From the UHGV virus genome UHGV-0207328: 48,328 nt of DNA, one strand, 5' to 3'. The DNA is from a virus. The number at the start of each line of letters is the position of its first letter. Positions within the stretch are counted from its first letter, which is position 1. Of the stretch, positions 1 through 48,328 are shown piece after piece. The notes under the pieces are model-generated. The model searched no databases, was not told the origin of the DNA, and saw only the letters and a program-made list of their open reading frames with translations. The translations under genes and the position numbers were made by a program.

Positions 1-11
1 ATTATGAAGAA

Positions 12-36
12 TAAACCCCCTTTCGGGGGTTTTGTT
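12..36. terminator. rho-independent terminator hairpin AAACCCCC-TTTC-GGGGGTTT with T-run; closes the major tail gene (minus) and, across the window junction, the C5-MTase cassette (plus)
   Basis: perfect 8-bp GC-rich stem, 4-nt loop, TTTTGTTTT follows on plus strand. Confidence 0.6.
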
Positions 37-792
37 TTATGCAGTGACGGTGACGACGCACTTAGTCGAGTCAACGTAATCCGGGTTGGTAGCCGAATCA
101 GTAACACGGCAGAAGTACGCACCAGCATCACCAGAGGCAGCGGTTGCTTTGGTGAAAGTGTCAGTGGTTGCGCCACTAATCAGAGACGTTCCTTTGTACC
201 ACTGATAGGCATAAGGCTCAACACCGCCAGCTGCGACAACCGGGCCAAGCGTCAGGGTTGCGCCAGTCGCAACACTCTTGGTCGCGGCGATATCGGTGGT
301 CAGCGTCAGGTCTTCGATGCTGGACACGTCAACGGTAGAGCCATCATACGGCTTGAATTCAACAGAGCCGGTGATGATGTCGTTGGTGCCGCCATCGTAG
401 CTCAGAGCGGTAATGTTGCAGTAAGCCACGACAACAGTATTACCGGTGGTCTGGCGAACCCACAGCGACGGCTGGCGACGCGCTTTTACTTCGGTGACAA
501 AGTATTTGATGAGGTTGTGCACGCCATACTCATCAGCCTTGTCAGCCTTGCGAACTTCAAAATCACCGGAAATGGTGAGGTCTGCGGTAGTGACCAGCGT
601 GGCGACAAAGCCATCGCCATCGTCAGCCTCTGAGGTGGTGGTGCTTGGGCTGAAGTCGACGCCTTTTGAGGTCATGGGAGCAAAAAACTTCCAGTCTTCC
701 TCTGCTGGCACAGCATCCCAGCAGCCATCAGCCAGCTCGATGAGCGACTGGCGACCTGTGATGATGCCGTTATCATTTGCACAAATAGCCAT
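37..792 (-). CDS. major tail protein with C-terminal Ig-like (Big_2-type) domain
   Basis: 251 aa. C-terminal TLTLGP..GG.EPYAYQW..GATTDTF..AGAYFCRVTDS Ig-like motif. Immediately precedes tail chaperone and tape measure across the junction, with a terminator after it. Confidence 0.55.
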   Translation of the reverse strand: MAICANDNGIITGRQSLIELADGCWDAVPAEEDWKFFAPMTSKGVDFSPSTTTSEADDGDGFVATLVTTADLTISGDFEVRKADKADEYGVHNLIKYFVTEVKARRQPSLWVRQTTGNTVVVAYCNITALSYDGGTNDIITGSVEFKPYDGSTVDVSSIEDLTLTTDIAATKSVATGATLTLGPVVAAGGVEPYAYQWYKGTSLISGATTDTFTKATAASGDAGAYFCRVTDSATNPDYVDSTKCVVTVTA

Positions 793-837
793 GTTTAGAA
801 TCCTCTGTGTTTAGCTAAACAATCGCATTATATCATG

Positions 838-866
838 TTGACAGGTTTTGATTGGTGGTGTAGATT
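838..866 (+). promoter_or_regulatory. sigma70-like promoter TTGACA-N17-TAGATT
   Basis: -35 TTGACA 838-843, 17-nt spacer, -10 TAGATT 861-866 preceded by TG. Confidence 0.5.
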
Positions 867-1337
867 AAATGGCAGATAGTTTTCGGTGCGACTTTGCGGG
901 TTTTTAGAAACTGACCACAAAGATAAATGCAAACGAAGAAATGTATCTGGTAGTAGCCTGACGGATAAACACCAGCAAGGTCTTCCGACTCCTTGTCAAT
1001 GAATTCGGCGCATTGCGGCCCTGAGATGTGATTAATAAATCAGGGCACACAACAGGTAAGAGCATTAAAGAACTGGCAAAGAGCTTAACGGTCTGCGAAA
1101 GCATTTCTTAGTGGCACAACTGGCCGGTACAACTGAGTGCTCTTTCCGTTGTGGTAATGCGGCTATGCGCACGTGGCAAGGTAGAAATATACTCCCGATT
1201 GACTATGCCTGCTGGATTTACCGACCAGCAACCTGGAGGCACCAGGGCCACAACAATAAATTTCTGGTTTAGCTCAGCGGCAGGCGAGCTGACTCGTAAG
1301 CAACATTTCTCTGAAAAGACATTAAAAAGGGTGTTAG

Positions 1338-1535
1338 ATGAAAGAATTATATGAAAAATTTAGACCGCTGGCGTCTGTAATTCTCGTTTTGATTATCTGT
1401 GTGAACCTGATTGCTCCCGGTGTTTTACACTACAATAATTTTATCTATGGATTCATGGTTTTCCTTGCAGTATGCGTTATTTTATTGGCTGTGATTGGCG
1501 ACCTTCTCGTTTGGTTAAAAAATGTTAATAAATGA
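1338..1535 (+). CDS. small membrane protein (65 aa, two hydrophobic segments)
   Basis: GGGTG RBS 6 nt upstream. Hydrophobic stretches VILVLIICVNLIAPGV and FMVFLAVCVILLAVIG. Confidence 0.4.
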   Translation: MKELYEKFRPLASVILVLIICVNLIAPGVLHYNNFIYGFMVFLAVCVILLAVIGDLLVWLKNVNK

Positions 1536-1630
1536 CAAACATTCTCAAAGCAATCAAGGAAGGCCTCAGCAAGATGGTTGAGGCGGGATTCACCAAGGAA
1601 GAGCAGGCGCAAAAAGTTATTCCTAAGTAA
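1532..1630 (+). CDS. 32-aa ORF translationally coupled (ATGA overlap) to the membrane protein gene
   Basis: ATG overlaps upstream stop. Not in the ORF track because under 60 aa. Confidence 0.2.
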   Translation: MTNILKAIKEGLSKMVEAGFTKEEQAQKVIPK

Positions 1631-1637
1631 AAATAAC

Positions 1638-1662
1638 AGGCCGCATCAGCGGCCTTTTTACT
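1638..1662. terminator. bidirectional rho-independent terminator (AGGCCGC-ATCA-GCGGCCT + T5)
   Basis: 7-bp GC stem with T-run on both strands. Ends the plus cassette and overlaps the stop of minus gene 1658-2041. Confidence 0.55.
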
Positions 1663-2041
1663 CACCAAAAACAACCCTCAGCAACAACTCATAAACCGGC
1701 CTTTGCTCTGTCGTAAGTGTTGGGCGTCCAAGCGGCGCCTGTAGCTGAATCATACCAATGCAGCTATCAACGGGATGCTCCTTGATGTATGCGATGACAT
1801 CAAGCGCTTTTGCTTTTGTTTCCTCGATATTGTACTGACCCTGCTGGCCGACAACATAGAGCGAAAAATAATAATCATTGCCGAGGTCTTTGCTTACATT
1901 CGTACCGCCATTGGATTGCAGCACCATAAACCGATCTGTGCCAACTTCGGTATCGTTCCAGAACTCAAGCTGAGAAGTCCACCCGTCATAAAGACCGGCA
2001 TCGCTAAGGTACTGGTCAACAAGCTCAAGCATATCTCTCAT
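1658..2041 (-). CDS. tail completion / tail terminator-like protein
   Basis: 127 aa. Position between neck genes and major tail gene. No diagnostic motif recognised. Confidence 0.35.
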   Translation of the reverse strand: MRDMLELVDQYLSDAGLYDGWTSQLEFWNDTEVGTDRFMVLQSNGGTNVSKDLGNDYYFSLYVVGQQGQYNIEETKAKALDVIAYIKEHPVDSCIGMIQLQAPLGRPTLTTEQRPVYELLLRVVFGE

Positions 2042-2454
2042 TTTAGTGTCATCTCTTTTTTAATTACCTGATCGACAAGCTCGCGTGTGTTTTCGCCAGC
2101 CTTGAGAAGGAATTTAGGCTCGCCGCTTTTATCCCACACGTTACCCTTTCCTTTGAGCCGTCCTGTGCGCGGCGTATTCGTGCCAAGCAGTTTACCTAGT
2201 GCATTATGGACATACAGGGCGTAATTAGCAGCATATCCAATCTTGCCAGTTATGCGAGTGCCATTAACCTCAACGGTGTCGTACTGGCTGTTTATCAGCG
2301 CCGATGTGGCTACTGGCGTCATGGAAGCAGATTCAGTCCTGATGATGTAGGTGGCGGCTTTTATTGCTGATACCGCCTTCTCGCCAGTAATCTCGCTGAC
2401 TATCTGCTGAGTGCGCTTAATAGCCTGCTGGATACCTCTCATTTTGGCGGCCAT
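2038..2454 (-). CDS. neck / head-tail joining protein (HK97 gp10-like size and position)
   Basis: 138 aa. 4-nt overlap with the downstream gene, within the connector gene block. Confidence 0.4.
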   Translation of the reverse strand: MAAKMRGIQQAIKRTQQIVSEITGEKAVSAIKAATYIIRTESASMTPVATSALINSQYDTVEVNGTRITGKIGYAANYALYVHNALGKLLGTNTPRTGRLKGKGNVWDKSGEPKFLLKAGENTRELVDQVIKKEMTLK

Positions 2455-2558
2455 TATTTCATCCAGTAATGCAGTTGCCAGATGGGTTTGACACCTAACC
2501 GCATCAAGTCAAGATTAAGCTGCGCGCACTTCAAAAGTCTCTCTCTTCTGCTCATACA

Positions 2559-2903
2559 TTACCCCGTTACCAGTGCAAAATCAGGCAGGTCATTACGGTC
2601 TAACGTATTGCCGTAATTTACGACGTTTCTAATCTGGTCAGCTCCGGAGGCCAGCGGGTCAGCATTGGTAATGGTGCCAAGCATGATGAAATCGCCAATA
2701 GATGCATTCTGGTATTCCGTCCAGAATGTATTTTTCTGTGCAATCTCATTGCCAGCTGTTCCGGTGGTCAGATTCTTATCGAAGCCATAATCACACATGA
2801 TGGACTCTGGCGCGGCAAATGTTGGCTTGCCATACTTATCCTTGCCAGTAAGCCGCCAGATTGTGCATGGCTGCGTATAGCTCCATCTCGCTATTGCTGA
2901 CAT
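2559..2903 (-). CDS. head-tail connector (head closure-like) protein
   Basis: 114 aa, position. The start overlaps a 44-aa upstream ORF. Confidence 0.35.
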   Translation of the reverse strand: MSAIARWSYTQPCTIWRLTGKDKYGKPTFAAPESIMCDYGFDKNLTTGTAGNEIAQKNTFWTEYQNASIGDFIMLGTITNADPLASGADQIRNVVNYGNTLDRNDLPDFALVTG

Positions 2904-3021
2904 GGTGTGTCCTCAAGAGTATAAATCCAGCGCGGAACTGGAAGGCGCAGCAATACCAGGATAACCAGCAGCGGCATGCACCATTTACGGATTGCGATAT
3001 TTACAGTTAATGTTGACGTTT

Positions 3022-3414
3022 TCATCTGCACTTACTCCCGGTAACAACCCGAAACCACGGCTTTGCACTTCCATCAGGCTCTTCCACAAGGTCGCCTGTG
3101 CAGTCTGCTGTATCGAGTAGTTTCATCTGATTGTAAAGGGCCATCCACGGCTTGCTGCCATAGCCAAATGACTGTGACGCACCAGACGGCGCCCGGTGGC
3201 TGGTGATGTATCTCCCGGCCGTATTTGAGGCGATCAGGATGGATGCCCATAGCAGAATTGCATCCTGCCTGCATGTATCTTCAGGGTAATTAAGCTCAAG
3301 GCACTCTGTAATGCTCGCCACCAGGCACAGGATGCCCGTTGCGTCCGCCGTGGTGATAGTTACGCCTCTTGACGCCATGGCGGCGACAAGTTCACTTGCT
3401 GTCGGTGCTGCCAT
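3022..3414 (-). CDS. head-tail adaptor-like protein
   Basis: 130 aa from the internal ATG at 3414 with GGGAGAG RBS. The longer 153-aa frame would overlap the upstream gene by 90 nt. Confidence 0.3.
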   Translation of the reverse strand: MAAPTASELVAAMASRGVTITTADATGILCLVASITECLELNYPEDTCRQDAILLWASILIASNTAGRYITSHRAPSGASQSFGYGSKPWMALYNQMKLLDTADCTGDLVEEPDGSAKPWFRVVTGSKCR

Positions 3415-3679
3415 TCTTTTTGCTCTCCCGAATCTTCCACCACATCTCAAAAAGGTTTTTTGCCACCAGTGACAGCGCGCCAAGTATAGAGGCTACCGCT
3501 GCCCACTCGGTAATCGAATGGGGGATCATTGAGGCAATGTATGATTGTGCGACCGGCGTCTGCTCTGCCACCTTCAGGCCAAGACCTGTGCCGATGGATG
3601 TATAACCGGCTTTGTCGATTACCTGGCCGACAGTGCCACTAATTATCTGGTTTGCGGCGTGCTGAAGCGCGTCTCTCAT
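3392..3679 (-). CDS. hypothetical structural protein, C-terminal hydrophobic segment
   Basis: 95 aa. First gene of the leftward block after the convergent terminator region. Confidence 0.3.
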   Translation of the reverse strand: MRDALQHAANQIISGTVGQVIDKAGYTSIGTGLGLKVAEQTPVAQSYIASMIPHSITEWAAVASILGALSLVAKNLFEMWWKIRESKKNGSTDSK

Positions 3680-3840
3680 TAATTATTCTCCGAATGATGA
3701 ACTTCCAGCATCTGTACACCTGAACCAGCGAAAACGCTATGACGATAACGCCGATTGCTATATCCAATTTCGCCGCCTTACGTTTTTCAGGACGGAACAG
3801 CGCGGGGTGAGTGTTGTTGGTTTAATTTTATCATAAAGTG

Positions 3841-3869
3841 TTGACGTAGATTGAGGGTGCTGCTATAGT
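3841..3869 (+). promoter_or_regulatory. sigma70-like promoter TTGACG-N17-TATAGT carrying the conserved TTGACGTAGATT 12-mer
   Basis: -35 3841-3846, -10 3864-3869. A second GACGTAGAA copy lies at 3874. Confidence 0.55.
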
Positions 3870-3908
3870 GATGACGTAGAAACAACAATAAATGTTAGAG
3901 GTGATGAG

Positions 3909-4109
3909 ATGAGTAATATGAGTTATTGCAGATTTCGTAACACGTTGCATGATTTCGATGACTGCGTTGATGCTGTAGGTAATGCTGAATCAATTAATGA
4001 CTTCAGTAAGCCAGAGCGAGAGGCTGCTGAGCGCATGTATGAACTGGCCATAAACTATGTAGAGTGGTTTGAACAGTTAAAAATTGAAAATGGTGATGAA
4101 GATGAATGA
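3909..4109 (+). CDS. hypothetical protein (66 aa)
   Basis: ORF following the promoter. Acidic C-terminus. Confidence 0.45.
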   Translation: MSNMSYCRFRNTLHDFDDCVDAVGNAESINDFSKPEREAAERMYELAINYVEWFEQLKIENGDEDE

Positions 4110-4386
4110 ATTCAAAGGTACGCCGGGGCCGTGGTCAGTTAATGAGATAGGCCAGCACTGGAATAACAAATCACTAACTCACCTGGAAATTACTTTTGGT
4201 GAGGATGGTGAATGCATTTGCGACACTGTTTATCAGCGCGAAGATGCCAATCTCATCGCCGCTGCGCCTGAACTGCTGGAAGCTCTGGAGATGCTTGTAG
4301 TCTTCACCACTCCAACAAAAAGGAATGCCGCTGCCTTGAGCAAGGCTCATGCCGCCATTACCAAAGCACTCGGAGAATCCAAATGA
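4084..4386 (+). CDS. hypothetical protein (about 95-100 aa)
   Basis: ORF overlapping the upstream stop. Start ambiguous (4084 or 4096). Confidence 0.45.
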   Translation: MKMVMKMNEFKGTPGPWSVNEIGQHWNNKSLTHLEITFGEDGECICDTVYQREDANLIAAAPELLEALEMLVVFTTPTKRNAAALSKAHAAITKALGESK

Positions 4387-4502
4387 TTCGCCACGAAATC
4401 CGCAAAGAAGACCAGAAGGGATGGCTCAAGTTCAAGATTCAACTGGCGGTTATCGTTATTAGTGTTGCTGTTATTAGTTTTTATTGCTTATCTAAGTGAG
4501 GA
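4383..4502 (+). CDS. 39-aa single-TM peptide
   Basis: ATGA overlap with the upstream stop. LAVIVISVAVISFY hydrophobic core. Confidence 0.3.
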
Positions 4503-4506
4503 AAAG

Positions 4507-5322
4507 ATGACATCTCTCGGGAAAATTTACTCAGACAAAGAAACTCGCGGCGGAATCGTGGTCAACAAAGGTTATCAGGTTCCTGTCGACCAGCTTTATC
4601 TTGAGCCGGGATACAACATCCGCGAAGCAGATGAGCAGCACGTTGAATATTTCGCGCAGTGCTGGGAATCAGGCCAGCCAATCCCGGCGTTAACTGTTAT
4701 TCCTGATGCTGACGGAAAGCGCATCAAGATTCTTGACGGCCAGCATCGTTATCTTGGCGCACTGCGTGCCATTGAGCGCGGCGTGCCAATTGCGCGCATT
4801 GAGTGCAAAGACTTCACCGGCGATGAGGCGGATAAAATCGCCTTCATGGTGTCATCCAGTCAGGGTAAGCAACTCGACCCGCTTGAGCGCGCAAAGGCTT
4901 ATGTGCGCCTGAAAGGGTTCGGATGGACGAATGAAGAAATCGCCAAGAAGGTCGGCCGCTCTGTTTCTGATGTGCAGATGCACCTGTCACTTGGTGATGT
5001 ACCTGACGCTATCAAGCAGCGTATCAATGCAGGCCAAATCAGTTATGCCAACGCCGTTGCAGTGGCGCGTGAGCATGGCGATGATGCCGTTAACGTTATT
5101 GATGCTGCCGTTGAGGAAGCGAAAGCGCAGGGCAAGGATAAGGTGACGGCGAAAACGCTCAAGGCCAAAAAAGTTAAGCCGATTGACCGCCTGATTCAGT
5201 TACTGAAAGAAGCAGATCATATAGTTGTCGCTGAGGGCCATGTGGCACAGGAGACAGAAGAATTTTTGCGCCTTCCCTCTGCTGAACTGAATGAAGTGCT
5301 GGCGATTCTGGAGAAGTTGTGA
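4507..5322 (+). CDS. ParB-like nuclease superfamily protein with DGQHR motif (DndB-like / ParB N-terminal domain)
   Basis: 271 aa from ATG 4507 (GAGGAAAAG RBS). Motif ILDGQHRYLGALRAIERG, with a C-terminal helical Lys/Ala-rich region. Confidence 0.6.
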   Translation: MTSLGKIYSDKETRGGIVVNKGYQVPVDQLYLEPGYNIREADEQHVEYFAQCWESGQPIPALTVIPDADGKRIKILDGQHRYLGALRAIERGVPIARIECKDFTGDEADKIAFMVSSSQGKQLDPLERAKAYVRLKGFGWTNEEIAKKVGRSVSDVQMHLSLGDVPDAIKQRINAGQISYANAVAVAREHGDDAVNVIDAAVEEAKAQGKDKVTAKTLKAKKVKPIDRLIQLLKEADHIVVAEGHVAQETEEFLRLPSAELNEVLAILEKL

Positions 5323-5516
5323 TGATTACAATTGGCACTGTTGCAAAAAACATAAAAGAAGGCGATCACATCCTAATGCGAGACGGCGTGGCTCGCCAGG
5401 TGGAGAAAATTCACTATCAGGAGGACATAATCGCATTTGAAATGAAGCGTTACGAAGAAAAAACAAGGCATTTCTTATTTTATGATGAATGCGCAAACGT
5501 GGTGGATAGTTGGTAA
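5319..5516 (+). CDS. hypothetical protein (65 aa)
   Basis: ATGA-coupled to the ParB-like gene. Confidence 0.4.
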   Translation: MMITIGTVAKNIKEGDHILMRDGVARQVEKIHYQEDIIAFEMKRYEEKTRHFLFYDECANVVDSW

Positions 5517-5689
5517 TGAACCCCGAACAATTCATGGAGAAAAACCTGCGCGAAAAACTGCCAGGCATCGACAACGCGGCCATAGAGGCCGCAATTACCC
5601 ACTACAGGCGCAACCAGAGTGAAAAGAAGGGCAAGACTTTCGATGAATGCCTGAAGGTTGCAAAACAACACATGGTGAAGGTGAAGTGA
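5516..5689 (+). CDS. hypothetical protein (57 aa)
   Basis: TAATG coupling upstream, TGATG coupling downstream. Confidence 0.3.
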   Translation: MNPEQFMEKNLREKLPGIDNAAIEAAITHYRRNQSEKKGKTFDECLKVAKQHMVKVK

Positions 5690-6225
5690 TGAAATTAAAA
5701 GTTAGCAAGTTGCTCATTGAAGGTGCTTTGATATTTCAGGCCAAACAGGATGTGCGTTACTACCTGAATGGCATTTGCTTTATGCCTGATGGTCGCGTTG
5801 CCGCTACTGACGGTCATCGCGCCATGATTGCCAGTAAGCACGAAAACAAGATAAAAAGTAACGTCATCGTGTCGATAAGCAAGTCGCCGACAAAAAATTA
5901 CTCTTATGCAGTGATTGATACCAGGGCAAAGATCGTCACTTATCATAACAATTTTGATGTGCTGGTTGGCGCAGGTATTTGCTCTGAGGTTGATGGCAAG
6001 TTCCCTGATATTGATCGCATCATCCCCAATCAAACCGCGCCAGCAGAACAGATTGGCTTTAATGCCAAATATCTGGCAGATGTTGAGAAGCTGGCGAAGC
6101 TGTTTAACCCGAAATATGAAGGCGTGCGCTTTGAACTGAACGGCAACATCAACGCCGCTGTCGCAAACATCAGTGCGCCAACTGGCGAGACTGCCAAAGT
6201 TATTGTTATGCCAATGAGGATTTAG
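5689..6225 (+). CDS. truncated DNA polymerase III beta sliding-clamp (DnaN) homolog, 178 aa
   Basis: Blocks QDVRYYLNGICF, ATDGHRA, VDGKFPD, IGFNAKYLADV and C-terminal VIVMPMRI match E. coli DnaN domain II/III blocks QDVRYYLNGMLF, ATDGHRL, VDGRFPDY, IGFNVSYVLDV, VVMPMRL. RBS GAAGGTGAAG. Confidence 0.6.
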   Translation: MKLKVSKLLIEGALIFQAKQDVRYYLNGICFMPDGRVAATDGHRAMIASKHENKIKSNVIVSISKSPTKNYSYAVIDTRAKIVTYHNNFDVLVGAGICSEVDGKFPDIDRIIPNQTAPAEQIGFNAKYLADVEKLAKLFNPKYEGVRFELNGNINAAVANISAPTGETAKVIVMPMRI

Positions 6226-6479
6226 TGATGAAAAAGAATGGCGTTTTTACTCAGAAGGACGACTCAAAAGTTGCCAGTCTTGGCGATGGTTACGTTGGCA
6301 TTAAATTTGGCTCTTGCCATGGTGAAAAGTTAATAGCTATTGCGAATAGCATAAATCGAGGGGTGCCTGGCGATGAAGTTGATGATATTGATGAGGCGGA
6401 AATTTATATCACATTCAAAGACAACGCCTCAATTCAGCGGCTGATTGATGGCCTCGTCAATCTCCGCGACCATAAGTAA
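6225..6479 (+). CDS. hypothetical protein (84 aa)
   Basis: ATGA-coupled last gene of the cassette. Confidence 0.45.
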   Translation: MMKKNGVFTQKDDSKVASLGDGYVGIKFGSCHGEKLIAIANSINRGVPGDEVDDIDEAEIYITFKDNASIQRLIDGLVNLRDHK

Positions 6480-6482
6480 ACA

Positions 6483-6509
6483 AAGCCCCGAAAGGGGCTT
6501 TTCTTTTAT
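6483..6509. terminator. bidirectional terminator AAAGCCCC-GAAA-GGGGCTTT + T-run between convergent genes
   Basis: perfect 8-bp stem, TTCTTTT after it. Confidence 0.6.
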
Positions 6510-7327
6510 CAAGGCAGATAAGCATCATCCTCAAACCATGAAACATAAGCATTGATATTTTGAGCCGCAGTATCCAGGGATGTGATGCGTAACAGGTAGG
6601 TAGTATTAGGCGCCATGATGACCTGTTCACCGAGCTTTGCCTGCGAATTACCCTGCCCCTGATTAGATGCGTTTCCTTCACTATACGTCGCCGCCATCGT
6701 CAGCTGCCCAATACTTGTCACAGTAGAGCCGGTAAGAAGCTGTGCTGTTGCAGTATGCGGTGCAATATCATTTGGGTTATTAATCTCCGCAGCGGTGCCG
6801 CCAGTGGCTACAGCTCCACGGTAAATTGACGCTATGACACCTTTACCGGTGTATCCGATTATGCGCTGGTTAAACACAACCTGTTTTGAGCCGGTAATAA
6901 AAATGCTGTCAAGGTTAGCCCCGCCAGCGACATCAGTCACGCGACGCGATGCGGTGAATAGCTTTCCCTGCTTGTTGGCAAGCTCGGCATAGGACTGAGC
7001 GACAACCTGACTTGATGGCACTGAGGTGTCAGCTCGCCACACCAGGACTTTCAGGGATGCCACGCCAGCAGGAAGTTGTGACTTAATCACTTTCAGTCGC
7101 AGCGCGATGCCATAATAATTATTATTGTTAACGTCAATCCAGAAGTCACCAGATGCAAACGGCGATACCATTACGGAAACAGAGCCGCTTGTTAATGGTG
7201 CATGACCGCCGGAAGAGTTTAATGGCACAATCTGCACCTGCAATGCAGTCCAGTCTGCTGACATAGTTTCGCCAAGCAAAACCTCTCCGTCAGCCGGAGT
7301 TGTGTTTATTTCGTACCTGACAGCCAT
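6509..7327 (-). CDS. putative virion structural protein (272 aa)
   Basis: ATG 7327 with GGGGG RBS. Gly/Ser/Thr/Asn-rich beta-type composition. Located between the MCP and connector genes. Confidence 0.45.
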   Translation of the reverse strand: MAVRYEINTTPADGEVLLGETMSADWTALQVQIVPLNSSGGHAPLTSGSVSVMVSPFASGDFWIDVNNNNYYGIALRLKVIKSQLPAGVASLKVLVWRADTSVPSSQVVAQSYAELANKQGKLFTASRRVTDVAGGANLDSIFITGSKQVVFNQRIIGYTGKGVIASIYRGAVATGGTAAEINNPNDIAPHTATAQLLTGSTVTSIGQLTMAATYSEGNASNQGQGNSQAKLGEQVIMAPNTTYLLRITSLDTAAQNINAYVSWFEDDAYLP

Positions 7328-7340
7328 GATAACCCCCAAT

Positions 7341-7372
7341 AAAAAAACCCGCTTGTTTGCGGGTTTATTTTA
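7341..7372. terminator. hairpin AAACCCGC-TTGTT-GCGGGTTT flanked by A- and T-runs (bidirectional)
   Basis: 8-bp stem with poly-A upstream and poly-T downstream. Confidence 0.5.
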
Positions 7373-7564
7373 CTTGGTTTTCTTCGCCTTTGGCTGCGAT
7401 TCTTGCGGAGTTGCAACTTCCAGAATTTTCTCACTAACCGGGCGAAGTTTTGACTCAATGTGCGGAGTCGATTCTTCAATGATATCGCCAATAGCAAGTT
7501 CACGGAGGCGACCGTCTTTATCCTTGATGAAGATTCCGCTGGCGATTACTTCGTATTTAGCCAT
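7370..7564 (-). CDS. hypothetical protein (64 aa)
   Basis: AGAGG RBS. Lies between two terminator hairpins after the MCP gene. Confidence 0.4.
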   Translation of the reverse strand: MAKYEVIASGIFIKDKDGRLRELAIGDIIEESTPHIESKLRPVSEKILEVATPQESQPKAKKTK

Positions 7565-7580
7565 GATAACCTCTGATAGT

Positions 7581-7610
7581 TAAAAGGGGCTATTCGCCCC
7601 TTTATTTTTA
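7581..7610. terminator. terminator hairpin AAAGGGGC-TATT-CGCCCCTTT immediately after the major capsid gene
   Basis: GC stem with T-run on the minus strand. Confidence 0.55.
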
Positions 7611-8696
7611 CAGCGCGGTTTGCGTGCCGTATGCGTTAAACACCTTGCTTCGGCCCGAGAAATCCCGGCGAATTTGCAAACCCATAGCAGCCCACGTTAA
7701 AAAGTTAAAGTTAGCGTGCGGCGTGGTACGCGGCTCTGCATAGGTGGATACCGGCTGAGCGACGCGAGGGCGAATATACAGTGCATTCTTCACATAGCCG
7801 ACGAAATGGTTACCGGTCAGCTTGAAGTTGGTGCCGATAGACGCGATGCGGCCAACGTTGCCGGTTTTGCCGAATGCGAGGATATAATCCTCAATGGTGC
7901 CGCCTTTGAAGCCTGCCGCGTTGGAGTACGGGCGGCTGAAGGAACGGCGCACAGACGGAGAAACCCACAGAGTAACCGGCTCGAACACGTTTTGCGCATC
8001 GAGAACCGCCTGGAAATCCTGGTTGAAGAACTCAACGATTTCATCAGGGGTTGCAGTTTGCAGGTCGATATTCAGCGCGCCAGTACCAGAGGTACTCAGG
8101 TTGAGCTGCACGGTGTTCGGGTGGTTGGTGATGCCGTAAGCAGTATAAACGCCATTCACGTTCAGGCTTGCATCGCCGACAAGCAGATAATCCGCCATGT
8201 CTGCGCGCAGGTTGAAGGTGGTGCTTTCCTGGTCATCAATCAGCGGGTCGAAACCTTCAGATTGCATACCCATCAGCTCACGCCACTCACGGCCATAACC
8301 GGTTTTGAAGATCGGGATTACATCGCCGCTGTAGGAGTAGCGGGTTTTATCCAGGTCTTCAGGCTCCTGACCGGAGATGGTGCGTACAACCTTGCCAGCA
8401 TCGGAGGCCATGCGGCTAATTGCCACGGTCTTACCGATATTGATGTTGGTCGCCAGCGTCATCAGGTCGGCCATCATGTCCATGCCGGACTCGTTGCGGA
8501 ATACACGGGTGGTCACGTCGTCCACTTCGCGCCAGTAGTCTTTCGTTACCAGGGCGGTGGCGTTTACGCCGTATTCTTTCGCCAGAGCGTTTTCACCATT
8601 GATGAAAACCTTGCGGTCAACGGTCAGATGGCGCCATTGCTCTTTAACCACCTGCGAGTTGGTGATCAGGCCTTTCGTAAAGATAATCTTTTCCAT
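7608..8696 (-). CDS. major capsid protein
   Basis: 362 aa. Follows protease/scaffold and decoration genes, and is followed by a strong terminator. Confidence 0.75.
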   Translation of the reverse strand: MEKIIFTKGLITNSQVVKEQWRHLTVDRKVFINGENALAKEYGVNATALVTKDYWREVDDVTTRVFRNESGMDMMADLMTLATNINIGKTVAISRMASDAGKVVRTISGQEPEDLDKTRYSYSGDVIPIFKTGYGREWRELMGMQSEGFDPLIDDQESTTFNLRADMADYLLVGDASLNVNGVYTAYGITNHPNTVQLNLSTSGTGALNIDLQTATPDEIVEFFNQDFQAVLDAQNVFEPVTLWVSPSVRRSFSRPYSNAAGFKGGTIEDYILAFGKTGNVGRIASIGTNFKLTGNHFVGYVKNALYIRPRVAQPVSTYAEPRTTPHANFNFLTWAAMGLQIRRDFSGRSKVFNAYGTQTAL

Positions 8697-8707
8697 TGTT
8701 CGGCTCC

Positions 8708-9172
8708 TTACGCCGCAGGCATTGCAGCATTGCCAGCACGACGAACTGCAACGAGTTCAGCGCCATCAGATGCTACGGTGTAGGCTTCATACGCATAAAA
8801 CAGGATGTTTTCACCTGCTTCTGCAACCTTTAACGCGCCGGAGCCATTGCTTGCCAGCGGAGTACCTTTTACCAGCGCGGAGGATGCCGCAACCAGAGCG
8901 TGATACGTTACGCCAAATTCGCACTGTACTGCCATGCCGGTAGCATTCGCCGGTACAGCTTCGCTCACGTCGCCGCCGCCAACATAGTTGTGTTGCAGAA
9001 CGTAGGGGAAACCCTGACCGCCAGCAGTCGCATGCGCGATGATTTTGTCAGAGGAGTTGAAGTCGACCAGTGCGCCAGGTTGCAGAGCAACGTTCATCAG
9101 ACCTTCGCGCAACTGCGGGTCGTTTTTGCGGGCCGGGCCGCCGATGATGGTGCCATAACGGATAGTAGCCAT
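8708..9172 (-). CDS. head decoration / DUF2190-like structural protein
   Basis: 154 aa, Ala/Gly-rich. Lies between scaffold/protease and MCP, with ATGA overlap to the protease gene. Confidence 0.5.
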
Positions 9173-10572
9173 TATTCAGGTGCCTCCATATCAAAATCTT
9201 CTTCGGCACGGTTCGGCTGGAACCCGCCGGAAATCGGAGCCGCTTTACTGGTGAGCGCATAGGTTTCACGCAGTGCTTCGCCAGTCAGCGCATTAACAGC
9301 AGATTCCGGCAACTTCAGCTCAGCCATAATGGCGGCGCGCATTGCGGTTTCTTCCTGTGCGGCATTGGCTTGCAGCTGGTCGCGCAGGGTTTTGTTTTGC
9401 GCCTCCACATCGGCCAGTTTCTGGTTGACTGCGGTCAACGATTCCTGAACCGGCTTGAGGGCATCGGCTAATACAGCCTGTAATTCCTCGTTAGTCATTG
9501 AGATTTCCCCTTGAGTTGTTTTTACCGGTTCAAGCTCTGTCTTATAAACAGCCTTAACCCGTTCACCGACTAATTCTACCATATCCTCACGGACGATGTA
9601 GGACTGCATATAAATGGTGCCGTCAATCTCAACGCCGAAGTAATTATCATAAACGGCGACGATATAGGGCCATACATCAGACTGAGTCTCGGCCTTAATG
9701 ATATTGCGGAGCTGCTCGGTAATATCGGTGAATGACAGTTGATTGCCTGTCAGGCGATTGATGGCGCGCTGCCACCATTTGATTTTGTTTGCACTTTCGT
9801 CGGTCATTGCCGATTCCTCAAGATTAACCACAATGCGCTCAATGTCTTCGCCGTTAGCAGCAAAGATACCGACACCATCAGCAGGGCCGCCAGCACCAGG
9901 AATACCAGGCGGAAGAATGGCGAGGTGATCCCACTCCATATTCCGGGCAATCCAGGAATATTTTTTACCCTTAGAAGTTCCTGATGCCTGCTCGCGGTTG
10001 AGCAGCAGTCCCGTGGACACTTGCACAGGTTCAGCATCGGCGCTGTTGGCCTTGAGTCCGTCAATACGCGACAGCAACTCCCTGCCTTTATCAGATCGCT
10101 CAGCTACCACCTTGTTAATATAAAGGTCTACCAGTGCCTTGCTGCCGTCATGAGATGAGTTCTCAATCCATGCACCAACGCTGAACTGATTAGCGGCCCG
10201 CGTCATGTTGGCTGACACATATTTGCCATCAATCTTCGGGTGGTCATATGGCGCCGGTTTCCCGTCAAGACCATGGAATGACTTTTTAATCTCATCACCA
10301 GGGTACAGGCCGCCATTCATGACAATGTCATCTACCACCGGCACAACATTCTTGATGACATAGTGCGGGTCGCCATCAATGATTTTTTCACTGATGTTGC
10401 TGGCTGAGTTGATGGTGTACAGGATGTTAACCTGTAATTTATTATTCATGTGCTTGAATGCCTCCACCTCAGCAAGGCGCTTTTTCGCCGCCTCTTCGGT
10501 GTCGTACTCGCCAAACTGGTGCGAGCCATCCTTAGATTTAACGACCCACTTGTCGCCAATTTTGACAATCAT
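9172..10572 (-). CDS. prohead protease / scaffold fusion protein (DUF2213-like)
   Basis: 466 aa. N-terminal [39 protein letters not shown] signature, C-terminal coiled-coil Ala/Gln/Glu-rich scaffold-like region. GGAGAAAGG RBS. Confidence 0.6.
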
Positions 10573-10711
10573 GACCTTTCTCCGCGCTTACTTTATTCCC
10601 GGATTATAACACACCATGAATATGCACCACGAAACGGACGCGAGAAGGTAAAGCGGAGACGCGGTAAAAGCGAAAAGAGTAGCAAAGAATGATATCAGTA
10701 TGATTGGCATG

Positions 10712-10745
10712 GCTGCTACCTCCTGAATGCAAGGTAGCAGCCAAT
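10712..10745. other. 11-bp-stem hairpin GCTGCTACCTT-N9-AAGGTAGCAGC without a U-tract
   Basis: perfect inverted repeat in the 180-nt gap upstream of the protease/scaffold gene. Confidence 0.3.
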
Positions 10746-10754
10746 GATGACGAT

Positions 10755-11099
10755 TTATTGAGGACTATTCTTATTTAACATTCCGCAGTTAATTTTTGCG
10801 CGGTTTACTGCATCCATGAATTTCCCGACAGGCATCGTTTTGCGGATTTCAGCCAGAATGGCGCCGTGTAACATTCTTTCTTCACCGTAGTAGAGCTTAT
10901 CAAGGCGAGTGCGAACCAGTGCGCGCGTGCGCTTCATGTGGTCACGCGCCTTCATGGCCTTCTCTTTCCATACTCTGCCTGCATCCTGATTTCCAGCAAG
11001 CTGACGCTCGATAGCCTCAATCTCAAAGGCAAGCGTCATATCAATGTCATCCAGTTCGCTGATTGTTGCTTCCATGATTTCGTTAAGTTGTAGTTTCAT
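10755..11099 (-). CDS. hypothetical protein (114 aa)
   Basis: ORF in a tightly packed leftward small-gene array. Confidence 0.45.
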   Translation of the reverse strand: MKLQLNEIMEATISELDDIDMTLAFEIEAIERQLAGNQDAGRVWKEKAMKARDHMKRTRALVRTRLDKLYYGEERMLHGAILAEIRKTMPVGKFMDAVNRAKINCGMLNKNSPQ

Positions 11100-11369
11100 T
11101 TATTCACCTTTTATTTTCAGACCTGAGGCGCGGATGGACTTTGCGCATTCTGCGACAGTGTTTTTATGCAGATCACAAAACATTTTCGCTGCGCTCGGAC
11201 CGAGTGGGTGCACTTCTATTGCTGTTGGCAACTCAATCTCAATCGCCGCGCGCGATGCTCGCCACGCCAGAGCCGTATAAACCTCTAATTCATCTCTCTC
11301 CTCATCTGAATAATAGGGCCTGTCAAAATTCTCACTAAACCACTTTTCAAACTGCTCTCTACTTGTCAT
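11100..11369 (-). CDS. hypothetical protein (89 aa)
   Basis: ORF contiguous with its neighbours. Confidence 0.45.
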   Translation of the reverse strand: MTSREQFEKWFSENFDRPYYSDEERDELEVYTALAWRASRAAIEIELPTAIEVHPLGPSAAKMFCDLHKNTVAECAKSIRASGLKIKGE

Positions 11370-11641
11370 TTCTCCTCCTCATCAAAATACTTAATCTCGC
11401 CATCAACCATGTTTTGCCATGGGATATGCAAATCAGTTCCATCAACTGACAGCATGATGCTGTTATCCATCTCCGTGCATCCATCAGCGAAGAAGGTGCT
11501 TTTCTTTCCGTTTAGCCACTCAATTGTTACTCTGCATTTTCTTTGTTCCACTATCCACCCCATCTCTCTGCGATTATTGGCCGTGCGTTCACAATTGGTC
11601 ACAAACAGCACGGTTCCTGATTTATGCTTTACCGCCCACAT
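11366..11641 (-). CDS. hypothetical protein (91 aa)
   Basis: ATGA-coupled ORF. Confidence 0.45.
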   Translation of the reverse strand: MWAVKHKSGTVLFVTNCERTANNRREMGWIVEQRKCRVTIEWLNGKKSTFFADGCTEMDNSIMLSVDGTDLHIPWQNMVDGEIKYFDEEEK

Positions 11642-12099
11642 GACTGGCGCGCCCCGGCAAGCAGCTTTTCAAACATCATCCTGTCACGGCTCATGCCAAA
11701 TGGGATGATCTCCTGCCAGTAATATTTCCATGCTCCACCTGGGAGCATTTTGCGATCAACCTGACCAATGCTTGCCAGATAGCGCATGCGTGCCTTGAGG
11801 ATGGTGTAGTTGACGCCGACAGCTTCTGCTATCTGCTTGCTCTTGCGTCCCGGATTCGCCTCAAGATATGTCTGAATTGCCAGGTCAAGCGCAGTATTAT
11901 CGGGATTGAGGAAATACTTAAAGCAGCGCCTGCCATAGCTGACGCTTTCCTCTTTAATAATAAATCCCATACCCTCCAGCTCAATCAGATAGCCGGTAAC
12001 GCTTGCTCGATTTGTCATGCCAGTCTGCTTGCGTATCATGGCATTGGTTGCACCTCCGCAGCGCTCTATCACCGTGAGTATTTGCGTTTTAAAGTCCAT
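11629..12099 (-). CDS. putative DNA-binding protein with two winged-helix-like segments
   Basis: 156 aa from ATG 12099 (GGAG RBS, 7 nt after the Lar gene stop). Segments IERCGGATNAMIRKQTGMT..GYLIELEGMGFI and KSKQIAEAVGVNYTILKARMRYL. Confidence 0.35.
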   Translation of the reverse strand: MDFKTQILTVIERCGGATNAMIRKQTGMTNRASVTGYLIELEGMGFIIKEESVSYGRRCFKYFLNPDNTALDLAIQTYLEANPGRKSKQIAEAVGVNYTILKARMRYLASIGQVDRKMLPGGAWKYYWQEIIPFGMSRDRMMFEKLLAGARQSCGR

Positions 12100-12325
12100 T
12101 TGCGCGCTCCATTGCATCCTGTTTGTAGTCGTCAGCGGTATAGAGGTGGCCATTTCTGGTGTTCCATTCCCTCACAGCGGTGCAAAGTCTCAGATGCTTA
12201 TCACTCTTCTTCCCGCACTCATCACACTCAATAACCCATCCTGAGGACTTTGCGCACCGGAAAACATCAAGACCTCCACAAACACGGCACTCCAGCAGCC
12301 CATTGCTGCCCATCATTGGTTTCAT
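12089..12325 (-). CDS. Lar-family restriction alleviation zinc-ribbon protein
   Basis: 78 aa. C.VCGG..(18)..C.ECG...A..EWNTR pattern typical of Lar_restr_allev. GGTGG RBS. Confidence 0.5.
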   Translation of the reverse strand: MKPMMGSNGLLECRVCGGLDVFRCAKSSGWVIECDECGKKSDKHLRLCTAVREWNTRNGHLYTADDYKQDAMERANGL

Positions 12326-12558
12326 TTCGCCACCTTTTCCATCATGTATTTAACCTGAATGTTGCATAGCTTTCTCAGCACCCTATCCCTGCGATAATCG
12401 CGTTTTATGCCAGGTCGCCTGCACTTGGTATGCAGCATCTGTTTCAATGTTCGGCGGTCAGGCTGGTTTTTCTGCCACTTATGCCTTGCATTATCCTCCC
12501 TGATATCAGCCACGATTAACTGAAGCAGCGTGCTGGCCTTGCTCATTTCGCCACCCAT
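12322..12558 (-). CDS. hypothetical basic protein (78 aa)
   Basis: ATGA-coupled ORF. Confidence 0.4.
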   Translation of the reverse strand: MGGEMSKASTLLQLIVADIREDNARHKWQKNQPDRRTLKQMLHTKCRRPGIKRDYRRDRVLRKLCNIQVKYMMEKVAK

Positions 12559-12734
12559 TCACCAATATTGCTGAAGTGAGGACGCCCTTCTCGCCATTCT
12601 ATAATTTCGCGGTTAACCTGCCGTTGCATGCGGTTGCGAACCTCGCGCAATTCGCTTTCTAAACAAGCGCGAGTTCGGTCAAGTTCTTCCAGCTTGTTCA
12701 GCAATTTTTTTTCGTACACCTGATCAGTAGTCAT
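12543..12734 (-). CDS. hypothetical coiled-coil protein (63 aa)
   Basis: ORF with heptad-like charge pattern. Confidence 0.4.
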   Translation of the reverse strand: MTTDQVYEKKLLNKLEELDRTRACLESELREVRNRMQRQVNREIIEWREGRPHFSNIGEWVAK

Positions 12735-12900
12735 TTTTTCTCTCCATCAGCACTTTGTAGTGAACGCCATAATATTTGAGCACCTGACTATGGTTGTGCA
12801 GATACCCGTCATCATCTTCAATCGGTAGTCTTACCACGATGTAAAACGCCCGGTAGAGTTCTGTCCATCCATAACAACATTTGCGCTTCCTCGGCTTCAT
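12724..12900 (-). CDS. hypothetical protein (58 aa) with strong GGAGG RBS
   Basis: internal ATG of the 80-aa frame, preceded by GGAGG at 6-nt spacing. Confidence 0.3.
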   Translation of the reverse strand: MKPRKRKCCYGWTELYRAFYIVVRLPIEDDDGYLHNHSQVLKYYGVHYKVLMERKNDY

Positions 12901-13033
12901 GGGCGGCCTCCATAGCAGCCAGGTCAATGCGCTGCTCGATAGATTTAATGATTGACTCTGGCACATTAAGCATTTGCAGAGTCTCCCGGCAATCGCGCTT
13001 ATGAACCTCTGTCACCTCCTGCCACTTCTTCAT
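12818..13033 (-). CDS. hypothetical protein (71 aa), overlaps the previous ORF out of frame
   Basis: ATG 13033. The longer 107-aa frame would run into the divergent promoter. Confidence 0.25.
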   Translation of the reverse strand: MKKWQEVTEVHKRDCRETLQMLNVPESIIKSIEQRIDLAAMEAAHEAEEAQMLLWMDRTLPGVLHRGKTTD

Positions 13034-13087
13034 TCCACACCACCTTTTATCATTATGGTACAATCTACAACACAAAGTATTGACTAA

Positions 13088-13116
13088 TTGACGTAGATTC
13101 GTCAAGATGATTTTCA
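13088..13116 (+). promoter_or_regulatory. conserved TTGACGTAGATT element (promoter-like) upstream of a rightward cassette
   Basis: exact 12-mer copy 40 nt upstream of ATG 13130. -10 unclear (ATGATT/TTTTCA). Confidence 0.35.
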
Positions 13117-13129
13117 CAGGAGAGCGACA

Positions 13130-13351
13130 ATGGCGAGACAACGCAAAGAACCACTGGAAGTACTGACTGAGATTATCACTAAGCGCCAGCCGCTAAGCCT
13201 GCGTGATGTCAGATACTATGCGCACTGCTATGTAGCAATGCGCGAATGGAGCGCTGAAGAAATGTATGCGTTTGTGCGTGAACACTTCAGCGTGGATGAG
13301 AAAAACAAGGTTACATTGAGGGTTGGAGATGGAAAGGTGGACGGTAATTAA
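13130..13351 (+). CDS. hypothetical protein (73 aa)
   Basis: AGGAG RBS. Confidence 0.5.
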   Translation: MARQRKEPLEVLTEIITKRQPLSLRDVRYYAHCYVAMREWSAEEMYAFVREHFSVDEKNKVTLRVGDGKVDGN

Positions 13352-13511
13352 CGACAGTGGTGCTCCGGTTTCTTATGTTAGTGCGGATGGTGATGACACG
13401 CCGCCAAGAATGATTGTCTTTGAAGACCGGTTTGATGCCTATAAATGGGTTGTTGAGAATGGAGCCTCGAGTGATGAGGTGGTGAAAATTAAATTTGAGG
13501 TGGTGAAATGA
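13323..13511 (+). CDS. hypothetical protein (62 aa)
   Basis: GAGGGTTGGAG RBS, overlapping coupling. Confidence 0.4.
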   Translation: MEMERWTVINDSGAPVSYVSADGDDTPPRMIVFEDRFDAYKWVVENGASSDEVVKIKFEVVK

Positions 13512-13975
13512 AATACAAGTACCATAAAGGAAGTGAAGCAGATTTTGACGGCCATCCAGGCGCCATTCTTGTTGTGAAATCAGAATCAACTGGCAGGGTA
13601 TACCATCTCGGCTTGGATTACGCGGGCCGGGATAAGGATATAGAAAAGGTTGGCGATATTATTATTGCTCATCGTGAGCTGGAGCCAGACCCATGGATGC
13701 TATTTGAATCCCCCACAGGACGCCTCATTACCGAGCGCGGCAGTCGCTATGGAAAATTCAAAGACGGCGCAGAAATCATGCGGTCGCTGAAGCGAGTTAT
13801 GCATGACACGGATGGCTGGAATAACCTGACAGCAAGCCAGAAGGAAGCGCTCGACATGATTCAGCATAAAATCGGTCGAATCCTTAATGGCGATCCGACA
13901 TACGACGATAGCTGGAAAGACATTGCTGGCTATGCAACATTAATTGTTAATGAACTAAGCGGGGAGGTAAAGTGA
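13508..13975 (+). CDS. hypothetical protein (155 aa), possibly a nucleotide-pyrophosphohydrolase-like all-alpha C-terminal domain
   Basis: C-terminal ..SQKEALDMIQHKIGRILNGDPTYDDSWKDIAGYATL resembles MazG/DUF6378-type helices. Weak. Confidence 0.4.
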   Translation: MKYKYHKGSEADFDGHPGAILVVKSESTGRVYHLGLDYAGRDKDIEKVGDIIIAHRELEPDPWMLFESPTGRLITERGSRYGKFKDGAEIMRSLKRVMHDTDGWNNLTASQKEALDMIQHKIGRILNGDPTYDDSWKDIAGYATLIVNELSGEVK

Positions 13976-14199
13976 TGACGCAATGCAAAAGCACCGAATC
14001 ACAAGAATCAGGACACTTTGAGTGTAATGGGTTTGCTGCACGATTCAAAGGCAAGCACCTGACTATTGAGGTGACTGGTGACAGGGTTAACACCTTATAT
14101 GATGGCAGTGTGTTCACTATTGATGAGATTGGGGAGATCGTTAAGTGCATTCAGCATATCAACACAAAACTAAGCAAAGCATCAATGGTGAAGCTATGA
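13972..14199 (+). CDS. hypothetical protein (75 aa)
   Basis: ATGA-coupled. Confidence 0.4.
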   Translation: MMTQCKSTESQESGHFECNGFAARFKGKHLTIEVTGDRVNTLYDGSVFTIDEIGEIVKCIQHINTKLSKASMVKL

Positions 14200-14333
14200 A
14201 GCGGGAGCCAGTAGCCTACATCATCACCAGCAATCGTGGGCGCCGCTATCTGGCGTTTGCTGGTAGTGTTGAGCATCAGAATGCGACCATGTTTGGCTAT
14301 GAAATGAAACCACTCTATGAGGATTTAAAATGA
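14196..14333 (+). CDS. hypothetical protein (45 aa)
   Basis: internal ATG of the 62-aa frame, ATGA-coupled to its neighbours. Confidence 0.3.
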   Translation: MKREPVAYIITSNRGRRYLAFAGSVEHQNATMFGYEMKPLYEDLK

Positions 14334-14545
14334 CAGTACAAGCAGCGAAAGACCCTGGGAAAATCTGGCTACATCAGGAGATTATTGACGGACGCCTGGA
14401 AGTGGTGGACCAGGATGGGAGGATTGTTGGCGGCGTGGTGAAAACTGACACCAGCACGCAATCGAGAGGAAAGATTGCCACCATGATTATTGAGGTTGAA
14501 ATTGCCGCAAAAATCGATGGCGAAAATATCGGCTTCGTTGTTTAG
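14330..14545 (+). CDS. hypothetical protein (71 aa)
   Basis: last gene before the terminator. Confidence 0.45.
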   Translation: MTVQAAKDPGKIWLHQEIIDGRLEVVDQDGRIVGGVVKTDTSTQSRGKIATMIIEVEIAAKIDGENIGFVV

Positions 14546-14560
14546 TCTACCAAGCCAAAC

Positions 14561-14587
14561 AAAGCCCCATTACGGGGCTTTTTTATT
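14561..14587. terminator. bidirectional terminator AAAGCCCC-ATTAC-GGGGCTTT + T6
   Basis: perfect 8-bp stem with T-run. Confidence 0.6.
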
Positions 14588-14720
14588 GGAATGGATGGCT
14601 TCCATAATCGCTGCGCATCGACTTGCTGTAGCGACTCTTTTTTGCCGGTTGATATCCAGACTTTCCGCCAGCAACGCTTGCCGCCATCTGGTCGTATTTC
14701 TTTCGGTTCGCTTGACTCAT
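14583..14720 (-). CDS. 45-aa basic protein downstream of Rz1
   Basis: GGAGGGTG RBS 7 nt upstream of the ATG. Lys/Arg/Ser-rich. Confidence 0.3.
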   Translation of the reverse strand: MSQANRKKYDQMAASVAGGKSGYQPAKKSRYSKSMRSDYGSHPFQ

Positions 14721-14727
14721 CACCAGC

Positions 14728-14976
14728 TCACCCTCCGAAGTTATCTCTATACCAATCCTGCCAGTCGTAAATCGTCATCTTTCTTTTCGTGGCACATTCC
14801 GTGTTCTGGTTCTCCATGACGATACTTTCATCGCTATTTTTGGGCGCCACTTTCGACAATTCGCACACCTGACCCAGCATCTCTGCTGATGGCGGAGTCG
14901 GCATCGAGGGATTGTTGGCGCAGCCGCTGATAGTTGTCATCAAAAACGCACACATTACGATTCGGGTCGGAGACAT
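14728..14976 (-). CDS. Rz1: o-spanin (Rz1-like outer-membrane lipoprotein), embedded in the +1 frame of Rz
   Basis: lipobox LMTTISGC, proline-rich NNPSMPTPPS, entirely within the Rz gene. Confidence 0.55.
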   Translation of the reverse strand: MSPTRIVMCAFLMTTISGCANNPSMPTPPSAEMLGQVCELSKVAPKNSDESIVMENQNTECATKRKMTIYDWQDWYRDNFGG

Positions 14977-15214
14977 ATTTCACCACGTCACGGTAAATGG
15001 TTTTGTATTTGGTTTCAGTCACAACGCGCACCTGCTGAGATTGTGTCGTGGACTTAGCTTGCTTGCTTTGCGCCTCCTGCCTGCGCTTTTCTGCGTCACG
15101 ATTAACCTTTTCGCTGTGCGCATACCATCCCTTCAGGTATCCAGCGCCATAACCAGATGCTGCAATGATTAGCGCGACGCCAATGGCGATTAGAATTAAC
15201 TTAATTCTGGTCAT
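14834..15214 (-). CDS. Rz: i-spanin (Rz-like, N-terminal TM + coiled-coil periplasmic domain)
   Basis: N-terminal IKLILIAIGVALIIAASGYGAG TM segment, charged helical Gln/Lys-rich region. Confidence 0.6.
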   Translation of the reverse strand: MTRIKLILIAIGVALIIAASGYGAGYLKGWYAHSEKVNRDAEKRRQEAQSKQAKSTTQSQQVRVVTETKYKTIYRDVVKYVSDPNRNVCVFDDNYQRLRQQSLDADSAISRDAGSGVRIVESGAQK

Positions 15215-15434
15215 TTTTCAGCGCCTTAATCTCTTTCTTCATGCCGTGCATTTTCCCAAACAGTGAGGCAAGAAGGATGCTGTAGCTGATCGCCTTGACT
15301 GCAATCGGCGGAATGGCAGACTTGAGGTCTTCCGGCATGAAGGCCCACACATGAACCATGGCATCAGGCCAGAGTTGAATCAGTGAGCAGAATGATGCCC
15401 AAATGCCGATAAGCCAGTTACTGAGGTGCTTCAT
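15201..15434 (-). CDS. putative holin-like two-TM membrane protein
   Basis: 77 aa, two hydrophobic helices plus charged C-terminal tail. Lies between the endolysin and the spanins. Confidence 0.4.
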   Translation of the reverse strand: MKHLSNWLIGIWASFCSLIQLWPDAMVHVWAFMPEDLKSAIPPIAVKAISYSILLASLFGKMHGMKKEIKALKNDQN

Positions 15435-15895
15435 GATACAGAACCGCCAGCTGCCTTATAGACAGCAATTAGTTTATCCATTTTGTGCTCATGCTGACCA
15501 TAACCAGCTCCGGGTAAAGATGCCCAGCGGGAACGGCATTTTGTGATTGCAGATTCAATGCGGCCAGCCTCAATATCATCAACGGCCTTGCATTCGCGGA
15601 TTAACTGAATTGCGATAGCATCCTGAGAGGCCGGAGAGAAATCAGGGAGTCTTAATTGTTTTTTGTAGGCATCGTAAAACCTCGACAGAATTTGATATCG
15701 CCCGGCGCCGGTGGATTTGATACCCAATTTAGGGAGGCTGACCAGTTTTCGTGGGTGGTCGGAATAGTCAGTGAACAACGAGCTACCAACAATCACATCG
15801 TAACCACGATTTCTTGTTGGCTGCCTTCCGTTATCAGTACCCTCACTGAACGCAAGCGTATCCAGGAACGCCTTCATGTTCTTACTTATAGCCAT
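15431..15895 (-). CDS. endolysin, lambda R-like lytic transglycosylase
   Basis: 154 aa from ATG 15895 (AGAGAGG RBS). KAFLDTLAFSEGTDNGRQPTRNRGYDVIVGS..FTDYSDHPRKLV..STGAGRYQ..WASLPGAGYGQHEHK is near-identical in pattern to lambda R. Confidence 0.8.
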   Translation of the reverse strand: MAISKNMKAFLDTLAFSEGTDNGRQPTRNRGYDVIVGSSLFTDYSDHPRKLVSLPKLGIKSTGAGRYQILSRFYDAYKKQLRLPDFSPASQDAIAIQLIRECKAVDDIEAGRIESAITKCRSRWASLPGAGYGQHEHKMDKLIAVYKAAGGSVS

Positions 15896-16163
15896 AATAA
15901 TAAACCTCTCTTTCGCGCTTTCTTCGCTGCCTGTCGCCGTCATTAAGGCACCACGCCATAAACTGACCCTGCGCACACTGGAAGCATCCGGCATTGTGCT
16001 TTTTGAGGAGCGCAGACTTACTGAACGCATCAATACCAATTGAAGTTGCCAGGCTTGATAGCGCATCAAACTGGTTTTGAGTTGTGTGTGATTTAACAAT
16101 CAATGAGATATCAACAACCTCATCAATCATAAATTCCTTCCTGCCTAAATGAGAAAATTCCAT
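15882..16163 (-). CDS. hypothetical protein (93 aa) upstream of the endolysin, no TM segment
   Basis: GGAGGT RBS at 5-nt spacing. Confidence 0.4.
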   Translation of the reverse strand: MEFSHLGRKEFMIDEVVDISLIVKSHTTQNQFDALSSLATSIGIDAFSKSALLKKHNAGCFQCAQGQFMAWCLNDGDRQRRKREREVYYYGYK

Positions 16164-16200
16164 GATTACCTCCGATGCAGATTATTTTATCATAATCATA

Positions 16201-16236
16201 TTGACGTAGATTGAATCTTAGGCGATGATGTAGATA
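16201..16236 (+). promoter_or_regulatory. conserved TTGACGTAGATT element followed by a second GTAGATA copy
   Basis: exact 12-mer at 16201, GATGATGTAGATA at 16224-16236, 58 nt upstream of ATG 16259. Confidence 0.35.
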
Positions 16237-16258
16237 CACAAACACAGGGGAATTCAAG

Positions 16259-16549
16259 ATGAAAAAATTTATCGTAGTAGCAGTATTCGCAATGGCTTCA
16301 TTTGGCGCATCAGCTGGTGAAGTGTGCAACAAAGTTGGTGATGTTGGATTCGCCGCGGCCGATGCTCGTGATTCCGGCGTACCTCAGAGCATAGCAATGG
16401 CGGTAGCACAAAGTCCTGAGTACGGCGTGGATGCCAACAACGTTCTTGGTGCAACAGTGAAGATGGCCTACTCAATGCCGAACAAGACACCAAAAGAAAT
16501 CAAGGCAATCACAATTGCGCTTTGCGTATCAAGCATGGGTGACTTGTAA
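16259..16549 (+). CDS. small secreted/periplasmic protein with signal peptide
   Basis: 96 aa, MKKFIVVAVFAMASFGASA-GE signal peptide, AGGGGA RBS. Confidence 0.5.
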   Translation: MKKFIVVAVFAMASFGASAGEVCNKVGDVGFAAADARDSGVPQSIAMAVAQSPEYGVDANNVLGATVKMAYSMPNKTPKEIKAITIALCVSSMGDL

Positions 16550-16680
16550 TGTGCCAGCGCCTGATGTTTAAGGCCCGCAATCGCTACGTAAAGCTGGTGA
16601 TGCGCGGCATGGATGAGCATGCAGCATGGCTGAATGTAATGGGTGAACTGAAAAGTATTTATAATGGAGAGAAGAAATGA
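16549..16680 (+). CDS. 43-aa ORF, translationally coupled
   Basis: TAATG overlap upstream, ATGA overlap downstream. Confidence 0.25.
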   Translation: MCQRLMFKARNRYVKLVMRGMDEHAAWLNVMGELKSIYNGEKK

Positions 16681-16787
16681 AGCTGATTGATATTTTGGTT
16701 GAAGAACTTCAGAAGAGTGGAGGGTGGCCATATGGTGCCATTACCGCCGGTAAAATTCCAGGCGTGAAGATAGAGGATTTATTATGA
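16677..16787 (+). CDS. 36-aa ORF, translationally coupled
   Basis: ATGA overlaps on both sides. Confidence 0.2.
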   Translation: MKLIDILVEELQKSGGWPYGAITAGKIPGVKIEDLL

Positions 16788-17332
16788 AGAAATACAAAAT
16801 CATTTATGCAGATCCGCCGTGGTCATACGATGATAAATCTCTAAATCGCGGAGGTGCAGAGCGGCATTACAAAACAACAAAAAACTCAGAACTTTGCAAG
16901 CTAGATATACAATCAATAACTGATAATGACTGCATTCTTTTTATGTGGGCCACCTTCCCAAAGATAAGGGAGGCGCTAGAGCTTATCGATGCGTGGGGGT
17001 TTGAGTACAAAACGAATGCCTTCACATGGGTAAAGAAAAACAAAAAATCACTTACCAACTTCTGGGGTATGGGTCGCTGGACGAGATCAAATGCTGAAAT
17101 CTGCCTTCTTGCTGTAAAAGGAAAGCCAAAAAGAATATCTATGAGCGTTCACTCAATTATTGAAGAGCCAATAATGCAGCACAGCAGAAAACCTGCATTG
17201 GTGCGCGATAAAATCATTGAACTTGTTGGCGACATTCCGCGAATAGAACTCTTTTCCAGAGAGGCCCCAGTTGGGTGGGATACGTGGGGCAATGAGTGTG
17301 ATAAAAGCATTGAAATTGAGGTTAAAGAATAA
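16784..17332 (+). CDS. MT-A70 family N6-adenine DNA methyltransferase
   Basis: 182 aa. Catalytic IIYADPPWSY (DPPW) motif and MT-A70-like downstream blocks (LFMWAT, WGMG). Confidence 0.7.
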   Translation: MKKYKIIYADPPWSYDDKSLNRGGAERHYKTTKNSELCKLDIQSITDNDCILFMWATFPKIREALELIDAWGFEYKTNAFTWVKKNKKSLTNFWGMGRWTRSNAEICLLAVKGKPKRISMSVHSIIEEPIMQHSRKPALVRDKIIELVGDIPRIELFSREAPVGWDTWGNECDKSIEIEVKE

Positions 17333-17424
17333 TGCCATCCATAACCAACGCACTCAATAACTCCTAATTGCGCCAGGTAAGGAGTGAATCTGGATGATTA
17401 AAATAACATGATGTTTAGATAAAA

Positions 17425-17452
17425 TTAAGCCGCCATCAGGCGGCTTTCTTGT
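17425..17452. terminator. bidirectional terminator AAGCCGCC-ATCA-GGCGGCTT
   Basis: 8-bp stem. The stop codon of the minus-strand head morphogenesis gene lies in the loop. Confidence 0.5.
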
Positions 17453-18383
17453 GTGTACCCTGCCATGCTTCACGCTGCTTATCCAGCTTCTCCTGCGTCC
17501 TCTCAAGTATCACAGGCTTACCATCCATCACCAGCGCGGGGGTCTGAGAGCAGTGACAATTCCTGCGGTTCCCGACTTCGCTGTAGAACTCATCAATCTC
17601 TTCCGGTGTGTAGTATTTACCGTGACGCGCGGCGTGACTGGCGCGAGTGGTTTTCATCAGCGCCGACTGCCAGAGCATGATGGTTTCAATGCCAAGGGTC
17701 TCGCGCGCCTCAATCACTTCCTTGCGATTTGACTCACGCAGCACGCCAGTTATCTCGGTCTGCGCGATAGAGCGTGCGTAACTCTGCGATACGTCGGCGC
17801 GTTTGACGATATCGCTTTCAATATCACGAGGGTTGGAACCACGGGCGATGCCCTCCATTACAACCGATGCAACTTGCTGCCTGGTGTAGTCACTAAGCCC
17901 AGACCAGTCAGAGTACCCATGAGTGTACGCCAGTTGCAGGCGATTCAGGTAAGGCTCGCTATACAGGATGGCTGCCATAGGTCGCTGTTCAGCGTAGAGA
18001 TTTGAAAGGCTTGACAGTTCTGAGTTTGCTCTTTGAGTTCCGGCGGCCCACGCATCGCCAATATGAATATTGGCCCACATCTGCCCGTGGTCGAACGTAT
18101 CACCCTCAAGCAAGAACTGGTCAAGCAGGCTTTGCAGTTCATCCATGAACGATGCAGCACGCGAAGCGCTGAAATCATAATAATAATTACCGCTTGATTC
18201 AGCATTCCTTTCACTTACTGGAATGCTGCGGAACAGGTCAAGCAGTGCAGTGCGAATGCGCTTGTACCTGGCGGTGATATCCTTATCCATCTTATTAAGC
18301 CGTGGCGCGGCTCCCAGTGGGTCAGTCAAGCTCTGCGATACCCTTGGCTGTGGCAGGCGAGCGTTAAGTCGAAGGATTTTCAT
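17436..18383 (-). CDS. head morphogenesis protein, SPP1 gp7 / Mu F family
   Basis: 315 aa with characteristic internal region (..RASHAARHGKYYTPEE..NCHCS..). Position after the portal. Confidence 0.65.
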   Translation of the reverse strand: MKILRLNARLPQPRVSQSLTDPLGAAPRLNKMDKDITARYKRIRTALLDLFRSIPVSERNAESSGNYYYDFSASRAASFMDELQSLLDQFLLEGDTFDHGQMWANIHIGDAWAAGTQRANSELSSLSNLYAEQRPMAAILYSEPYLNRLQLAYTHGYSDWSGLSDYTRQQVASVVMEGIARGSNPRDIESDIVKRADVSQSYARSIAQTEITGVLRESNRKEVIEARETLGIETIMLWQSALMKTTRASHAARHGKYYTPEEIDEFYSEVGNRRNCHCSQTPALVMDGKPVILERTQEKLDKQREAWQGTHKKAA

Positions 18384-19263
18384 TCATTATCTCATTCATA
18401 AGTTCTGGTGAGTATTTCAGCCACTCAGTGGCGCCGTCGAATCCAGACAACCCCGCAGATTCGTACTTACGATGATAATACCTTTCAATCTTCGCGGCTT
18501 CCTCTCCGGCTGTTTTTATTTTTGCAATCAAGGAAAATTCAAAAGGTGTTCTCTTTGATAATCTTGCAACTCTTTGCCTTGCATTATTTGTTATGCCAAC
18601 TTTTATCACGCCATCCCCCATAAGGAAATACACAAACCCATCCCTTTTATAATCAAAACCGTGTTTGGCGCACCCGCTACACCCCTTGCCAGCAAGGTGG
18701 TTGCTAGGTGACATCATGAACAATCCGTGTTCTTTGCACAATATAGCAACTTTGGTGCTGTTGTTTTTGTATTCCACCACTGAGTAGTCATATGAGTCGC
18801 CATGCAGTTCCTTTGATCTTGATATGAACTCTGATTTTGTCATTCTGCATCTTTCTGCATTTAATTCAAACTTGCACGATGGGCAACCAAAACCCCTTAA
18901 ATGACTACTTGGTGATTGATAAAAGTCACCATGCCTTCTGCATGTTATGCACACCTTCAAATGACCTTGCTTATACTCGGTTTTTTCATAGGTGTACTTG
19001 TTGGAGTGTATCGCGTTTACCTTCAAGACAAAATCGGAGGTTGTTGTTTTTCTCTTATCCCACCCTGAGATATCTGCACAACTCTTGCATCCCTTTCCTT
19101 GCAGATGGTCGCTTGGTGATTGCGTGAAGTCGCCATGCTCTTTGCATGTTATGACGATTTTTGTTTTTGCGTTGACGTATTCACATTTATGATAAACGTA
19201 CTTATCGCCATGCTTTTGCCTGGCGCGAGAAACAAATTCTTCAGTGGTAAGTTTCTTTGACAT
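18364..19263 (-). CDS. T5orf172/GIY-YIG-like domain protein with three tandem ~54-aa zinc-ribbon repeats; putative freestanding homing-endonuclease-like gene
   Basis: Three repeats F.SR..(E/K)LHGDKY.Y...EY.N..TK..I.C.EHG.F..SPS.HL.GKGC..C at about residues 10, 77 and 143. C-terminal GFVYFLMGDGVIKVGITNN..R...L....PFEF T5orf172-type block. Inserted between portal and head morphogenesis genes. Confidence 0.5.
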   Translation of the reverse strand: MSKKLTTEEFVSRARQKHGDKYVYHKCEYVNAKTKIVITCKEHGDFTQSPSDHLQGKGCKSCADISGWDKRKTTTSDFVLKVNAIHSNKYTYEKTEYKQGHLKVCITCRRHGDFYQSPSSHLRGFGCPSCKFELNAERCRMTKSEFISRSKELHGDSYDYSVVEYKNNSTKVAILCKEHGLFMMSPSNHLAGKGCSGCAKHGFDYKRDGFVYFLMGDGVIKVGITNNARQRVARLSKRTPFEFSLIAKIKTAGEEAAKIERYYHRKYESAGLSGFDGATEWLKYSPELMNEIMNENPST

Positions 19264-19355
19264 TATTAACCCCGTAGCAGGTTCGTAGATTGAAGATGCA
19301 GCAGGATGTCTACGTTCATCTTTTCGGGCGCCCCCTAGCTGCGCTTGTGATTATA

Positions 19356-20777
19356 TCACTCCTGAGTGTCTTCATCATCCTTTTGTGATGGTGATTCTGG
19401 ATCGTCCTCCATATATCCATCAGGCATTTTTATAGGCTCAAGCCCAAGAAATCCCCTTATTTCATCAGCCGTAAGGATTGGTCCAAGCCCAGCATTTGCC
19501 GCGCTTTGTGCGGCCTGAGCTAGTTTGACAATCAATTCCGCCTTGTCGTTCTGCGTAGGCTCCAGCAAGTCATTCCACTTGCAGTAGTAGCCATCTACTG
19601 GCGCTTTATCGACGATCCCGAATTTAATTAAACGTTCAACAAAGACAGAGATAAGATAATCGAGCCACCCGTCACGACGCTGCATTGCCATCATGGCTAG
19701 TGACTGTTCATCATTTGCGGACGCAAGCACACCGCTGCGGCTACCGAGCAGTGAGTTAAGAGGAATGTTTACGGATGAAGCAAATTGACTGGCTGCTACG
19801 TACATGAACGGCTCAGGGTCGTTCATGTTGACGGATAGAACATCAACCGTATTGCCAAACCCGAACATCGCCGCGTCAATTCCGCTATTTATTCTTTCTA
19901 TATCTTCATTAAGGATATCTGGCAGCTCGTCTACCGTAACAGCCATTTGCTGCGCAAGGGATTGCACAGATACATTATCCTTGTTGAATGACACCGACAA
20001 TTGACGAGATGAGTTCTTGAGCAGGCCTTCTGCTGAGCTTCCGGTAATCTTGGCGCAGTCAATTAAAGCGTTAAATCCAGCCCTAATTAGAGGAATGCCA
20101 GAGAAGATGCTCCCATCGAAACTACCCTCGGCCAGAGTAATGATGCGGTCGGGATGGATTTGAACTGATCGCTTTGGCTTGCCATCGTTATCAAAATCAT
20201 CAACGGCGCTCTCCTGGTATTCGAACATCAAAGGCTGTCCGTAGTCCTCCTTTGATTCGTCATTTTGCCACTGAGAAACACGTAATTGCTCCTCCCAGCA
20301 TGGGATTAGCCGAACAATTGCCGCATCTTTAATTCTGCTTGTTTTGGTGACATTAACAGGGTCGCCCCATTGGCCGCCATCATTTATCTGAAGCAACAGG
20401 CCTGAGTAGCGGTTGATCAGGTTGCGCTTGTCGGCATCTTTAATGAACGGAGCTGACTTCTTGAGTATTTTGTTTACCGACACTTCCCACTTGGATGTTG
20501 CTTCGTCATCAGCACCATTCTCAAGCACAGTTGGCATACCTTGCCACGACTTATTAAGCACAAGGTTAACCGCCGCTGTAGCTAACGGATATCTCTCGTA
20601 GGCAAAGCGTAAATCTGCTGCTGTAATCTCCTGACTGTACCCGCACTCAGACCAAAGTCTATCGTGCTTTTGGTCCAGATTCTTCCCGCCAAACTCCCGG
20701 CGCTGCCGCTCGATGAGCCTGTTATTGTTCGCCACTCGCTGCTGAATATAGGCGTTTACCGCCTCTAACTTTGACAT
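19356..20777 (-). CDS. portal protein
   Basis: 473 aa, acidic C-terminus. Lies between the terminase and head morphogenesis genes. Confidence 0.65.
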
Positions 20778-20832
20778 TTCGTCACCATAAAAAATCCCAT
20801 CGCATGGATGGGATTATAGCATGGTGCAGGCG

Positions 20833-20994
20833 TTATTTTATCGCCTGGTATATCAGGAATGGAGCCATCCCTGTGATAGCCGCAAAAACAGTTCCGGCTA
20901 CCACGTGCTTCCACCCAGCGTTATTCACCTGTAGAGCGGCGCACCACCAGAATAAAAAATTAAGTGGCACCCAGAACGACCAGAATAATTGCAT
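20833..20994 (-). CDS. 53-aa membrane peptide
   Basis: Trp/Phe-rich hydrophobic ORF with GGTGG RBS. Not in the track because under 60 aa. Confidence 0.25.
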   Translation of the reverse strand: MQLFWSFWVPLNFLFWWCAALQVNNAGWKHVVAGTVFAAITGMAPFLIYQAIK

Positions 20995-21003
20995 CACCCC
21001 ACC

Positions 21004-21207
21004 TCAATCAACTTTACTAAGAAACAACGCGCCAACCATCGACGCAACCAGCATAAACACCGCAATGCGCAGTACGCCGATATTCATGATGTCGCTCAGC
21101 ATTGGTGGCTGCCACTTGATGAACCAGCATACCGGGAATGCCAGTGCGAGGCATGTCATGTACACCGCAAAGAGATATAGCCATACCAAAAGGAATCGTT
21201 TCATCAT
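21004..21207 (-). CDS. small two-TM membrane protein (67 aa)
   Basis: hydrophobic helices LLVWLYLFAVYMTCLALAF and IGVLRIAVFMLVASMVGALFL. Confidence 0.4.
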   Translation of the reverse strand: MMKRFLLVWLYLFAVYMTCLALAFPVCWFIKWQPPMLSDIMNIGVLRIAVFMLVASMVGALFLSKVD

Positions 21208-21401
21208 TCCACCTTTTCGAATTTGTCAAAAATAACAACATATCCGCTGCCGCCTTTTGAGTTAATGTATTGAACTTGCTTGTCGTAAGCAGCATCAAAT
21301 CCCTTTACAGCATCAGAGGCTGTTACAGTCCCACAGAAGTTACCAACATTGCGCCCGGATGCTGGTTCCTCAATGTGACCACGATAAAAATAAATGCTCA
21401 T
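21204..21401 (-). CDS. hypothetical protein (65 aa)
   Basis: ATGA-coupled ORF. Confidence 0.4.
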   Translation of the reverse strand: MSIYFYRGHIEEPASGRNVGNFCGTVTASDAVKGFDAAYDKQVQYINSKGGSGYVVIFDKFEKVE

Positions 21402-21694
21402 TTGTCGCCATCCTCGTTATTATAAACGCGCCACTTTCCAACGCCATCCCAATAGCCATAATCGCATCTCATACTTTCGAAGCTACGACCAAAAGGCTCA
21501 TAGCAACCACTAAACATTCTGAAAAACCCTTTCAACTTAACATCAGGATATTCACGGGCAATCGCCTTGTAGTATCTGACCATACTTATAGCTTCTACTG
21601 CCGGAAAAATAAACCACACCCAAACAACAAGCAGGACAAACATCGCCACAGCGATATTGGCAACCAGCCCGCACCACCATAGGTATTCGCTCAT
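21398..21694 (-). CDS. membrane protein (98 aa)
   Basis: N-terminal TM LWWCGLVANIAVAMFVLLVVWVWFIF. ATG 21694 overlaps the upstream stop (TGATG). Confidence 0.45.
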   Translation of the reverse strand: MSEYLWWCGLVANIAVAMFVLLVVWVWFIFPAVEAISMVRYYKAIAREYPDVKLKGFFRMFSGCYEPFGRSFESMRCDYGYWDGVGKWRVYNNEDGDK

Positions 21695-21873
21695 CACTCA
21701 ATCTCCTCGCCATCAACCCAGCGTTGCAGGACTTCGATAAGCTGCGCAGCCTGGTGTTTGTCGATGATTACAGTGTCGTGGAATTGACACAACATCAAAT
21801 CATGCTCATCTGACAGCCTTCCATTAATTATTAGATTGCACGCATCTAATTTTGTATGACCTTCAATAATCAT
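21694..21873 (-). CDS. hypothetical protein (59 aa)
   Basis: GAGGTG RBS. Not in the ORF track. Confidence 0.3.
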   Translation of the reverse strand: MIIEGHTKLDACNLIINGRLSDEHDLMLCQFHDTVIIDKHQAAQLIEVLQRWVDGEEIE

Positions 21874-21881
21874 AAATCACC

Positions 21882-22034
21882 TCAATCATTAATCTTTACA
21901 GATGAAGTCACAAGCACAGCAACAAAAAGAAACCAGCCCCACCCCTCTTTATTGTTGTATGCCAGCCACGCAGCAGCACAAATGGCAAATATTGTTGGTA
22001 AGTTCACCATAATCATAAACGCTACATGCCTCAT
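21882..22034 (-). CDS. 50-aa membrane peptide
   Basis: GGGTGGTG RBS, ATGA overlap with upstream gene, hydrophobic WGWFLFVAVLV segment. Confidence 0.25.
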   Translation of the reverse strand: MRHVAFMIMVNLPTIFAICAAAWLAYNNKEGWGWFLFVAVLVTSSVKIND

Positions 22035-22270
22035 AGATCACCACCCTCATCGTTATTTAGCTCAACATTCCGAAAGAAATCATTAATCGTCTTCAGCCCA
22101 CTGTATCCACGTCTCCGCTGCAACTCACACAGCACTTCATCATACATGCGCAGAAGAATAGCCTCATCCACATCATACCTTTCGCACAGTGCCTCATCAG
22201 ACACACCAGCTCTTGCGAGTGAGTATATTTTTTCCTTCTGCTCCCACGAAAAAGATGAATATGCCTTCAT
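22031..22270 (-). CDS. hypothetical protein (79 aa), possible HTH
   Basis: ORF at the head of the small-gene array. Confidence 0.4.
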   Translation of the reverse strand: MKAYSSFSWEQKEKIYSLARAGVSDEALCERYDVDEAILLRMYDEVLCELQRRRGYSGLKTINDFFRNVELNNDEGGDL

Positions 22271-22303
22271 GATGCCCCGGTGATGTAGTTATGTCAATGT
22301 GCC

Positions 22304-22332
22304 TTGACGTAGATTCTAGCATGGCGTAGATT
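22304..22332 (+). promoter_or_regulatory. sigma70-like promoter TTGACG-N17-TAGATT (contains the TTGACGTAGATT 12-mer)
   Basis: -35 22304-22309, -10 22327-22332. GGAGA RBS, ATG 22359. Confidence 0.5.
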
Positions 22333-22358
22333 AAAATGAAACCTCTCGGAGAAATCTT

Positions 22359-22649
22359 ATGAAATGTGTCATTTTCGAGCTTGATGGTGTGCTGCGCGAT
22401 GCTGAAGGAAATACTATTGCTGGTAACGTTGCGCTGGCTAAGTCACTCTACTCTGCCGGGCATGATGTGCTTATCATGAGGGCAAAGCATGCGTATGAGT
22501 GGCTGCACGCCAACGATATTTTCTATGATGACATCATGGCTTCGCACCAGCAGATTGACGCTGACAGGGTGGCAATGGCGGTCGTGTCTGATGACGTGAT
22601 TTATGCTGCAATGCGCAATGCGGGGATTCATTGCTGGCTTTACAAATAA
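22359..22649 (+). CDS. hypothetical protein with degenerate HAD motif I (FELDGVL)
   Basis: 96 aa. N-terminal MKCVIFELDGVL resembles HAD DxDGTL with Asp-to-Glu change. Too short for a full HAD fold. Confidence 0.35.
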   Translation: MKCVIFELDGVLRDAEGNTIAGNVALAKSLYSAGHDVLIMRAKHAYEWLHANDIFYDDIMASHQQIDADRVAMAVVSDDVIYAAMRNAGIHCWLYK

Positions 22650-22662
22650 TTTATTATAAATG

Positions 22663-22691
22663 TTGACGTTGATTATGTTGTGGTGTAGATT
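22663..22691 (+). promoter_or_regulatory. sigma70-like promoter TTGACG-N17-TAGATT
   Basis: -35 22663-22668, -10 22686-22691 preceded by TG. Confidence 0.5.
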
Positions 22692-22725
22692 TATTAAAAT
22701 GTAATGATTTTGTTGGGGTGACAAG

Positions 22726-23277
22726 ATGCAGATTCCAAAAACAAGAAAAGACGCTATATATCTTGGCGTTAAATTCTACAACACCGGCAGGACATGCAAG
22801 AACGGGCACCAATGCGACAGACACGTTGATTATGGGTGTGTAGATTGCTTGAGGTTAATTCAGCAGGATTACAGAAAAAGAAATAAAGATAAAATACAAA
22901 AAAAGAACTCCAACTATAAGAAAAATAATGCAACAAAGATTGCAGAGTTAAACAAAAGTTATAGAGAAAAAAACAGAAGCAAAAGGAACTACCAAAATAA
23001 GAAATACAAAACACAGTCTAGGCAGGCATCTCAAATATCATTAACAGAATGGGATGAATTTGTTATTTCTGAGGCGTACCTTTTGTCTCAAGCGAGAACA
23101 AAGGAAACAGGTTTCGATTGGCATGTTGACCACATGATTCCACTAAGAGCAAAATATGCAAGCGGCTTGCATTGCGCCAATAATATACAGGTTATTCCTG
23201 CTGCTATGAACCTTAGCAAAAGAAACAAAATGATTCTTACAGAGCCAATGGAATGGATAAAAACAGCCCTCTCATGA
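22726..23277 (+). CDS. HNH endonuclease with N-terminal zinc-finger region
   Basis: 183 aa. C-terminal WHVDHMIPLRAKYASGLHCANNIQVIPAAMNLSKRNK HNH motif, CKNGHQCDRHVDYGCVDC Cys cluster, Lys-rich linker. Confidence 0.65.
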   Translation: MQIPKTRKDAIYLGVKFYNTGRTCKNGHQCDRHVDYGCVDCLRLIQQDYRKRNKDKIQKKNSNYKKNNATKIAELNKSYREKNRSKRNYQNKKYKTQSRQASQISLTEWDEFVISEAYLLSQARTKETGFDWHVDHMIPLRAKYASGLHCANNIQVIPAAMNLSKRNKMILTEPMEWIKTALS

Positions 23278-23290
23278 GGGCTTTCTGTTA
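23264..23290. terminator. terminator hairpin AGCCCTC-TCAT-GAGGGCT + T-rich tail between the convergent HNH and TerL genes
   Basis: 7-bp stem. The HNH stop codon lies in the loop. Confidence 0.45.
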
Positions 23291-24712
23291 TCTCCTGCTC
23301 CTTCTAATCCACCCTGAACCACGCTGCACAATATAGTCATTGAGCGCATAGCGCACCGCATCCCAATAGTGGTTGTATTTATCAACGATTTCAGTCAGCA
23401 CAAGACCGGTGTTCCTGTCGACCTTGTGGCTGTACATCGCAGCCTCGTTTTTCATTTCCGTGCAGCGGTCGTGAATGATGATGTTGTCGCAGCCCCTGAG
23501 CCACGTCACGCCATCCTCAACGCTGCCCGGCCACTTGTTGCAGGGATGAATATCAAATCCAGCGCGCTTGATATGACTAATGGTTTCCGGTCTTGATGAG
23601 TCAGCATACCATCGAGCCTTGCGCGCCATCGGAAATGCCTGGTCCATTGCTGCCGGGTGGTCAGTAATCTCAAGATGAACCTTGCCATACTCACGATTAA
23701 TATAAACGTTGCGCCGGTCGCCGGGTAGGTTTTCCACCCATACCTCGACCATTGCGGCAGGGTCGCCAGAGAAACCAAAGTCCATGCCGTGATAGGGGCC
23801 ATGCCATTCAGGTTTAACCTCAAACGATGCAGTGCGCCATTTGCCGCCGAATACCTGCTCATCGCTTCGTTTATTAAATTTTCCTTCCCAAATCCAGAGA
23901 TAGCGGTCGAAGTCGACTGCCTTCATTTTCTCCATGGATGCCGGGAGCGGGGTATCATAAAACCACGGGTTGTCGCGGTAATTACACTCAATGATTAATG
24001 TGTCATCATCCTCATAGATGCCATCGACCATCTTGTCGTAATATGGCGCCACCCACTGAGTCCACGTGGCATCGGTTTCTTTGTTGGGGTTGAACGTCAC
24101 CCATATCTCAGATCCTTCTGCGCGGATGGTTGGTTCAAGAATGTCCCACGATGCCTGGCTGACGTTTTCAGCTTCTTCCACCCATGCTTTCGATATCCCG
24201 GCAAAGCCCTTGACGCCAGTGATGTTGCGATAAAGGCCACGGAACCTGAATTTTGATTTCGTTCGCTTGTGGGTTATCTTGCCGTCGATGCAGCGATATT
24301 CCGATGATTCGCCTTTGCGGTCGATTTCATCTACCAGCTCCTGATAGCTGGAGTCCTCGATAGACTGCTGAATTTCACGGAAGCAACCAATACGCTCAGG
24401 CCTGAAGCGCGCGGACTCGGTGAGTATGGTTGCCACGGTACGGGTCTTTGTTGATGCGCGACCACCAAAGACAACCTTATTACGCTTCGGATAAAGTAGC
24501 CTTTCGAGTTTTGCGGGTATTAAGTGGTCTGCTTGAGTGGTTGCATGGGTAACATCCTCCACGCCCGTGGCGGTCATTCTGAGGCGCTTGATGACGTTCT
24601 TCTGCATGTCGCAGATGCCGAAGATGGCGGACTCCGCAACCTCCGTAAGCGCATCATCCACCTGCGCTTCCAGCTTTTCGATTGCCAGTGCAGAGAGGCG
24701 TTTACGAGCCAT
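23288..24712 (-). CDS. terL: terminase large subunit
   Basis: 474 aa. Walker-A-like VVFGGRASTKT near the N-terminus, acidic nuclease-half motifs. Upstream small terminase-like gene overlaps by 11 nt. Confidence 0.8.
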   Translation of the reverse strand: MARKRLSALAIEKLEAQVDDALTEVAESAIFGICDMQKNVIKRLRMTATGVEDVTHATTQADHLIPAKLERLLYPKRNKVVFGGRASTKTRTVATILTESARFRPERIGCFREIQQSIEDSSYQELVDEIDRKGESSEYRCIDGKITHKRTKSKFRFRGLYRNITGVKGFAGISKAWVEEAENVSQASWDILEPTIRAEGSEIWVTFNPNKETDATWTQWVAPYYDKMVDGIYEDDDTLIIECNYRDNPWFYDTPLPASMEKMKAVDFDRYLWIWEGKFNKRSDEQVFGGKWRTASFEVKPEWHGPYHGMDFGFSGDPAAMVEVWVENLPGDRRNVYINREYGKVHLEITDHPAAMDQAFPMARKARWYADSSRPETISHIKRAGFDIHPCNKWPGSVEDGVTWLRGCDNIIIHDRCTEMKNEAAMYSHKVDRNTGLVLTEIVDKYNHYWDAVRYALNDYIVQRGSGWIRRSRR

Positions 24713-25151
24713 TCGCGCTCTCCATCATCTTCTCAAGTCGCTCAAGCCTCTCGGCAAGCTCAGTAAGCTCTTTGACGTCAAGGCCAACCTTAATCATTGA
24801 TACAACCTGAGACGCAACGTCAATGGGGAGCTCACCAAGCGAGACCGACTGAATGACATCTTCAATCTGCTGCACTGGTGTTGCGCCTTTCTGATATTTG
24901 AACTCAACAGGAGGGGCCATTGTCTTCTGCATTGGGCTAATGCGAAGAAATATTTCTTTCAGCATTTGCACGCCCTGAGTTGGATTTTCCTCCACCATTC
25001 TGATTGACGTGCGAATGAATGCGTCAAGAAACTCCTCTTCACCCATCCCGCAGCGCTTTAATGCTTCTATTAACCTGTTTCTGTAGCTTAAACCTCTTCC
25101 TGCTGGCTGGTATTCAGCAGAAAACTTCATAATCGGATTTGGATTTGCCAT
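24702..25151 (-). CDS. terS: putative terminase small subunit
   Basis: 149 aa from ATG 25151. Position immediately upstream of and overlapping TerL. C-terminal coiled coil. Confidence 0.45.
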   Translation of the reverse strand: MANPNPIMKFSAEYQPAGRGLSYRNRLIEALKRCGMGEEEFLDAFIRTSIRMVEENPTQGVQMLKEIFLRISPMQKTMAPPVEFKYQKGATPVQQIEDVIQSVSLGELPIDVASQVVSMIKVGLDVKELTELAERLERLEKMMESANGS

Positions 25152-25193
25152 GTCGTTTTCGTCTTTTCGTAAACCGAATACAAGTATATTAAC

Positions 25194-25223
25194 ACATGGC
25201 GTAGATAAAAAAAGAACCCGCCG
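25194..25223. terminator. terminator for leftward early transcription (AACCCGC-CGAA-GCGGGTT followed by T-run on the minus strand)
   Basis: 7-bp stem. A8 on plus equals T8 on minus. Confidence 0.5.
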
Positions 25224-25230
25224 AAGCGGG

Positions 25231-25425
25231 TTAAAGGGTGGTGGGTGATGATTGATGGGATGATTGTACATCAGTTTTCGCATAACACCAAACATTACAG
25301 TTATTGCTTTGAACGTGAACCACATCAATCGCATCAGGGAAGGATTTAGCGATTGCTGCTATGAAGTGGTCGACACCTTCGAGCTGAGCGGCCTGCCATA
25401 CCTCCTGCTTTGATTTTTGTGGCAT
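25231..25425 (-). CDS. hypothetical protein (64 aa)
   Basis: last ORF of the leftward early operon. Confidence 0.35.
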   Translation of the reverse strand: MPQKSKQEVWQAAQLEGVDHFIAAIAKSFPDAIDVVHVQSNNCNVWCYAKTDVQSSHQSSPTTL

Positions 25426-25583
25426 TACTGATACCTCGTAGTTGAGTACATATGTCGAAGCATGCTGTTATGTTCAGCCACCAGCATCATGCTGCCAACC
25501 TGAGTGACAGAGTGATGCTTACCTGTCTCCTCGTACAGAAAGTCAGCCTCTTCGCATGCCGCCTGAATATCGCTCCACAGCAT
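25425..25583 (-). CDS. hypothetical protein (52 aa)
   Basis: GTGAGGTG RBS, TAATG coupling. Not in the track. Confidence 0.3.
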   Translation of the reverse strand: MLWSDIQAACEEADFLYEETGKHHSVTQVGSMMLVAEHNSMLRHMYSTTRYQ

Positions 25584-25675
25584 AAATCACCTCACGATAA
25601 AGTAGATAGCCAGTGCAAAAACAATCCAGAATGCCAGCAGCGATACGGCAATCAGCCTGCGGATGATGTAGGGTT

Positions 25676-26467
25676 TCATGTTTTTCCCTCCTTTGGTGCG
25701 ACTGGCAGCGGCATCCAGTGGGTTACGTCCTGGCGTATTGGAACAATTCCGTATGCGTCGTCCCAGCGCCCCTCAAAATAATACAGAGTCGATATGTCGC
25801 CACCCTTGAAGCACGCAAGGACCTGCTGCTCTGCATTCTCATCCGGCATCCGCTCGCTTACCGGAATCCATTTACCCGGCACGGTAGCGGGTTCACTGCC
25901 GGGTGACTGCGGGGCGGCTGCGAGCAGTCTGCGCCAGGCATCTTGTGAGTCTTCTGCGCCGTAATCAATAATCGAGTCGAATTCGTCCAACATCTCTTTT
26001 GTCGGCTCCTTCGGCACCATCACGTAACCATCCGGTACTACCGGCACCGGCTGCGCGTGGCGATAGAGCTTAGTGCCAGGCTCAAAGGACTGGATAAGGC
26101 GGCGATAAGAAAGCGCATCCCCTCCATCATCGCCAACAACAATCACCGGCTCGCTGTCCGCTACCGACTGCGCTGGCGGCATATCTGGACCTTTGCGAAT
26201 AGCCTTTGCCAGCTCGATAGGGTCATCGTACAGCCAGTCTCCTGTTTCAGGGTGATTGGCTTCTGCCAGTTGGGCGGCCCACTCCAGACCGTCTTTGTGC
26301 CCCTGTAGGTAGTCAAGCGGCAAACACCCAGACTCGCTGTCCATTGCGGCCAGCGAATGACGAATGAGGGCCTCTAATTGCCTGTCAGTGGCATCACAGC
26401 CGCCATCTTCATCAAGTTGTGCAACCCATTCTTCCAGCTGCTCTCTGGTTATGGTTGATTTGGTCAT
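25676..26467 (-). CDS. hypothetical protein with C-terminal DUF551-like domain
   Basis: 263 aa. C-terminal WIPVSERMPDEN..VLACF.GGD..TLYYFEGRWDDAYG...THWMPLP. Confidence 0.5.
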   Translation of the reverse strand: MTKSTITREQLEEWVAQLDEDGGCDATDRQLEALIRHSLAAMDSESGCLPLDYLQGHKDGLEWAAQLAEANHPETGDWLYDDPIELAKAIRKGPDMPPAQSVADSEPVIVVGDDGGDALSYRRLIQSFEPGTKLYRHAQPVPVVPDGYVMVPKEPTKEMLDEFDSIIDYGAEDSQDAWRRLLAAAPQSPGSEPATVPGKWIPVSERMPDENAEQQVLACFKGGDISTLYYFEGRWDDAYGIVPIRQDVTHWMPLPVAPKEGKT

Positions 26468-26910
26468 TTGTCGGCCCCCTCGCGCAGCAACTCTGCGTAT
26501 TCAGAGGCCGCTCTGCTTGCTCTGGCTTTCCAGCCGGTTGTGATATTGTTGTCTTTGATCGCCTCTTCAGCAAACATCAGAGCGAACCCCTCCACCCCAT
26601 CAGCCTTAATCCCGGCTACGATGCGATCGGTGGCGGGGGTTTTTTCCGCTGCCAAATTAGCCCGGTGGTCATTCCATCCGCGCGCATATATCGGGTTTAT
26701 GGACATGCCGTCCTTCACGCAGTACGCCTGACCGCCACGATTGATAACTTCAATTTCTTCTGCAATGCCAGCCTTTAGCCCCGCATTCTCCGCAGCCAGC
26801 TGCACGCACAGCTTTGCAACATTGAGGTATTTTTCCTCTTTGATTGAGAGTTCACCGCTGCTCTCAAGGTTTTTAATAATTTCCTGAACTTCACTAATAG
26901 TTATGGTCAT
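26464..26910 (-). CDS. hypothetical protein (148 aa)
   Basis: internal ATG 26910. ATGA-coupled to the downstream gene. Confidence 0.4.
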   Translation of the reverse strand: MTITISEVQEIIKNLESSGELSIKEEKYLNVAKLCVQLAAENAGLKAGIAEEIEVINRGGQAYCVKDGMSINPIYARGWNDHRANLAAEKTPATDRIVAGIKADGVEGFALMFAEEAIKDNNITTGWKARASRAASEYAELLREGADK

Positions 26911-26923
26911 TTTATGCTCTCTG

Positions 26924-27124
26924 TTAATTAATTTGCTCGCCAGACGATAACTTGATTCGCATACAAGCATCATCCCATTCGTGAAGCATTTCGGTTTTAC
27001 CGGTGCTTTCAAGATACCCTCGAATAAAACTCAGGCAATAGTTCACCCTGTCCTCGCCAGCAGCATGAACTGCCTGCATTGCATGCTGAAATTTCTTGTC
27101 TGCTACCTTCTTTTTGCTTGTCAT
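26924..27124 (-). CDS. hypothetical protein (66 aa)
   Basis: GAGGTG RBS before ATG 27124. Confidence 0.4.
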   Translation of the reverse strand: MTSKKKVADKKFQHAMQAVHAAGEDRVNYCLSFIRGYLESTGKTEMLHEWDDACMRIKLSSGEQIN

Positions 27125-27145
27125 CACACACCTCATAAGTATTCT

Positions 27146-27424
27146 TTACTTAACCGCCTGCAAACGCTCAAGCTCACGCATCAGTGCAGATACACGGCGT
27201 TGCCGCAAAGTCTCTGCATGCTCTTTTGCCTGTTGCTCATCAAGCCAGTATTCACCACGTTTAAAGTAAACATCGCCAACCACAGCAACCTGCCCATCAG
27301 CAAACAACTGTGCGCTTTCGTACTTCTGAATGCCACGGGTCAGTGCATACTTCGTGACCCATATAGTCTCGGCGCTTGCCGCGTTAGCGATAACCAGTAA
27401 AACCACTGCCAGTAATTTATTCAT
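27146..27424 (-). CDS. small secreted protein with signal peptide (92 aa)
   Basis: MNKLLAVVLLVIANAASA-ET signal peptide, helical C-terminus. Confidence 0.45.
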   Translation of the reverse strand: MNKLLAVVLLVIANAASAETIWVTKYALTRGIQKYESAQLFADGQVAVVGDVYFKRGEYWLDEQQAKEHAETLRQRRVSALMRELERLQAVK

Positions 27425-27439
27425 CGTTGCTAAACCGGT

Positions 27440-27625
27440 TTAGTTTCCACCAGATGACACTATAACCTGTTCAAGCACTCTCTGCTTGCCTTCGCCACTA
27501 AAAACGCGACATACGCGCTTACCGTTGCTGTATGCATGCATTGCCTGAGCCATCATAAAGATTTGCGCTTTCACTGCGCCCATTTCTGGTTCCAGTTGAG
27601 TGCGCGTGTAGATTGCTTTGGTCAT
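27440..27625 (-). CDS. hypothetical protein (61 aa)
   Basis: GGAGG RBS. Confidence 0.45.
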   Translation of the reverse strand: MTKAIYTRTQLEPEMGAVKAQIFMMAQAMHAYSNGKRVCRVFSGEGKQRVLEQVIVSSGGN

Positions 27626-27819
27626 TGTTGAGCCTCCACACCGACATATGCGATAGCCATATAAAAAGCTGCCAGATTATTCTCTCCTTCTAATTTTGCT
27701 TGTTGTGACATAGAGCGAAGTGATTCGAGATATCCATTGAACTGGATGTCAACACCATTCTCCACAGCCGCGCCACGAATCAAAGCTTTCATTTGTTCTT
27801 CCTGAGTCATTTTCATCAC
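27622..27819 (-). CDS. first gene of the leftward early operon (62-65 aa)
   Basis: AAGAGG RBS. Probable start at the third ATG (27811). Confidence 0.45.
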   Translation of the reverse strand: MMKMTQEEQMKALIRGAAVENGVDIQFNGYLESLRSMSQQAKLEGENNLAAFYMAIAYVGVEAQQ

Positions 27820-27840
27820 CTCTTTGTTGTTGGTGTGGTA

Positions 27841-27869
27841 ACTATACGATGGCGCTAAATCTACGTCAA
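27841..27869 (-). promoter_or_regulatory. leftward early promoter TTGACG-N17-TATAGT (minus strand) containing the TTGACGTAGATT 12-mer
   Basis: reverse complement of 27841-27869 reads TTGACGTAGATTTAGCGCCATCGTATAGT, same architecture as the 3841 promoter. Confidence 0.55.
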
Positions 27870-27879
27870 TATGATGGTG

Positions 27880-28255
27880 AAAATAAAATTTAGTTAGTAA
27901 TCACTTGCAGTTATCAATTTGCAAGTTGTTGATATATATAGAACACGCTCAACCCATTTAACCCAAGATTTTTTTTGGTTTAACCATAGATAACCATGTA
28001 AATTCATTAACTTATGTAATGTTCAACCATTTATCACTTAAACCTTCACCATGAGAGAAAAGTAGAAAATTTTTGATGTATTTTTTTTGCTAAAATTTGC
28101 GCAAAGCAAAAAATGGGTTGAATTGGATAAATACTACTATCTATTGATAATAATAGTAGTAAATACATATACATAGTATGTAAAAACACTTATCCAAACG
28201 CTTATCCAACTTTATCAATTTCAACCAAAAGCATGACACGCGAACAAACAGGTAA
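27880..28255. promoter_or_regulatory. AT-rich divergent control region with palindromes and DnaA-box-like direct repeats (candidate operator/origin)
   Basis: TATCAA-N11-TTGATA (27911-27935), TTTGCGCAAA (28102-28111), TACTACTAT-N13-ATAGTAGTA (28135-28165), CTTATCCAA x2 (28187-28209), repeated AACCAT/AACCCA units. Confidence 0.35.
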
Positions 28256-28259
28256 GGTA

Positions 28260-28288
28260 TTGCGCCGATTTATTTAATATTTTATAAT
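28260..28288 (+). promoter_or_regulatory. rightward early promoter TTGCGC-N17-TATAAT
   Basis: consensus -10 TATAAT 28283-28288, 17-nt spacer, AAGGAGG RBS and ATG at 28310. Confidence 0.6.
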
Positions 28289-28309
28289 CACAAAAAATAA
28301 GGAGGAGTT

Positions 28310-28525
28310 ATGTACAGACCTGGCAGCGATTTGGCTCACGTTTACCATCACGTATCTGGCATTAATGTCAATGAAGTTAAGCTCTTGCCGTCAAGCGAGA
28401 TAGTTGGCATGGACATAGCAAGATTCAGGATGAACCTTTCCAAAGTTTCAAAGGATGCTGGCATGATGTTCATCACACGTTTTGACAACCATAAAGAAAT
28501 CCTCACCATCAGAAGGATCTCATGA
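28310..28525 (+). CDS. hypothetical protein (71 aa), first rightward early gene
   Basis: consensus RBS AAGGAGG. Confidence 0.55.
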   Translation: MYRPGSDLAHVYHHVSGINVNEVKLLPSSEIVGMDIARFRMNLSKVSKDAGMMFITRFDNHKEILTIRRIS

Positions 28526-30012
28526 TGGCAATAAAGACCATTTACGACCTTACAGCAGACATCAAAAAAGATTCCTGGTACGACATCACCAAGCCGCCAG
28601 GCCTTGCCGGCGAGATAGCTGAAGATATCGCCGCTGGTGAAGTGCGAGAACAGCCAAGATTGCGTGCTGTGGCAGCACTGCATGAGCTGGTCATTGCCAG
28701 CAAAGGTAAAATTAAAACTCCAAGCGGCATGAAAGGAAACTTGCTGACCATCTGCATTGCTGATTCCGCCGGTGGTAAAGACCGTTCTCAAAGTCATTTC
28801 AAGATGATCGCCCGCGATATCGACAAAGGTCAGCACGTTTTTGGCCGCATAGCATCATCAAAAGATATCGGGCGCACACTGATAAACCACGAAGGCGTGG
28901 CAACATTTATTATTGATGAATGCCATGGTCTTTTTGGCGTGATGTCACAAAAGAATGGCGCCACCTATATGGCAGAGCTTGGCTCTGAAATTCTCTCAAT
29001 CTATTCAGACCGCCTGAAAAAATTCTCTGACCTTGATGCCATTAATGCGAAGGAGTTGCTGGAGAAGGAGTTAAAAAAACTGCGCGCAGAAGTTAAGGAT
29101 AAGGGCATTGTTGAAACTGAGTATCGTCGACGTGAAATGCAGCTCGAAAAAGAAATCTTATGGCCTATCCAGAACGGGATAGAAGACCCTATATTTTCAA
29201 TGATGTGCTTCTCAACGCCTGAAAAGCTGGCAAGCATCATCTGCTCTGAAAACATTGGCACCGGCCTTATTGGTCGTGCGATATTCATCAAAGGAAAAGA
29301 TGGCCGAGCAAGGAAAGCAAAAAGATTCGGTCACAAGACGCCGCCATCGCTTATCGAGAAGATGAAACAGATAGAGAAATCAGCACCAACCGTGGCGAGG
29401 TACGAAGATACAATGGTTGAGCAACTTGCTGAATCTCTTGATGATCGTTTTGAGGAGTTGCGGAATGATGTTGCGCTAGGAGCTGTAATATCACGTTCAT
29501 TTGAGCAAGTGGAAAAGGTTGCAACAGCTCTTTCAGCTGGCAATAAAGGAGTCATTACAGAAGCTATGCTGATGTGGGCTTTTTGCTTTGTATGCGAAAG
29601 CCTTACTGACGTGATGAGCATGCTTAAAGTGAATGAGAGCCAGGAGGAACTTGGCACTATGGCGCGATGGAACGAGATTAAAAACCGCATTGAAAACGTG
29701 CTATCTGGTAGAACACGCGATGATTCAATGCCTCAGTCAAGCATTATTCAGCGCGTAGTTAAAACCAAGTCGCTAAAAGGACTGGCAGAAGCTATTGCTC
29801 GTACCAATGGAGAGGATTTTAATTTCGGCGCAAAAACACTTATCACGCCAGTAATGCAGGCATTAATGGAGTCAAGAGCTATTGATGCTGTCGGTTGCGG
29901 TTACTGGATTAACGACGCGAGCAAGTTTGAGTCGACAAAAATGAGCATTAAATTTTCTCAGATTGTTGAGGGTATCGGAATGAATATGGCGGCGCAGAGA
30001 GGGTGGAGATGA
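28522..30012 (+). CDS. large early protein of unknown function with degenerate P-loop-like and DE motifs (putative ATPase/replication-associated)
   Basis: 496 aa. ICIADSAGGKD and FIIDECHG segments. ATGA-coupled to the upstream gene. No confident family assignment. Confidence 0.45.
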   Translation: MMAIKTIYDLTADIKKDSWYDITKPPGLAGEIAEDIAAGEVREQPRLRAVAALHELVIASKGKIKTPSGMKGNLLTICIADSAGGKDRSQSHFKMIARDIDKGQHVFGRIASSKDIGRTLINHEGVATFIIDECHGLFGVMSQKNGATYMAELGSEILSIYSDRLKKFSDLDAINAKELLEKELKKLRAEVKDKGIVETEYRRREMQLEKEILWPIQNGIEDPIFSMMCFSTPEKLASIICSENIGTGLIGRAIFIKGKDGRARKAKRFGHKTPPSLIEKMKQIEKSAPTVARYEDTMVEQLAESLDDRFEELRNDVALGAVISRSFEQVEKVATALSAGNKGVITEAMLMWAFCFVCESLTDVMSMLKVNESQEELGTMARWNEIKNRIENVLSGRTRDDSMPQSSIIQRVVKTKSLKGLAEAIARTNGEDFNFGAKTLITPVMQALMESRAIDAVGCGYWINDASKFESTKMSIKFSQIVEGIGMNMAAQRGWR

Positions 30013-30287
30013 TGGAAACATTGCAACTTGCAGTAAAAGGTGAATATTTCGATGCGATGAAACGCGGAGAAAAAACAGAAGAGTATCGTCTGGTAAATGC
30101 GTACTGGGGTAATCGCATTTTTAACCGCTGGTACGATACGCTAATTATCACTCGCGGCTATCCACGAAAAGATGACGATAGCCGCCGAATTGTAGTTCCT
30201 TATGAAGGATTTGAAGTGAAAACCATTACGCACCCGCACTTCGGGCCCGAGCCGGTAAAAGTTTTTGCGATAAAGGTGAATATCTAA
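30009..30287 (+). CDS. ASCH domain protein
   Basis: 92 aa. LQLAVKGEYFDAMKRGEKTEEYR..(beta-barrel ASCH pattern)..GFEVKTI. Confidence 0.55.
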   Translation: MMETLQLAVKGEYFDAMKRGEKTEEYRLVNAYWGNRIFNRWYDTLIITRGYPRKDDDSRRIVVPYEGFEVKTITHPHFGPEPVKVFAIKVNI

Positions 30288-30321
30288 CAAAAAACCCTCC
30301 ATCAGGAGGGTTTGTTTTTTA
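30288..30321. terminator. bidirectional terminator AAACCCTCC-ATCA-GGAGGGTTT + T8
   Basis: 9-bp stem. The primase stop codon lies in the loop. Confidence 0.6.
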
Positions 30322-31195
30322 GTGCTTCAAATAGTTCTTCTGGTTTATGCAGCCTTTTTCTGATGGCGCCGCTGTAACGGATATCCTGCCCGTCATCAGT
30401 AATCAGTATCGTAAGACCTGCATTCTCGGCGGCGCATACCTCATCGAAATTATTATTAATGATGCAACGCAGTTTAGCTCGCTGTTCATCGCTCACATCA
30501 CGCACAACTTCCCACATATTTTCCGACGACCAGCAACACCATACGTGAGCACCGGTAAGCCGATGCGCGCGCCATGCGTCAAAGTAATTGGACACAAGGT
30601 ATGTCCATTCTGTCTTATCTCCAATTGGTGTAACGGCGCCGCGCGTAAGTCTTCCGCGAGTGTACTCATGGCTAAAACCCGCGCGAAATGACACGCTTTC
30701 ATCGTCTGCCAGAAAAGCCACATTGCATGGCGTCATGGTTCCAGCCATATAGAGCGGTATCGCCACCAGTTCACCGGTTTTGCCGGTTATGGTGTCGCCG
30801 CCTGCTTTTTCCATGATGGCCGCCACTTCTGCCTCTGTCAGATAGTCAGAAGCATGGTTGACCTTCGGAAGCTGCTTTCTAATTGCCTCAAGTTTTTCGC
30901 GTGGGTGCATGTTAAGAAATCCGGCCAGTGCCTCCATTGACTCTGGAAACGTCATTCCTGACAGCTTCATTAGCCAGGTGATTCCGCTGCCGTTTCCGCA
31001 CTGGTTGCAGATGGCGCCGCCGTCACCTTTTGTTTCGAAGTTGTTATCCCACCTAAACCTGTCCTTACCCATGCAATGAGGGCATGGCTGATGCTTTCCA
31101 TTAAAAACATTCCTGTCAATATTCACTATTGAGAGTAGAGCAGCCTCCCAGTTACCTACCATTAAAGGCTCTATGTCCTTCCAGTCGTATCGCAT
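30302..31195 (-). CDS. DNA primase (N-terminal zinc ribbon + TOPRIM domain)
   Basis: 297 aa. CPHCMGKDRF..CNQCG zinc-binding motif, TOPRIM-like E..(acidic)..ILITDDGQD block. Leftward gene embedded in the rightward early operon. Confidence 0.65.
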   Translation of the reverse strand: MRYDWKDIEPLMVGNWEAALLSIVNIDRNVFNGKHQPCPHCMGKDRFRWDNNFETKGDGGAICNQCGNGSGITWLMKLSGMTFPESMEALAGFLNMHPREKLEAIRKQLPKVNHASDYLTEAEVAAIMEKAGGDTITGKTGELVAIPLYMAGTMTPCNVAFLADDESVSFRAGFSHEYTRGRLTRGAVTPIGDKTEWTYLVSNYFDAWRAHRLTGAHVWCCWSSENMWEVVRDVSDEQRAKLRCIINNNFDEVCAAENAGLTILITDDGQDIRYSGAIRKRLHKPEELFEALKNKPS

Positions 31196-31212
31196 AATTT
31201 AACCTTGATTAT

Positions 31213-31247
31213 TGCCGTAGATTCAGTCTACTATTGTGACGTAGATT
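31213..31247 (+). promoter_or_regulatory. tandem GTAGATT elements (TTGCCGTAGATT ... TGTGACGTAGATTG) upstream of the helicase gene
   Basis: two copies 24 nt apart, 25-50 nt upstream of the GTG start at 31270 (AAAGGTGG RBS). Confidence 0.4.
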
Positions 31248-31269
31248 GAGCAACACAAAGGTGGATTAA

Positions 31270-33204
31270 GTGCAAAAAATTGATGCAATGATTGCTGAGC
31301 TGGATATGGATAAGCTGCGGGCCAGCATCCATACCGGGGAAATTGAACCGCGACCCTATCAGTGGCTGGTATATGAAAAGACAGCGGAGGTTATCCGCAA
31401 GTTTGGTAAGCAGCCAAAGCCAAGTTATGTTACCGCGTCGGTTGGCGCCGGTAAGACCATCATGATAGCCATGATTGCCCGTCGGTTTCAGGATATGGGG
31501 TGGGAGGGGCTTGTCATCGCGCGACAAGGAGAAATTATTGAGCAGGATGCAGAGGAACTCTGGAATCTGAGCGTAAAAAACTCTCTGTTTAGCGCGTCCC
31601 TTGGGCGAAAGGCGTATGCCTATCCGCTTATCGCGGGAACGGAGGGCACAATAATAAATGGCCTTTTTGATAAGACAGCCGATGATGGCACCGTGACGAA
31701 ATCACTGTTATCAGACTTTTCCCCGCGCTACATCCTTGTCGACGAATGTCACCAGGTTAACTGGCAGGACATAATATCAGAGCAACCAGAGACGCAGTAC
31801 GGTGTCATCATGAATGAACTTAACCGGCGCTGTAAAGCGAAGTATGGGCATGAGGTGATTGTCATTGGCTACACCGGCAGCCCATTTCGCGGAGTTGAGT
31901 CGATAAAAGGGGCTTACTGGAAACACGAAATCGTTAACATCAGCACAAAATACCTTGTTGATTTAGGGTTTCTGGTTCCGACTATCTTCGGGGGGCAGGA
32001 TATCGAAGACCTGCAATACGATCTGCATGAGTTTGCCAGTAGTGATGTTGACGGCGTACAGGACTTTACTGATAGCCAGCTAAAAGAGATGCAGGAAGAA
32101 ATCCTTAAGCAGGGCACATTGACACAAAAAATCATGCTAAAAGTCATGGAGCTTACGCGCGACAGGCTCGGTGTACTCATTACCTGCGCAGGTAAAAAAC
32201 ATTGCAAGGAGGCTGCAAAATACTTACCAGAAGGCAGTTATTCCATTGTTACCGAGGATATGGGGCAGAAAGCCAGACGGAAAGCGCTGAAAGATGCGGC
32301 CACCGGGCGCAAAAAATACACGCTGCAAATCGGCTGCCTCACTACTGGCGTCAACATCCCATATTGGGATACTTCTGTCATCCTGAGAAAAATTATGTCC
32401 CTGACGCTTCTGACGCAGTTGCTTGGCCGACCAATGCGCCTGTTGAAGCCTGAGCAGATTGCCGCAGGTCTGGTGAAAGAAAACCATCTTTGCCTTGACT
32501 TCACCGGAACCATGTTCGAGCTTGGCGGTCTGTACGAAGACCCTATCCTTGAGGAAGCAGAAGCACAGCGCGCCAAGCGTAGCGGAGAGCAGGTTCCATG
32601 CCCTAAATGCCAGACGATGAACAGCCCATATGCACGGCGTTGCATCGGTAAAGACTCAACGTCTCCAGATGGACGATGCGAAGAGTTTTTCAGCTTCATT
32701 CGCTGTGGTTTCGACAAGCACGGCATACGTATTTTTGATGATGGTTGCGGCACAAAAAACGACCCGACAGCTCGTTATTGCCGTCAATGCGATCACGTTT
32801 TGCGCGACCCTAACGCGGCGCTTAATGAGCGAGCCTACACGGATAAAGAATGGACAGATGTGCAAGATTTTAAAGTCGAGTTGACTAAAGACGCTGAGGG
32901 GGTTCTTTATCGTTACCTGGTGGTAAAAGCTGATGGCAAGACCGGCTGGGCAAATGAGGTGTTTTATCCTTTCGGAGGCAAGCCAAAGCACCTCCGTGAC
33001 ATGTTTAAAATGAAGGCTCTGCTTCCGCACCTGGAAGATAAATCAATGATGAAGAAAATGATGGACTGCCATGATGCGAAGACTTTCATGCATTACGCCG
33101 GTTTAATCCGCGCACCTAAACGCATCACGCATCGCTTTAACGATAAAGGACGCGATATCATCCACCGCAAGGATTTCATAGGAGAACAAATTGAAGCAGC
33201 TTGA
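31270..33204 (+). CDS. SF2 DEAD/DEAH-box DNA helicase with C-terminal zinc-ribbon pair
   Basis: 644 aa. RPYQ (Q-motif region), Walker A SVGAGKT, motif II VDECHQ, C-terminal CPKCQ..C and CRQCDHV ribbons. GTG start. Confidence 0.7.
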   Translation: MQKIDAMIAELDMDKLRASIHTGEIEPRPYQWLVYEKTAEVIRKFGKQPKPSYVTASVGAGKTIMIAMIARRFQDMGWEGLVIARQGEIIEQDAEELWNLSVKNSLFSASLGRKAYAYPLIAGTEGTIINGLFDKTADDGTVTKSLLSDFSPRYILVDECHQVNWQDIISEQPETQYGVIMNELNRRCKAKYGHEVIVIGYTGSPFRGVESIKGAYWKHEIVNISTKYLVDLGFLVPTIFGGQDIEDLQYDLHEFASSDVDGVQDFTDSQLKEMQEEILKQGTLTQKIMLKVMELTRDRLGVLITCAGKKHCKEAAKYLPEGSYSIVTEDMGQKARRKALKDAATGRKKYTLQIGCLTTGVNIPYWDTSVILRKIMSLTLLTQLLGRPMRLLKPEQIAAGLVKENHLCLDFTGTMFELGGLYEDPILEEAEAQRAKRSGEQVPCPKCQTMNSPYARRCIGKDSTSPDGRCEEFFSFIRCGFDKHGIRIFDDGCGTKNDPTARYCRQCDHVLRDPNAALNERAYTDKEWTDVQDFKVELTKDAEGVLYRYLVVKADGKTGWANEVFYPFGGKPKHLRDMFKMKALLPHLEDKSMMKKMMDCHDAKTFMHYAGLIRAPKRITHRFNDKGRDIIHRKDFIGEQIEAA

Positions 33205-33607
33205 TAGTGGAATATGGGTATTTGATAGCGGCTATCGTGGGGAGTGTCCAAGGGAGGAATATGACCAGATGGCCTATGGTCTGTGGATGCAATACCGATT
33301 TCCTGAAGTTCTGTGGTTTCATGTGCCTAACGAGACTGGAACAAAGAGCGGGCCGCAATTCATCGAAAAACGCCGAAGGATGGGAGTCAGGAGCGGTGTA
33401 AGCGACAATGTGATACTAACCCACGGTGTTAATCATAAATGCGGTCTGATTGAGTTGAAGAGGCGTGATAAGACAAAATCAAAGGTATCGTCATCACAGG
33501 TTGAGGTTCTGGAATGCGCCATTGCAGAGGGTCACTTTGGCGCCATTGCTTATGGCCTTGAGGAGCTAAAAAGAGCGACGTTATTCTATTTTGGGCTTGA
33601 TGAATGA
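33191..33607 (+). CDS. VRR-NUC domain nuclease
   Basis: 138 aa. FHVPNE..(G)..GVSDNVILTHG..GLIELKRRD PD-(D/E)xK pattern. Probable TTG start with GGAG RBS, overlapping the helicase end. Confidence 0.55.
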   Translation: MKQLDSGIWVFDSGYRGECPREEYDQMAYGLWMQYRFPEVLWFHVPNETGTKSGPQFIEKRRRMGVRSGVSDNVILTHGVNHKCGLIELKRRDKTKSKVSSSQVEVLECAIAEGHFGAIAYGLEELKRATLFYFGLDE

Positions 33608-33625
33608 CGTGGTTTGATGTAGATT
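33597..33625 (+). promoter_or_regulatory. internal promoter-like element TTGATG-N17-TAGATT
   Basis: -10 TAGATT 33620-33625 preceded by TG, 22 nt before the RBS of the next gene. Confidence 0.35.
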
Positions 33626-33646
33626 CATTTAACGATAAATGGCGAG

Positions 33647-34075
33647 GTGATGAAGATGGAAAACTTTCTTATTGGTAAGAAAATTATTGAAGTGAAAATT
33701 GCAGAAGACAAAGAGGCGATGCTTTTTGTCTCTGATGATGGAGAGCAATTAGTTGTTATGGTTGACGCTGATTGCTGCTCATACACATGGATTGAGTCTG
33801 TAGAGATGCCGGCGCTTGGCCTTCCTTTTACAATCATCGAATGCCAGGATCTAGATATGCCTGACCTTGGTGATATTCCTGGATGCGACGTTGTAACATA
33901 CTATGAGGCGAAAATAATCACCGATAAAGGTGAAATGGTGATCGACTATCGCAATGATTCTAACGGCTACTATGGCGGAAATATCGTTTGGCCTGGAGAT
34001 AATTATTTTTACGGTGGTGTTTACGGACAAAATAACTCTAACATGGACTGGCGAGATGTTGAGGAGATGCAATGA
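33647..34075 (+). CDS. hypothetical protein (142 aa)
   Basis: GGCGAGGTGATG RBS. Acidic, Gly/Tyr-rich C-terminus. Confidence 0.5.
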   Translation: MMKMENFLIGKKIIEVKIAEDKEAMLFVSDDGEQLVVMVDADCCSYTWIESVEMPALGLPFTIIECQDLDMPDLGDIPGCDVVTYYEAKIITDKGEMVIDYRNDSNGYYGGNIVWPGDNYFYGGVYGQNNSNMDWRDVEEMQ

Positions 34076-35028
34076 AAGTATACCTAAACAACGAACTCAG
34101 TAATGACCAATATCATGCTGACATCGAGCACATTAACGGCTCTGGCCTGTGGAACATCTATGACCGCTGCCCGGCAGCATGGCGCTATAAAGACGAAGAA
34201 GACGAGCAGTCAAAGGCGCTTGTTTTCGGCACTGGTAGCCATACAGCACTGCTCGAACCAGAGCGCTTCGAAGCAGAATATGCCCGCATGCCAGTTGTCG
34301 AAGATTTTCCAAAAGACAAAGATGGCAACCGCACAGTGCTGGTAACTGCTTCCGACATGAACTCATGGGCGAAAGAGCGCGGCATTAAGGGGCTTTCAGG
34401 TAAGACTAAAGCCGAAGTGATTAAAATTATTCAGGCCACTGGCGAGACAGTGCAGATTTATGATGTTATCCGTGAAGAAGCAGAGAAGGCCGCTACTGGT
34501 AAATCAATTCTAGAAGGCGATGATTATGACGCCATCATGCAGATGCGCGCCGTAATCCATGCAAACAGCTATTATAGCAGCCTGCTTTCTGGTGCTTATT
34601 CCGAGGTGTCAATTCTCGGTCAGTTGCTTGGTGTGCCATCAAAGGTTCGCTTTGATTGCCTTACTCGCGGTGGCGATATCATCGACTACAAAACAGCGGT
34701 TAGCGCCAAGCCTGATGAGTTTTTCCGCCATGCTGCCCGTCTCGGGTACTTTATGAAGATGGCGATGCAGCACGACATGTTTGTCGAGGCTTATGGGCAT
34801 GCGCCTCGCTCGGTAAACCTTCTCGTGCAGGAGAAAAAATCTCCATTCATCCCTGCGTTGATTCGTCTGACTGATGAACAGTTACGCATTGGTCGCATTC
34901 AACTGCGCAGCGCGATGGAAATCTATAAGGCATGCAAAAAAGCGAATTCATGGCCCGGTTACTCAATGGGTAATCCAGTCATCGAAATGGAAACGCCGGA
35001 ATGGTTCAAAAAGCAATTTAACCTGTAA
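34072..35028 (+). CDS. PD-(D/E)xK family exonuclease (RecB/YqaJ/Cas4-like fold)
   Basis: 318 aa. ..VRFDCLTRGGDIIDYKTA.. D..(E/D).K catalytic block. Immediately upstream of Erf and SSB. Confidence 0.5.
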   Translation: MKVYLNNELSNDQYHADIEHINGSGLWNIYDRCPAAWRYKDEEDEQSKALVFGTGSHTALLEPERFEAEYARMPVVEDFPKDKDGNRTVLVTASDMNSWAKERGIKGLSGKTKAEVIKIIQATGETVQIYDVIREEAEKAATGKSILEGDDYDAIMQMRAVIHANSYYSSLLSGAYSEVSILGQLLGVPSKVRFDCLTRGGDIIDYKTAVSAKPDEFFRHAARLGYFMKMAMQHDMFVEAYGHAPRSVNLLVQEKKSPFIPALIRLTDEQLRIGRIQLRSAMEIYKACKKANSWPGYSMGNPVIEMETPEWFKKQFNL

Positions 35029-35051
35029 TTTATAGTAAATGAGGTGAAGTG

Positions 35052-35711
35052 ATGAAATTTTCAGAACAGAAAGCAAACCTTATTAAGGCTCTGGTAGAGG
35101 CGCGAAAGGTGATGAGTAGCAGCGCTAAAAAGAACGCGCAAAACCCGCACCTTAAAAGCAACTATGCTAACCTTGAGTCATTCCTGAATGCCATCAGACC
35201 AGCGCTTGAGGCCAACGGTCTTATCATCATCCAGAACGCCATTGAGAGCGATACGGTTGATGTTTTGAAGCTGGAAACAACAATCATGCATGAGTCTGGT
35301 GAATACATGTCTTCAGTCATGCCAATGCCAGTTGCCAAGAAAGACGCGCAGGGTTATGGGTCCGCAATGACGTATGCTCGGCGTTATTCTATCGCCTCGA
35401 TGTTTGGTATTGCCCAGGCTGATGACGATGGCAATGCCGCACGGAAGTCTCCTAAAGATGCAGCCGCACTCATTCGTTCAGCAGCAAACATGGATGAGCT
35501 TGCCGCTATTTATGGTGAAGAATACAAATCATTCCGTGGTGATGACGCTGCTACTCGCGTAATCGTCGGCGCATACCAGGAAATGAAAGCGAAATTCATT
35601 GCTGGCGGTAGTGATTTCAACCCGGCCAAACTCCAGAAAGCAGATGCGCCTGTGTCATCTGCACATGAAGAGAAGCCATCAACATCTCAACAGAACATCG
35701 AAAACTTTTAA
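35052..35711 (+). CDS. erf: ERF-family single-strand annealing protein
   Basis: 219 aa. Conserved ERF block GYGSAMTYARRYSIASMFGI. GAGGTG RBS. Confidence 0.65.
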   Translation: MKFSEQKANLIKALVEARKVMSSSAKKNAQNPHLKSNYANLESFLNAIRPALEANGLIIIQNAIESDTVDVLKLETTIMHESGEYMSSVMPMPVAKKDAQGYGSAMTYARRYSIASMFGIAQADDDGNAARKSPKDAAALIRSAANMDELAAIYGEEYKSFRGDDAATRVIVGAYQEMKAKFIAGGSDFNPAKLQKADAPVSSAHEEKPSTSQQNIENF

Positions 35712-35720
35712 GGGTAAATT

Positions 35721-36224
35721 ATGGCATCTCGCGGAATCAACAAAGTAATCATTTTGGGAACTCTAGGACAAGACCCGGAAGTTAAATATATGCCATCTGG
35801 CGGCGCTGTGTGCAATCTTTCTCTGGCAACATCAGAACAGTGGAATGACAAGGCCACAGGTGAAAAGAAAGAGCAGACAGAATGGCATCGCGTTGTTATC
35901 TTCGGAAAGCTGGCAGAGGTGGCTGGAGAATACCTGCGCAAGGGCTCTCAGGTGTATGTAGAAGGAAAATTACGCACTCGAAAATGGACAGATCAAAGCG
36001 GTGTTGAAAAATACACTACTGAAATTGTCTTGCAGCCGATGAACGGCGTCATGCAAATGATTGGTGGTAAATCAAGTGATAATGGAAACCAACAATCACA
36101 GCAGCGACAACAATCAGGAAGCAATCAGCAGTCAGGATGGGGTAAACCTCAGCAACCATCAAGCACACAAAAACCACCGGCAAACGAGCCGCCGATGGAT
36201 TTTGATGATGATATTCCGTTTTGA
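35721..36224 (+). CDS. ssb: single-stranded DNA-binding protein
   Basis: 167 aa. OB-fold N-terminus [37 protein letters not shown], Gly/Gln-rich linker and acidic tail DFDDDIPF. Confidence 0.85.
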
Positions 36225-36228
36225 TGAA

Positions 36229-36254
36229 GAAAGGGCCGCAAGGCCCTTTATTTA
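36229..36254. terminator. bidirectional terminator AAGGGCC-GCA-AGGCCCTT between the convergent ssb and tail-fibre operon
   Basis: 8-bp stem, T-rich on both sides. Confidence 0.6.
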
Positions 36255-37553
36255 TGGAAGGTTATTTAGAAGATCATTGAAGTTAGTATAAGAAACAGAA
36301 GGTGTATAGTCGGTTGGAACAAAGTAACGGCTAACTTTCCCTTCATAAGGAGAGGATACGTAAATTACATCTCCACCAGTTCCCGGTGCTGATCCAAGTC
36401 TTAACAGTGTTGGCGCTTTTGTTCCGAGAATGGAAAATACCCATGCAGAACCTGAATTCTCAGCCAGAACGATTACCGCCGCAGGAGATCCTGTTGAAGT
36501 GTATTCCACTGAGAAATACACTCGCTTCTTCCCTGATTGCACTGTAGACGCAAGGGCCGCTGATGTATTACCTATCGTGGTAGGGACATAAGCAATTTCC
36601 TGTTCAATCCACGCGCTACCACTCCATGTTGCAACTTTTACCCTAAAGTTGGTAAATGAATCGCCAGTCGGGTCGTCTGCATCCCTGAATCTGTATGTGA
36701 TGAAGGATAAAGTTTCATCATCATTGAACGCGAATTTTGCAGACTGAATGCCCATTACATAGCCAGAACCAGAGTTGGCATTTTCTCCAGGCTGAAGAGG
36801 CTTATAGGCAAGTTGCCCCTGAGTTACCGGCATGGGAAGCTGAGTTCCGGCAATGTTATACATGAAACCATCGGTGCCGATTTTACCGTACTCACCTACA
36901 TGGCGGACAGCGGCAGCAGCATACAACGACCATTCAAAAATTATGCTTAACCCGGTTGATGTAGCTCTCAGGTCGTCAGGGTATACCGCTCGGTTGTCAT
37001 TCTCTGCGATATGGGCGTAACGGTCCCACCTTAGCGCGATAATGTCCCACTTATAGATGAATGCAGCGCGGAGGGTCTCGCCAGTGCTGTACCTGTCAGA
37101 AGCACGCAGCATTGCGTAAATGTCGCCATTAGGTGCGCGGGATACTATGGGGTATGTCCATGTCCACTCAACATCAGGAAAATCCCATGTTGCACTTACA
37201 AGACTGGTTACATCCCCCGGGCGCGTACTTCTGAAATAATTTAGTAAGTTCGCGTGCATTGATGTAAACACATGGATGAACCCAGCACCATCAATAACAA
37301 TTGATGGTTGGTTATGTCCGATATCATCAATAAATGTTGCTGTTGTGCCATCAGTTAACTTGCAGTCACCTGACGTAAGATTCCCTGCAGAATCTCTTTT
37401 CACCACTGTGCATTTATGATAACCAGCCGTCCCAGAAACCGCGCATAAAGCATAGTATTCATTCCCCTGAAAAGAATCAACGGGGTGCCACCACCCCGCC
37501 TGATTGCTTTCAGAGGCGTTAGCAGAAATGGTGGAGATCTGAATATCAGCCAT
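36252..37553 (-). CDS. distal tail protein, possible BNR/beta-propeller glycosidase-like receptor-binding or depolymerase protein
   Basis: 433 aa, last gene of the tail operon. Repeated S/T-x-D-x-G-x-T/W-like segments. Weak assignment. Confidence 0.35.
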   Translation of the reverse strand: MADIQISTISANASESNQAGWWHPVDSFQGNEYYALCAVSGTAGYHKCTVVKRDSAGNLTSGDCKLTDGTTATFIDDIGHNQPSIVIDGAGFIHVFTSMHANLLNYFRSTRPGDVTSLVSATWDFPDVEWTWTYPIVSRAPNGDIYAMLRASDRYSTGETLRAAFIYKWDIIALRWDRYAHIAENDNRAVYPDDLRATSTGLSIIFEWSLYAAAAVRHVGEYGKIGTDGFMYNIAGTQLPMPVTQGQLAYKPLQPGENANSGSGYVMGIQSAKFAFNDDETLSFITYRFRDADDPTGDSFTNFRVKVATWSGSAWIEQEIAYVPTTIGNTSAALASTVQSGKKRVYFSVEYTSTGSPAAVIVLAENSGSAWVFSILGTKAPTLLRLGSAPGTGGDVIYVSSPYEGKVSRYFVPTDYTPSVSYTNFNDLLNNLP

Positions 37554-38229
37554 TTACTGTCACTCCGAATCCAGCGGTATAACGATAAAGTCTTTCTGCA
37601 ATCAGCAACAAATCAGAATCAGAAAGAACAGAACCATAAACGGTAGCGCCATATGCTTTATATGGTGCCGCTACTTGCCCTGACTCAGTGCTTCCACCGA
37701 TATATGCCGGCTTTGTACTGTCACCAACAGCCGTTGACGACAGGCTAACCACGCCATCATTCGTGATGAACCCAAAACGATGCCCTGTTGAGTCGCCTTG
37801 CACAAAGTATACTACTGCGCCACTGGCTGGCAGTGCTGTTGAAATTGTAGCCATGCCTGCCGGAATGATGCGTTTAAGTTTTTTGTCACTTGTGGTAACA
37901 AGGCGAATATCAGCAACACGAAGAACGCCAGCGTTTGCGCCTACGTCTAAAATACCAACAGCAGTAAAACTTTCTGGTGTCGTTGCCCGCATGGTGCATC
38001 GGCTATCAACTGTAGTTGATGTGTTTTTAATGCCTACAGCCGCTAATGCGGCACCCCCCGCCAATACCAGGTCATTAGTTTCAGAACCCCAGTTTTTTGT
38101 TCTTCTTGCAGATGAAATGGCAGAAGAACCAAGATTGAAAAAATCCAATGCGCCAGCAACTGGGGGTATATATTTTTGTGCCCATGCCTGAGCTTGTTCA
38201 TCAGATACAAGAATTGCTGTTCCGGTCAT
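37546..38229 (-). CDS. putative tail fibre-associated structural protein
   Basis: 227 aa, Ala/Gly/Thr-rich, 8-nt overlap with the downstream gene. Confidence 0.4.
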   Translation of the reverse strand: MTGTAILVSDEQAQAWAQKYIPPVAGALDFFNLGSSAISSARRTKNWGSETNDLVLAGGAALAAVGIKNTSTTVDSRCTMRATTPESFTAVGILDVGANAGVLRVADIRLVTTSDKKLKRIIPAGMATISTALPASGAVVYFVQGDSTGHRFGFITNDGVVSLSSTAVGDSTKPAYIGGSTESGQVAAPYKAYGATVYGSVLSDSDLLLIAERLYRYTAGFGVTVNG

Positions 38230-38240
38230 TTTAAAATCCT

Positions 38241-39740
38241 CTACTGTAAATTTAAAGAACGTTCAGCCATTCTCTGGCGGGAGTTCAAGTATACCGCTTT
38301 AACCTGATCGACGGTAAGCGCGGAGTCGAAATAAATAAACTCAGCAATGTCAAGATGTTTTGTTTTAAACATTGCTGAATCACAGTATCCATTACCAACT
38401 GCAATATTGCGACCAGAAAGAATGATGCGATCTGAGTCTGCTTCTCTCAATCTATTATAGTTATCACCGCCAACGGACATAATCTTATACCTTTGCCCTG
38501 AACCTGTAACGCGCACAGTGTGAGAAATGAATAACCACTTACCAACAGGACTTAACCCGGCTGGATATTGACGAGATGTAGCACGATACCCAGCTATGTA
38601 CGACCGTATCCAGCGCCGTGTTGTTCTGTCAGAAAAAAGAGATAACTGAACTCCGTTATATGTGAAATCATCATCTCTCTGACTATAACCATTTGCTGTG
38701 CCGTAAATAACAACAGCGTCAGTTTCAGGGGATTGCTCCGGGATTCTGACAACAGAACAAACTGTGTATTCAGCTGAGTCTGGGATATCAGAAATTAAAG
38801 CACCTCCCCATGCCGCCACGCTAATGAAGTTTTTATTAAAAACTGGTGTGGCCTGCGGTGTTAATACTTTAGAACCGACACGACTATTATAACTGGTATC
38901 TTCATAGCCAAATAACCAATGACCAACTGCCGTCGCTTCTAAAACAGACGGTGTAGGCTCGACGCTACCAGCACCGCCATTATCCTTTCCCAGGTATACA
39001 GTGCCATCATCCTGAACGCCAGAGATAACCCACCCCAGAGGGGTCATTGTGACAGATTGCCATCCAGGTGGCGTTTCTGTTATTAATCCTCCACCAGCAA
39101 TGAGGTTCCCACTCTTGTCGTATAGCGCAAGCTTAAACCCATCACCATTGTCAAGTTCGAGAAGGTTTTCTTCACTTAGAGCCAGTCCAAAGTTCTTCAC
39201 TTTTATTGCCTCATCGCTCACTTCACCAACCTCAAAGCCACCAGATGTAATTAGTGAAAGTTTGTTTTCTTCAGCCTTTACTATTAATTCACTTCTATTC
39301 CTGACCTCATCAGAAGTCAAAGCAATGGAATCATCTACAGCTTGCTGGGATGGCATCTTACGACCAGTAGCCTCAAGAGTGCCACCATTGTTGATGTATT
39401 CATCTGCAAGTGAGCTGCCGTCAGGGCTGCGGACGTAAGTTGTGCTGCCATTTGGAATATTGGCTATGTCAGCCTGAGCATCAGCAAGAGTCATATACTG
39501 ACGACTTAGCGGTATTAAATTCTCTACTAAATTATTATATTCGCTCTGTTGTTCTGAAAGCTGAGCGTTAAATGCATTGTTTCTTCCGGTATTCGTCAGC
39601 CGCTGCACGCCGAATCGGTCAGTGTAGTAATCAGAACTTCCGTTAACCTCTTCATCAATCTTACCGGCGTTAAACTTCAGGTCGCGCGGGTCTTCAGAAG
39701 GAATTGGCTTGTTAGTTGGGGTAGTAGCCATCGGCTGCAA
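38241..39740 (-). CDS. tail fibre protein with C-terminal lectin/LamG-like domain
   Basis: 499 aa. Position after the tip protein. C-terminal ..NGYCDSAMFKTKHLDIAEFIYFDSALTVDQVKAVY.. jelly-roll-like signature. Confidence 0.5.
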   Translation of the reverse strand: MQPMATTPTNKPIPSEDPRDLKFNAGKIDEEVNGSSDYYTDRFGVQRLTNTGRNNAFNAQLSEQQSEYNNLVENLIPLSRQYMTLADAQADIANIPNGSTTYVRSPDGSSLADEYINNGGTLEATGRKMPSQQAVDDSIALTSDEVRNRSELIVKAEENKLSLITSGGFEVGEVSDEAIKVKNFGLALSEENLLELDNGDGFKLALYDKSGNLIAGGGLITETPPGWQSVTMTPLGWVISGVQDDGTVYLGKDNGGAGSVEPTPSVLEATAVGHWLFGYEDTSYNSRVGSKVLTPQATPVFNKNFISVAAWGGALISDIPDSAEYTVCSVVRIPEQSPETDAVVIYGTANGYSQRDDDFTYNGVQLSLFSDRTTRRWIRSYIAGYRATSRQYPAGLSPVGKWLFISHTVRVTGSGQRYKIMSVGGDNYNRLREADSDRIILSGRNIAVGNGYCDSAMFKTKHLDIAEFIYFDSALTVDQVKAVYLNSRQRMAERSLNLQ

Positions 39741-39769
39741 TCTCCATAATCATTAATTGCCCTATTGTA

Positions 39770-42250
39770 TCACGCAACAGGGTTGGTGTAGGCGTACATG
39801 GCGTCATTGTACTCAGTTACTGTAAGAGACACTGTGCCATCTGTACCAGGAGTTTTCTGGCTGACTGTCCATAACGTTGAGTCAAGCTCAATCTCTGTGG
39901 AGATAGCATATCTTGATTCTGACTGGACATTAACGCCGTCAAAAATATTTAACTCGAAATCAGATGGTAATGCGCACTCGAATGTATTCAATCCAGTAAC
40001 CGTACAAGCCATTCGTTCTGATACATTCCCATTGTCGCCAGTGATAACCACAAATAGGCCGCTTCCCGCCGTGAGCTGTTCACTGGTGGTAAATACGTTT
40101 CCCGACCTTGATCGGATAACACCAGTCTGCTGTACAGAATCATAAATGTCGACAACAGAAATCATATCGCCAACGTTCACCCACTCGCCATCAGCAAGCG
40201 CCTTTATCTCCATTCCGCGACGTGAGTACATGAGTCTGTTGCACTCAAGCATAGCTCGATCTGTTGCCTGATACAGGTTTCGAACATATAGCATGTCGAA
40301 TTTTTTCGGCTTGGTTGGCTCTCCCGGCTCTATGCCAGAAGTTCCAACTTTATAATAAACGTAGGCCTGTTTGTTGGTGTTTGGGTCTCTATACTGGACA
40401 CTTACGCCATCATATGACCCAGGCAGAGTCATGTCATAAGACATTTTATAGCCATCTGCCTGTGTGTTTCTGGTATTGAACACGGTTTCAGGTGTTGATT
40501 TTTGCTCATCTCTTGAAAACGATAAAACGCCATCATCCCAGAATACCGTTACGCGAGCGGCATCACAGATGGTCTGAATTCTCTCACCAATGGACTTATC
40601 CTCATCGTCAAAGGTGTAATCAAAGTACCCAAGGCGCTCATCAGGCAGTGCGTCGGCTATTTCATAGAGCCTTCCCACGTCAATGGTACTTTCAGGCTGA
40701 CCAGCAGTAATAAGCCAGTTATGCAGCACTGAATCTGCAAAACTTCTTGATGGCGTTAACGTATAGTCGACTGCCCCGGTTGTTCTGTTGTATCCAATAG
40801 TCCAGCGGGTGATCAGCGCATTATATTTGCGCTCAGATACCGATGTCGGCTGGAGAGTGGCCTTAACTGTTACCTTAACCAGAGTGTCATCTGGATAAAC
40901 CACGTTCTCGCGGATGTTTATGGCATGCGCCGCCTGTAATGTTACGCGGTTGCCAGAGTTTGAGTTGTTTGTCCTTTCAATGCTGATAGCGTACTTCGCC
41001 AGCCCATAATCTGGGGTAAGTTTATATGTCCGATAATATGTTTTGGTTGTCTGATTGAATGGGTTATCAATGCTGTCTGCAAGCTGCTCCTCGGTTCCTG
41101 GAATGGCATCCCCATTATCATCAACCGCCCATACCTTGATCAGATAATCTGCCGTGCCACTGGTAGGCCCAAGCTCAGACTGAACGTGAACCCATACCTG
41201 CGTCGATTCCACGGCTCCAACATATGGGCCAACAACAAGCGCCTCATTATCCACAATCTGGAAATAAGTGTTGTTGATGGTTGCGCCGGTCAGATTGCCA
41301 AGATTTGCGCCGGTAAGGTTATTGAAAGTGAAATTATAAAAATACTGAATATCAGGAATGACGCCTGTCTCAGTTTCCTCAGCCGAAATGATGTTGCCGC
41401 TAAGTTGAATGTTTTCAGTAACTGGACCGGATGTCGAGTTGTAGGTAATATTTATTGTTAATGACACAGAGTGCGGTAAAGACAGCCCCATGAAGTAATC
41501 AAAATCACTGTTTTTTGGTATGACTATCAGCAACTGACCGCCAGCATAATTACCGCTGGTAACAGATGTCGTGGTCGCTGTCTCTATCGGGGTGTCTTCT
41601 GACTCGTTAAGCCCCGGCACCTCCTGACCATCAAGCCCGTCAAACTGGTATGGCTCAATGATTTGTCCGATAACGTCACCTGGATTGTAGATGACGTGCG
41701 TCGCCCCGGGCAGAGAACCGAGGTTGGTTTCCGCATAGCGAACCGAAGAAATGGTGTATTTACCAAGGCCAAAATTCATGAACTCAGTGACATACTTCAG
41801 GTCGTCTATATATTCGAAAAGAGATTCCTGAATCAAATCAGGGAATGCCCTTATCTGACCGAAGTTATCAGGCCTTGCCTCTCCGTTGCGCGCGATATTG
41901 GTCTGCGATTTCAGGCTGTTATTGGGTGATTCAACTGTTGTGCCAGTGCTGGTTGATGGCGTTGATGCTTTCGGTAGCAGAAAAGAAAGCACCTTAGTTA
42001 CAGGCTTGAGTATCGTACTGATAAGGTCGCCAATGGCTCCGCGAGGCTGGCAATAAATGTTAACAATATCGTTTTGTTTTAACGATATCGACAATTCATC
42101 ATCAGGGCCAAACATGCGGCCATTCAGCGCAATCCTGATATCAGACGGAAGGCCGGAATTCTCCAGCCATCGCCACAGATTGGTGCCAACAGGGACGCTA
42201 CCCGTCTCTTTTGGAACACCTGGCATCTTCTGAATGTGAATAACCGGCAT
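39770..42250 (-). CDS. tail tip / host-specificity protein: gpI-like ubiquitin-fold N-terminus fused to gpJ-like central fibre region
   Basis: 826 aa. N-terminal [26 protein letters not shown] ubiquitin-like segment. Follows the K-like and L-like genes as lambda I/J do. Confidence 0.55.
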
Positions 42251-42677
42251 AAGTCAGGAACCTTAATTTTGTTGATAATTTTTCGAGTGTTTTAAGGCGG
42301 TCTGTCTTGACTGCCGTTTTCTCTCGCGCATGCAGTATTTTATCACGACCCCACCATAGCGCGACATGTACCGGATGGCTCCCGCGATAAGCAACCACCA
42401 CATCGCCAACTTTTGGCTGATCGGTGTCTTTCCAGAATGAAACCTCTCCATTGAAGCACGTGATAAAATCTCCACCATTTGAATATGAGTCGTCATGATG
42501 AACATTAACATTCATGCAAAGGCGATAGAACAGCACCACCAGACCCCAGCAGTCCACCGCGTCAACGTGACAACACCTGTCGACGTATGGCTTACCAAGC
42601 ATCATCCTTTCAAAATCGTCAAACGGTACGCAGCCCGGGGAATTCTGTGATGTCATAAAGTTTTGCCACGTTGCCAT
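42198..42677 (-). CDS. tail assembly protein with NlpC/P60 peptidase domain (lambda gpK-like)
   Basis: 159 aa. Catalytic Cys in DCWGLVV, His in HVALWWG. Confidence 0.6.
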
Positions 42678-43089
42678 TGATTGGGTTTTTTATGGAGATG
42701 GAGACAGTTACATCAGACTGATCAAGCGTCACATCATTTACATAAAGCGTATATGGTTTTAATGGTGTGTCTTTGTCAGTCTCATCAAAGCGTTGGTATA
42801 GGGCGGTGATAGGCTCAATACGACCAGACCCTGACCATAACTTTAAATATTGCTTAAAGTCATTTGCCAGTCTCGCAAACTTCAGCGTGGCATTAATTAC
42901 CGGCGTGTTCGATTGCTGGCTTCTGGTTACATCCATGCGCACTGGCTGGTAAGTCTGGCCGCCAAGGACAACATCAGAGAACTCGTTGCCAACTAGCCGT
43001 ACATAACCAAATGAGGAATGATAAAAGGTTATGGTGTCATACAGCTTCCAGTTTGGTCTTTTTGACTGGTATTCACGCAATGTTGGCAT
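42619..43089 (-). CDS. minor tail protein L-like
   Basis: 156 aa. [16 protein letters not shown] resembles lambda gpL WQGRQYQPYPIQGSG block. Gene order. Confidence 0.5.
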
Positions 43090-43559
43090 TATGGATACTC
43101 CGGCAAATCCCTGTTAACCACTTCATCGAGCCATGAATACCATCGCTCATCAAGCTCAACAAGCACATCATCAAATTCATCCATGGAGTTATTGAGAGTT
43201 TTGCAAATGACATTACCAGTCCATGTAACGATGCCGCCATTGATGCTTGTCTGCACGGGGTAATCAGTAAAGTGCAAAGTCTGATTCTGTAATCCGCTGC
43301 CACCAAGATCGATATCCATCGTGAACCATTCATTGCACTTGTTGAGATAATTTGGGCTTCTCAACCACTGCATAAATGCCCGCTCCTGCCTGAGCGTGAA
43401 AACCCATGTCAAACTCCATGTTACTGCAACATCGGTCGTTAGCTTTTGAAATATTGGCGCCCCAACCGCAGGCTGATCGCTGCGGAATGGGGTTTGAGTT
43501 GTCATGTTCTTGCTGGCACGCTGCGCAAGCGGTAGCCATGATGGATAAGCTATAGCCAT
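43089..43559 (-). CDS. minor tail protein M-like
   Basis: 156 aa. Position directly after the tape measure (ATGA overlap). Confidence 0.4.
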
Positions 43560-46477
43560 TATTCTGTTGCCCTTCTGGTTGCAGTGGTATTGCTGGTAAT
43601 AGCCTGAGAAATAGGGCCGCCATTTTCTATGTCGGCAACGATAGTCTCAATTGTAACAGACCCATCGCCGTTATCAGTTGCGGTTGATGTAGCCGTTGCT
43701 CCGCTGCTGTTGTTTATGACGTTATTATAAATAACGACACCACTGCCGCCGCCGGTAAGGTCTTTGTTACTGATAACCTTTCCTGAATCTCCGGGAATCA
43801 TATACTGCTTACCTGTGCTGGCCTGGAATATTTCAGGGAGGTTATTCTCACCGACCTGATACATTGAGCCAGCCTGCGCAGGTCCACCATTCTTCAATGC
43901 CCCGGCAACAGACATGGCTTTAGCCACACCAACGGTAGAAACAATGCCAGCCTGCGCGGGGATTGCGTTAGCGCCAGCCGTGGCAAGTGAGGTCATTGCC
44001 GCTGCCGGGGCCATGGCCGCTGCGATTATCTGAGCCTGAGTCGCTGCCATCGCTGAGGCTGCGGTCATCCCAACCTGACCCATAATCACCGATTTAAGCC
44101 ACTCCACACCCATCTGAACGAATGAGTTAATCACAGCGTTCAACACAGTGCTGCCGATTGACTGTAGCGCCTCGCTAACAGACATTGAGCCAGTCAGAAC
44201 GCCAGTTAAGGCATTGCTTGCGGTTTGCCCAAAAGCATCAAATGCAGCAGCGGCCGCTTGGGTGGCCGCATTCTGCTGACTCCACTCCTGCCACATGGCA
44301 TCAAGGCGCTGCTGGCGGTATTGCTCCTCAATAGCGGATCTGGCCTGTTCAACCTCCGCTATCTTTTGCGGGTAAGCTACTGCGTAAGCATTGAGCGCTG
44401 CTAAATCTTTCTGATAATTTGTTTCAACGGAAAACATTGGAGAAGTCTGCGATTTTAATGCAGCGAATCCTTTTACAGCTTCGACCCTTTGCTTCTCTGC
44501 CTCGGCCTGAGCCTTGAGCGCGTTGGCGTTATCCCATGCCTTGGCCGCATATTGCCCGGCAAGGTTAATTTGCTCCTGAGTGGCCCCCTTACCAAGTGAT
44601 TGCTGAGCAGCCAGTATTGACTGTTCGCGGCTAAGCTCTCTTGTACTTTCAGCGGTAAGCAGTGACTTCTGGCGAAGCTGCTCAAGTTTATTGGCGATAT
44701 TCTCCTGCTCTGTGGCTGCTTTTTTCGCCGCTGAGTTTGCCGTACTTTGCGCGCTACGCTCATCTTTCAGAGCCTGTGCGTTTTTCTCCTGCTGCTGATA
44801 GGTTTGCAGGCGAACATTATAATAATCACGAAATGCCTGAGTCCCGGCCTTTAGGCCCTGATTTTCAGCATCACGCCATGCGAGAGCCTTCTGTTTCTCT
44901 ACGCCAGTCTGTCGTTCAATGAAAAGGGTCTGCTTAGCCTGCTGCAACGCTTTATCCTGCGAATCAGTTAACTCATCAGTCATTTGCTTCAGCAGTCGAA
45001 GGCGCTGTGTTGCATCAGCGCTGCTGGTTGCAATCTCAAGCAGTCTCTTTGCGTACTCCCGCGCCGTTGCTGCACCGCTGGATGTTCCTTCACCGACTCG
45101 TTGCAGAGTGACAACCAGCGCCTGCAATTTCTCATCAGATGGGTTTTTTGCAATATCAGAAAGCTGTTTTGCGAATTCGAAAGCCTGCTGGTCTGAGAGC
45201 TGGAATTTACCAGCTAATGCGCCTACCGTCGCAATCATGCCATTCATTGACGTCTGACCGGCCTGACCTGCTGCTGACGCTTGTTTAATGGCTTCCGTCC
45301 AGCTATTCGTTGTGATATTAAGCTGCGACATGTAGTCATTGAAAAGTTTCACGCTGGCATAGCCACCACCAAGCGATGAAACAAGCGAATCGCCAAATCC
45401 GATAAAGTCACTTGATGCTTTTGTGACTTCCGCTGAGACTTTAGATAGGGCCGCCTGCAACTCAAGCTGTGCCTGTTGGCGCATCAGGGTAGCTACTGCT
45501 GAGTTGGCTTTTGCAAGCTGGGCGAATTTGTCGGTATAGACAGCGACACCAGAAGATGAAACCGACACGACGCTATCCATGGTCGCTATGGCTTCTTTCA
45601 GTGAATCAACGGCGTTTTTTCCGTTTCCGAGTGACGCTATCAGTGAGCCAGCAATGACCGTTGCGATGGTCAGCACGGCGCCTGCCACGGGGCTAAACAC
45701 AGAAGCCAGCTGCGAACCTTGCTGACTAAATGCCACCAGCGCAGACTGCCCTCCCTGAACCTGAACGATAAAGTCCTGTATCTGATAGCCACCCTGCTGC
45801 ATTATATTTTTAAAGTTACCGGTGGACTTTCCGGCGGCCTCGGTGCCATTTTTCATGTCATACAGGCGGCCAGTAAGCTCAGCTATTTTTGCTTTCTGTG
45901 CGCCAGTGGCGCTATCTCCTGCACGAAGCTGTGCAGCCAGTATAGCCGCACTTCTTGCACCTTTTTCCGCTTGTTCGTCGAGGATTGCAATCTGGTTCCC
46001 AAGACTCTCAATCATTCTGTCAATGCCAGATATTGAGCCACCTGTTTCAGTTGACTGAGCGCCAAGCGCGCGAATTGCCTGAGTGACCTGATTGACTGAG
46101 TTTTGAAGTGCAAGGCCGGTTGCGTTCGCGGATACCTGCGCCTGCTGCATCTGTGCGAGTTGTTGGTTTAGGGCTGCAATAACTTGCTCTGCACCAGTGA
46201 CGCTGGAAGTTGTCGCCTCTACTGAACTGGCGGCAGTCTTCGACGATGAGGCCATATCCTTCAGCGTTGCATCAATCGAGCTTACAATTTTTGCCAGGGC
46301 TGAAAGCTCTTTGCCAGATGATGATGCCGCACCATCCAGCTTATCCATGCTTTTTGATGAGTTCTGCGCTGACTTGTCAATGCTGTCAAGTGCATCCTCT
46401 GCCTGTTTAGCGCCAGCAGTGAGGCCTGAAACCTCCATGCCAACCTCATAGACAATGCCGCCAACTTCTTCTGCCAT
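43559..46477 (-). CDS. tail tape measure protein
   Basis: 972 aa, Ala/Gln/Ser-rich coiled coil, C-terminal hydrophobic Gly/Ala-rich segment. Confidence 0.8.
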   Translation of the reverse strand: MAEEVGGIVYEVGMEVSGLTAGAKQAEDALDSIDKSAQNSSKSMDKLDGAASSSGKELSALAKIVSSIDATLKDMASSSKTAASSVEATTSSVTGAEQVIAALNQQLAQMQQAQVSANATGLALQNSVNQVTQAIRALGAQSTETGGSISGIDRMIESLGNQIAILDEQAEKGARSAAILAAQLRAGDSATGAQKAKIAELTGRLYDMKNGTEAAGKSTGNFKNIMQQGGYQIQDFIVQVQGGQSALVAFSQQGSQLASVFSPVAGAVLTIATVIAGSLIASLGNGKNAVDSLKEAIATMDSVVSVSSSGVAVYTDKFAQLAKANSAVATLMRQQAQLELQAALSKVSAEVTKASSDFIGFGDSLVSSLGGGYASVKLFNDYMSQLNITTNSWTEAIKQASAAGQAGQTSMNGMIATVGALAGKFQLSDQQAFEFAKQLSDIAKNPSDEKLQALVVTLQRVGEGTSSGAATAREYAKRLLEIATSSADATQRLRLLKQMTDELTDSQDKALQQAKQTLFIERQTGVEKQKALAWRDAENQGLKAGTQAFRDYYNVRLQTYQQQEKNAQALKDERSAQSTANSAAKKAATEQENIANKLEQLRQKSLLTAESTRELSREQSILAAQQSLGKGATQEQINLAGQYAAKAWDNANALKAQAEAEKQRVEAVKGFAALKSQTSPMFSVETNYQKDLAALNAYAVAYPQKIAEVEQARSAIEEQYRQQRLDAMWQEWSQQNAATQAAAAAFDAFGQTASNALTGVLTGSMSVSEALQSIGSTVLNAVINSFVQMGVEWLKSVIMGQVGMTAASAMAATQAQIIAAAMAPAAAMTSLATAGANAIPAQAGIVSTVGVAKAMSVAGALKNGGPAQAGSMYQVGENNLPEIFQASTGKQYMIPGDSGKVISNKDLTGGGSGVVIYNNVINNSSGATATSTATDNGDGSVTIETIVADIENGGPISQAITSNTTATRRATE

Positions 46478-47184
46478 TATTTTGCTCCTTTGCTTTTAGC
46501 GGCCTTTCTGGCGGCTTTCTCTTTCAGTTTCTGTTTATTCAGCTTAGCCTGCTCATACGACGCATCATACTGCTCGCGCGTCATGCCTTCCGGTTCCGGG
46601 TATTTTGATTTTATCATCTGCTGATACTCGGTCATGGTCAGGTCTTCGGCTTCCTCACGGGTGATTCCGAAATGAGTGCGAGCTGAAATGATGTAATCAG
46701 ACATTCTCAGCTCACTGGTTGTGCGCTTTTGGTTTTCCGAGCGCTGAGGAACCTTGAGCGGAGACTTGCCGATGATGCCATGCTCCATCAGGTTGCGAGC
46801 AATAATAATAATGTCATTTACTGGCATTCTTCCGGTGACGTACTTCACACCACGCGGAGTCGGCTTCCATGACCCAATGAGCGCCGAGATATCATCATCA
46901 CAACAGGACTGCATGATGAGATAGGCGGCGCTGAGCACTTTCTTACCATAGGCAGGACGTGACAGGATTTTTGCCACCTGAATCTGCGCGCCATACGGCA
47001 TTGACTGAATAGCGCCGAGTATGGCCGCGTATTCATAGCCATTAAGCGTAGCGTACAGTTCGACAATCTCTTTCGGTGAGCCAAGCTCATTCATCGCCGC
47101 AAATGATGGTTTGAAGAAAAAAGACTTGTCAGCCAGGGAGATGCGCATCTCTCCGATTTCTGTTAGCGGTGTGCGTTGTCTCAT
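46477..47184 (-). CDS. tail assembly chaperone
   Basis: 235 aa. Immediately upstream of and overlapping the tape measure gene. Lys-rich C-terminus. Confidence 0.45.
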   Translation of the reverse strand: MRQRTPLTEIGEMRISLADKSFFFKPSFAAMNELGSPKEIVELYATLNGYEYAAILGAIQSMPYGAQIQVAKILSRPAYGKKVLSAAYLIMQSCCDDDISALIGSWKPTPRGVKYVTGRMPVNDIIIIARNLMEHGIIGKSPLKVPQRSENQKRTTSELRMSDYIISARTHFGITREEAEDLTMTEYQQMIKSKYPEPEGMTREQYDASYEQAKLNKQKLKEKAARKAAKSKGAK

Positions 47185-47221
47185 GATGGAATCCTGTTTT
47201 CACAATGACGTAATTATACCA

Positions 47222-47251
47222 TTGACAGGGCGGACCAAGTTGACGTAGATT
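47222..47251 (+). promoter_or_regulatory. sigma70-like promoter TTGACA-N18-TAGATT overlapping a TTGACGTAGATT 12-mer
   Basis: -35 47222-47227, -10 47246-47251. AAGGAG RBS and ATG at 47281. Confidence 0.5.
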
Positions 47252-47280
47252 GATTCGGTAAGCCATAAGGAGTGCATAAA

Positions 47281-47409
47281 ATGAGCGAAACAGATGCTGA
47301 TTTGAGATTTTATATCGACCTCTACATCGATCAGGGTTATACCTACGAAGAGGCTCGGGTGAAGGCGATATTGTTGCTGGCTAAGGTCGGCGTAGTGGTG
47401 GAGGGGTGA
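47281..47409 (+). CDS. 42-aa ORF with consensus RBS
   Basis: AAGGAG 8 nt upstream of the ATG. Confidence 0.35.
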   Translation: MSETDADLRFYIDLYIDQGYTYEEARVKAILLLAKVGVVVEG

Positions 47410-47411
47410 GG

Positions 47412-47660
47412 ATGACCAGTCAAGGCAGTAAGTACAAGGAAGGCGAATATATTGATGTAATGGTAACGCTTGAGCTATCCGCGAAGTTCGCCATGCTAGA
47501 GCGCCGCCCGGTAAATGGCAGCATTAAGTCGTGCTGGCAGGCTATAAGGCCGCGAGTGACCAATGACCTTAACCGGAAGATTTTCGACTGCGTTAGTCGC
47601 CAGGCGATGCCGCATGGCGCGCTGTGCATGCTACGCCGCCAGCTGGATGAGTGCGCGTGA
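47412..47660 (+). CDS. hypothetical protein (82 aa)
   Basis: GAGGGGTGAGG RBS. ATG 47412 inside the 84-aa GTG-start frame. Confidence 0.4.
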   Translation: MTSQGSKYKEGEYIDVMVTLELSAKFAMLERRPVNGSIKSCWQAIRPRVTNDLNRKIFDCVSRQAMPHGALCMLRRQLDECA

Positions 47661-48328
47661 TGGTGGTCTGGTCGATGTTTGATGGCTCAGGGATTATGGT
47701 TAAACCGTGGGCAGAGGCAGGTCATGAATGCTACTGCTTTAATTATAATGGTGCGAATCATGGCGACTATGAGTCAATTCGCGTTAAGCACATCAACATT
47801 CACTATGTAAACATCTGGATTGATGACCTGTTTAATGGCTCTGTGAGGACTATGGGCATTCCAGCCCCAGGGATTATCTTTGCCTTCCCTGACTGCACTG
47901 AGTTCGCCTCATCCGGCGCAAAGCATGGCCATGAAGGACTAGCTTCCCTGCATAGCGCTCGTCTTGTCGAGCGAATCGCCGGGCGCTACGGAATCCCCTG
48001 GATGGTGGAAAACCCGGTGGGCAAGATGTCAACGCTCTGGCGCAAGCCGGATTACTACTTCGACCCGTATGAGTATGGCGGTTACATGGACGGCAGCGAG
48101 GAAAGTTTTCACCCGAAGATGCCAGCTTATGACGGGTACACGAAAAAGACCTGCATTTGGGCTGGCGGAGGGTTTGTAATGCCAGAGAAAAAGCCGGGTC
48201 CGATAAATATTGGAATGTTCTGGGGATGGAGATGGTTGGGCGGCAAATCTCAGCGCACCAAGCAACTTCGCTCACTAACGCCGCGCGGATTTGCCAGAGC
48301 AGTATATGAGGCTAATCATGAACGTTGA
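47651..48328 (+). CDS. minimal C5-cytosine DNA methyltransferase-like protein (225 aa)
   Basis: motif I-like FDGSG, motif IV-like FPDCTEFASSG (PC dipeptide), motif VI-like MVENPVG. Stop codon is the last triplet of the window. Confidence 0.45.
   Translation: MRVMVVWSMFDGSGIMVKPWAEAGHECYCFNYNGANHGDYESIRVKHINIHYVNIWIDDLFNGSVRTMGIPAPGIIFAFPDCTEFASSGAKHGHEGLASLHSARLVERIAGRYGIPWMVENPVGKMSTLWRKPDYYFDPYEYGGYMDGSEESFHPKMPAYDGYTKKTCIWAGGGFVMPEKKPGPINIGMFWGWRWLGGKSQRTKQLRSLTPRGFARAVYEANHER

Follow-up and report, generated by a model that had tools for sequence, protein, structure and literature searches.

The window, the whole 48,328-nt stretch analysed here, is the complete genome of a Roufvirus/Skatevirus-type Klebsiella siphophage. 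Its helicase block, its exonuclease/recombinase/SSB block for replication and recombination, its leftward early operon and a number of small rightward cassettes are led by copies of one short word, each copy hereafter called a unit. The rightward transcription units end at strong, mostly bidirectional terminators (1638-1655, 6482-6501, 14561-14581, 17427-17446, 23265-23282 and 13-32), and in eight of them the proximal unit ends 21-34 nt ahead of the first start codon. An earlier, sequence-only reading of this DNA had proposed that the word marks the starts of rightward accessory cassettes that end in terminators; the marking of rightward cassettes is borne out, while the label accessory does not fit all of the unit-led blocks, which include the helicase, the exonuclease/recombinase/SSB genes and the leftward early operon.

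An over-represented intergenic word

The perfect form of the word is TTGACGTAGATT, and its degenerate consensus, nTGAYGTAGAWW, spans 11-12 bases. As previously reported, the perfect 12-mer occurs six times in the window, at 3841, 13088, 16201, 22304 and 47240 on the plus strand and at 27858-27869 on the minus strand, far above chance given an order-3 Markov expectation of 0.004 and no copy in 100 dinucleotide-preserving shuffles. Genome-wide k-mer ranking agrees, with this word the most over-represented in the window at k = 9 to 12 and its sub-words, for example GACGTAGA, ranked top at k = 8. Copies with one mismatch begin at 22663, 31212, 31236 and 33614; of two near-copies described before, that at 22663 stands, and the one placed at 31238 is the start of GACGTAGATT, the 12-mer GTGACGTAGATT itself beginning at 31236. 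GTAGATT recurs as had been listed, as does GTAGATA (at 25201), except that the positions 861 and 19291 were off by 1 and 6 bases, since GTAGATT starts at 860, 19285, 22326, 22685, 31217 and 33619.

Counted as TGRYGTAGAWW, the unit has 14 matches against 0.35 ± 0.59 expected, a number that 0 of 100 shuffles reach. All 14 are intergenic and 13 lie on the plus strand, spread across 10 intergenic regions with one or two in each. The unit is asymmetric rather than palindromic, and pairs of units keep no fixed spacing or helical phase, direct pairs lying 10, 17, 24 or 30/31 bp apart and inverted pairs at variable distances. Replication iterons and a parS centromere were considered and rejected, because the units are scattered over these 10 regions instead of clustering at one locus. 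An origin-like region (27870-28310) holds repeats other than the unit. No Rfam family matched anywhere in the window at gathering thresholds, and a tRNA scan of the window found none. A literature search with the 12-mer and its sub-strings returned only unrelated primer coincidences, and genome papers on relatives nowhere mention promoters or motifs; we found the word described nowhere in the searchable literature.

Placement of the units in predicted promoters

The units fall within -35 to +8 of predicted sigma70-type promoters for the rightward cassettes and the leftward early operon. Two registers are seen: in one, TTGACG provides the -35 hexamer, in the other, TAGATT provides the -10 hexamer, and the spacer is usually 17 bp. 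Hexamers resembling -35 and -10 elements stand 16-18 bp apart at 838, 3841, 16201, 22304, 22663, 27869 (minus strand), 33597 and 47222, and such pairing is absent for the proximal units at 3871, 13088, 16225 and 31236 taken singly. The pairings suggested earlier at 838, 3841, 22304, 22663, 27841 and 47222 were recovered with a consensus scan, and that at 33597 was read directly from the sequence. Whole-window totals of the promoter scan were at chance level (19 versus 22.7, 27 versus 26.6 and 22 versus 19.9), so a generic scan alone is no proof of promoters; the unit-associated sites are its top scorers and the only ones that stand out. We infer that the 5' half of a unit (TTGAYG) can serve as a -35 element and the 3' half (TAGAWT) as a -10 element, so that two units 17 bp apart would form a complete promoter.

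That two-unit layout is found on the plus strand at 22304..22332 (TTGACG-17-TAGATT; TTGACGTAGATT, 5 nt, ATGGCGTAGATT, with a 17-bp period), which is predicted to drive a polynucleotide-kinase-like gene (22359-22649, plus), and at 22663..22691 (TTGACG-17-TAGATT; TTGACGTTGATT, 5 nt, GTGGTGTAGATT), whose target (22726-23277, plus) has its terminator at 23265-23282. A unit supplies the putative -10 hexamer of three further plus-strand promoters: at 838..866 (TTGACA-17-TAGATT, unit GTGGTGTAGATT at 855-866), ahead of a small-ORF block (1151-1535, plus; terminator 1638-1655); at 47222..47251 (TTGACA-18-TAGATT, perfect unit at 47240-47251), ahead of a plus-strand target (47281-48328) whose terminator (13-32) lies across the window junction; and at the exonuclease/recombinase/SSB promoter (TTGATG-17-TAGATT, 33597..33625), where unit TTGATGTAGATT (33614-33625) has a degenerate unit 10 bp upstream (33604-33615).

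Five promoters in the window place a unit at -35 to -24. In the ParB-cassette promoter (TTGACG-17-TATAGT, 3841-3869, plus) the perfect unit at 3841..3852 contributes the -35 hexamer plus TAGATT, the -10 being TATAGT; a second unit, ATGACGTAGAAA (3871..3882, plus), lies at about -5 to +7, has no hexamer partner at 17 bp and is kept in both subfamilies. The leftward early-operon promoter (27841..27869, minus) has the same TTGACG-17-TATAGT arrangement, with its perfect unit at 27858-27869. The perfect unit at 16201..16212 (plus) forms the -35 of a cassette promoter, TTGACG-17-GATGAT, whose -10 and start are overlapped by a second unit, ATGATGTAGATA (16225..16236, plus), and it also covers -35 to -24 of a leftward extended -10 promoter at 16184-16192. 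Orthologs of this promoter carry the second unit as a direct copy at 24 bp, as a direct copy at 17 bp or inverted after 16 bp, and in each of these three layouts the -35 and the -10 are covered.

Elsewhere the units occupy the spacer or the start site. The likely helicase promoter (TTGATT-18-TACTAT, 31205-31234, within the region 31205..31247, plus) has unit TTGCCGTAGATT in its spacer (31212-31223) and unit GTGACGTAGATT across the start site at -5 to +7 (31236-31247), and the Skate-type subfamily shows the same layout (TTGATT-18-TAAGCT, units 24 bp apart). The perfect unit at 13088..13099 (plus) ends 30 nt before the gene at 13130 and has no canonical partner at 17 bp; it lies inverted in the spacer (-29 to -18) of a leftward promoter-like site at 13105-13076. 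Back-to-back with it, the left-pointing unit GTGTTGTAGATT (13062..13073, minus) stands at about -4 to +8 of a leftward promoter-like site, TTGACG-18-AATACT, and this divergent pair (13062/13088) recurs in L005 at 11012/11038. No rightward promoter is possible for unit ATGGCGTAGATA (25196..25207, plus), which comes directly after the early-operon terminator (25215-25232) and lies inverted at -28 to -17 of TGTTAATAT (25186-25194), a leftward extended -10 promoter of the terminase operon; it is conserved in orthologs whose terminator stems differ. The suggestion that antisense copies in the upstream regions of leftward genes are regulator sites thus finds support at 25201, conserved beside a leftward late promoter, and not at 19291, which is not conserved in relatives and so carries little weight.

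The structural operons appear to use a different promoter type, an extended -10 element without a -35, with the pattern TGNTAWAAT. It is exemplified by TGATATAAT at the leftward major-tail gene (827..835, minus), with further minus-strand members at 3825-3833, 10603-10611, 16184-16192, 19350-19358, 20813-20821, 25186-25194 and 47213-47221; the class has 12 matches against 4.3 ± 2.0 expected (0 of 100 shuffles). Inverted units near some of these promoters may couple the two classes.

Conservation among relatives and selection outside the hexamers

Orthologous promoters of both the Rouf-type and the Skate-type subfamily retain the unit, with 13-17 per genome. Phage T1 (48.8 kb) has none, nor do 215 kb from three more distant phage clades; equal frequency elsewhere, which the sequence-only reading had named as counting against it, is therefore not what is seen. 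In phages of three host genera, Klebsiella, Salmonella and Escherichia, the word is identical, as a conserved host protein would impose, and the units could be sites of a host transcription factor or nucleoid protein common to these genera that times or tunes phage promoters. We regard this as distinctly unlikely, since T1, infecting the same hosts, lacks the unit; to our knowledge the unit also matches no common E. coli regulator consensus (CRP/FNR, MetJ, IHF, Fis, NarL, ArcA, PhoP, DnaA, Fur).

In 39 of the 43 unique orthologs of the ParB-cassette promoter the 12-mer shows no change, yet the 11 spacer nucleotides that follow it come in 35 versions. Family-wide there are 58 unique TTGAYG-N17-TAGAWT promoters (none in T1), in which positions not selected by the search are nearly invariant (-17 T in 58/58, -16 G in 58/58, -13 G in 57/58) and the 5-nt linker varies; orthologs share ancestry, and these unique-sequence counts overstate independence. 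The invariant stretches are TAGATT right after the -35 and TGRYG right before the -10, with the neighbouring spacer free to vary. sigma70 attends mainly to A-11 and T-7 of the -10 element. The GTAGA core is invariant, unlike the sigma70 preference (TAnnnT), and several units end in A. Other copies are unable to act as hexamers at all: those spanning start sites, with units at -5 to +7 of the ParB and helicase promoters in both subfamilies, those inverted beside late promoters, and the palindromes GTAGAT-N4/5/7-ATCTAC of a sister clade. Palindromic pairs of the GTAGAT core were seen in that clade only; it includes the IMG/VR contigs 3300013022_000001 and 3300013104_000007, and a full-genome search found no near match to it in the phage collection.

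Comparison of orthologous promoters shows, at the level of sequence, that the non-hexamer bases of the unit are under selection. Conserved sequence extends beyond the bases contacted by polymerase and overlaps the promoter core, the pattern expected of an operator; bases that polymerase ignores are conserved just as well, which makes it most likely that the entire unit doubles as an operator. Two polymerase-based accounts of the extra bases were examined and set aside: dual use, in which the unused half would be a hexamer of a second, overlapping promoter, finds no hexamers at the partner positions, and TGRYG is misplaced for an extended -10, with TG at -17/-16 and not -15/-14.

A broader form of this idea is that the unit is a plain strong-promoter consensus, in which the extra bases adjust how host RNA polymerase binds, the shape of the spacer or promoter escape, no phage regulator being involved. 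Near-consensus -35 and -10 hexamers, 17-bp spacers and A+T-rich upstream stretches accord with it, every window unit but one points toward the transcription unit that it precedes, and the narrow 21-34 nt range of distances to the start codon suits the use of every proximal unit as a -10. T4 early promoters offer a precedent, being strong phage promoters with conserved consensus beyond the hexamers and no extra factors (PMC2988021), and the RNA polymerase core is reported to be able to contact the spacer (PMC3173786). We nevertheless find this account possible rather than probable, because the same 11-bp word stands at -35 to -24, -29 to -18, -18 to -7 and -5 to +7 despite the different polymerase contacts there, because polymerase offers no reason for the inverted copies or the sister-clade palindromes, and because GTAGA is invariant where sigma70 needs mainly A-11/T-7, several units lacking T-7.

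The words might instead be conserved junctions, kept by homologous recombination that shuffles cassettes among related phages, with regulation secondary. The first gene of the ParB cassette does vary among relatives despite an identical promoter and leader, many relatives carry HNH genes inserted behind the helicase promoter, and cassette content is mosaic (PMC11769527). Yet efficient homologous exchange needs more than 12 bp, and neither the variable 5-11 bp beside the constant word nor the fixed positions relative to sigma70 hexamers would be explained, which makes this account highly improbable.

The best reading of the unit-bearing sites is as early/middle promoters with a built-in operator: we put at about an even chance the proposal that a family-wide word in sigma70 promoter cores is, most likely, also the operator of a phage DNA-binding protein. 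The word is probably a docking site for such a putative regulator too, a suggestion of the sequence-only reading that is strengthened by the selection outside the sigma70 hexamers and by the conserved copy at 25201; all three parts of that reading are supported as far as sequence analysis reaches. With units lying over the -35, spacer, -10 or start site, a putative phage protein bound to them would block RNA polymerase and could shut the promoters down together. A repressor of every unit would also hit some late promoters (lysis, terminase), so simple early shut-off is an incomplete account. Against the operator reading, an asymmetric unit with variable spacing is unusual for dimeric HTH repressors such as ParB/KorB.

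Candidate readers and comparison with known systems

Two products were weighed as candidate readers, and a ParB/KorB-type HTH protein (4462..5322, plus) is favoured. Its own cassette promoter carries two units, and it has ParB-HTH and KorB Pfam domains. The protein is 80% identical between the subfamilies; its helix-turn-helix stretch (GWTNEEIAKKVGRSVSDVQMHLSL) does not vary among carriers of the word and is altered in a 45%-identical clade that has no word within ±3 kb, a correlation that rests on few clades. A covariation search for another repeated word in the 42-45% ParB clade was uninformative, turning up nothing but a terminator-like hairpin ahead of the gene. The second candidate, a 'MarR-like' protein (11629..12153, minus) with two weak winged-helix halves, is 37-40% identical between subfamilies, the helices of its first half differ, and its gene is split by a frameshift in phage IME207 (a real mutation or a sequencing error). 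A PDB sequence search with it returned nothing, and its single-sequence AlphaFold model (pLDDT 50) was unusable. Sister-clade contigs were not returned by a pattern scan for this protein; the scan needs exact peptide words, so the miss is no evidence of absence. That the ParB/KorB-family protein of a virulent siphophage acts through the word as a global promoter silencer is a tentative proposal, on balance doubtful.

Transcription control in virulent siphophages of the T1-like and of the Skate/Rouf types is essentially unstudied, and many of these phages are being developed against Klebsiella and Salmonella. One word on nearly all non-structural promoters gives a ready map of transcription units, two promoter classes (unit-bearing -35/-10 and extended -10) could underlie early/late timing, and the word offers a specific bait for finding the regulator. 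Should the reader be the ParB/KorB-like protein, KorB-style global silencing would reach beyond plasmids into lytic phages. The units could also be of use in engineering, as compact, portable promoter-operator modules and safe insertion boundaries.

Among known systems, the lambda PR' pause element resembles the unit in having a -35-like site directly upstream of a -10-like site at the start of a transcribed region (PMC9388147). This raises the alternative that the unit, literally TTGACG+TAGATT, is a fused sigma70 site whose abutting hexamers are read side by side by regions 4 and 2, as in the Q-lambda loading complex, where region 4 sits on a -35-like site directly upstream of the region 2/-10-like pause element (PMC9388147). 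Such a site could serve for sigma-dependent pausing or loading close to the promoter, as at PR', or suffice as a promoter on its own for polymerase in which a phage factor has displaced region 4. Three window promoters do hold units at -5 to +7 or -4 to +8, which places TAGAWW at about +2 to +8, and four proximal units lack a partner hexamer at 16-18 bp. Even so, unlike at PR', most units lie in ordinary -35 or -10 positions, many with correct 17-bp partners, and the transcription units are short, leaving antitermination unneeded. A pause element of this kind calls for A at position 2 and T at position 6 of a -10-like sequence early in the transcribed stretch, together with a Q-type antiterminator gene. 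Start-site units often lack the T-7 that region 2 needs, those of ParB promoters reading TAGAAA, with no T at position 6, and the -35-like half has a free first position and an invariant G at position 6, unlike TTGACA. No Q homolog was recognised in limited protein scans, nor any Q-like, AsiA-like or sigma-like protein among about 14 proteins scanned, and we judge the fused site improbable. Its strongest version would make every unit a full promoter in itself, of a novel class with spacerless hexamers, to be read by sigma70 only after region 4 has been released from the beta-flap by a phage factor. Each unit could then fire alone, which would explain both the proximal units without a 17-bp partner and the constant 21-34 nt to start codons; we think it quite improbable, and the region 4-freed geometry is so far known only from the lambda Q loading complex.

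The built-in operator that we prefer can be set beside other phage-specific boxes. T7-type 23-bp promoters are likewise long, exact, lineage-specific words repeated at transcription-unit starts. Such boxes are recognised by a phage-encoded RNA polymerase, and whole-genome annotations of close relatives that match the window's ORFs include no such gene. In T4 middle promoters (MotA/AsiA, sigma appropriation), a phage-specific MotA box of 9-10 bp at -35 to -26 is read by a monomeric phage protein, the sigma70 -10 being kept (PMC2988021), and five window promoters similarly hold the unit at -35 to -24. The MotA box stands in for the -35, at a set distance of 12 ± 1 bp from the -10 (PMC2988021), whereas the unit retains a good -35 hexamer within itself and is also found at -29 to -18, -18 to -7, -5 to +7 and inverted; in the proteins scanned we saw nothing homologous to MotA or AsiA. 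In the early region of T1, extended -10 elements are preceded by a box particular to that phage, ATAGCACGAATTGCTAAAAC, which is unrelated to the unit in sequence and partly palindromic.

IncP-1 plasmids such as RK2, with their KorB/KorA global repressor network, are likewise mobile elements in which one short operator word recurs at many promoters. There, OB (16 bp) lies 4-10 bp upstream of the -35 and OA (12 bp) overlaps the -10, both are palindromic, and the ParB-family KorB also controls its own operon (PMC11790492). Similarly, the phage encodes a protein with ParB-HTH/KorB domains under a two-unit promoter. Unlike the RK2 operators, the phage unit is asymmetric and lies inside the promoter core rather than upstream; the phage has no KorA homolog and shows no sign of CTP-dependent sliding. 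A KorB-like network here, still putative, would also belong to a virulent phage and not to a plasmid.

Distribution of the repeated word

The 12-mer TTGACGTAGATT occurs exactly at 3841, 13088, 16201, 22304 and 47240 on the plus strand and at 27858-27869 on the minus strand. This confirms the six copies claimed by an earlier, sequence-only reading, a few of whose other positions were off by 1-6 bases, and the number is far beyond chance: none of 100 dinucleotide-preserving shuffles contained any copy, the order-3 Markov expectation is 0.004, and in an unbiased k-mer survey the 12-mer and its sub-words were the top over-represented words of the window for k = 8 to 12. Copies with one mismatch lie at 22663, 31212, 31236 and 33614. 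The shorter core GAYGTAGAWW has 10 matches vs 0.57 expected, and the degenerate unit TGRYGTAGAWW, of which the 12-mer is the perfect form, has 14 vs 0.35 in the window.

For most of its length the window shows ~92% identity with Klebsiella phages vB_Kpn_ZC2, ZCKP8, MK54 and KP591P3, as well as with Flyfo siphovirus Tbat1_6 and with Aeromonas phage pIS4-A (genus Roufvirus). Its gene order is also that of Salmonella phage STGO-35-1 (Caminolopintovirus) and of Escherichia phage swi2 (Swiduovirus); a 2025 study sorted these phages into the putative subfamilies Roufvirinae and Skatevirinae (PMC11769527). The structural, lysis and terminase genes form long leftward operons, between which lie short rightward blocks and one leftward early operon. 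Each of the 14 units lies between genes, and all but one are oriented rightward, with the proximal unit end 21-34 nt from the start of every rightward block, and the blocks close with strong, usually bidirectional terminators (1638-1655, 6482-6501, 14561-14581, 17427-17446, 23265-23282 and 13-32). The word thus marks the starts of terminator-closed rightward cassettes, as had been proposed, but these are not only accessory, since a helicase block and an exonuclease VIII/recombinase/SSB block are among them. The lone leftward perfect copy stands upstream of the early operon (27819 downwards; terminator 25215-25232).

Each close relative carries five perfect copies at the same intergenic positions as the window. 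STGO-35-1 and swi2, which can be aligned to the window in just a few conserved genes, at ~75-78% DNA identity, have three perfect copies and 16-17 units each, and the word ranks among their most enriched 10-mers and 12-mers. Phage T1 has no unit, and none was found in 215 kb of sequence that helicase, terminase and ParB homologs had retrieved from three clades farther away; the word is therefore not equally frequent in unrelated genomes, the objection that the sequence-only reading had itself raised.

At 866-1640 the window has no tRNA gene, relatives have one to three there, and in their place the promoter predicted at 838 drives small ORFs (1151-1535). The helicase gene of many relatives is separated from its promoter by an extra gene (loci L091, L094, L095, L103, L106 and others, positions ~900-1500), annotated as HNH endonuclease in pIS4-A and swi2. 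The 440-bp A+T-rich non-coding stretch at 27870-28310, flanked by the early promoter and the DUF3987-helicase block, contains a DnaA-box-like tandem (TTATCCAAA/TTATCCAAC at 28190 and 28202), a further word (TTGGATAAA at 28123) and numerous short inverted repeats; it is probably the replication origin. In this position swi2 and STGO-35-1 have other repeated words (GAGTTACCGG and CCCCACGAGCA, respectively).

Promoter layouts and conserved bases

In a consensus promoter scan, the unit finds partner hexamers across 17-18 bp, in either of two registers, bearing out the proposal that TTGACG and TAGATT resolve into sigma70-type promoters. As the -35, TTGACG pairs with TATAGT at 3841 (plus) and 27869 (minus), with TAGATT at 22304 and 22663, and with GATGAT at 16201; as the -10, TAGATT pairs with an upstream TTGACA at 838 and 47222 and with TTGATG at 33597. 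Several promoters are direct repeats of two units with a 17-bp period, unit 1 supplying the -35 and unit 2 the -10, in the window (22304/22321 and 22663/22680) as well as in STGO-35-1 and swi2. Promoter-like matches over the whole window do not exceed chance in total, so the case rests on the units rather than on the generic scan; the word very probably marks promoters.

Selection also acts beyond the sigma70 hexamers. IMG/VR loci around ParB homologs yielded 43 unique versions of the promoter (3841-3869) of the cassette encoding a ParB/KorB-like protein; 39 have an identical 12-mer and all have TATAGT, while the 11 spacer bases between the two occur in 35 versions, indicating that the TAGATT right after the -35, which has no -35 partner of its own, is constrained. 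Similarly, among 58 unique TTGAYG-N17-TAGAWT promoters, T at -17 and G at -16 are universal, G at -13 is present in 57, -15 is R and -14 mostly Y, all positions outside the search pattern, and the 5-nt linker before TGRYG varies freely. We rejected the TG of TGRYG as an extended -10, as it lies two bases too far upstream. Sigma70 mainly requires A at -11 and T at -7 of a -10 element; the invariant core GTAGA does not match these requirements, and several units end in A. The ParB-cassette promoter is followed by a leader, GTAGAAACAACAATAAATGTTAGAGGTGATG (3877-3908), that hardly varies in either subfamily (ParB-locus orthologs L009-L083) although the gene that comes first after it differs from phage to phage; this leader may enhance translation or serve in regulation.

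The extended -10 motif TGNTAWAAT has 12 matches in the window vs 4.3 +/- 2.0 expected, 10 of them on the minus strand. Seven copies immediately precede structural or lysis operons that run leftward, with no usable -35 (827-835, 3825-3833, 10603-10611, 16184-16192, 19350-19358, 20813-20821 and 47213-47221, minus strand), and an eighth promoter, TGTTAATAT (25186-25194, minus), precedes the terminase operon. These predicted leftward promoters are a second class, distinct from the unit-bearing ones. In divergent regions the unit lies inverted at about -35 to -24 of them (16201, -35 to -24; 3841, -34 to -23). In T4, -35-dependent and extended -10 promoters differ in their response to factors targeting sigma region 4 (PMC2988021); purely by analogy, we infer that the two classes here might differ likewise.

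Units outside promoter hexamers and candidate readers

Other copies cannot serve as promoter hexamers. A second unit covers -5 to +7 of the ParB-cassette promoter (3871-3882) and likewise of the helicase promoter, best read as TTGATT-18-TACTAT (31205-31234) with one unit in the spacer and another spanning the start site. The other subfamily has both layouts as well. ATGGCGTAGATA (25196-25207) has no possible rightward promoter, lies inverted at -28 to -17 of the terminase operon's extended -10 promoter, and is kept in orthologs though the adjoining terminator stems changed. At the cassette promoter opposite the endolysin gene, orthologs show three layouts, with the second unit either in direct repeat, at 24 or at 17 bp, or inverted after 16 bp, and in all three the two units cover the -35 and -10. 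Moreover, a sister clade (ParB 67-68% and TerL 62-81% identical) has GTAGAT-N4/5/7-ATCTAC palindromes at corresponding promoters, besides two-unit promoters. Collectively, the start-site, inverted, re-laid and palindromic copies favor a protein that reads the whole unit; that the word is additionally a putative operator of a phage-encoded protein we consider an even chance. The regulator site suggested earlier from two antisense copies is strengthened by the one at 25196-25207. In the 19284-19314 region, among the relatives checked, only ZC2 has a CGTAGATT copy; the inverted pair CGTAGA/TCTACG (19284-19289 and 19309-19314), which falls within the leader of a leftward head-morphogenesis gene, on the downstream side of the extended -10 at 19350, therefore probably matters little. 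Overall, the earlier interpretation as a promoter element and also a regulator site is supported.

The unit is asymmetric, and pairs are spaced at 10, 17, 24 and 30/31 bp, which suits neither a dimeric repressor of the classical kind nor an activator of fixed geometry. Start to start, direct pairs measure 10 bp (33604/33614), 17 bp (22304/22321 and 22663/22680), 24 bp (16201/16225 and 31212/31236) and 30 bp (3841/3871; 31 bp in many Skate-type phages), in ~7-bp steps with no constant helical phase.

Two conserved proteins, both putatively DNA-binding, are candidate readers, by correlation only. The ParB/KorB-like protein (4462-5322), with ParB-HTH and KorB Pfam domains and two units in its own cassette promoter, shows 80% identity across the subfamilies; the window and STGO-35-1 share the same helix-turn-helix stretch, which in the sister clade carries a single change and which differs in a 45%-identical clade in which no unit was found within +/-3 kb. 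In the 'MarR-like' protein (11629-12153), each of two halves weakly resembles a winged helix. Its identity across the subfamilies is only 37-40%, the residues of the first putative recognition helix differ, and its single-sequence structure model was unusable. In the viable isolate Salmonella phage IME207 (locus L332, 1528-2024), a frameshift, real or a sequencing error, splits this gene into two ORFs.

Relation to known systems

Repeated promoter or operator words are a familiar feature of phage genomes. An exact-string search of 8 million full texts found this word in no phage paper, and genome papers on relatives do not report any promoters; its main value is as a transcription-unit map and a handle for finding the regulator in a therapeutically relevant, poorly studied phage group. 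Phage T1 has its own, unrelated box, pointing to lineage-specific promoter boxes as a common trait of such phages: ATAGCACGAATTGCTAAAAC (TAGCA-N5-TGCTA) occurs six times (2833, 3538, 4347, 4867, 6534 and 34905), ~18 nt upstream of extended -10-like elements in the early region. T1 also has eight copies of TTTTAACAAAAAGTGCTAT on both strands (110, 1451, 2270, 15076, 18840, 36445, 38954 and 46148).

The adjoining -35-like and -10-like hexamers of the unit recall the lambda PR' Q-loading site, where the binding site of sigma region 4 directly adjoins, on the upstream side, that of region 2 (PMC9388147); a fused sigma site of this style would account for the unit with low probability, and we continue to favor a protein reading the whole unit. 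The T4 MotA box resembles the unit in its -35 to -26 position and monomeric reading, but replaces the -35 and keeps a fixed distance to the -10 (PMC2988021). Although its operators are palindromic, a feature that places the window's unit outside it, the KorB/KorA network of IncP-1 plasmids is the functionally closest system, in which a mobile element repeats short operators within or beside many of its promoters and a ParB-family protein reads them (PMC11790492).

Follow-up and report, generated by a model that had tools for sequence, protein, structure and literature searches.

The window, that is, the whole 48,328-nucleotide stretch of DNA analysed here, is a 48-kb siphovirus genome sharing ~94% identity with Flyfo siphovirus Tbat1_6 and ~92% with Klebsiella phages 6991 and ZCKP8. 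An accessory island on the positive strand, convergent with the head genes on the negative strand, contains small ORFs, a ParB/KorB-like gene, a member of phrog_4439, a gene encoding a 178-aa short DnaN-like protein (referred to here as the mini-clamp) and an 84-aa ORF. The features of the island, of the mini-clamp gene and of the replication module are as follows:

3841..3869, positive strand: sigma-70-like promoter candidate, TTGACG-17-TATAGT with an extended -10 TG (10/12 matches; consensus match only)
3909..6479, positive strand: accessory island with the mini-clamp gene (ORF map and annotation)
4462..5322, positive strand: ParB/KorB-like gene (HTH_ParB 5e-11, KorB 2.6e-6, phrog_1033 2.5e-87)
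5510..5689, positive strand: phrog_4439 gene, 59-aa product, immediately upstream of the mini-clamp gene
5678..5683, positive strand: Shine-Dalgarno-like AAGGTG, 5 nt before the mini-clamp ATG (read from the sequence)
5689..6225, stop included, positive strand: mini-clamp gene, 178-aa short DnaN-like protein (homology, AlphaFold model, dN/dS)
5689..5988, positive strand: domain II-like part, aa 1-100, equivalent to E. coli beta ~130-236 (alignment and secondary structure of the model)
5989..6042, positive strand: inter-domain linker, aa 101-118, VDGKFPDIDRIIP..., equivalent to E. coli 237-254 (alignment)
6043..6222, positive strand: beta-alpha-beta-beta-beta unit, aa 119-178, the domain II-facing half of domain III, E. 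coli ~314-366
6225..6479, positive strand: 84-aa ORF downstream of the mini-clamp gene
6482..6501, unstranded: bidirectional hairpin resembling an intrinsic terminator, AAAGCCCC-GAAA-GGGGCTTT, separating the island from the head genes
28522..30012, positive strand; 30302..31195, negative strand; 31270..33204, positive strand: replication module ORFs (two primase parts; SF2/ResIII helicase with zinc ribbons)

The mini-clamp has a computed mass of 19.6 kDa, and its start codon at 5689 shares the sequence TGATG with the stop codon of the upstream 59-aa ORF. Many databases use an alternative start, the ATG at 5647, giving a 192-aa protein; this form would run into the upstream gene, which belongs to a real family (phrog_4439), and was rejected. 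The 178-aa form is the better call because distant homologues all start at its MK(I/L)K(V/I). A split clamp completed by a neighbouring ORF was also considered and rejected, the 59-aa and 84-aa products having no DnaN-related Pfam match and the gene being solitary in other genera. The ParB/KorB-like gene sits in a lytic-looking siphovirus and is without a link to the mini-clamp in other genera. Strong hairpins are located at 6482..6501, 7345..7366 and 7583..7603, at the boundary between the island and the head genes, two of them resembling bidirectional terminators, and 13 terminator-like sites were observed in the region 3300-7700 against 4.9 expected.

The replication genes of the window encode SSB, ERF, a DUF3799 exonuclease, a ResIII/SF2 helicase and primase pieces. 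Two genes, one on each strand, make up the primase: one supplies a Zn-ribbon/toprim part and the other a 496-aa "DNA primase" part (phrog_33132). No DNA polymerase gene was found in the 48-kb window genome, and the phage must therefore recruit the host Pol III.

Similarity to the Bacterial Sliding Clamp

The initial annotation, made from the sequence alone, had described the product as a DnaN homologue carrying five DnaN blocks in order. All five are present in the translation: KQDVRYYLNGICF at aa 19-31, ATDGHR at 39-44, VDGKFPD at 101-107, IGFNAKYLADV at 122-132 and VIVMPMRI at 171-178. The homology itself is confirmed by profile searches. A phmmer search of all PDB sequences matched E. coli-type beta clamps with E = 1.3e-15 to 5e-15, aligning query residues 6-160 with beta 135-295 and, in addition, residues 119-178 with beta 314-366; overall identity to E. 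coli beta is ~36%. The TIGR00663 dnaN profile matched with E = 9e-11 and 41.3 bits, short of its cut-off of 137.65 bits. In Pfam, DNA_pol3_beta_2 (E 1.2e-4, query 7-107) and DNA_pol3_beta_3 (E 0.0098, query 114-177, profile 65-121 of 121) were matched below their gathering scores, and no match to the DnaN N-terminal domain was returned.

Structure prediction from the single sequence gave a pLDDT of 35, and the model used instead was built on a 105-sequence alignment, yielding a monomer with a pLDDT of 97.0 and a pTM of 0.90. Foldseek searches with this model matched clamps with E ~1e-8 over ~255 alignment columns, which we read as an alignment that begins in domain II, reaches the C-terminus and contains a large gap. 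The beta-alpha-beta-beta-beta repeats of the clamp fold are present in the mini-clamp, and structure searches returned clamps only. No solved structure of a member of the short family was present among the PDB sequence and structure search matches.

Domain Anatomy and Proposed Origin

The protein had been expected to correspond to domain II plus the C-terminal part of domain III, with domain I and much of domain III missing, and phmmer, the alignment and the structure search agree on this division, the loss from domain III amounting to about half. Two segments of the pocket, KQDVRYYLNG (aa 19-28) and ATDGHRA (aa 39-45), belong to the domain II-like part. In the model, the second channel-lining helix of domain II (E. 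coli ~196-208) is replaced by coil with a family-conserved Pro67, followed by a strand; the model contains two long helices only, at 7-16 and 126-139. The linker has the consensus VDGKFPDxxRxxP and includes the pocket residues P106, R110 and I111, P106 being invariant in 105/105 family sequences. The remaining unit, aa 119-178, contributes pocket residues N125, Y128, I172, M174, P175, M176 and R177 and ends one residue past MPMR, the same C-terminus as in DnaN.

Both ends of the aa 119-178 unit match the second repeat of domain III, the start through IGFNxxYLxDV (E. coli 317-327) and the end through VVMPMRL, and its helix-to-strand loop, LFNPKYEGVRF, resembles LSNEKFRGVRL of the first repeat. 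Because of this mixture of second-repeat ends and a first-repeat-like loop, two competing alignments are obtained with HMMER and MAFFT. The simplest account of the origin of the protein would combine the loss of domain I with the deletion of exactly one repeat unit (~E. coli 256-317), running from the first strand of one domain III repeat to the paralogous first strand of the other. The resulting size, 366 - 122 - 61 = 183 aa, is near the observed 178. The mini-clamp thus comprises 1.5 of the three domains expected of a ~366-aa DnaN equivalog (TIGR00663), and it lacks the two complete clamp domains per protomer found in trimeric rings (PCNA, T4 gp45, E. coli beta*).

Partner Pocket and Dimer Interface

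In E. coli beta, the peptide-binding pocket consists of subsite I (R152, L155, T172, G174, H175, R176, L177, P242, R246, V247, V360 and M362) and subsite II (H175, N320, Y323, V344, M362, P363, M364 and R365) (PMC11139829). Retention of the protein-binding cleft had been proposed, and all of these residues map to segments kept in the mini-clamp, with 14 of the 18 positions of the predicted peptide pocket identical to E. coli and three conservatively changed. Both subsites of the DnaN pocket for clamp-binding motifs are therefore present at the sequence level.

Conservation was assessed across 105 diverse family members with a mean column identity of 19%. The near-invariant columns are D21, R23, Y25, L26, G28, T40, G42, H43, P106, Y128, M174 and P175, equivalent in the same order to E. 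coli D150, R152, Y154, L155, G157, T172, G174, H175, P242, Y323, M362 and P363. Mean column entropy is 1.21 bits in the 18 pocket columns versus 2.73 bits elsewhere (permutation p < 1e-5), and pocket residues account for ten of the 15 most conserved columns, with four of the other five directly adjoining them in sequence. This conservation could be partly structural inheritance, since the pocket residues are the signature motifs of all DnaN proteins.

The initial annotation had also supposed that part of the dimer interface is retained, a claim that is not supported, as the interface residues all lie in missing segments. On the domain I side, K74, I78, R96, R103, R105 and F106 are gone, and the missing first half of domain III has taken I272, L273 and E298-E304 with it, leaving the mini-clamp without the ring-closing head-to-tail interface of DnaN; in the alternative HMMER alignment, I272 corresponds to K137, and most family members have Lys there. 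Conservation across the 105 members is among the lowest in aa 82-100, whose strands would be exposed as free edges of the sheets. With neither side of the interface present and one channel-lining helix lost, the mini-clamp most likely does not encircle DNA. The standout feature of the family is that it keeps the whole predicted partner pocket and discards everything needed for a ring.

The family also differs from E. coli beta in charge, being neutral to basic whereas E. coli beta is acidic: the computed pI is 9.3 for the mini-clamp, with a family median of 8.4, while E. coli beta comes to 5.25 and the fragment of beta equivalent to the mini-clamp to 5.96. Lys19, Lys134 and Lys137, conserved in the 105-member alignment, sit where real clamps face DNA. 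Lys19 corresponds to E. coli H148 in the DNA-contacting loop beside Q149, and Lys134 and Lys137 lie on the exposed side of the one helix left from domain III.

Family Distribution and Genomic Settings

The short clamp forms a uniform, large family rather than a truncation accident. A HMMER scan returned 2388 matches among 1.84 billion representatives clustered at 50% identity; nearly all of the best 150 of these matches are 165-220 aa long, and the first full-length DnaN (373 aa, E 6.5e-12) appears near the end of those 150. The family comprises more than 130 clusters at 50% identity and spans many phage genera infecting Salmonella, E. coli and Klebsiella. By tblastn, the gene was found in 239 phage records with identities from 96% to 24%, 237 of which match over at least 80% of the query. 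Both boundaries are shared, with the N-terminus located ~20 aa ahead of DVRYYLNG and 82% of members stopping at most 3 aa from MPxR, 59% exactly one residue after it like DnaN; the mini-clamp has the length and both boundaries of the short phage "beta clamp domain-containing protein" family (165-220 aa). Many phage proteins of 163-250 aa in BFVD share the mini-clamp fold with TM 0.83-0.90. A fold match too weak to be relied upon (E 1.4e-6, TM 0.40) was also obtained to BFVD A0A6J7W9M3_1, a 1394-aa phage protein annotated with a large polyvalent protein-associated domain; if the match is real, a clamp-like module in an early-injected polyvalent protein would fit host manipulation.

Comparison with the homologue in the closest relative, Flyfo siphovirus Tbat1_6, gives a dN/dS of 0.12, indicating purifying selection. 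Of the two findings named as able to overturn the original reading, neither was obtained: the DnaN similarity is significant, and no full-length dnaN with this gene as its frameshifted remnant was seen in relatives, whose annotated homologues are similarly short. No family among the PADLOC defence models matched the mini-clamp at E <= 1.

The setting of the gene was compared at 12 hand-inspected loci. A solitary gene on the strand opposite to head or tail genes is found in Kagunavirus fFiEco03, Jersey-like SE1, Dhillonvirus SO-1, Gorganvirus RS10pmA and Shewanella phage 1/41; the SO-1 homologue was deposited as a "possible moron gene product", and a bidirectional terminator hairpin follows the homologue in SO-1 and fFiEco03, the two loci scanned for it. 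Sortsnevirus IME279 has the homologue next to genes for Dam, primase and helicase, in two Vibrio phages it is on the same strand as neighbours that look like tail genes, and in one of two distant representatives, on a short contig, it adjoins YopX, HTH_39 and NinB genes. In temperate prophages of E. coli, Klebsiella and Salmonella the homologue is located in the early-left operon, flanked by a cI/LexA-like repressor on one side and xis/int on the other, with ORF6N/Rha, SPFH and Ea22-like genes as neighbours; the short clamp gene is present in 61 of 5426 complete E. coli genomes.

At the three prophage loci inspected, including the E. coli N39 prophage (3250..11847), a gene for an ORF6N/Rha-type regulator always precedes the short clamp, and two of the three have an SPFH-domain gene upstream of it and a 74-aa ORF after it. 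Prophages with the short clamp carry a DEAD/DEAH helicase and toprim replication module, like the window phage.

The gene occurs in phages with their own PolA (fFiEco03; PMC9825357) as well as in polymerase-less phages such as that of the window, and the mini-clamp is therefore not tied to a phage polymerase. Overall, the gene has the profile of an accessory function that is probably early and acts on the host, and not that of a core replisome component.

The existence of the gene is not new, because databases already recognise its similarity to DnaN. Existing labels include "DNA polymerase III beta subunit", "beta clamp domain-containing protein" (PGAP, in E. coli prophages) and "possible moron", and one genome paper calls the short clamp simply a sliding clamp (PMC9825357). 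Literature searches found genome-paper annotations only, and no functional, experimental or structural study of the short family.

Comparison with Known Clamp-Like Proteins

DnaN of the P0A988 type (PF02767/PF02768; TIGR00663) has three domains, a dimer interface and an acidic character, whereas the mini-clamp has 1.5 domains, no interface and a basic character. The closest parallel in E. coli is beta*, also a shorter clamp without domain I in which the pocket is kept; it is said to have been described by Skaliter, Paz-Elizur and Livneh in 1996 as a UV-inducible internal-start product of dnaN consisting of domains II and III. However, beta* has two complete domains and reportedly acts as a ring-forming clamp, whereas the mini-clamp additionally lacks half of domain III and one helix and belongs to a separate, long-diverged family. 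The herpesvirus factors UL42, UL44, BMRF1 and PF-8 are non-ring proteins of the clamp fold with two full domains that bind their own viral polymerase; they have no detectable sequence relationship to the mini-clamp and are an analogy only, the mini-clamp having kept the pocket for bacterial partners. Phage proteins acting on the same clamp-partner hub include Twort Gp168 and Mu MuC. Both of these bind the clamp, whereas the mini-clamp imitates the binding site of the clamp and would act on its partners.

Possible Role of the Mini-Clamp

The clamp cleft docks QLxLF and QLxLxF motifs of Pol III alpha, epsilon, delta, Pol II/IV/V, MutS/L, Hda and others. The mini-clamp may represent a stand-alone "pocket module", consisting of domain II and the half of domain III packed against it, which would be the smallest contiguous piece of beta with the whole hydrophobic cleft. 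It would be expressed from its own signals, within the early-left operon in temperate relatives and as an opposite-strand insert in lytic relatives. By binding clamp motifs off the ring, it would titrate at least one host clamp partner or re-route it to phage DNA. We consider this reading, the best supported of those compared here, about evenly balanced between right and wrong; the homology, fold, family size, conservation pattern, purifying selection and gene context behind it are shown, whereas peptide binding, a monomeric form, which partner is bound and whether that partner is inhibited or recruited are what we infer under it. A strong general decoy for alpha or delta would harm the window phage, since it needs the host Pol III, and a DNA-bound role fits better than a soluble decoy because the family is basic and keeps Lys19, Lys134 and Lys137 at DNA-facing positions. 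An obvious phage-encoded partner was sought and rejected, no terminal clamp-binding motif being found among all window ORFs or the fFiEco03 replication proteins. One internal QLSLF, a perfect consensus pentapeptide, occurs at aa 365-369 of a 499-aa ORF in the tail region (38241..39740, negative strand) and is probably due to chance.

The initial annotation had suggested a clamp mimic. That the protein competes for or redirects clamp partners, including delta, stays plausible, whereas heterodimerisation with the host ring, or its poisoning, is without a basis in the sequence because the interface residues are all missing, and a blanket shut-off of host Pol III would be awkward for a phage with no DNA polymerase of its own. 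The poisoning reading, in which the fragment heterodimerises with host beta or enters the opened ring and thereby poisons the clamp or traps the loader to turn host replication off, draws on phages known to target the clamp, as seen in the Twort Gp168-beta complex (PDB 7evp) and in phage Mu, whose MuC uses the clamp (PMC12867686). Delta binds monomeric beta ~50-fold tighter than the dimer and also contacts a five-residue loop of beta (PMC11139829). Given this preference for monomeric beta, a monomeric pocket could trap the loader. The contacted loop, which we take to be residues 274-278, is however in the deleted half under the preferred alignment, both halves of the interface are missing, I272 is replaced by a conserved Lys in the alternative alignment, and the window phage relies on host Pol III and clamp loading; together these make poisoning of host beta very improbable. 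Hardly any credence can be given to a RusA-like Holliday junction resolvase or to a functionless, decaying dnaN remnant. The resolvase label is attached to phrog_3007, which matches the mini-clamp with E 1.8e-56 over residues 1-178, and to many RefSeq records, however the fold is the clamp fold, Pfam at E <= 10 gives the two DnaN domains only with no match to RusA (PF05866), and structure searches give clamps only. As profile and fold searches show clamp similarity only, the label looks like an error propagated through RefSeq and PHROGs; both NC_071143.1 gp74 and phrog_3007 are named "RusA-like Holliday junction resolvase", and the original GenBank entries read "DNA polymerase III beta subunit" or "hypothetical". 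A decaying remnant is at odds with the dN/dS value and with boundaries conserved over more than 130 clusters.

Two further readings give the mini-clamp a positive role on DNA. It is possible, though we think it rather unlikely, that the protein is a loader-independent DNA tether like herpesvirus UL42, with its basic surface on DNA and its pocket holding a host polymerase or ligase; Pol III core, Pol I, Pol II/IV or ligase are candidates, and the protein would then be a positive replication or repair factor and no decoy. It could act, for example, at ERF/exonuclease/SSB recombination intermediates or at forks driven by the phage helicase-primase. The basic pI relative to E. coli beta and its equivalent fragment, the three conserved lysines, the location beside primase and helicase genes in IME279, and a window phage that lacks a DNA polymerase and encodes its own helicase, primase, ERF, exonuclease and SSB are all consistent with a tether, as is the DEAD/DEAH helicase and toprim module used by the prophages bearing the gene. 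However, the gene usually lies outside the replication module in a moron-like position, it is also found in phages with their own PolA, whose termini show no clamp-binding motif, and one channel-lining helix is gone. A true sliding clamp assembled from more subunits is improbable. In such an assembly, four protomers of three units each would form a 12-unit ring of D2 symmetry with pockets on both faces, the half-domains pairing into a pseudo-domain and the domain II sheets pairing two-fold at their edges. The proposal is one of geometry only, 178 aa being exactly 1.5 domains and clamp domains having an internal pseudo-two-fold symmetry; the conserved lysines would face the channel, and as a precedent the two-domain, internal-start beta* of E. 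coli was reportedly found by Skaliter and colleagues in 1996 to have clamp activity as a probable trimer. Against this, the second domain II helix is replaced by coil and strand, such that the ring would have 8 helices and not 12, conservation is poor in the strands expected at the sheet edges (aa 82-100), the monomer is predicted with very high confidence as a compact fold, and there is no phage clamp loader, while the host loader would face a different symmetry. We likewise doubt that the 1.5-domain protomers self-assemble into a new kind of D2 clamp, possibly loaded without the host loader, or, failing a ring, into a C-shaped dimer on phage DNA that recruits host clamp partners.

Significance

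The pocket of the beta clamp is the hub that coordinates all bacterial polymerases, mismatch repair, Hda and the clamp loader, and is an antibiotic target. If the off-ring pocket module does bind clamp motifs, it would act as a naturally occurring competitor or adaptor with a free pocket, mirroring the known phage proteins whose target is the clamp itself, and would offer a ready-made minimal scaffold for studies of binding to the pocket. As a decoy, it would reveal which clamp partner merits neutralising during infection. As an adaptor, it could account for the capture of host Pol III by phages that encode a helicase-primase and no polymerase.
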